Source: Flavobacteriaceae bacterium
Lineage (GTDB): Bacteria > Bacteroidota > Bacteroidia > Flavobacteriales > Flavobacteriaceae
Direction: 5' to 3'
DNA length: 32,000 nt
NCBI GenBank assembly: GCA_965224465.1
Contig: OZ245049.1
Coordinates: 3,420,001-3,452,000, forward strand
In this document: positions 1-32,000 of the stretch, piece after piece
Position numbering within the stretch: position 1 is the stretch's first letter
Layout: each line of letters opens with the position of its first letter
Made by a program: the position numbers and the translations under genes
Notes under the pieces: generated by a model
Databases searched by the model: none
What the model was told of the DNA's origin: nothing
What the model saw: only the letters and a program-made list of their open reading frames with translations

Positions 1-717
1 GGAGATAAAAGCAAAGATATAAATGGTGACTTACAAAACCTACAAGACTATTTAAATACTCAATCTTTAAATCAAGCTTTATTACAATGTAGTATTGGTA
101 AGGTTTATGATGTTATTATAGATGAAGATAAATGGATAACTAATGACTTAATTATAGATGAAGGGTGTATATTTAAAGATGTAGAAATTTTAGAGAAATT
201 GGATAAGGAATTTAAAAAACAACACCCTAAACAAGCTAAAAAAAGAGGTTTAGTTTTATTCTTATCTCCTTTAAGAAAAGAAGGTGCTGGAGGAGAAGGA
301 GAAATTAGTGAGATAGATGCAAAAAGGTTAGTGATTTATCAATCAAATTTATGGGATAAAGAAAGTTTTGCCCACGAAATCTCACACGTTTTAGGATTGA
401 CACATTCATTTCAGAAAAAGATGTCTACAGAGGATGTTTTTATTATGAATAGATTTATTAAGAAAGTAGACGATGATCTTAATTATATGATTAAAAATAA
501 TGACCCTCAAAATCAAATTGCAGATGAATGGAGTACACGTAAAGATAGATATAAAGAATATAGAGTGTATTTAAACACCTATTATAAAAACCCTTATCTT
601 TTTGAAAAAACAAAAACTGAAAATATCATGGATTATGAAAATATCAGAAAATCTTTTTGGAAATACCAATGGGAATCAATGCAAGATGATATAGTTAAGT
701 TTTATAATGTTAAATAA
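1..717 (+). CDS. Partial CDS (5' end outside window): metzincin-like zinc metallopeptidase C-terminal domain, candidate polymorphic-toxin C-terminal domain
   Basis: Frame 1 has no stop codon from nt 1 to the TAA at 715-717, so the TTG at 199 in the ORF track is probably internal. HEISHVLGLTH fits the HExxHxxGxxH zinc motif, and NIMDY downstream resembles a Met-turn. Confidence 0.7.
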   Translation, partial: GDKSKDINGDLQNLQDYLNTQSLNQALLQCSIGKVYDVIIDEDKWITNDLIIDEGCIFKDVEILEKLDKEFKKQHPKQAKKRGLVLFLSPLRKEGAGGEGEISEIDAKRLVIYQSNLWDKESFAHEISHVLGLTHSFQKKMSTEDVFIMNRFIKKVDDDLNYMIKNNDPQNQIADEWSTRKDRYKEYRVYLNTYYKNPYLFEKTKTENIMDYENIRKSFWKYQWESMQDDIVKFYNVK

Positions 718-720
718 GCA

Positions 721-1347
721 ATGAAAAAAACAATAACCTTAATACTATTAGCACTTTATATTAATTCCTTTGGTCAAAAACTAATGGTAAAACCGCCTAT
801 TCCTATTACTCCAATAAGTTCTTTAGAATTAAAAACAAGTATTAAATTAGGTAAAGAGTTATCTTTTTTAATTAAAGAAAAGAAAACAATTAGAAATGGA
901 GAGTATATAGTAATGGTTAGGAAAAAAAAAGAAAAAAAATCCATCCCTTATAAGTATATAAAGAATAATGAGGGAAATGACACTCCAAATTATGGACTTA
1001 AAGGAATAGGAACTAATATATATTTACAAGGCAAGTTTTTTAAAGGCTATAAAAATGGTTTCTGGAAAACTACATATAAAAACAAATTAGTAAAAACCAT
1101 AAATTATAATCATGGTTTAGTTATTGGTAGATACAGAGTTTACAATTTAAAAGGAAATATACTATATAAAACTACATTTGGTACTAAAGGTAATGGTAGG
1201 TTTGAAGATTATTATTACAAAACTGGTCTTTTAAAACAAGAAGGTAATTTCAGAAACGGAAAAAAACAAGGAGAATGGTGCGATTATGATGAACAGGGAA
1301 ATACTAAAAAAATAACTTATTACGAAAATGGAACTCCAGTAAAATAA
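721..1347 (+). CDS. Secreted MORN-repeat-variant / YwqK-family antitoxin-like (immunity-like) protein
   Basis: ATG lies 3 nt after the upstream stop. N-terminal signal peptide MKKTITLILLALYINSFGQ. Repeated G-x-aromatic-x-x-G-x-K-x-G-x-W units (GKFFKGYKNGFWKT, GNFRNGKKQGEWCDYDEQG, YYENG). Confidence 0.75.
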   Translation: MKKTITLILLALYINSFGQKLMVKPPIPITPISSLELKTSIKLGKELSFLIKEKKTIRNGEYIVMVRKKKEKKSIPYKYIKNNEGNDTPNYGLKGIGTNIYLQGKFFKGYKNGFWKTTYKNKLVKTINYNHGLVIGRYRVYNLKGNILYKTTFGTKGNGRFEDYYYKTGLLKQEGNFRNGKKQGEWCDYDEQGNTKKITYYENGTPVK

Positions 1348-1427
1348 GGTCCTGCAGCTAATAACCAATGGTATATACGACGCTTAGGTTTAAATGTGAA
1401 CGCCTTAGTAATTAAAGGTTTAAGTTT

Positions 1428-1721
1428 ATGGAGAAAATAACTCTCCTAATAACTTTTTTAATCTATTGTGTTATGATTAAAGCGCAGAGTACTGATACAA
1501 TAAAATCAGAAGACAATATAGTAAGCGCTAAACGTTATCAACTCTATGTTGTTTAAAAGGGCTCTTTAAAAAGGGAAATAGCTGTTTTTTGGAATAGTAA
1601 AAAAGAAGATTACAGTTATGTAAGCAGTGGATTAATTATATGTTATAGAAATCTTCATAAGTTTAAACAAAGAGGAATGGAAAATTTCATGGATTACACA
1701 AGTGGTAAGAAAAGGACTTGA
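1428..1721 (+). pseudogene. Decayed small secreted-protein ORF with one in-frame TAA (possible orphan immunity gene remnant)
   Basis: ATG at 1428 encodes signal-peptide-like MEKITLLITFLIYCVMIKAQ. TAA at 1554-1556 interrupts the frame, which then stays open to TGA at 1719-1721 (KGSLKREIAVFWNSKKEDYSYVSSGL...). Confidence 0.4.
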
Positions 1722-1739
1722 AGCAACAAGAAAAGTAAT
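1699..1739 (+). repeat. 41-bp direct repeat, copy 1 (cassette junction)
   Basis: CAAGTGGTAAGAAAAGGACTTGAAGCAACAAGAAAAGTAAT matches 3962-4002 with one mismatch. Both copies encode QVVRKGLEATRKVI in the same relative frame. Confidence 0.9.
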
Positions 1740-1790
1740 CAACAGATGGAATAACAGCAAAGATTATCAATGGGAATTATTACCTATTTC
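1702..1790 (+). pseudogene. 5' part of a small ORF interrupted by the IS256-family insertion
   Basis: GTG at 1702 (frame open from 1636) reads VVRKGLEATRKVINRWNNSKDYQWELLPI up to the insertion point. Inside the IS it stops after 3 codons. Confidence 0.5.
1783..1790. repeat. Target-site duplication (left) of the IS256-family element
   Basis: CCTATTTC lies directly outside the left inverted repeat and is identical to 3206-3213. Confidence 0.85.
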
Positions 1791-1831
1791 GGTTGTGTAA
1801 TTTAAACTCTGTCTGCTTGTTTTTTTCTACG

Positions 1832-1891
1832 TTTTAAAATAGTTCGATTTTCTCTTCATAAGGCTGCTTTAAAAATCGAACTATTTTAAAA
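1832..1891 (-). terminator. Long perfect hairpin inside the IS, downstream of the transposase stop
   Basis: 19-bp perfect arms, TTTTAAAATAGTTCGATTT at 1832-1850 and AAATCGAACTATTTTAAAA at 1873-1891, with a 22-nt loop. It lies 20 nt past the transposase stop on the minus strand. A terminator role is inferred. Confidence 0.45.
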
Positions 1892-1910
1892 TGAGCCCCA
1901 GCGGCTAGCG

Positions 1911-3143
1911 TCACGAACTGCTTCCGTTTTTATGTAAATCCAACGTTATTCGATCTTCAAATTTAATATATAATTGTTGAATTGTCAAGCACCAATTATG
2001 TAAAGGGTTTGTCCATTTTTTTTCGATATTTTTTGTTGCTAAGTAAACAAGCTTCAATAGTGCCATATCACTGGTAAAAGCCCCTTTTGTTTTAGTTACT
2101 TTTCTTACCTGTCTATGAAAACCTTCTACTGCATTTGTTGTGTAAATTATTTTTCTGATAGGTTCTGTATACTGAAAAAACTGAGATAACTCTTCCCAAT
2201 TACGGTTCCAGCTTTCTAAAACTACAGGGTATTTTTCTCCCCATTTTTCTTCTAATTTCAATAACTCCAACTCAGCAATATCTTTATTAACTGCCTTGTA
2301 AACAAGCTTTAAATCTCGAATAAATTCTTTTTGATCTTTGGAAGCTATATACTTTAAAGAATTACGAATTTGATGAACAATACACTTTTGAATTTGTGTT
2401 TTAGGAAATACACTCAAGATAGCTTCTGAAAACCCTTTTAAGTTGTCTGTACAGGCAATTAGGATATCCTTAAGCCCTCTGTTATTAAGGTCTGTCAATA
2501 CTTGAAGCCAAAAATTTGCGCCTTCACTTTCTGAAATATACATTCCTAAAACCTCTTTTATCCCTTCTTTATTTACTCCTAAAACATTGTAAAGTGCTTT
2601 GTGTTGTATTTTACCGTCTACTTTTACCTTGTAATGCATAGCGTCAAGCCAAACAATGCAGTACATCTGTTCTACTGGACGACTTTGCCATTGTTTTATA
2701 TCGGGTATGATCTTATCTGTAATTTGACTTAAAACAGTGTGTGATATATCTGTATCATACATCTCTTTTATATGACCAGAAATATCGCGTAAGCTCATTC
2801 CTAAGCCATATAATCCAATGATCTTATCTGATAAATTATCTGCTAAAATGGTTTGACGCTTTTTTATCAGAACAGGCTCGAAACTACTATTTCTATCCGC
2901 TGGCGTACTTATTTCAAAACTACCAATACTAGTTTTAACAGTCTTTTTGCCCTTTCCGTTACGTTTATTCCCTTTAGAACGTTCCTCTTCACTAAGGTGT
3001 GATTCCATTTCTGCTTCCAATGCTTTCTCAAGAAATTGTTTCATTAAAGGAGCAAAGGCACCTTCTTTTCCGAATAAACTTTTTCCTGATAATAATTGAT
3101 CCAATGCCTTTTTTTCAATGTTGGCTAACTCGTCTTTTGTCAT
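1911..3143 (-). CDS. IS256-family (mutator-type) transposase
   Basis: 410-aa ORF with the typical family layout: NGKGKKTVKTSIGSFEISTPADRNSSFEPVLIKKRQ, WLDAMHYKVK, ACTDNLKGFSEAI, QKCIVHQIRNS, YTTNAVEGFHRQVRKVTK. Confidence 0.95.
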   Translation of the reverse strand: MTKDELANIEKKALDQLLSGKSLFGKEGAFAPLMKQFLEKALEAEMESHLSEEERSKGNKRNGKGKKTVKTSIGSFEISTPADRNSSFEPVLIKKRQTILADNLSDKIIGLYGLGMSLRDISGHIKEMYDTDISHTVLSQITDKIIPDIKQWQSRPVEQMYCIVWLDAMHYKVKVDGKIQHKALYNVLGVNKEGIKEVLGMYISESEGANFWLQVLTDLNNRGLKDILIACTDNLKGFSEAILSVFPKTQIQKCIVHQIRNSLKYIASKDQKEFIRDLKLVYKAVNKDIAELELLKLEEKWGEKYPVVLESWNRNWEELSQFFQYTEPIRKIIYTTNAVEGFHRQVRKVTKTKGAFTSDMALLKLVYLATKNIEKKWTNPLHNWCLTIQQLYIKFEDRITLDLHKNGSSS

Positions 3144-3205
3144 GTTTTCTGTTTGAATAAAGTTAATACTTTTTTTTATTCAGACAGAGTTGAGTTTACA
3201 GTCCC

Positions 3206-3213
3206 CCTATTTC
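3206..3213. repeat. Target-site duplication (right) of the IS256-family element
   Basis: CCTATTTC lies directly outside the right inverted repeat and is identical to 1783-1790. Confidence 0.85.
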
Positions 3214-3391
3214 TAGTATAACTGCTAATAAATTACTTCAAGGAGACTTTCAAACTTTTTATGATTTAACTGTATTCAATTTAGAAAATGAAGATAAATC
3301 AACTAAAATTGAAATTTTATATCGTATGACAGAAAACAAGATTAGAAAAAAAGAGATTTGTGTAATTGAAACAATTTTTATAAATGAATAA
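3214..3391 (+). pseudogene. 3' part of the small ORF interrupted by the IS256-family insertion
   Basis: Removing 1791-3213 (IS plus one TSD copy) joins ...ELLPI to SSITANKLLQGDFQTFYDLTVFNLENEDKSTKIEILYRMTENKIRKKEICVIETIFINE in frame, ending at TAA 3389-3391. The restored ORF is 88 aa from the GTG at 1702. It overlaps the next ATG (3384) by 8 nt. Confidence 0.55.
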
Positions 3392-3971
3392 GTTTTTAAT
3401 CCGATTTTCACTGCTATCACTTTTTATTTTTACACACTGTAAAAGTATTGATAATAATATAACAATCACACAAAAAGAAGCTTCTCAAGAGATAATTCTT
3501 AGAACAGCAAAAGATGTTAAGAATTATGTCATACGAATACAGTTCCCAAAAGAAATAATAATATCTAATAATTCATTATATACATTTGATATACTAAGTT
3601 TACATTATATGTATAATAATATCCCTTCTAACAGAAATCTAGATTTAGGTTTATATATAACTGAAAATGACACATTAAAAATGATAATGAATAATAAGAG
3701 CAAATTGATTTTTCCAAAAAAAGAATTGCGTTTTATTATTTATTCAAGACATTTTGTAGACGATACGAAATCAATACAAGAAGAATTTAAACCTTATATA
3801 CAAAAAATGCTTGCACAAAATAAAGACACATTACATATTGGTACAGTACAAGAGTTTAAGAAAAAACATAAAAAATTATTTGAGCTATTTACCAAAAATG
3901 ACAGTCTTTCAATACAGTTCTTAGAAAAGTATAAATTCGGAGAATTAATAACTATTCCTCTCAAGTGGTAA
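3384..3971 (+). CDS. Hypothetical lipoprotein (possible orphan immunity protein)
   Basis: 195-aa ORF. Lipoprotein-type signal MNKFLIRFSLLSLFIFTHC with Cys19. No recognisable catalytic motif. It sits within the toxin/immunity-like array. Confidence 0.65.
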   Translation: MNKFLIRFSLLSLFIFTHCKSIDNNITITQKEASQEIILRTAKDVKNYVIRIQFPKEIIISNNSLYTFDILSLHYMYNNIPSNRNLDLGLYITENDTLKMIMNNKSKLIFPKKELRFIIYSRHFVDDTKSIQEEFKPYIQKMLAQNKDTLHIGTVQEFKKKHKKLFELFTKNDSLSIQFLEKYKFGELITIPLKW

Positions 3972-4002
3972 GAAAAGGACTTGAAGCAACAAGGAAAGTA
4001 AT
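3962..4002 (+). repeat. 41-bp direct repeat, copy 2 (cassette junction)
   Basis: Matches 1699-1739 with one mismatch. From the GTG at 3965 it opens only a 24-aa stub (VVRKGLEATRKVIIDLISFDDRTK, stop at 4037-4039). Confidence 0.9.
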
Positions 4003-4183
4003 TATAGATTTGATTTCTTTTGATGACAGAACTAAATAAAAAACATGTTTTCTATTATAGAGTAACTTTTTTCACGAATGTACATTTTATACAATTTTTG
4101 GTGTGGAGCCAATGGAATTATTTTTAGTCAATAAAACTTCAAATATCACGGAAAACAGGGGGTAATAAATGACATTACTTTTT

Positions 4184-4191
4184 TAGTTTTG
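4184..4191 (+). promoter_or_regulatory. Candidate Bacteroidota -7 promoter box (TAnnTTTG) upstream of the giant surface-protein gene
   Basis: TAGTTTTG lies 46 nt upstream of the ATG at 4238. No convincing -33 TTTG at canonical spacing. Confidence 0.3.
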
Positions 4192-4237
4192 CGAACAGAT
4201 AATTGGAAAAACTTCCAGTTGATAAGAATCGATTTAT

Positions 4238-7200
4238 ATGTCCCCACTCCTAGATGTAAAAACAGTGTTTAAAAGCTGTAAAACCCTTTTATACCTACTG
4301 TTATTTTGCTTTTTTTTTAATGTAGATAACTCCTTTGCACAGCAATGCCCAAACATTCCCATTTCAGAGTTGGTTTTCTCTAAGGGTTTCGAAATAGAAG
4401 AAGACGCGAGAGGTAATGGCTTTGGTAGGTCTATTGATACTGCTGGAGATATAAATGGGGATGGTATTACTGATTTTATTATTGGAGCGCCTAAGGAAGG
4501 ACTTAGTGATCTTGCAAGGACATTTGTTGTTTTTGGGAAGGATAATATCAATATTGAGACTTTTAATGTCAGTACCTTAAATGGGAGCAATGGTTTTGAA
4601 ATAGTTGCGACAAATGAAAATGAATCATTGGGTTTTTCCGTGAGTACTGCGGGGGATTTTAATGGAGATGGTATAGCGGATTTAATACTTGGTATGCCCA
4701 AAGATAGTAATAGTAGCGCAGTTGTAGCATCAGGAAAGATTGTTGTAGTTTATGGTTCTACAAATCCTTTTCCTGCCAGCCTTTCTGTTTCGGACATTAC
4801 CGGGGCTAATGGTTTTATTATCCAAGGACAACAAGCAGATGGCAATGATGGTTTTGGGACACTTGTAAATGAATTAGGGGATGTAAATAAAGATGGATTT
4901 GGTGATATTGGTGTTACCGCTCCTAAATTATCAGCAAATGGTAAACGGGGTAGAATTTATGTTGTTTTTGGACAGTCTAGTTTTGCTGCTACTTCTAAAA
5001 TTTCGGATTTGCCTGCGGATAAGATGTTTTATATCGATAATTTAGACACAGATATTGCTGCGAATGTTTCCTCCTTAAACGATTTTAACGGTGATGGTAT
5101 AGATGATGTCATACTTAGTTTTTCGGAATCCAATGCCAATCCTGTGGGTTCAAAATACAAAGAGGGAAATGTATATGTTGTTTTTGGGAAACAATCAAGT
5201 TTTGGTTCTTTTCTAGATCTTAATGTATTAAATGGGAGCAATGGTTTTTCAATTTACGGGCTTAATGGATATGATAATTTAGGGGCTAGTATTGGAGGAT
5301 TAGACATTAATGGAGATGGTATTTCAGATGCTGTTATAGGAGCCTCTGGATTTGATGGTCCAGTGAATTACTCGGTAGGAAGAGTTTATACTATTTTTGG
5401 TTCTACTTCTTTATTTCCTTCTGTTTTTGATTTGAATACATTGAATGGAACCAATGGTTTTGTTATTTCAGGGGATGTTTCAAATGCGAAAATTGGGATG
5501 TCTATTGCAAATGCGGGGGATTATAATAATGATGCTATCGATGATGTAGTTTTTGGATCCAATGCAAAAGGGGGCGTAGATACGTATGGAGCGATGTATG
5601 TGTTGTTTGGTAAAAATACGTCCTGGGATGCAGAAATTAATGTTTCTGATTTTACAGGAAGCTTAGGGATAGAGATATATAATGATATTTTATATGGAGG
5701 GCGTTATGACTTTTCTAATGGTGTTGCAGGTCTTGGAGATATTAATAATGATGGGTTCTCTGATATTGCTGCCGGACTTCCGTTATTTAAGAGAAAAGGG
5801 AGGGCTTTTGTAAGTTTCGGACAAAGTGCAAATTATGTTGATAATGCACTGCCAGAAATAACAACCTGTCCAACAAATATTGCGTTATTTATCAATAGTA
5901 CGATCCCTAATTTTATCTATAAGATTAAAGCCTCAGATAATTGTACGGATGCCAACGATTTGATTTATAAGCAAATTCCTATTCAAGGAACTCCGTTTAC
6001 TGGGGATACCACGGTACGTATTACTGTAGAAGATGAAAAAGGGAATGTTAGTATTCCCTGTACCGTAACTCTCTCTCTAAAACCTGCACCAACGCCTCTA
6101 GATTGTACGAGTAATGTTTTTTCTGTCTCTAATTTAAATGGTGCTAACGGGTTTTATATCAATGGAAATGATCCCATTGGTGAGTTCGGAAAATCGGTGA
6201 GTAATGCCGGTGATTTTAACGGAGATGGATTCGACGATTTTATAGTGACAGCCCCTGGAGAGTATACTAAAAGACGAGGGGTTGCCTATGTAATATACGG
6301 GAAAGCAAGTGGTTTTTCACCTAATTTTGATGTTTCCTTAATTACAGCGGCTACTGGAATCATACTTACAGGTAGTAATCCAGACAGGCATCATTCTTTA
6401 GGTGTTTTTGCTTCTAGTGCAGGTGATATTAATGGTGATGGAATAGACGATATAATGATAGGAGATCCCTATGTGTCTGTTTCAGGACGGAGGGAGCCAG
6501 GGGAAACCTTTGTGGTTTTTGGTAGAACTAATCCGTTACCTTCGTTAGATCTTATGCTCCTTGATGGGACAGATGGCTTTATTATAAGAGGGGATGTTGC
6601 ATGGGATAGAATTGGTGAAGGACTTAGTTTTGGAGGTGATATTAATAATGATGGAATTGATGATATTGTATTGGGTGCCCCTGGAATAGATGTCTTTGCA
6701 AAAGATTCAGGTGCATGTGTCGTTATATTTGGTAAAAATGGAGCTTTTGATCCCGTTATCGAAACTTCAGACATCAATGGAATTAATGGTTTTTTTATAA
6801 CCGGAATTGAAGAGAATGATACCATTGGAAACCTGCCAACATGGTTAGGTGATGTGAATGGAGATGGAATTGACGATTTTGGTTTTACTTCTAGGTATCT
6901 TAAAAAAGCATTTGTTGTTTTTGGAAAATCAAGTCCTTTTGATAAAACGATGACTATTGATGAATTAACAGGGGTAAATGGATTCACCATCGATTTTGGC
7001 GGGTTTCCAGAAAGTCTGTATGGAGGAATTTCTGGTATAGGAGATGTGAATGCAGATGGTATAAACGATTTCTGTATCGCGTCTAAATTTGTGCTTTTTG
7101 GGAAAAATACTGGATATGATAGGTTGGAATCTATAGCTGATCTAAATGGAACGAATGGTTTTGTTCTTAAAACGAAAGCCAAAAAAGTGTCCAGAGCAGG

Positions 7201-10200
7201 TGATTTTAACGGTGATGGGAAAGATGATTTTTTAATTAGTTATAATAATCGTTCCTTGTATGTTGTGTTTGGTGCAACAGTTTGGGGAAGTGAACTTGAT
7301 TATACAGGGGCGTCTTTTAAAAGCCAACATGGGATTGTTATTCGTGGAATGAGATTCTCTTCTTTCTTTTATGCGGGAGATATCAATAAAGATAATTATA
7401 GTGACCTAGTAATGGGGTATTTTATAGGGTACAATCGCGATGAAGTTTATGGATTTCCTGGTGATGGTCATGTCGTATTCGGATTCAATATTCAAGACAC
7501 CGAAAAGCCTGTTTTTACAAGTTGTTTATCAGCTCAAACATTAAACATTGGTGACCTACTGCCAGATTATACAAGTCAGGTAGTTGTGAACGATAATTGT
7601 GATAACAATCCTAGCATTACACAAAGTCCTCTTGCAGGAACTGCCTATGCAAATGGTATGTTGGTGACCATTACGGCCAAAGATGCTTCGGGGAATAGCA
7701 ATACCTGTTCGGTTACAATAACGGATAATCTTGATACGGAAAAACCTATAATTACACGCTGTGTTTCGGATCAAGTGGTTTCCTGTACAAGCACTGTTTT
7801 GTTAGATTATACAAATGATGTACTCGCTACTGATAATAGGGATGTGTTTGCAGACTTAGTAATTAGCCAAAGCCCAAGTGCGGGAGCTGCCTTTGTGGAG
7901 GGGATGTCAATAGAAATAAAAGTGACAGATGCTTCGGGTAATTTTGAACTGTGTCATTTTAAAATAACATCTCAAGACACCGAAAAGCCTGTTTTTACAA
8001 GTTGTTTATCAGCTCAAACATTAAACATTGGTGACCTACTGCCAGATTATACAAGTCAGGTAGTTGTGAACGATAATTGTGATAACAATCCTAGCATTAC
8101 ACAAAGTCCTCTTGCAGGAACTGCCTATGCAAATGGTATGTTGGTGACCATTACGGCCAAAGATGCTTCGGGGAATAGCAATACCTGTTCGGTTACAATA
8201 ACGGATAATCTTGATACGGAAAAACCTATAATTACACGCTGTGTTTCGGATCAAGTGGTTTCCTGTACAAGCACTGTTTTGTTAGATTATACAAATGATG
8301 TACTCGCTACTGACAATAGGGATGCTTTTGCAGACTTAGTAATTAGCCAAAGCCCAAGTGCGGGAGCTGCCTTTGTGGAGGGGATGTCAATAGAAATAAA
8401 AGTGACAGATGCTTCGGGTAATTTTGAACTGTGTCATTTTAAAATAACATCTCAAGACACCGAAAAGCCTGTTTTTACAAGTTGTTTATCAGCTCAAACA
8501 TTAAACATTGGTGACCTACTACCAGATTATACAAGTCAGGTAGTTGTGAACGATAATTGTGATAACAATCCTAGCATTACACAAAGTCCTCTTGCAGGAA
8601 CTGCCTATGCAAATGGTATGTTGGTGACCATTACGGCCAAAGATGCTTCGGGGAATAGCAATACCTGTTCGGTTACAATAACGGATAATCTTGATACGGA
8701 AAAACCTATAATTACACGCTGTGTTTCGGATCAAGTGGTTTCCTGTACAAGCACTGTTTTGTTAGATTATACAAATGATGTACTCGCTACTGATAATAGG
8801 GATGTGTTTGCAGACTTAGTAATTAGCCAAAGCCCAAGTGCGGGAGCTGCCTTTGTGGAGGGGATGTCAATAGAAATAAAAGTGACAGATGCTTCGGGTA
8901 ATTTTGAACTGTGTCATTTTAAAATAACATCTCAAGACACCGAAAAGCCTGTTTTTACAAGTTGTTTATCAGCTCAAACATTAAACATTGGTGACCTACT
9001 GCCAGATTATACAAGTCAGGTAGTTGTGAACGATAATTGTGATAACAATCCTAGCATTACACAAAGTCCTCTTGCAGGAACTGCCTATGCAAATGGTATG
9101 TTGGTGACCATTACGGCCAAAGATGCTTCGGGGAATAGCAATACCTGTTCGGTTACAATAACGGATAATCTTGATACGGAAAAACCTATAATTACACGCT
9201 GTGTTTCGGATCAAGTGGTTTCCTGTACAAGCACTGTTTTGTTAGATTATACAAATGATGTACTCGCTACTGACAATAGGGATGCTTTTGCAGACTTAGT
9301 AATTAGCCAAAGCCCAAGTGCGGGAGCTGCCTTTGTGGAAGGGATGTCAATAGAAATAAAAGTGACAGATGCCTCAGGTAATTTTGAAGTGTGTTATTTT
9401 AAAATAACTTCTCAAGACACCGAAAAGCCTATTTTTACAAGTTGTTTATCAGCTCAAACATTAAACATTGGTGACCTACTGCCAGATTATACAAGTCAGG
9501 TAGTTGTGAGCGATAATTGTGATAACAATCCAAGCATTACACAAAGTCCTCTTGCAGGAACTGCCTATACAAACGGTATGTTGGTGACCATTACAGCCAA
9601 AGATGCTTCGGGGAATAGCAATACCTGTTCGGTTACAATAACGGATAATCTTGATACGGAAAAACCTATAATTACACGCTGTGTTTCGGATCAAGTGGTT
9701 TCCTGTACAAGCACTGTTTTGTTAGATTATACAAACGATGTACTCGCCACTGATAATAGGGATGCGTTTGCAGACTTAGTAATTATCCAAAGCCCAAGTG
9801 CAGGAACTGCCTTTGTGGAAGGGATGCTAATTTATATATCGGTTATGGATGCGAGTGGCAATGTTTCATCTTGTGATTTTAGGATTGATAAATTAACTGT
9901 TGAGGTGTATGCGGGAATGGATGAGAAAATTATAGAAGGAGGATCTGTTATGCTAAATGCTAGTTTAGACAGCGGGACTTATTTATGGAGTCCTTCTACA
10001 GGCTTAAGTGATGTAAACGTATACAATCCAGTAGCAAGTCCGACAGAAACAACTACTTATTTATTGATGTTTGTAAGTGATTTGGGTTGTGAAAGTTTTG
10101 ATGAAATCACAGTACATGTCGAAAAGAAATGGGACAATACAAAATATGGTTTTTCGCCAGATGGAGACGGGGTAAATGAAACTTGGCTAATTGACAAAAT

Positions 10201-10426
10201 TGAAGATTACCCAGATAATTTAGTCCAAATATATAATAGGTGGGGGAATTTAGTATTTGAGGTTCATGGATATGATAATAAATCAAAGGTGTTTTCAGGT
10301 TCTGCAAATAGATTAAATAAATTAGGAGCGAATACCTTACCAAAAGGAACCTACTTTTTCTATATAAAAATAATGGGAGAGCACGCATTAAAAAAGACAG
10401 AAGGGTTTTTAATTTTAAAGAGGTAA
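4238..10426 (+). CDS. Giant cell-surface protein: FG-GAP/integrin-alpha-like repeats, HYR-like Ig domains and a T9SS type-B (gliding-motility-associated) C-terminal sorting domain
   Basis: 2062-aa ORF with a signal peptide (KTLLYLLLFCFFFNVDNSFAQQ). Many repeats of the form G.S...AGD.NGDG..D...GAP...G..YV.FG across nt ~4400-7490. One HYR-like domain lies at ~5850-6090, and ten more lie in the tandem array. The last 94 aa (from nt 10142) read KYGFSPDGDGVNETW...IYNRWGNLVFE...LPKGTYFFYI...GFLILKR. Confidence 0.93.
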   Translation: MSPLLDVKTVFKSCKTLLYLLLFCFFFNVDNSFAQQCPNIPISELVFSKGFEIEEDARGNGFGRSIDTAGDINGDGITDFIIGAPKEGLSDLARTFVVFGKDNINIETFNVSTLNGSNGFEIVATNENESLGFSVSTAGDFNGDGIADLILGMPKDSNSSAVVASGKIVVVYGSTNPFPASLSVSDITGANGFIIQGQQADGNDGFGTLVNELGDVNKDGFGDIGVTAPKLSANGKRGRIYVVFGQSSFAATSKISDLPADKMFYIDNLDTDIAANVSSLNDFNGDGIDDVILSFSESNANPVGSKYKEGNVYVVFGKQSSFGSFLDLNVLNGSNGFSIYGLNGYDNLGASIGGLDINGDGISDAVIGASGFDGPVNYSVGRVYTIFGSTSLFPSVFDLNTLNGTNGFVISGDVSNAKIGMSIANAGDYNNDAIDDVVFGSNAKGGVDTYGAMYVLFGKNTSWDAEINVSDFTGSLGIEIYNDILYGGRYDFSNGVAGLGDINNDGFSDIAAGLPLFKRKGRAFVSFGQSANYVDNALPEITTCPTNIALFINSTIPNFIYKIKASDNCTDANDLIYKQIPIQGTPFTGDTTVRITVEDEKGNVSIPCTVTLSLKPAPTPLDCTSNVFSVSNLNGANGFYINGNDPIGEFGKSVSNAGDFNGDGFDDFIVTAPGEYTKRRGVAYVIYGKASGFSPNFDVSLITAATGIILTGSNPDRHHSLGVFASSAGDINGDGIDDIMIGDPYVSVSGRREPGETFVVFGRTNPLPSLDLMLLDGTDGFIIRGDVAWDRIGEGLSFGGDINNDGIDDIVLGAPGIDVFAKDSGACVVIFGKNGAFDPVIETSDINGINGFFITGIEENDTIGNLPTWLGDVNGDGIDDFGFTSRYLKKAFVVFGKSSPFDKTMTIDELTGVNGFTIDFGGFPESLYGGISGIGDVNADGINDFCIASKFVLFGKNTGYDRLESIADLNGTNGFVLKTKAKKVSRAGDFNGDGKDDFLISYNNRSLYVVFGATVWGSELDYTGASFKSQHGIVIRGMRFSSFFYAGDINKDNYSDLVMGYFIGYNRDEVYGFPGDGHVVFGFNIQDTEKPVFTSCLSAQTLNIGDLLPDYTSQVVVNDNCDNNPSITQSPLAGTAYANGMLVTITAKDASGNSNTCSVTITDNLDTEKPIITRCVSDQVVSCTSTVLLDYTNDVLATDNRDVFADLVISQSPSAGAAFVEGMSIEIKVTDASGNFELCHFKITSQDTEKPVFTSCLSAQTLNIGDLLPDYTSQVVVNDNCDNNPSITQSPLAGTAYANGMLVTITAKDASGNSNTCSVTITDNLDTEKPIITRCVSDQVVSCTSTVLLDYTNDVLATDNRDAFADLVISQSPSAGAAFVEGMSIEIKVTDASGNFELCHFKITSQDTEKPVFTSCLSAQTLNIGDLLPDYTSQVVVNDNCDNNPSITQSPLAGTAYANGMLVTITAKDASGNSNTCSVTITDNLDTEKPIITRCVSDQVVSCTSTVLLDYTNDVLATDNRDVFADLVISQSPSAGAAFVEGMSIEIKVTDASGNFELCHFKITSQDTEKPVFTSCLSAQTLNIGDLLPDYTSQVVVNDNCDNNPSITQSPLAGTAYANGMLVTITAKDASGNSNTCSVTITDNLDTEKPIITRCVSDQVVSCTSTVLLDYTNDVLATDNRDAFADLVISQSPSAGAAFVEGMSIEIKVTDASGNFEVCYFKITSQDTEKPIFTSCLSAQTLNIGDLLPDYTSQVVVSDNCDNNPSITQSPLAGTAYTNGMLVTITAKDASGNSNTCSVTITDNLDTEKPIITRCVSDQVVSCTSTVLLDYTNDVLATDNRDAFADLVIIQSPSAGTAFVEGMLIYISVMDASGNVSSCDFRIDKLTVEVYAGMDEKIIEGGSVMLNASLDSGTYLWSPSTGLSDVNVYNPVASPTETTTYLLMFVSDLGCESFDEITVHVEKKWDNTKYGFSPDGDGVNETWLIDKIEDYPDNLVQIYNRWGNLVFEVHGYDNKSKVFSGSANRLNKLGANTLPKGTYFFYIKIMGEHALKKTEGFLILKR
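7493..9892 (+). repeat. Five tandem 480-bp (160-aa) coding repeats, each encoding two HYR-like domains
   Basis: Units start at 7493, 7973, 8453, 8933 and 9413. Units 1-4 differ by only a few nt. Units 1 and 3 share GATAATAGGGATGTGTTTG, and units 2 and 4 share GACAATAGGGATGCTTTTG (an A-B-A-B pattern). Unit 5 diverges toward its 3' end. Confidence 0.97.
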
Positions 10427-10432
10427 TAGAAG

Positions 10433-11330
10433 ATGAATAAGATCGTACTAAGTTTTGTGTTTTTTTTACTTTTAATAACTTGTTTTGCTCAGCAAACTTC
10501 AGCAGTCATTAATTATAATTACAATACTATTAAATTCAATCCAGCGTATGCAGGTTACTATAAAAACACAGATATTTCCATTACGAATACTAATTTTTTA
10601 AAAAGTGTTGAAGGCAGTCCTCAAACATTTAGTTTAATGGTTAACAGCCCTACAAATAATGAAAAAGTAGGTTTAGGTTTTGGGTTTGTTAGCGATAAAA
10701 TAGGGCTGCTTAAAACCAACTCATACTTTGCTTCTTTTGCATTGAAAATCCCTTTTGATAATGGAGGTCCCAATGGGCATTGGTGGGATTTCTTTTGGAA
10801 TAAATGCAGGGTTTGTTCAACTTAGTGAAGATCTATTAAGTTTAGGTATAGATAACGACAAGCATTTTGCTTCAAATATAAACGAAACCATTCCAACATT
10901 TAGTACAGGAGTGCTTTTTAATGATACTTATTTCTTTGTAGGCTTATCCGCAATTAATTTGATAAAAGCTAAAAACATATCAGAAACAGCTTTTAATCTA
11001 GAAAATAGTTTGTATTTACACATGGGGTATCGGTTTTTTGCGAGTAAGTATAGAAATGATTTTTTAATAACGCCAAGTTTTCTTCTAAAGAAAGTAAAAG
11101 GAGTTGCCATTCAGTTGGATACAAATGTATTGGTGAATTATAAAAATAAGGTAGAAATTGGAGTTGGTTATAGAACGGAAAGTGCGTTTAATATTATGAT
11201 GGGTTGTTTTATTAGCTCTAATCTACAGTTGTTATATAATTATTCCTATGGTGTAAATAAGCGTAGTCCTGTTCAGAAATCTCAAGGATTGGTGATAAGG
11301 TATCGTTTTGGAAATGGATTTAGTTCTTAA
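10433..11330 (+). pseudogene. T9SS membrane protein PorP/SprF family, interrupted by a +1 frameshift near 10757-10772
   Basis: Two overlapping ORFs (10433-10825 and 10755-11330) together give a typical PorP/SprF length of ~300 aa. N-terminal signature: AQQ...NPAYAGYY...GSPQTF...KVGLGFGFVSDKIGLLK. Deleting one G in GGAGG (~10763-10767) would read ...FDNGVPMGIGGISFGINAGF... continuously. Confidence 0.8.
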
Positions 11331-11331
11331 T

Positions 11332-11453
11332 TTAATTACAGTCCAAAATGACCGATATAAATAGGTTGTTTTACGTTTTATAGATGTTAAAAAACAGAAT
11401 GATAACTATGGCTATTCTTCCATTTTTAAACCATCACTTCGAATTGTATTTGC
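11332..11453 (+). repeat. MITE-like palindromic intergenic element, copy A (internally deleted, 122 bp)
   Basis: The 5' end TTAATTACAGTCCAAAATGACCGATATAAATAGGTTGTTTTACG and the 3' end AAACCATCACTTCGAATTGTATTTGC align to copies B, D and E. It lacks the segment that reads GCCTAGCT...AATTCTATTT in the full copies. It starts 1 nt after the PorP/SprF stop. Confidence 0.8.
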
Positions 11454-11564
11454 TATAAATCCTATTTTACGTATTGCCACGTTGGGGCTTATTTTGAAGA
11501 GAAATAGGCACTCTATTTATGGGGGATATACGTTTTTTAAAGAGAGTGAACACGCTTGTTCCCG

Positions 11565-12314
11565 TTATATATCATTTTTCAAACTGCTTAAAAAATCAGC
11601 TCTTCGGTTTCTGGAAACAGGTACTTTTGAGTTTTCAGAAAGGAGTACATAGCCTTCGTTTAAATACTTTTCTATATAGTTTATATTGATTAAATGTGAT
11701 TTGTGAACTAAATAAAAACCTTGGTTCTCGAGCATTTTTTTAAAATATCCAACACTGTTAGAACTCAAAAACGATTTGTTTTTTGTCAAGTGTATGTTGG
11801 TATATCCATCCGTTCCTTCACAGCGTATGATATGGTCTATTTTTATAAACTCTAGCCCATCCTGAGTTGGGACTATTATTTTTTTGTTTTGAGAACGTTG
11901 TACTCCCAAATTTTCGATCAGGTTTTTGTTTTTTTGAAGGGCTGTTTTTTCTTTGATATTTAGACTGGCATTGTGTACTGCTAAAATCAAATCATCGTTG
12001 TCTATTGGTTTTACTAAATATCCTATTGCACACTGGTTGATGGCTTCGATGGCGTAATCGTCAAAAGCAGTGGCGAAAATAATTTCGAAATTAGGGGTCT
12101 CGAACTGCTTTAATAACTCAAAACCGTTCATCTCAGGCATCGCGATATCCAAAAATAGTAGCTGTGGTTTTAATTCCTTTATCAAAGAAATACCAACAGA
12201 AGGCTTGGTGGTTTCCCCTACAATATGTAGTTCAGGACAAAAACGTTCTATCTTGTTTTTTAGAATAGCTAAGGCTTTGCGCTCATCATCAATTAAAAGT
12301 GTAGAAATTTTCAT
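11565..12314 (-). CDS. LytTR-family two-component response regulator
   Basis: N-terminal receiver domain (LLIDDE..., LLFLDIAMPEMNGFELL) and a C-terminal LytTR-type DNA-binding region (IKIDHIIRCEGTDGYTNIHL...LVHKSHLINI). Confidence 0.9.
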   Translation of the reverse strand: MKISTLLIDDERKALAILKNKIERFCPELHIVGETTKPSVGISLIKELKPQLLFLDIAMPEMNGFELLKQFETPNFEIIFATAFDDYAIEAINQCAIGYLVKPIDNDDLILAVHNASLNIKEKTALQKNKNLIENLGVQRSQNKKIIVPTQDGLEFIKIDHIIRCEGTDGYTNIHLTKNKSFLSSNSVGYFKKMLENQGFYLVHKSHLININYIEKYLNEGYVLLSENSKVPVSRNRRADFLSSLKNDI

Positions 12315-12318
12315 AGTT

Positions 12319-13152
12319 TTATTTTTTGCTTATAGAGGCGTTGTTTGTAGTATGGAACGATTGGTTAAATACTAAGCTTACTTCGGTACCGTTAAGATTT
12401 CTTGAAGACAGATCGGTAATGGAAAAATTAATATCAAAATTAGAACTGTCTTTTAGAAGGCTCAGCCGTTCTTCCAAAACCAATGATGAATGTGGTTTTC
12501 TATTTCGAGACAGTGTTTTGGTCATTTCAAGTCCTTTGTTTATTCCAATGCCATTGTCTGTAATTATTACTTTAAAATGATGCTCTTTAATTGCAATGAA
12601 TTCAATACGTACTTTTCCGATTCTTTTACTGTGAAAAATACCGTGATTAATTGCGTTCTCTACAATCGGTTGTAACAGCATAGAAGGAATGTATTCGTCC
12701 TCAGTATCTAATCTTGAATCTATACAAATGGTGTATTCCAACTGCTCTTCAAAGCGTAATTTTTCTATCTGTAAATAGTTTTCTAATAGTTTTATTTCGT
12801 CCTGTATACTTATGTACTGCTTGCGAGAATAATCAAAAAATAAACGCATTAGTTTAGAGAATTTAGACAGGTATTTTTCCGAAGTTTCAACATCATTTCG
12901 CTGGATATAGTACTGTATGGCATTCAGTGAATTGTGAATAAAATGAGGATTCATTTGCCCTCGAAGTGCATTTAGCTGGAGTTCGTGTACTTTTTTTTGA
13001 TGCTCCAATGCTTTGGTGAGTTTATCTTGGATCAATTGATTTTTACGATTGTTAAAAACGATGAATAAAAACACGAGTGCCCCTATGATCAAAAAGGTGA
13101 TACAGAACAATACTAGAAGTATGTTATTTATGTCGTTTTCTTGGGCTTGCAT
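12319..13152 (-). CDS. Sensor histidine kinase, LytS/YehU-like (His_kinase plus HATPase_c)
   Basis: One transmembrane helix, a coiled region, then LRGQMNPHFIHNSLNAI (phospho-acceptor His box of the LytS type) and an ATPase region (LLQPIVENAINHG...DNGIGI). Stop lies 4 nt upstream of the regulator's start codon. Confidence 0.85.
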   Translation of the reverse strand: MQAQENDINNILLVLFCITFLIIGALVFLFIVFNNRKNQLIQDKLTKALEHQKKVHELQLNALRGQMNPHFIHNSLNAIQYYIQRNDVETSEKYLSKFSKLMRLFFDYSRKQYISIQDEIKLLENYLQIEKLRFEEQLEYTICIDSRLDTEDEYIPSMLLQPIVENAINHGIFHSKRIGKVRIEFIAIKEHHFKVIITDNGIGINKGLEMTKTLSRNRKPHSSLVLEERLSLLKDSSNFDINFSITDLSSRNLNGTEVSLVFNQSFHTTNNASISKK

Positions 13153-13757
13153 AATAATCCGATTGTGATAAAACCATATAAAATAATGTTGAGTATCGTT
13201 AATGAAATCCGATAGGTACTGGAAGCAAATATGTTATTATATCTCTGAAGCAGCTGTAAGGGCAAAAATCCAATATGGAAAATAAGCAAGCCAGAAACAA
13301 TCCAAAATTTTCTCAGTCTTAAGTAATCAATAGCCTTGTCTTGCTTTAATAAATCTGCATAAAACAACGTTGCGCAAACTAATAATATAAGTGTACCTGC
13401 AGTTAAAGCAGGCCTCCATAACTGGGTAAAAAAAGCATCAAACATTAAAGAGTATATGATGGATGCAATAAAAAGGAGGCTTAAAAAACATGTGAGTAGC
13501 GGTCTGTTCAGGAGTTTGTAAAACCAATATAGATAAAACGAAAAAGATATTAGAATGTAAATATTATAGATAAACTGACTTTTGATATGAAAAAATACAG
13601 GAATTAGATATCCTAAAAACTCTGTAATTAGGACATAGGAAAGGAAAAATAAGAAGTTCCTTTCCGTTGTCTCTTTGTAATTTTTCCATTGAACTACCGC
13701 TACAATAAAGGCAGTAATTTGTGCGGACCAAAATAATATGTCTAATACTAGGCGCAT
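13128..13757 (-). CDS. Polytopic membrane protein (about 7 predicted TM helices), possibly the detached sensor domain of the adjacent kinase
   Basis: 209-aa ORF made almost entirely of hydrophobic helices. Its 3' end overlaps the kinase ORF start by 25 nt in another frame. Confidence 0.65.
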   Translation of the reverse strand: MRLVLDILFWSAQITAFIVAVVQWKNYKETTERNFLFFLSYVLITEFLGYLIPVFFHIKSQFIYNIYILISFSFYLYWFYKLLNRPLLTCFLSLLFIASIIYSLMFDAFFTQLWRPALTAGTLILLVCATLFYADLLKQDKAIDYLRLRKFWIVSGLLIFHIGFLPLQLLQRYNNIFASSTYRISLTILNIILYGFITIGLLCKPKKTT

Positions 13758-13758
13758 G

Positions 13759-14232
13759 TTAGTTTTCTCCGTAGATGTCTGCAGGCTCTCCAGAACTTCC
13801 GAAATTTAAGGCGTTGATGCCTGTAGAGTTTGTGTTTGTAAACGCTGTTCCTTTTGCTTCAGTTTGGTGAGTTGGTGCTAAAAACACGGTTGTTTTATAA
13901 GGGGCGTCTCCTTGTTTTTTTGCGCCTAAATACACCCGAATTCCTACGTTTTTATATCCTTTTTTCTTGGATTCCTTTTTTACATAATCAAGGTAGTTTT
14001 CTAAATTCTCTAAGTTAAAAAATACTTCCCTGTGATCTTGGAAGTGTATGTGAAGACTATCGCTTAGGTGTTTATTAATGAATCGATATTGGTTTTCTGT
14101 ATAATTTTTTTCATAGGATAGTGCAGTTTTTTGATCGATAAGTCCCGTAGGTTTTTTGTATTCCCGACAAGGAGTACAGGCGAGTATTGTACCTAATAAA
14201 GCACTGAGTAGTACTGTTGTTGATTTTTTCAT
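13759..14232 (-). CDS. Hypothetical lipoprotein, first gene of the putative four-gene sensor operon
   Basis: 157-aa ORF with a lipoprotein signal (LLSALLGTILAC). Its stop is 1 nt from the next ORF's start. Confidence 0.65.
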   Translation of the reverse strand: MKKSTTVLLSALLGTILACTPCREYKKPTGLIDQKTALSYEKNYTENQYRFINKHLSDSLHIHFQDHREVFFNLENLENYLDYVKKESKKKGYKNVGIRVYLGAKKQGDAPYKTTVFLAPTHQTEAKGTAFTNTNSTGINALNFGSSGEPADIYGEN

Positions 14233-14473
14233 AAGAGCGTTTTATTTTTGTTAAGATACTTAAAATTAATTAGTTCCTCCTGTTTTGTGCTGTAAGAGGG
14301 ATGTCTGAGTCGAAGTAATATTTCTATTGCCTCGATACAGCCAGCCTTACTAATGTATTTAAATAATAGGATAAAACTAGGCTGATAAAAGCGGGTATCA
14401 AATACACACTTCGTAAAACTAGTAGTTGAGTCTAATAGTGGTTATGTATGAGTCATGATCTGTATTTTGTAGC

Positions 14474-14549
14474 TGCCTAGTTTTATGTTCTCTACGTGGA
14501 TCATTTAGTTTTTAAAGTTCTTTTTCTAAACCGTCACTTGGGAATTTAA
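14474..14549 (+). repeat. MITE-like element, copy F (3' half only, degenerate)
   Basis: TTCTAAACCGTCACTTGGGAATTTAATTA matches the 3' arm of copies D and E. The upstream part (TGCCTAG...) resembles the internal GCCTAGCT segment only loosely. Confidence 0.55.
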
Positions 14550-14737
14550 TTATAAATCAACACTTTATTTTCAAAGATACAAAACACATCGCATTGCACA
14601 GAAATTATGCACCTACTTAAGAATACTTAAAGTCTGTCTAGTTAAGTTGTCTTAAAAGTTAAGAGGCGATGTGTTCTGAGGAAGAGAAATCCCTTAATCC
14701 TTTTCGCTTTTGGCTAGATGTAAACCCAAAAAATAAG

Positions 14738-14745
14738 TACATTTG
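14738..14745 (+). promoter_or_regulatory. Candidate -7 promoter box (TAnnTTTG) upstream of map
   Basis: TACATTTG lies 18 nt before the ATG at 14763. A TTTG at 14709-14712 is 25 nt upstream, slightly longer than the usual spacing. Confidence 0.35.
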
Positions 14746-14762
14746 CATAAAAAGTACAGTCC

Positions 14763-15587
14763 ATGAGCGGAATTATAATAAAATCAGCAGAACAAATCGA
14801 AATCATGCGCGAAAGTGCATTGATGGTTTCTAAAACTTTAGGAATTATTGCCAAAGAGGTAAAACCAGGAGTTACGACTTTGTTTCTAGATAAAATGGCA
14901 GAGGAATACATTCGTGATAATGGTGGGATACCAGGTTTTTTAGGATTGTATGACTTTCCAAATACTTTGTGTATGAGCCCAAATGCTCAAGTGGTACACG
15001 GAATTCCAAATGATACGCCTTTGGTAGAAGGTGATATTATCTCTATTGATTGTGGAGTCCTTAAAAATGGATATTACGGGGATCATGCCTATACTTTTGA
15101 AGTAGGAGAGGTTGCGCCAGAAACCAAAAAATTAATTGAAGTAACCAAGCAGAGTTTGTACGAAGGAATTCGTCAATTTAAAGCAGGGAACAGAGTAGGA
15201 GATGTTGGTTTTGCTATTCAGAATTATTGTGAAAATCATGGCTATGGGATTGTACGTGAATTGGTAGGGCATGGATTGGGAATGGAAATGCACGAGGAAC
15301 CTGAAATGCCAAATTACGGTCGTAGAGGACGTGGGAAAAAATTTGTTGAAGGAATGGTGGTCGCTATCGAACCAATGGTGAATATGGGGACACATCGCAT
15401 CAATCAATTAAAAGATGGTTGGACTATTTTGACCAAAGATAATAAACCAAGTGTGCATTTCGAGCACGATGTGGCAATTGTAAATGGAAAACCAGAATTA
15501 TTGTCTACGTTTAAATATGTAGACGAGGCTTTGGGAACTGTGACCAATATCGAAGATGAATTTAGAGTAGATTCTTCAAAAATATAA
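14763..15587 (+). CDS. map: Type I methionine aminopeptidase
   Basis: 274-aa ORF with the family's metal-ligand context: VVHGIPN, GDIISIDCG, YYGDHAYTF, GHGLGMEMHEEP, VVAIEPM. Confidence 0.95.
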   Translation: MSGIIIKSAEQIEIMRESALMVSKTLGIIAKEVKPGVTTLFLDKMAEEYIRDNGGIPGFLGLYDFPNTLCMSPNAQVVHGIPNDTPLVEGDIISIDCGVLKNGYYGDHAYTFEVGEVAPETKKLIEVTKQSLYEGIRQFKAGNRVGDVGFAIQNYCENHGYGIVRELVGHGLGMEMHEEPEMPNYGRRGRGKKFVEGMVVAIEPMVNMGTHRINQLKDGWTILTKDNKPSVHFEHDVAIVNGKPELLSTFKYVDEALGTVTNIEDEFRVDSSKI

Positions 15588-16348
15588 TGTCAATTTTTAA
15601 GTTCATACTAAATACCATTCCAAGACCTTATTTGTTAAAAATGAGTTACTTGGCAAGTCCCTTGTTGGCATTGTTTTATAAAGGGGATAAATTTACAGAT
15701 CCTATTGATGGGCGTAAATTCCGTAAATTATTGCCTTATGGTTATGGGAAGCAACGTGCAAATGCACTGGCTCCAGGCTCTCTGTCTTTAGAGCGGCATC
15801 GATTGATTTGGTTGTATTTAAAAAATGAGACTGACTTTTTTACTGCGCCTAAAAAAATGCTTCACATTGCGCCAGAACAGTGTTTTTTAGGAAGGTTTAA
15901 AAAACTTAAAAATTTAGAATATACCACAGCAGATTTGATTTCTCCATTGGCAGATGTCAAGGCAGATGTATGTGATTTGCCTTTTGAAGACAATACTTTT
16001 GATGTGGTGTTTTGCAACCATGTATTGGAGCATGTTACCGATGATTCTAAGGCAATGTCCGAATTATACCGTGTGTTAAAACCGGGTGGTTTGGGGATAT
16101 TTCAAATTCCTCAAGAAATAGAAAGGGCGGTTACATACGAAGATGCTACAATTACAAGTCCAGAGGAGCGTAGCAAACATTTTGGGCAATACGATCATGT
16201 ACGTGTGTACGGAATGGATTATTTTGACAAGCTTCGTTCCGTTGGTTTTAAAGTGAAAGCATTAAACTATGCAAAGACTTTAGAGGCTAATAAAGTAAGA
16301 GAATACTGCTTAATGCCTCAGGAGATTTTACCAGTTTGTAGCAAGTAA
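15587..16348 (+). CDS. Class I SAM-dependent methyltransferase
   Basis: Its start overlaps the map stop (TAATG). Methyltransf_11-like motifs: DLPFEDNTFDVVFCNHVLEHV and LYRVLKPGG. Confidence 0.8.
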   Translation: MSIFKFILNTIPRPYLLKMSYLASPLLALFYKGDKFTDPIDGRKFRKLLPYGYGKQRANALAPGSLSLERHRLIWLYLKNETDFFTAPKKMLHIAPEQCFLGRFKKLKNLEYTTADLISPLADVKADVCDLPFEDNTFDVVFCNHVLEHVTDDSKAMSELYRVLKPGGLGIFQIPQEIERAVTYEDATITSPEERSKHFGQYDHVRVYGMDYFDKLRSVGFKVKALNYAKTLEANKVREYCLMPQEILPVCSK

Positions 16349-16394
16349 GGTTTCTTCTTTTTTTACCTACTTTTACCTTTTTAATAAACCAAAA

Positions 16395-18173
16395 ATGCAG
16401 GACAGTCCTATTTTATATTATACCCATAGATTAGCAGGGTTTAACAAACAATTAAAAGCAGTAAAGCGTTTGCTGTATATTTCTTCCTTTTTTAGGTTTG
16501 GAGTGTTTTTAGCAACTTCCTTTGCGGTTTATATCACATTTAATCAGTGGAAAGTGAGTTTGTTTTGTGCAGTTCTAGGCATCGCTGGTTTTGTGTTTTT
16601 ATTGTTACGCCATTTTAAATTGGCGTATAATCGGGATAAAATAAAAGTGCTTATTGCGATGAATCAACTGGAAATAGATGTTGTAAATGGTGATATATCT
16701 AAACTAGCTACAGGGGAAGAATTTGTAGATCCAAGTCATTTTTATAGTTATGATATTGATTTATTCGGTGACAATTCTTTGTTTCAGTATATCAATAGAA
16801 CAGCTACTCAGGAAGGAAAAAACAGCTTGGCTCATCTTTTTACTTCCAATGCTATTAAAGGTATTGTTCAAAAACAAGAACTACTTGCCGAGTTGGCTGA
16901 TAAGAAAGATTGGCGTCAGAATTTTAGTGCCATCGCAGCATTGATTACAACAAACACAAAGATTGATGTTTTAAATAATTGGCTTAAAAATTACAGCGCT
17001 TTTGTACCTCAATTGATGCGTTATTTGCCAAGTGTTTTTTCTGTAATTTCTATTGCTTTAACAGTGTTGTTTTTTATGGATCTTATGCCAAACCTTATTT
17101 TTTATGGATGGTTTTTTCTAGGTTTGGGAATTAGTGGTATCTATGTTTCACGTGTCAATTCCTTGTCGAATCACACAAGTACAGTAAGTGCTGCTTTTAG
17201 TGAATATTCAAAATTAATTGCTTGTGTAGAGTCTGCAACATTTGTGAGTGAAGGACTTCGAAATCAACAAGAAAAACTAATTAAAGAACAGGTGAAAGCC
17301 TCTGAAATTGTTGGAGAGTTTTCTAAATTGTTAGCTGCTTTGGACAGTAGGAATAATATATTTATAGCCATGGTGCTCAATGGGTTTTTTCTGTGGGATT
17401 TAAAACAATCGTTTCTTATAGAAGCATGGATTAAAAAGTACCATTCAAAAGTGACAGACTGGTTTGAGGTGATCTCTTTTTTTGATGCTCATAATAGTCT
17501 CGCAAACTATGTGTTTAATCATCCATCGTTTTGTACTGCTACAATTGATGAGCATGCTTCCACTGTATTAAATGCAACGCAATTAGGACATCCTTTACTG
17601 AAACTGAAAGGGCGTGTTGATAACGATTTCTCGATAGATGCAGCTCAGTTTTTTATTGTTACAGGGGCAAATATGGCAGGGAAAAGTACGTTTTTACGGA
17701 CTGTTTCTCTAAGTATTGTATTGTGTAATATGGGCTTGCCTGTTTGTGCGACAAAAGCGGTGTACTCACCAATTAAATTAATCACTAGCATGCGTACCAG
17801 TGATTCCTTAGCGGAAGGATCTTCGTATTTTTTCGCAGAATTACAACGCTTAAAAACCATTGTAGATGCAGTGAAAACAGACACCTATTTTATTATTTTA
17901 GACGAAATTTTAAAAGGAACCAATAGCCACGATAAAGCTTTGGGCTCTAAGAAAATAGTGCGTCAGTTTGCTTCTCAAAAGGCTTGTGGGATTATTGCGA
18001 CCCACGATTTGAGCTTGTGTGAGTTGGAAGCGGAAATAAGTGAAGTTGAAAATTACTTTTTTGATGCCGAAATTATCAATGATGAGCTATATTTTGGTTA
18101 TCAATTAAAAAAAGGTGTTTGTAGCAATATGAATGCTTCATTTTTATTGAAGAAAATGGAGATTGTGAGTTAG
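16395..18173 (+). CDS. Membrane-anchored MutS-related protein (MutS domain V ATPase paralog)
   Basis: N-terminal hydrophobic helices. C-terminal Walker A VTGANMAGKSTFLRTV, then SYFFAELQRL, Walker B FIILDEILKGTN and ATHD. Confidence 0.85.
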   Translation: MQDSPILYYTHRLAGFNKQLKAVKRLLYISSFFRFGVFLATSFAVYITFNQWKVSLFCAVLGIAGFVFLLLRHFKLAYNRDKIKVLIAMNQLEIDVVNGDISKLATGEEFVDPSHFYSYDIDLFGDNSLFQYINRTATQEGKNSLAHLFTSNAIKGIVQKQELLAELADKKDWRQNFSAIAALITTNTKIDVLNNWLKNYSAFVPQLMRYLPSVFSVISIALTVLFFMDLMPNLIFYGWFFLGLGISGIYVSRVNSLSNHTSTVSAAFSEYSKLIACVESATFVSEGLRNQQEKLIKEQVKASEIVGEFSKLLAALDSRNNIFIAMVLNGFFLWDLKQSFLIEAWIKKYHSKVTDWFEVISFFDAHNSLANYVFNHPSFCTATIDEHASTVLNATQLGHPLLKLKGRVDNDFSIDAAQFFIVTGANMAGKSTFLRTVSLSIVLCNMGLPVCATKAVYSPIKLITSMRTSDSLAEGSSYFFAELQRLKTIVDAVKTDTYFIILDEILKGTNSHDKALGSKKIVRQFASQKACGIIATHDLSLCELEAEISEVENYFFDAEIINDELYFGYQLKKGVCSNMNASFLLKKMEIVS

Positions 18174-18216
18174 TAGTTGCTCCTGTCTGCACCCCGTTGG
18201 GCTGTGATCAATTATA

Positions 18217-18371
18217 CCAATTACCATCCAAAATAACCGATATAAATAGTTTGTTTTAGGTGCTAGCGTTGTTAAAAAATAGAACAATAGCTAAGGCTAT
18301 CCTTAGATTTCTCGCCTAGCTAGAACAAAAAATAATTCTATTTCTAAAACGTCCTTTGGAAATGTATTTGG
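18217..18371 (+). repeat. MITE-like palindromic intergenic element, copy B (full length, 155 bp)
   Basis: TA-flanked (18215-18216 and 18372-18373). Imperfect terminal inverted repeats: CCAATTACCATCCAAAATAACCG and CGTCCTTTGGAAATGTATTTGG. Central hairpin CTAAGG-CTAT-CCTTAG at 18291-18306. Lies 43 nt after the MutS-like stop. Confidence 0.85.
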
Positions 18372-18488
18372 TATTGGATGTAAGTTGAGTAATATAATAT
18401 TTACGCCTAGCCTTTAGAACAACCAACATTTTCTCTTTGATATCCCTTTATGATCCAGTATCTTTAATCCCATCAAACGAAATTAAAA

Positions 18489-19637
18489 ATGCCCATATCA
18501 TTTACTTCTAAATTACCGCATGTAGGTACGACCATATTTACAGTGATGAGCCAGATGGCTCAGGAATACAACGCTTTAAATTTATCTCAAGGGTTTCCGA
18601 ATTTTGAAGCCTCTCCAGATTTATTGCGATGTACGAGTGATGCCATGAAAAATGGTTACAATCAATATGCGCCCATGGCAGGAGCACTTCTGTTACGAGA
18701 GCAAATAGCGATAAAAATAGCGAATTTATATGCAAGAAATTATGATGTGGATACAGAAATTACGGTGACTGCAGGGGCAACTCAAGCTATTTTCACCATA
18801 ATTACTGCTTTTTTAAGAAAAGATGATGAGGTTGTTATTTTTAAACCCGCTTATGATTGTTATGAACCTGCTATTGAATTGGTCGGTGCGAAATCGGTGC
18901 TGATACAATTGGAAGCACCTCGGTTTTCTGTGGATTGGGAGGTCGTAAAAAATGCCATCACACCAAAAACAAAAATGATAATTATTAATTCGCCACACAA
19001 TCCATCGGGGACTATTTGGTCCGCAGCCGATATGCAGCAATTGTCAGACGTTTTGGAAGGGACACATATTTTATTGCTCAGTGATGAGGTGTACGAACAT
19101 ATTATTTTTGATGGAGAGCAACATCAAAGTGCTGCTTTGTTTCCCAAATTAGCGGAAAGAGCTTTTATTGTATCGTCTTTTGGGAAGACATTTCATGTTA
19201 CAGGATGGAAAATTGGCTATGTAGTGGGTCCTAAGGAATTGATGGTTGAATTCAGGAAAGTACATCAGTTCAATGTGTTTAGCGTTCATACTCCTAGTCA
19301 AATGGGCTTGGCTGAATATTTAAAGAACGAAGAAAATTATAGGTGCTTACCTGCTTTTTATCAGCAAAAAAGAGATTTGTTTTTAGCTGCGTTGGAAACA
19401 TCGCGTTTTAAATTTAAACCTTCCCAGGGAACTTTTTTTCAGTTGCTAGCATACGAGGATATCAGCCAAGAAAACGATGTTGATTTTTCGAAACGGTTGG
19501 TGAGAGAGTTTGGGATTGCTTCTATTCCTATTTCTGTATTTAATACCAAAGAAGCCACAATGAATGTACTGCGATTCTGTTTCGCAAAAACGGATGAAAC
19601 CCTTTTAAAAGCCGCTGAATTATTATGCAAGATTTAA
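18489..19637 (+). CDS. PLP-dependent class I/II aminotransferase (methionine/glutamine transaminase, YbdL-like)
   Basis: 382-aa ORF with NLSQGFPNF, INSPHNPSG and the PLP-lysine context SSFGKTFHVTGWKIGY. Confidence 0.88.
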   Translation: MPISFTSKLPHVGTTIFTVMSQMAQEYNALNLSQGFPNFEASPDLLRCTSDAMKNGYNQYAPMAGALLLREQIAIKIANLYARNYDVDTEITVTAGATQAIFTIITAFLRKDDEVVIFKPAYDCYEPAIELVGAKSVLIQLEAPRFSVDWEVVKNAITPKTKMIIINSPHNPSGTIWSAADMQQLSDVLEGTHILLLSDEVYEHIIFDGEQHQSAALFPKLAERAFIVSSFGKTFHVTGWKIGYVVGPKELMVEFRKVHQFNVFSVHTPSQMGLAEYLKNEENYRCLPAFYQQKRDLFLAALETSRFKFKPSQGTFFQLLAYEDISQENDVDFSKRLVREFGIASIPISVFNTKEATMNVLRFCFAKTDETLLKAAELLCKI

Positions 19638-20407
19638 CAATAGCCTTATTTCAATATGATATTGCTTGGGAGAACCCATCAGTAAATAGAGAAAAAATAA
19701 CATTATTTATAGACGGCTTACCTTCTGAAACTGATTTGGTGATTTTGCCGGAAATGTTTACTACTGGATTTAGTTTGAAACCCAAGGGATTGGCGGAGAC
19801 CATGCAGGGGATTACCGTGTTGTGGATGCAGGAATTGGCGAAAAAACACCAAGTTGCAATTGTGGGAAGTCTTATCATTATTGAGAATAAAAAATATTAC
19901 AACCGACTGGTTTTTGTGCATGATTCTGGACGTATTGAATCCTATGATAAACGCCATGCTTTTACGCTGGCAGGTGAGCAAAAGGAATATACAAAAGGAA
20001 CAGAACGCCGCATCGTAACTTATAAAGGTTGGCGAATTTGTCCTTTGATATGTTATGATTTAAGATTCCCTGTTTGGGCAAGAAATAAAGAGGAATATGA
20101 ACTGTTGTTGTATGTGGCTAATTGGCCAGAGGCACGTATCAAAGCTTGGGATGCTTTATTAAAAGCACGTGCCATTGAAAACATGGCGTATACCGTGGGT
20201 GTGAATAGGGTTGGGGTGGATGCAAATGGTCACAAATACTGTGGCAACTCTGTGGTGCTAGATGCCCTAGGTACTGTTTTGAAAGCTTCAGAAATACACA
20301 CGGAAATGGGCTGTATTGTTACGTTGTCAAAAGAACGTTTAGATACGGCCCGGAATCGTTTTGGGTTTTTAAAGGATGGGGATGATTTTGAGTTTGTTGT
20401 TAGGTGA
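19625..20407 (+). CDS. Carbon-nitrogen hydrolase family amidohydrolase (omega-amidase, YafV-like)
   Basis: Overlaps the aminotransferase by 13 nt. Nitrilase-superfamily context: LPEMFTTGF (catalytic Glu), DKRH, and ICYDLRFP (catalytic Cys). Confidence 0.88.
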   Translation: MQDLTIALFQYDIAWENPSVNREKITLFIDGLPSETDLVILPEMFTTGFSLKPKGLAETMQGITVLWMQELAKKHQVAIVGSLIIIENKKYYNRLVFVHDSGRIESYDKRHAFTLAGEQKEYTKGTERRIVTYKGWRICPLICYDLRFPVWARNKEEYELLLYVANWPEARIKAWDALLKARAIENMAYTVGVNRVGVDANGHKYCGNSVVLDALGTVLKASEIHTEMGCIVTLSKERLDTARNRFGFLKDGDDFEFVVR

Positions 20408-20454
20408 TGTGGGTTTGTAAAGGTACTTCTTTTACCATTCACCATTTTCCAACA

Positions 20455-22047
20455 CTATTTTAAGTCAAAGACCTCATTTAGTTCCCAATTGGCAGAAATT
20501 TCCAGTTCTTTTCCGAAATACAATACAGGTTCGGGTTGTGTTTTGTTTAAAAAATGACCAGGATCCCATTTTCCATTCCCATTTAAGTCTCGAATTACTC
20601 TTATTTTATAGGTGGATTTTTTTAAGTTTATAAAACTGAAGTTGGTTTTTTCAACCGCATATTTTCTAGTAATTAGGGCTCCTTTTTTGTCTAAAAGTTC
20701 TACGATAATAGGGGTGGTTCCTATTTTATTGACTTTTAATTGAATAATTCCGTAATCATCGGGGTGTTTGGTTGAGAAAGATACTTTTAGGGTGTCGTTT
20801 TCTACTCCGTAGATGTCTTTTAATGCTTTAGGAAGCATAGTGAATCTGTATTTGTTATTGTATTTTCTGTTGAAATATATATATAATTTTGTGCCTACTT
20901 GACTCGTTTTTATAGCGATTATAACGGAATCTTTGTCCCTTAACTCCATGTAGTTGGTGTCAATATGGTCTATGGGGTTGTTGCTAACCAATGCAAAAGT
21001 ATCTCTCAAATGCATCACGCCAGAAACGGTACTTATTACCTGTAAGGAATCCAGTTTCTTTTTACGCAATAGGACTCTGTATTCTTTTTTGAAATTTGTA
21101 TTGGTGATTTCAAAATTTAACGAGTCGGTTTTAAAAGGAGTGTAATAATAGAGTAAGGTGTCTTTGTCCTTCTCATAAATATATGTTGATTTGAAATTGG
21201 CAGGTGTAGGTGTTAAAAGTGTTACCTTTAAGTTTTTTCGAAGTCCAGTATACCCAATACTTATTTTTCCTAGGGATACCTCTTTAGGTCTAAGTACAGT
21301 AAAATCAGGGACTTCTTTAAATAATGTCAAAAGGTACGTGGAGTCTGAAGGTAAATCTATATAGCTTTTTAGGTAGGCAATTTTATCTTCTCTAGGGTTG
21401 AACATATAATTAAAACTAACATCTTTTAGTGCCAATAATAGGTATTTTCCTTTTTTTAGATTGGTGAATTCAAATACGGTACTATCTAGGGTAGAACTTA
21501 CATAGTTTGGCTTTTTCTTAAAAATGATAGAGTCTGTAAATTGATCGTTTACCTCGTAAAGCAACAAGGAAATTCCCTTAGCGGTCTCTTCTAAAAAAGC
21601 ATCTTTGACACGTCCTTTTAACGTGAGAGAATCCAAATAAGTTCCTGTAGAAAAAACATATTTAAACTGAGGAAAAATATTTCCTTCATTATTATCAATG
21701 ATTGCATTTCCAAAATTGAATGAGTAAGTGGTGTTTTCTGCAAGTGTATCCATAATTTTAATATCGATGTGTTTGCTTGCTGTACCGAGTGGCATAATCA
21801 CAGGAGCATTTTTCTGTGGAGGTGAAATCACCAGTTGTTTATTTAAGTCTTTCAGTTTGATGTATTCATCAAAGTAAATACGTACTTTTTTAGCGTCAAA
21901 ATTCACGGAACTGTTTACAGGCATCGACTTTACAAAAACGGGAGGGATGCTATCTTTTGCTCCTCCAATAGGAGAGCCACGCCTTGCACAACTAGAAAGA
22001 CTTAAAGCAAATACGGCAACACATAAAAACAAAATAGTACGAAACAT
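20455..22047 (-). CDS. Ig-like domain-containing lipoprotein (function unknown)
   Basis: 530-aa ORF with a lipoprotein signal (FALSLSSC), followed by RRGSPIGGAKDSIPPVF, which is typical of SbsA-Ig/Big_5-type N-termini. Confidence 0.75.
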   Translation of the reverse strand: MFRTILFLCVAVFALSLSSCARRGSPIGGAKDSIPPVFVKSMPVNSSVNFDAKKVRIYFDEYIKLKDLNKQLVISPPQKNAPVIMPLGTASKHIDIKIMDTLAENTTYSFNFGNAIIDNNEGNIFPQFKYVFSTGTYLDSLTLKGRVKDAFLEETAKGISLLLYEVNDQFTDSIIFKKKPNYVSSTLDSTVFEFTNLKKGKYLLLALKDVSFNYMFNPREDKIAYLKSYIDLPSDSTYLLTLFKEVPDFTVLRPKEVSLGKISIGYTGLRKNLKVTLLTPTPANFKSTYIYEKDKDTLLYYYTPFKTDSLNFEITNTNFKKEYRVLLRKKKLDSLQVISTVSGVMHLRDTFALVSNNPIDHIDTNYMELRDKDSVIIAIKTSQVGTKLYIYFNRKYNNKYRFTMLPKALKDIYGVENDTLKVSFSTKHPDDYGIIQLKVNKIGTTPIIVELLDKKGALITRKYAVEKTNFSFINLKKSTYKIRVIRDLNGNGKWDPGHFLNKTQPEPVLYFGKELEISANWELNEVFDLK

Positions 22048-22062
22048 TCAATAATTTTAGGA

Positions 22063-22070
22063 CAAAAATA
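22063..22070 (-). promoter_or_regulatory. Candidate -7 promoter box for the Ig-like lipoprotein gene
   Basis: Minus strand reads TATTTTTG, 16 nt upstream of the ATG at 22047. Confidence 0.35.
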
Positions 22071-22649
22071 ACAACATATTTCAACAAAAAACACGTTTCA
22101 TGGAATATTTGACTGCTTTGCTGAAAAAAAAGATAAAATCTTCTTTGGTCTCTCTAGTTTTAAGTGATTTTTATCTTGTTCTGGTCCTCATGTTCTGTTT
22201 GTATAGGAGTGCTATATCTGATAGGCTTTTTTATTTTTAACAAGCATTTCTTAAAGAAGAGAGGGGGCGTATATCTACCATAAACGTTCTGTATTTCGTT
22301 ATATTCATATTTTATTCGCCCCTATTGTTTTTATGGGGGTTCGTGATGTGCTTCTCTAAATAAACGAACCTAAAAAGCAGACTTTTAGAATGTGTTTTTT
22401 AAGGCGAAAAATTTTTCTTAAAAACCATATCCAAAACTGCGCATTGCTCCTAAGATCACACCAAGGTTTTTCTGATTTTGAACGTAGATACGGTATAAAA
22501 GACGGTTTTCCATACTATATTATTGATGTGATTAGCATTATTTTTCAATACCTTTTGTAGCTGGCTGTACAGTATCGTAGGCATGAGTTTTTAATAAAAC
22601 CTCAATCCTCAATTAGGAGCATTTGAAATCCGTGCCATTGGTTATACTA

Positions 22650-22827
22650 GCAATTACCATCCAAAATAAACGATGTGAAATAGTTTGTTTTAAGTTCTAG
22701 CGTTGTTGAAAATAGCACAATAGAAGGCTGTCCTTCCATTTTCCGCCTAGCTATAATGCCAGTTAAAATCCAAAATGACCTATATAAACAATTCTATTTC
22801 TAAAACGTCACTTGGGAATGTATTTGG
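22650..22827 (+). repeat. MITE-like element, copy C (composite, 178 bp)
   Basis: It has a normal 5' arm and central part. At ~22759-22790 a second 5' arm (CCAGTTAAAATCCAAAATGACCTATATAAA) is joined directly to the 3' arm. TA flanks at 22648-22649 and 22828-22829. Confidence 0.8.
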
Positions 22828-22869
22828 TATTATTCTAGCCTCCTTTTATTTTTAGATTTCATGTTACAT

Positions 22870-23043
22870 TTATAAGTCTGTAATTGCTCCGCAAACAAGT
22901 CCAATAGCAAATCCTCCAATTGGACCTATTGCTAGAGTAAAAGCAAGTGCAACAAATCCACAAGCAACTTTTAAATCAAAGTTTCCTCTTTGTAGGTCTT
23001 GTGTTTTTGCAATTTCTAATACTTTAATAATTTTCTTTTTCAT
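22870..23043 (-). CDS. 57-aa small hydrophobic glycine-rich peptide (class II bacteriocin-like, or a small membrane peptide)
   Basis: ATG at 23043, TAA at 22872-22870, below the ORF-track length cutoff. Translation: MKKKIIKVLEIAKTQDLQRGNFDLKVACGFVALAFTLAIGPIGGFAIGLVCGAITDL. It has a charged N-terminus followed by a GxxxG-rich hydrophobic tail. A candidate -7 box TATTTTTG lies on the minus strand at 23095-23102. Confidence 0.45.
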   Translation of the reverse strand: MKKKIIKVLEIAKTQDLQRGNFDLKVACGFVALAFTLAIGPIGGFAIGLVCGAITDL

Positions 23044-23567
23044 AATTAATTTCCCCTAATTCATTTAAAGACCTATTAGATTGGTGCATTTTCACAAAAA
23101 TATTGTTACACAACGCACACTAGTGCATCGTGTTATTTTTAATGTTAAGGGGAAATATTGTTTAGCAATTTAAAACAATGCCGTAAACATATTTTTATTT
23201 TTTATTATTCGCAAGTATTTTCTTAAGTATTTTTAGAAAAAAGAGGTGGTTTTGTGATATATGCAATTGTTTTAAGTGATCTGCTGTGATATTCGTAACG
23301 GTTATTGTATCTGTATTTGATTTTGCGGGGTGTTTTGAATAAAAACAACTTGTAGATTTAACTTTTATGGTTTTTTTACTAAATAAGGAATGGAGCTAAG
23401 CGGAATTAGTAGACGTAATATGTTGAATTAATCTGTAGCATATCGTTGTTAATCCCACCAGTGGATTTAATTCTTCGATGCTTGCATCTAAATGATTAAA
23501 GTTTTTTATTTTTCATGCCTCGTGGGCTTGCCCCAAGGTTATTGACTCCCTTATGGAGGGTTTAAGA

Positions 23568-23722
23568 CCAATTACAATCCAAAATGACCTATATAAATAG
23601 GTTGTTTTACGTTTTAGCGTTGTTAAAAAACAGAATGATAGCCAAGACTATCCATCTATTTTTAGCCTTTTTCAAATAAAACATAATTCTATTTCTAAAC
23701 CGTCACTTGGGAATGTAGTTGG
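23568..23722 (+). repeat. MITE-like palindromic intergenic element, copy D (full length, 155 bp)
   Basis: Starts CCAATTACAATCCAAAATGACCTATATAAATAGG and ends CCGTCACTTGGGAATGTAGTTGG. Same length as copies B and E. TA on the 3' flank, GA on the 5' flank. Confidence 0.85.
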
Positions 23723-23828
23723 TACAATTCCCTGCGGATCTGTCTCGAGACAGGGGATAGTCTTTCGGAAGCATGCCTCGTTCCCTTGGGTCGAGGCTGT
23801 TGTTTTATAAAAGTAGGAATAGCTTGCC

Positions 23829-24359
23829 TTATGATTCTTGTACCTTCTGTTTCCTTGCAGCTGTTTTTTGTTTGTAATGTTTCTTGGTAGCGATATACAA
23901 AGTCTTGTCTAGTGTGCAAAACACAGCACCTTTGTCCGAATGGATATGGGTGTTTAATTTCAAGTTCATTTCTCCATTTGCTGCCACTTCTTTTTTTATG
24001 GTATCTAGTATCTCATCATTTAACGTAAAACTACAATAGGCATTTTCATGCGCAGGTTTTTTATAGGTGATGGTGGCTGCTTTGTCCCAAACCACGTATT
24101 CTTTTCCTAGAATCCACATTAGCTGTATCATAAAAATAGGGTCGGTTGCCGAGAATAATGAACCTCCAAAAATGCTCCCCACAAAGTTTCTGTTTCTGTA
24201 ATTGATAGGGATTTTAATTCGAACTTCTAATAAGTCGTCTGTTACATTTGTGATTTTAGCGGTTGTACTTCGGTACATAGGGGAGAGGTTAAAGCCCCAT
24301 TTAAATAAGGAAGCCTTGGATATGAATTTCAGTAAGAATGTGGTTATTTTTTGATACAT
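23829..24359 (-). CDS. DUF4442-like hotdog-fold protein (YiiD C-terminal-like putative thioesterase)
   Basis: 176-aa ORF with NLSPMYRSTTAKITNV, RNFVGSIFGGSLFSATDPIFMIQLM and YVVWDKAATITYKKP, matching the pattern I recall for this family. Confidence 0.7.
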   Translation of the reverse strand: MYQKITTFLLKFISKASLFKWGFNLSPMYRSTTAKITNVTDDLLEVRIKIPINYRNRNFVGSIFGGSLFSATDPIFMIQLMWILGKEYVVWDKAATITYKKPAHENAYCSFTLNDEILDTIKKEVAANGEMNLKLNTHIHSDKGAVFCTLDKTLYIATKKHYKQKTAARKQKVQES

Positions 24360-24496
24360 GGTGTAAAGTTATTGGTTTTAAACGGCGCAATTACACCCCC
24401 TAAATTGTTCCTTTCGTGGTGTTTGAAAGGGGGATTGTTCTTGCTTTTTTATGTTAAATGAGTTGGTTTTTTATTGATTCAGTTTTTCACCATGCG

Positions 24497-26131
24497 TTAG
24501 TCAAGTATTTTCTTATAGCGTTTAGCATTACTTAAGACTGCCATTGCTTCTAAAATAACGGGATCATGGGCTGCTTTTTGCTGATAGACACCTTCGTTAA
24601 AATAATAGCGGCGCACGATGTTTTCTGTGAGTTTCTCTAGTATTTCTGTCTTGTTAGTAGTGAGAGCTTCTTGCTTTTCTTCTATGATTTTTTCTAATAA
24701 AATAGTGTAAGAGGATTTTATATTGTCAAATCCTTCTTTAGTTGCTAGCTCAAGAGATTTTCTAAAATGTGTTTCTGTTTTTGTAGGAAACGCAGCATTG
24801 TTATTGGAAAGGTAAATCAGTAGATTCGAGAAGTCTGTTGTAGACAGGGTGAATTTGTCCGCAGCTGCAATGTTTGGATGTTTAAAATAGTAATCGGTTC
24901 CAAAATTTAAAAAGGCATCTGAACTGAAGAGGGCTTTGGTAGAAGCCGTTGTTTTATTTTTTTTAATAAGTACATCTGGAAGTACACCTCCGCCATCGTA
25001 GACCTTTCTTCCATTAGTTGTTTTAAAGGAATGTACCGTTCCGTCAGAAAATTTAGGAACAGTACCGTCTTTGGCTCTATTGGCATAGTCTAATTCTTGT
25101 ATGCAACGTCCGCTAGGTGTGTAATATTTGGAAATGGTAACCTTCATTTGTGTGCCGTAACTCAATTTTCGATAGCGCTGTACCAGTCCTTTTCCATAGG
25201 AACGTTGTCCAATTATTACTGCTCGGTCATAATCTTGTAGCGCTCCAGATACAATTTCACTGGCAGAAGCAGAACGCTCATCAATCAAAATTACAATCGG
25301 TATTTTTGTATCTACGGGTTCTGTTTTTGTACGGTAGGTGTCGCTCCATTTTTTCATTTTCCCACGCGTAGTTACAATAATCTCTCCCTTGGGTAAAAAC
25401 ATATTACATATAGCAACGGCTTCTCCCAATAAACCTCCAGGATTGTGGCGGATGTCCAAAATAAGCTGTTCCATGCCTTGCGATTTCAAATCTTTATAGG
25501 CTTTTTTTACTTCGGTGGATGCACGACGGTTAAATTTAACAAAAGAGATGTATCCTACCTTGTCGTCCATCATTTGATAAAAAGGAACGGGGTTTATTTC
25601 AATTTTTTTTCGTTCTACGGTTATCTTTTTAATTTTTCCATTGCGAAGTACCTTTAATCGCACAGTGGTCTTAGGGGTTCCTTTGATAAGATTTACTACG
25701 CTTTTATCTTTAAAATCCTTGACAATTACATCATCTATCTGGATAATTACATCTCCTGGAATTAAGCCTGCTTTATGGGCAGGTCCCTCTTTATAAATAG
25801 ATAGTATGGTTATTTTATTATCTTTATATCTCGATCGCATTCCGACGCCTCCATAGTCTCCAGTAGAAGATATGCGTGCGTCTTCCACTCCTTGTTCGTC
25901 ATAATATTTAGTGTATGGATCCAGACCACTCAACATGTTTTTAATGGCCCTGTCGGTGAGTTCGGCAGGATTTACTTCATCTATATAATACATGTTTAAC
26001 TCCTTAAACAAAGTGGTGTAAATATCTATCTGTTTGGCAATCTCGAAAAAATCTGAACTAAAAGCAACAGTACTCATTACTGCGAGCACAAGAAAGGTCC
26101 CTATGGCCGTTTTTTTAAATTTTCTTAGCAT
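24497..26131 (-). CDS. S41-family carboxy-terminal processing peptidase with a PDZ domain
   Basis: Signal anchor, a PDZ-like region (GGVGM...GPAHKAGLIPGDVIIQID), and a catalytic region LIDERSASASEIVSGALQDYDRAVIIGQRSYGKGLVQ. Confidence 0.9.
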   Translation of the reverse strand: MLRKFKKTAIGTFLVLAVMSTVAFSSDFFEIAKQIDIYTTLFKELNMYYIDEVNPAELTDRAIKNMLSGLDPYTKYYDEQGVEDARISSTGDYGGVGMRSRYKDNKITILSIYKEGPAHKAGLIPGDVIIQIDDVIVKDFKDKSVVNLIKGTPKTTVRLKVLRNGKIKKITVERKKIEINPVPFYQMMDDKVGYISFVKFNRRASTEVKKAYKDLKSQGMEQLILDIRHNPGGLLGEAVAICNMFLPKGEIIVTTRGKMKKWSDTYRTKTEPVDTKIPIVILIDERSASASEIVSGALQDYDRAVIIGQRSYGKGLVQRYRKLSYGTQMKVTISKYYTPSGRCIQELDYANRAKDGTVPKFSDGTVHSFKTTNGRKVYDGGGVLPDVLIKKNKTTASTKALFSSDAFLNFGTDYYFKHPNIAAADKFTLSTTDFSNLLIYLSNNNAAFPTKTETHFRKSLELATKEGFDNIKSSYTILLEKIIEEKQEALTTNKTEILEKLTENIVRRYYFNEGVYQQKAAHDPVILEAMAVLSNAKRYKKILD

Positions 26132-26286
26132 TTTTGTTATTTTTTTTAAATATACAAAAATGATTGAAACTAAAGTGATTTAGGGGAATCGTATAGGGAA
26201 TATCACTGTTATTTAATGTGTTTGAAATAAAAAAGACAAACCGCTGTCACTCTATAGAGAGTCAGTCACCTATTCGCTATTTATTT

Positions 26287-26667
26287 TTATAATACAGCAA
26301 TACGTTCCACAAATTTTTCCAGTAAGAATTTTATTTTCTCATGGATGTGTTCAGAGGTTAATTTTTTGTTGCCCATGTACACAAACATTACAATATAGCG
26401 TTGTTCAATTTTATCTGTAAAATAGGGTTTGTTTAAGCGATACCCCTCGCGCATTAACCGTTTTAAATGATTGCGGTCTACCGCTAATTTAAATCCACGT
26501 TTGGGCACTACAAAACCTACCTGCAAAGGAGATTCCTCGCAATAATGATCTATAGGATGGTAAATCATTCGAATAGGAAATGATTTCACGGATTTTCCTT
26601 CTGCAAATAAAACTTGAATCAGTTTTCTGCTCTTTAATTTCTCTTTTGTTGACAATGTAAACCTCAC
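26287..26667 (-). CDS. rnpA: Ribonuclease P protein component
   Basis: Small basic ORF with VGFVVPKRGFKLAVDRNHLKRLMREGYRL. The listed start is GTG at 26667. The true start is uncertain because a TTG lies 4 codons downstream. Confidence 0.85.
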   Translation of the reverse strand: MRFTLSTKEKLKSRKLIQVLFAEGKSVKSFPIRMIYHPIDHYCEESPLQVGFVVPKRGFKLAVDRNHLKRLMREGYRLNKPYFTDKIEQRYIVMFVYMGNKKLTSEHIHEKIKFLLEKFVERIAVL

Positions 26668-26671
26668 GCAA

Positions 26672-26679
26672 CAAAAGTA
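26672..26679 (-). promoter_or_regulatory. Candidate -7 promoter box for rnpA
   Basis: Minus strand reads TACTTTTG just upstream of the GTG/TTG start region, which implies a very short leader. Confidence 0.3.
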
Positions 26680-26701
26680 CTGAATAAATGAATTAAATTT
26701 T

Positions 26702-26709
26702 TATATTTG
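26702..26709 (+). promoter_or_regulatory. Candidate -7 promoter box for the glutaryl-CoA dehydrogenase gene
   Basis: TATATTTG lies 22 nt upstream of the ATG at 26732, in the 64-bp divergent intergenic region shared with rnpA. Confidence 0.35.
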
Positions 26710-26731
26710 GATAAACAATATTTAATATTCT

Positions 26732-27910
26732 ATGTCACAAGATCTATTTCAAGCACCTGACTATTTTCAGTTAGACGATTTGCTTTCCGAAGAACATAAA
26801 TTAGTGCGTGATGCCGCACGAGAATGGGTGAAACGTGATGTTTCTCCAATTATTGAAGACGCTGCGCAAAAGGCAGAATTTCCCAAATCTATTATTAAAG
26901 GCTTGGCGGAAATTGGTGCATTTGGTCCTTATATTCCAGAAGAATACGGCGGAGCAGGCCTTGATCAGATATCCTATGGACTTATTATGCAAGAAATAGA
27001 GCGTGGAGATTCTGGTGTGCGTTCTACTGCATCGGTACAATCATCTTTGGTGATGTACCCTATTTGGAAATATGGAACCGAAGCACAAAAACAAAAATTC
27101 TTACCAAAACTTGCCAGTGGTGAATTTATGGGGTGTTTTGGATTGACAGAACCAGACCATGGATCTAATCCAAGTGGGATGGTGACGCATATAAAAGATA
27201 TGGGCGATCATTTTTTACTAAACGGTGCTAAAATGTGGATTTCTAATGCTCCTTTTGCCGATGTAGCCGTCGTATGGGCAAAAAATGAAGCTGGAAGAAT
27301 TAAAGGCTTACTTGTAGAACGTGGAATGGAAGGGTTTACGACTCCCGAAACCCATAATAAATGGTCCTTGAGAACTTCATCTACAGGAGAATTGATATTT
27401 GACAATGTAAAAATTCCTAAAGAAAATATACTGACAGAAAAAGATGGCTTGGGCGCTCCGCTTGGTTGCTTAGATTCTGCTAGGTACGGAATTGCATGGG
27501 GTGCTATAGGTGCCGCCATGGATTGTTACGACACGGCATTGCGCTATGCAAAAGAGCGCATACAGTTTGGGAAACCCATTGCTGGATTCCAACTTCAACA
27601 AAAGAAATTGGCAGAAATGATTACAGAAATTACCAAAGCACAATTGTTGACGTGGCGTTTAGGGGTGTTGAAAAATGAAGACAGAGCTACAACTGCACAA
27701 ATTTCTATGTGTAAACGAAACAATGTAGACATGGCATTGACTATTGCTAGAGAAGCAAGACAGGTGTTAGGAGCTATGGGAATTACAGGGGAATATTCGA
27801 TCATGCGTCATATGATGAATCTAGAATCTGTAATTACCTACGAAGGAACCCACGATATCCATTTGTTGATTACAGGATTTGATATTACAGGAATTCCTGC
27901 GTTTAAGTAG
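26732..27910 (+). CDS. gcdH: Glutaryl-CoA dehydrogenase (acyl-CoA dehydrogenase family)
   Basis: 392-aa ORF with GCFGLTEPDHGSNPSGM and the C-terminal YEGTHDIHLLITGFDITGIPAF, which closely resembles the conserved GCDH C-terminus. Confidence 0.85.
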   Translation: MSQDLFQAPDYFQLDDLLSEEHKLVRDAAREWVKRDVSPIIEDAAQKAEFPKSIIKGLAEIGAFGPYIPEEYGGAGLDQISYGLIMQEIERGDSGVRSTASVQSSLVMYPIWKYGTEAQKQKFLPKLASGEFMGCFGLTEPDHGSNPSGMVTHIKDMGDHFLLNGAKMWISNAPFADVAVVWAKNEAGRIKGLLVERGMEGFTTPETHNKWSLRTSSTGELIFDNVKIPKENILTEKDGLGAPLGCLDSARYGIAWGAIGAAMDCYDTALRYAKERIQFGKPIAGFQLQQKKLAEMITEITKAQLLTWRLGVLKNEDRATTAQISMCKRNNVDMALTIAREARQVLGAMGITGEYSIMRHMMNLESVITYEGTHDIHLLITGFDITGIPAFK

Positions 27911-27947
27911 TTTGAACGAAGGAATTAGCGAAAAGAAAGGCATAGTA

Positions 27948-28102
27948 CCAGTTAAAATCCAAGATAACCGATATAAATAGTTTATTTTACGTTCTAGGGT
28001 TGTTAAAAAATAGAACGATAGCTAAGGCTATCCTTTTATTTTTTGCCTAACTAAAATAAAAAACAACTCCATTTCTAAACCGTTATTTGGAAATTTAATT
28101 GG
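27948..28102 (+). repeat. MITE-like palindromic intergenic element, copy E (full length, 155 bp, best-preserved TIRs)
   Basis: TA flanks at 27946-27947 and 28103-28104. 5' end CCAGTTAAAATCCAAGATAACCG versus the reverse complement of the 3' end CCAATTAAATTTCCAAATAACGG (about 19 of 24 aligned positions). Central hairpin GATAGC-TAAG-GCTATC. Confidence 0.88.
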
Positions 28103-28146
28103 TATAACAACTGATTTTTTGAAGCTCTTTTTCTTATAATGATAAC

Positions 28147-28185
28147 AAAACACCCATTACAAATGATGTTATGGGTGTTTTTTTG
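28147..28185. terminator. Bidirectional rho-independent terminator between convergent genes
   Basis: Stem AACACCCAT (28149-28157) pairs with ATGGGTGTT (28171-28179) around a 13-nt loop. It has an A-run upstream and a T-run downstream, so a U-tract is available on both strands. Confidence 0.7.
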
Positions 28186-28196
28186 TGCTGTTTTTA

Positions 28197-28664
28197 CTAT
28201 AAGGAAATATCAAAAGATTTACCTAAAGTTGCTATATCCTTACTCGTTAGTTTTGTTTTGCAAGCTAGAATTATAAATTCGTCGCTGGTTTTGATACGAA
28301 CTATCAATTCCCGTATTATTTCGTCCTTGTCTTCTTGGAAATACACATCTACACGGTCTTTTTTGTCGGAGACACGTACCAATTGCTCATAGTCATTACG
28401 ACTTACAAAACGCGAAAAGCTCTTCGCTGTTTTAGTATCGTTTTCATTAAAAACCATCAATCTAAAATGACTCGCCTTTTTTAATAAAGGGCCCAGTAAT
28501 TTCTTTTCTTCTTTAGGAATAAACATACGTCCTAAAGTTCCAGAAACACCTATCGAGAATGCTGCATCTGCTTTGTGTTTTTTGTAAAATGATTGGAAGT
28601 CTGAAGAGGATTTACAGGAAATCATCATCAAAATGATCCCTATCAATGCGATGTATTTTTTCAT
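28197..28664 (-). CDS. DUF4252-like lipoprotein
   Basis: 155-aa ORF with a lipoprotein signal (LIGIILMMISC). Overall pattern: FYKKHK...IGVSG...RLMVFNEND...ELIVRIKTSDEFIILACKTKLTSKDI. Confidence 0.6.
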   Translation of the reverse strand: MKKYIALIGIILMMISCKSSSDFQSFYKKHKADAAFSIGVSGTLGRMFIPKEEKKLLGPLLKKASHFRLMVFNENDTKTAKSFSRFVSRNDYEQLVRVSDKKDRVDVYFQEDKDEIIRELIVRIKTSDEFIILACKTKLTSKDIATLGKSFDISL

Positions 28665-29046
28665 GTTTTTGAGTTTACATTTTTAGGTCTTGTTCTATAA
28701 AGACGAATGGAGATTGGAATTGTTACAAAGGGGGAAGTGTGTTCCCTTTTGTAGCAGTATTGATGTGTGAGAGTTGAACTCTTTGTTGTTTTGAATTGAT
28801 ATCAAATGTATTTCTAGACACCTGTTTATATCTGTTATTATGGATTGTTGGCTGGGATTAGATCCTAGTAGAAAAATTGCATGCGCTATGTCTGCTGGGG
28901 ATAATGCGTTTTTAGGGTGCTATATATCTGGTTTTAAAGTGGTATGGATCGCTTGTGAATGTATGTTTCAAAAAAAAATCATATATTACCGGAAATAAAA
29001 AACAAACTGGTCGGTTTGTTAGCTATGAACTTAATACCTTTTTAAT

Positions 29047-31665
29047 ATGAAAAAAATACTACACGTATGTTTTATGTTATTTACTTTTTTTTCGTTTTCA
29101 CAAACGACGTATACTCTTGTAAATAACGAAGGAATTCACAAATTAGCAAATAGTTGCTATGAACTGAAATACAATGCCAATGGCCTTTTAGGGAAAACCT
29201 TTAGGGTTGATGGTGCTCCTGGGTTGTTTTATTTAAAGCCAGCAGGCTTAGGAGAATTTATTTTTTATAATGATAATAAACGAATGTTGGCAACCTATGG
29301 AAATCGTGTTGTTTTGACGGATGAATTATCAGATGATGTAATTTGGAATGTGGTTAGAAATAAAGAGAGTCGCATTGTACTACAACATAAAAAGACGGGA
29401 GAATATTTGTATGAATCGTATTTTATATCTCCACATTGGTTCCCGACGCTTAAGCTAACTAGAAGAATTAAAAAAGCAATTAATATAGGTTATGCTTCTT
29501 GTCATTCTTGCAACCAATTTCCAGAAGCGACTTTAAATCTTACAGGAAATATTATAAAAACGGAGTTTAGTGACGGTTCTGTTTATGGAATGGCAGATGT
29601 GCATAACCATGGAGCCTCACATAATATGGTACATGGTCTTGTTAATGCGGGTAAAATGTTTTCTCCTTTGGGAATTCAAGACGCCTTAAAAGATTGCGCA
29701 ACTACACATGGGTATGGTGGGCATGTAGATCCTTTGGGAGCACTTTCTAGATCGGGAGGCGATGGACAGCATGCGATTGATCTTGAGTCTGTTCTTGGGG
29801 AGATGGCTAAGGGGCATGACACAAGCGGGTTTCCAACATTTAAAGACTGGCCAAATTTTAATGAGTCAACGCATCAAATGAATTATTACAAATGGTTAGA
29901 TAGAGCACGCTTAGGAGGTCTTCGCTTAATGACAGTTTATGCTGTAGATAATAATGCGGCTTCTATTGTTATGAAACTTGTATTTGATAAAACGGGCCCT
30001 TATCTCTATCCTAGAGAAGGAACACCAAATCCTAATGATTCACAGTTTAGTGGGACAGAAGTATCTAATGTGAGTATAAAATTCATGTATGATTTACAAG
30101 ATTATATTGATGCTCAAGAAGGGGGCGTTGGTAAAGGTTGGATGCGTATTGTTAAAAGTCCAGAAGAGGCAAGGAAAGTGATAAAGCAAGGAAAACTAGC
30201 AATTATTCTAGGCTTAGAACTCGCTGATTTAATAGATTGTATTGATGGTGCTAAAAATAGACCTAACTGTACAAAAGAATATATTGAAAATAGAATTCAG
30301 TTTCATTATGACCAAGGAATAAGAGCTATATTTCCTACGCTACATTACAACAACGATTTTGCAGGAAGTAATAAAGGAGGTTTTGTATATGAATTTGGAC
30401 AAGCTATTTTTAATGGAGAATTGGATCACTATGAACTTTGTGAAAAAGAAGGAAAATTTGGAGCTAAAAGACCTGCTTTTGATTTACAAGCCTATAAAGA
30501 ATTGTGTGATTTTGGGAAAGGTGTTATAGGAGGGATTGTGAGCGCATTAACACCTATTGATTTGTCTAAAATACCAGAATTACCTGAAATAACAGACGAA
30601 CTTCAATATTATTGTAATTCTGTTGGATTAAAACCTAAAGGAAAAATACTTATGAATACCTTAATGAGTAAGGGGATTCTGATAGATATAGATCATGTAA
30701 GTAAAAAGGCAGTGAAAGAGATTAAAGAAGTGTTAGATCCGTATGGGTACCCATATATAGTGACTCATAATGATGATGTAGAGGTTGTAGGTGAAGCCGT
30801 TTTTTCCAGGGGAGGTTTGCTCGCTCAAATAACTACAAAGCCTTCTGAAAATGGTTCTAAATGTAAGCACCCAACCTCGGAGGATGCTTTTATAAACAAC
30901 AAGCTTATTTCGGATGCCTCTTTGAAATATAAAAATATTGAAGCAACGACTTTAAGTACTGACTTTTTTGGTAGTTTGAATGCATTAGGACCTCGGTTTA
31001 ATAATGCGATCAATGAGTGTAAAAAATCACAGGGGAATAAAATACACTATCCTTTTACTTCTTTTGATGGAGGTATTGTTTTTGAGAAACAACAATCAGG
31101 TGATAGAACCTTTGATTTTAATACCGATGGATTTGCGCATTATGGGATGTTGCCAGATTTAATAGAAGATTTTAAAGCATTGGGTAAAACCGATAAGGAG
31201 ATAGAAACATGGTATAGAGGTGCTGAAGCATATTTGAGGACTTGGGAAAATGCAATTTCCGCACAAAAAAGATACAATTCTAAAAATAATACAACAAGTA
31301 TTACTTATGTAAAGCCTGCTGCAGTGAAGGAAACACTTATTGTGCCAGTACCTGAGACGTCAATGGCTACTGAGCCAAAAGAAAAAGTTGCAAGTAATTT
31401 GTTACATCCTTTAGATACAGAGATTGTTCTAAAATTATATCCTACTTTGGTAGACACGTATTTTAATGTTAAATCGGAAGAGCCATATAAGTTAACAGTT
31501 TCTTTGTATAGTGTAAAAGGGAAACGTGTGTATGAACAAACATTTAATCGAGGAGAGGAAATTAATGTAACCAATCTTTCTCATTTAGCTAAAGGTGTAT
31601 ACATTGTTAATATTAGAGATGATAAAGGGGCTTTAAATAGGTCTTATAGAATTATAAAAAAATAA
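29047..31665 (+). CDS. T9SS-secreted multidomain protein with an M19 (renal-dipeptidase)-like metallohydrolase core
   Basis: Signal peptide and an N-terminal ~130-aa domain of unknown type. M19-like motifs: DVHNHG, GLELADLI, YDQGIRAIFPTLHYNNDFAGS and GILIDIDHVSKKAV. The C-terminal ~80 aa are a type-A T9SS sorting domain (LYPTLVDTYFNV...LYSVKGKRVYEQ...LAKGVYIVNIRDD). Confidence 0.8.
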   Translation: MKKILHVCFMLFTFFSFSQTTYTLVNNEGIHKLANSCYELKYNANGLLGKTFRVDGAPGLFYLKPAGLGEFIFYNDNKRMLATYGNRVVLTDELSDDVIWNVVRNKESRIVLQHKKTGEYLYESYFISPHWFPTLKLTRRIKKAINIGYASCHSCNQFPEATLNLTGNIIKTEFSDGSVYGMADVHNHGASHNMVHGLVNAGKMFSPLGIQDALKDCATTHGYGGHVDPLGALSRSGGDGQHAIDLESVLGEMAKGHDTSGFPTFKDWPNFNESTHQMNYYKWLDRARLGGLRLMTVYAVDNNAASIVMKLVFDKTGPYLYPREGTPNPNDSQFSGTEVSNVSIKFMYDLQDYIDAQEGGVGKGWMRIVKSPEEARKVIKQGKLAIILGLELADLIDCIDGAKNRPNCTKEYIENRIQFHYDQGIRAIFPTLHYNNDFAGSNKGGFVYEFGQAIFNGELDHYELCEKEGKFGAKRPAFDLQAYKELCDFGKGVIGGIVSALTPIDLSKIPELPEITDELQYYCNSVGLKPKGKILMNTLMSKGILIDIDHVSKKAVKEIKEVLDPYGYPYIVTHNDDVEVVGEAVFSRGGLLAQITTKPSENGSKCKHPTSEDAFINNKLISDASLKYKNIEATTLSTDFFGSLNALGPRFNNAINECKKSQGNKIHYPFTSFDGGIVFEKQQSGDRTFDFNTDGFAHYGMLPDLIEDFKALGKTDKEIETWYRGAEAYLRTWENAISAQKRYNSKNNTTSITYVKPAAVKETLIVPVPETSMATEPKEKVASNLLHPLDTEIVLKLYPTLVDTYFNVKSEEPYKLTVSLYSVKGKRVYEQTFNRGEEINVTNLSHLAKGVYIVNIRDDKGALNRSYRIIKK

Positions 31666-31713
31666 CAGTATGTTTTGTTAATTCTAGGTGGGTATCAAAG
31701 GATATTAATAATA

Positions 31714-31808
31714 CCCAATACATTTCCACGTGATGGTTTATAATGGAATTATTTTTTGTTTTAGCTTGGCGAAAAACAAACTATTTATATTTATTGTTTT
31801 GTAATAGG
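31714..31808 (-). repeat. MITE-like element, copy G (reverse orientation, internally deleted, 95 bp)
   Basis: The reverse complement aligns to the family's 5' arm (ATATAAATAGTTTGTTTTT) and 3' arm (AATTCCATTATAAACCATCACGTGGAAATGTATTGGG), with the central hairpin missing. TA flanks at 31712-31713 and 31809-31810. Confidence 0.75.
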
Positions 31809-31864
31809 TATACGTAGGCTTAAGTGGGGACTTCCTTTTAAAAGTACTCATTTCAAATAAAAAA

Positions 31865-31901
31865 AGCGAGGATAAATGATGTGTCATTTATCCTCGCTTT
31901 T
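31865..31901. terminator. Bidirectional rho-independent terminator
   Basis: Perfect 15-bp stem AGCGAGGATAAATGA / TCATTTATCCTCGCT with a TGTG loop. A-run upstream and TTTTAAT downstream. Confidence 0.75.
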
Positions 31902-32000
31902 AATCCTTTATTGAGGGTTTAATTCCTCGAGGCTGTTGATGTATTTCTTTTGACTCAGTCCTTTGAGTTATTTCCAATATTCCGCTACCCAAGGAGCAGG
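31900..32000 (-). CDS. Possible 3' end of a minus-strand CDS running off the window
   Basis: One minus-strand frame is open from the window edge to the TAA at 31902-31900, which sits right at the terminator hairpin. Only 33 codons are visible, and they give no functional information. Confidence 0.3.
   Translation of the reverse strand, partial: CSLGSGILEITQRTESKEIHQQPRGIKPSIKD

Follow-up and report, generated by a model that had tools for sequence, protein, structure and literature searches.

A lineage-restricted, TA-flanked MITE family, probably mobilised in trans, in the intergenic DNA of a marine Flavobacteriaceae chromosome

The 32-kb stretch of DNA analysed here (the window) is part of the 5.24-Mb chromosome of a marine, free-living member of the Flavobacteriaceae. 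Its genes include a PorP/SprF ORF, a MutS-related gene, a DUF4442 gene on the minus strand, an acyl-CoA dehydrogenase gene and a gene for a T9SS-tailed protein, and the only transposase that it encodes belongs to the IS256 family (Transposase_mut). Dispersed between the genes is a repeat for which the original prediction listed at least seven copies, three of them (B, D and E) exactly 155 bp long. An nhmmer profile built from these three retrieves all of the reported copies from the window, with B, D and E matching the full profile (positions 1-155) at E-values of about 1e-46 to 1e-49, and an independent repeat grouping clusters the same copies (families D5, D6, D8 and D9). The copies, with their settings, are:

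11332..11453, plus strand: copy A, internally deleted, 122 bp, with a degenerate 5′ terminus (TT for CC) and TA after the 3′ end; profile match at 11334-11428, plus strand (positions 3-97, nhmmer E 1.6e-22), the 3′ arm being aligned to 11453; starts 1 nt past the stop codon of the PorP/SprF ORF.
14516..14550 (match 14515-14550), plus strand: fragment F, a 3′-arm remnant (profile ~117-152, nhmmer E 4.7e-5) in a divergent promoter region.
18217..18371, plus strand: copy B, full-length, 155 bp, TA on both sides (nhmmer 1-155, E 1.6e-48); 43 nt past the stop codon of the MutS-related gene.
18404..18422, plus strand: a likely remnant, short and resembling the inside of copy B (CGCCTAGC..TAGAACAA).
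22650..22758 (match 22651-22756), plus strand: copy C1, a 5′ fragment (profile 2-109, E 3.1e-21) with TA on its left.
22759..22827, plus strand: copy C2, a mini-copy of 69 bp made of profile positions 1-30 followed directly by 115-155, TA on its right.
23568..23722, plus strand: copy D, full-length, 155 bp, flanked by GA (left) and TA (right) (nhmmer 1-155, E 1.1e-46); 106 nt past the 3′ end of the DUF4442 gene, which is on the minus strand.
27948..28102, plus strand: copy E, full-length, 155 bp, TA on both sides (nhmmer E 3.8e-46); between the acyl-CoA dehydrogenase stop codon (37 nt away) and the conserved terminator hairpin of that gene.
31714..31808, minus strand: copy G, internally deleted, 95 bp, TA on both sides (nhmmer positions 92-155, E 4.5e-10); 48 nt past the stop codon of the gene for the T9SS-tailed protein.

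In total, three copies are exactly 155 bp long, three more are composite or internally deleted, and two are short fragments, which gives 7-8 copies and fragments over 20.5 kb of the window. The profile matches bear out that A and G are internally deleted and that G is reversed. Copy C, which had been described as a composite, resolves into the C1 fragment adjoining the C2 mini-copy; the two halves of the latter match at E 0.002 (positions 1-30) and E 4.1e-8 (115-155), and C2 is also found by a TIR probe with two mismatches. Fragment F had been described as a 76-nt 3′ half, of which the 3′-arm match stands but the length does not, the fragment spanning only ~35-45 nt. Similarly, the fragment suspected at ~18403-18428 does match the interior of B at 18404-18422 (two pattern matches against none expected), although the pattern was chosen post hoc and the nhmmer profile gives no match there.

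All copies of the 155-bp repeat are intergenic, even though intergenic DNA makes up only 17.5% of the window, and the repeats account for 16% of this intergenic DNA. As predicted, A, B, E and G begin no more than about 50 nt past a stop codon, at the distances listed above. Divergence between copies is 13-19%, which may mean that the family is old and no longer active. There is a weak subfamily signal, with a few diagnostic positions common to A and D and others common to E and C2.

The element is A+T-rich and noncoding, and it is bounded by TIRs of ~23-33 bp, its 5′ end reading 5′-CCAATTACAATCCAAAATGACC... and its 3′ arm ...GGTCACTTGGGAATGTATTTGG. In the consensus, 19 of the 23 terminal positions are complementary and the pairing extends to ~33 nt with one indel, in agreement with the inverted arms originally described; a 22-nt TIR probe found four matches, against 0.00 expected in shuffled sequence. 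Every full copy also matches the profile on the reverse strand (E 5e-8 to 5e-5), meaning that the whole element is an imperfect palindrome, and its predicted folds are more stable than those of shuffled sequence (MFE z-scores of -2.7 to -5.2). The centre had been regarded as a hairpin that varies between copies; instead, it is one homologous stretch in which two palindromes overlap (GATAGC/GCTATC and CTAAGG/CCTTAG) rather than a covarying stem. Its length is below the ~300 bp that bounds bacterial MITEs in general, and coding capacity is nil, with stop codons in all six frames and a longest internal ORF of ~31-50 aa, and none of the six ORFs that overlap elements is present in the protein collection.

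Reading the sequence confirmed that B, C, E and G have TA on both sides, whereas D has GA/TA and A has TA at its 3′ end only, its 5′ end being degenerate. Across six complete copies (five from the window and one from a relative, described below), TA is found at 11 of 12 ends, against a background intergenic TA frequency of 0.10 (P ~1e-10). The base 3′ of the right-hand TA is T in all five copies with TA on both sides, and A-TA-T is a frequent context. No longer direct repeats flank the window copies whose sequences were read. The flanking TA may be a duplicated target, as we infer from the sequence.

The decisive new evidence for mobility is insertion polymorphism at two orthologous sites, which emerged from the comparison of presence and absence in relatives that had been proposed at the outset. 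At the first site, a related metagenome-assembled genome, NORP150, carries a 155-bp copy with TA on both sides (L001, 6519-6673), one neighbour being an MBL-rhodanese gene and the other a rhodanese gene. Five congeners (L013, L014, L015, L022 and L023) have the same intergenic slot without the element and with conserved flanks that align on both sides, and the borders of the alignment gap lie no more than 2 bp from the ends of the element. At the second site, the intergenic region that holds copy E measures 286 bp here and 127-135 bp in four congeners that lack the element (L024-L027), in good keeping with the arithmetic of the slot, 286 - (155 + 2) = 129. All four congeners keep the terminator hairpin that lies beyond copy E, and the conserved flanks again align on both sides. 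In addition, the slots of B, C, D and F are element-free in the syntenic sequences L003 and L004 (~80% amino-acid identity). Because the relatives used are only ~80-97% identical in protein, the empty sites are not base-precise and too diverged to display a single TA; for copy B in particular, the spacer is too diverged, at ~80% protein identity, for its empty site to be aligned at base level.

Beyond the window, a peptide search with a translated copy returned just one MITE-derived ORF, the 39-aa predicted ORF P0368, which represents a further copy elsewhere on the same chromosome and is identical to no copy in the window. An exact-pattern scan of 185,579 species genomes, among which the source genome is not included, found two loci only, in two related NORP MAGs, and a metagenome scan yielded one real partial copy (L008) alongside five chance matches. 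Viral contigs, scanned by pattern, and plasmids and phages, searched by blastn, gave no match. In ~265 kb of congener DNA picked regardless of the element there was a single fragment, compared with the 7-8 in 20.5 kb of the window. By these searches, the family appears to be limited to a small clade in which this genome stands next to Flavobacteriaceae MAGs from the North Pond subseafloor.

The search for an enzyme that could move the element was confined to the window and its relatives. As originally stated, the window contains no matching transposase, the IRs of its IS256-family element (TGTAATTTAAACTCTGTCTG) being unrelated to the element TIRs. Neither the window nor ~300 kb of relatives yielded an autonomous IS with matching ends; in the latter, L008 was the one isolated matching TIR, and no IS630-family gene occurs in any sequence examined (window and relatives). 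L008 was considered as one end of an autonomous element and rejected, as it is followed by a glycoside-hydrolase-like gene and not by a transposase.

Taken together, we consider it probable (roughly 0.82) that the repeat is a MITE restricted to this lineage and moved in trans, a TA-targeting transposase of the IS630/Tc1-mariner type being the best candidate for the mover. Bacterial MITEs are shorter than 200 bp and A+T-rich, carry TIRs with TA at their termini and fold into long stem-loops (PMC2229807). The repeat here is an ordinary miniature transposon, new as a family but not as a kind. A transposase encoded elsewhere in the genome would bind both ends of the element and excise it, and re-insertion at a TA dinucleotide, often within A-TA-T, would leave a TA on each side. 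Insertion at TA, with duplication of the dinucleotide, is documented for IS630/Tc1-mariner elements (PMC2170065), and since TA insertion is typical of DDE transposases of this type, with which the A-TA-T context also agrees, we infer that such an enzyme is the likeliest partner. Copies A, G and C2 would be internal-deletion derivatives, and copies would survive only between genes, often just past stop codons, because insertions are tolerated there. Any effects on transcripts, be it an extra 3′ UTR stem-loop or the weak, bidirectional terminator-like centre, would be by-products and not a selected function. The original proposal of a non-autonomous, Correia-like MITE served in trans by a TA-targeting enzyme is supported by the TIRs, the TA flanks, the deletion derivatives, the intergenic location and the two-site polymorphism, the duplication of TA being presumed.

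The same TA dinucleotides could be read differently, namely as part of the element's own termini or as flanks of a target that is not duplicated as TA, in which case the mover would not be of the IS630 type but, for example, an enzyme from an IS5-family subgroup that makes 2-3-bp duplications, or a DDE transposase of no established class. This reading, which we consider distinctly improbable, draws on the L001 site, where all three informative empty sites align best when both TAs are taken out along with the element (a score of 142 vs 136-138 for L013), so that the TA could belong to the element or the site could have carried (TA)2 beforehand. It also gains from the lack of an IS630-type gene or a matching autonomous IS in the sequences examined. 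Yet, the difference in score comes down to a single 2-nt gap in a spacer that is AT-rich and diverged, no copy is flanked by a longer direct repeat, and strict two-sided TA is a hallmark of IS630/Tc1-mariner insertion (PMC2170065); the GA/TA of copy D, too, is what would be expected of a mutated flank rather than of a mutated functional terminus. Hardly credible, in turn, is a REP/BIME-like or other palindromic repeat spread by a RAYT (Y1) or by recombination, or an integron attC-like site, attractive as an intergenic palindrome often located just past stop codons might make it. A 155-bp unit with 23-33-bp TIRs and TA flanks is a poor fit to REPs of 20-40 nt with a GTAG head, the GTTRRRY/RYYYAAC cores of attC sites are missing from the element ends, the neighbours are syntenic housekeeping genes in both orientations rather than cassettes, and neither a RAYT nor an integrase is encoded in the window. 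On anatomy, the attC and REP readings were rejected, as was that of a PATE (IS200/IS605).

In a further reading, the hairpin itself would be what selection maintains, making the repeat a structured noncoding RNA or cis-regulatory family (a 3′ UTR stabiliser, terminator or sRNA) whose repetitive nature is secondary. Position and structure are what speak for it: five of seven copies lie 1-106 nt past the 3′ end of a gene, the folds are stable as noted above, and in B, C and E the central hairpin is followed by a T-run, producing a weak terminator-like site (on both strands in E). Against it, the RNAalifold covariation term is +2.31, with three compensatory and ~17 broken pairs, and the copies do not share one orientation with respect to the gene upstream, the sense being the same in A, B and E and opposite in G and D. 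Moreover, the element is missing from the orthologous slots of congeners despite conserved genes and native terminators, and the upstream gene's own terminator is still present beyond copy E. The exclusion check on Flavo-1 and Rfam that had been called for was run and found no Rfam match at gathering thresholds in the whole window, nor, around copy B, a Flavo-1 match even at E values as high as 10. None of the copies contains the Bacteroidetes -7 promoter box TAnnTTTG, and a sigma-70 scan, which is uninformative for this phylum, stayed below shuffle expectation. Lacking both covariation and conservation at orthologous loci, the suggested co-option as a 3′ UTR hairpin, terminator or sRNA is unsupported, and we regard an RNA family as very unlikely.

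If the density in the window held genome-wide, the chromosome would contain hundreds to more than 1000 copies, amounting to ~4% of its DNA. Copies C and D occupy the exact place where four of four congeners examined have a ResB/CcsA gene for cytochrome-c biogenesis together with adjacent genes; here these are replaced by 1.8 kb of noncoding DNA holding both copies. That an orphan TA-targeting MITE has been amplified specifically in this chromosome, and may also be reshaping its gene order, is a tentative and, on balance, unlikely extension. In practical terms, such repeats should be masked and named in annotation so as not to be mistaken for regulatory RNAs; they can disrupt assemblies and supply 3′ UTRs with extra stem-loops, and a family restricted to a small clade could serve as a strain-typing or lineage marker. 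Finding the transposase would add another bacterial IS630-MITE pair, while the family opens no new mechanistic question.

Similar elements occur in distant hosts. Stowaway-type plant MITEs, which depend on Tc1/mariner transposases, likewise target TA, are palindromic over their full length and leave short, deletion-prone copies near genes, but they are eukaryotic, have unrelated TIR sequences and reach copy numbers that are orders of magnitude higher. To our knowledge, the TIRs described here also have no sequence similarity to those of Correia elements. In anatomy, Correia/NEMIS elements of Neisseria resemble the present family in being noncoding, with TIRs of ~24-26 bp and TA at both termini, in having a ~155-bp full form next to internally deleted shorter ones (Correia elements occur as ~155 and ~107 bp forms), in their intergenic location, often by gene ends, in the long stem-loops that their transcripts would form and in that a cognate transposase is known for neither (PMC2229807). 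They differ in host phylum and in their outward promoter box, which is not found in the element here. RUP of Streptococcus pneumoniae is also small and A+T-rich with TIRs and TA insertion, and trans-mobilisation by an IS630-family enzyme is proposed for both (PMC2229807); RUP, however, is linked to IS630-Spn1 (PMC2229807) and is 107 bp long, its TIRs matching a known IS in the same genome, whereas no parent IS was found here in the window or its relatives. Within the Bacteroidota, finally, MITECca01 of Cardinium is similarly lineage-specific, mostly intergenic and absent from sister strains, although it is larger (~240 bp), has an identified IS982-family parent, ISCca4, and resides in a host-restricted endosymbiont (PMC9769881).

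The reading of the 155-bp, TA-flanked element as a MITE is supported by its terminal inverted repeats (TIRs), its TA flanks, its deletion derivatives and the empty orthologous sites found in congeners. That the window harbours a dense family of such repeats, as the original prediction held, was confirmed by a repeat search that clusters the copies independently of the profile, by a 22-nt left-end probe (4 matches in the window vs 0 in 100 shuffles) and by a profile of the three 155-bp copies. This profile covered B, D and E over their whole length (E-values 1e-46 to 1e-49) and also recovered A, C in two pieces, G and a short 3′ fragment, F:

11332-11453, copy A, left end decayed
18217-18371, copy B, full length
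22650-22827, copy C, composite
23568-23722, copy D, full length
27948-28102, copy E, full length
31714-31808, minus strand, copy G

The predicted full length of B, D and E thus stood, while F spans only ~35-45 nt and is shorter than the 3′ half claimed for it. C is composite as proposed—more precisely, a 5′ fragment followed directly by a 69-bp mini-copy—and the supposedly variable central hairpin is actually one homologous stretch carrying two overlapping palindromes.

Aligned with the copy of a related MAG (locus L001 of NORP150, 6519-6673), B, D and E occupy exactly 155 columns with 0 indels and 81-86% pairwise identity. The TIRs are complementary at 19/23 consensus positions and extend to ~33 nt with one indel. 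Since the profile also matches the opposite strand of every full copy, the 155 bp form an imperfect palindrome as a whole; their folds are more stable than those of shuffled sequence by 2.7-5.2 SD. TA flanks B, C, E and G on either side, in line with the prediction, and the MAG copy as well; D is flanked by GA/TA. In all, TA occurs at 11/12 ends (P ~1e-10, given 10% TA in intergenic DNA). The copies are intergenic without exception, even though intergenic DNA accounts for only 17.5% of the window, and make up 16% of its intergenic bases.

The window has a G+C content of 34.6% and encodes type IX secretion markers (PorP/SprF, CHU_C, Por_Secre_tail) alongside ordinary housekeeping genes. The closest relatives of its proteins are from Flavobacteriaceae MAGs of the TULL18/NORP data set (79-97% protein identity). 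Relatives from named genera are far more distant: the MutS-related protein shares ~59-61% identity with that of Kordia, and the acyl-CoA dehydrogenase ~91-92% with those of Lutibacter and Aureivirga.

When one genome per species was scanned with a degenerate pattern, only 2 loci matched, both in NORP MAGs: the L001 copy, a perfect 155 bp with TA/TA flanks, and a variant in NORP167 (L002) that has a ~30-nt internal insertion and whose right end is decayed. The L001 copy separates an MBL-rhodanese gene from a rhodanese gene. Five congeners (87-91% protein identity) keep both genes at this site, together with the terminator hairpin and pre-start sequence, and lack the element, the gap coinciding with its ends within 2 bp. 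Likewise, the spacer holding copy E, between the acyl-CoA dehydrogenase and DUF4252 genes, measures 286 bp in the window and 127-135 bp in four congeners (96-97% protein identity), near the value of 286 minus 157 bp, with conserved blocks on both sides that include a shared terminator hairpin. Two of these four loci are from MAGs in which a copy is present at another site. Presence and absence at orthologous loci, on which the original prediction was to be refuted, therefore differ as expected of a mobile element. The syntenic regions L003 and L004 are free of copies at the sites of B, C, D and F. The copy B slot, the MutS-aminotransferase spacer, instead holds an HTH gene in L004 (11848-12472) and L006 (2070-2369), paired in L004 with an adjoining Gp49-type toxin-antitoxin-like gene; the spacer is a hotspot for different insertions.

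Around 265 kb of congener DNA, fetched regardless of the element, contained one 3′ fragment only (L013), and the window carries 7-8 copies and fragments in 20.5 kb, an apparent expansion in the source genome relative to its relatives. The L013 fragment (16569-16612), part of the 3′ arm, runs into the end of a Nitro_FeMo-Co family gene, whose stop codon it provides. A phmmer search with a translated copy against 1.84 billion representative proteins gave one match, a 39-aa ORF on the same 5.24-Mb chromosome as the window; as it differs from every window copy, at least one further copy lies outside the window. Divergence among copies of one genome is 13-19%, and the MAG copy stands no further from the window copies than these do from one another. 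The insertions are nonetheless lineage-specific, a pattern that fits several rounds of amplification, in each lineage, from source copies that are conserved.

TIRs, strict TA flanks, an A-TA-T preference and deletion derivatives most likely represent an IS630/Tc1-mariner-type cut-and-paste profile. Enzymes of this type bind the inverted repeats and join the 3′ ends at staggered points of a TA target, which becomes duplicated (PMC2170065); the transposase that moves the element would act likewise. We infer both this mobiliser and the TA duplication; the L001-site alignments score marginally better when both TAs are removed along with the element, for which a (TA)2 target is one possible cause and a TA that is part of the element another. 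As predicted, the window holds no matching transposase, its sole transposase being of the IS256 family with inverted repeats unrelated to the element, and ~300 kb of relatives yielded neither an isolated TIR of matching sequence nor a transposase. L008, considered as the end of an autonomous element, proved to be a partial variant copy adjoining a glycoside-hydrolase-like gene. L002 (4791-4954) and L008 (2155-2190), from different relatives, have in common an extra ~30-nt internal segment (..CAAATC.GGTTGAG.ACA..TTTTTTT) directly after the left TIR; this variant may be a longer subfamily or nearer the parental IS. Other features of the window are:

~1796-3200, IS256-family insertion sequence, Transposase_mut, 410 aa, inverted repeats TGTAATTTAAACTCTGTCTG / CAGACAGAGTTGAGTTTACA
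4238-10426, putative T9SS-secreted adhesin, 2062 aa, FG-GAP and HYR repeats, CHU_C tail
10433-11330, PorP/SprF gene split into overlapping ORFs 10433-10825 and 10755-11330 (Pfam positions 2-93 and 98-258 of 273)
22870-23043, minus strand, 57-aa ORF between C and D, charged N-terminus, glycine-rich hydrophobic C-terminus (MKKKIIKVLEIAKTQDLQRGNFDLKVACGFVALAFTLAIGPIGGFAIGLVCGAITDL)

The IS256-family element and an ORF at 3384-3971 are flanked by a 41-nt direct repeat (98% identical; 1699-1739, 3962-4002). The exact IS256-family transposase protein is known from 6 contigs, of which the longest measures 5,241,564 bp, and close variants within the same 90% cluster occur on the same chromosome. The adhesin gene includes five nearly identical 480-nt tandem repeats (7492-9711), and the split PorP/SprF gene is either a pseudogene with a frameshift or the product of a sequencing error.

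Copies C and D lie in a 1.8-kb stretch (22048-23828) with no long ORF. The same slot, between the Big_5 and DUF4442 genes, contains a 1067-aa ResB/CcsA fusion gene in 4/4 congeners examined (L003, L024, L025, L026), accompanied by a GNAT gene in three of them and by a 144-aa gene in two of those three. tblastn detected no remnant in the window. The location of C and D within the replaced stretch makes a MITE-associated deletion or rearrangement possible. The 57-aa ORF had no Pfam match and could encode a small membrane or bacteriocin-like peptide.

Co-option of the element as a 3′ UTR hairpin, terminator or sRNA, also suggested originally, is unsupported, given the lack of an Rfam match and of covariation, the mixed orientation relative to the upstream gene and the retention of native terminators. 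Rfam gave no match over the window at gathering thresholds, and Flavo-1, which was to be excluded, none around copy B even at E up to 10. For the four full copies, RNAalifold returned an unfavourable, positive covariation term (+2.31) and 3 compensatory changes vs ~17 broken pairs; the palindrome is decaying rather than maintained. No Bacteroidetes -7 box (TAnnTTTG) occurs within or beside any copy. The central hairpin and T-run do give a weak terminator-like score in B, C and E. Copy E, however, was inserted upstream of a conserved native terminator much stronger than its own hairpin, and the L001 copy sits downstream of one, so that termination is at most a side effect.

The least ordinary aspects of the element are its apparent expansion, its missing partner transposase and the placement of C and D within the ResB/CcsA replacement stretch. 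Searches of Rfam, plasmids, phages and viral contigs gave no match to it. Its profile of TIRs, TA and deletion derivatives is shared by Correia, RUP and bacterial MITEs in general (PMC2229807), it shows the generic MITE properties of short non-coding length, TIRs, dispersed copies with deletion derivatives and filled versus empty sites, and it operates in like manner to Correia/NEMIS, RUP and Stowaway. In large censuses the MITEs of Bacteroidota, mostly specific to one genus, number in the tens of thousands (PMC11602168), and Cardinium has a lineage-specific MITE described earlier (PMC9769881); the element thus adds to an already known kind.
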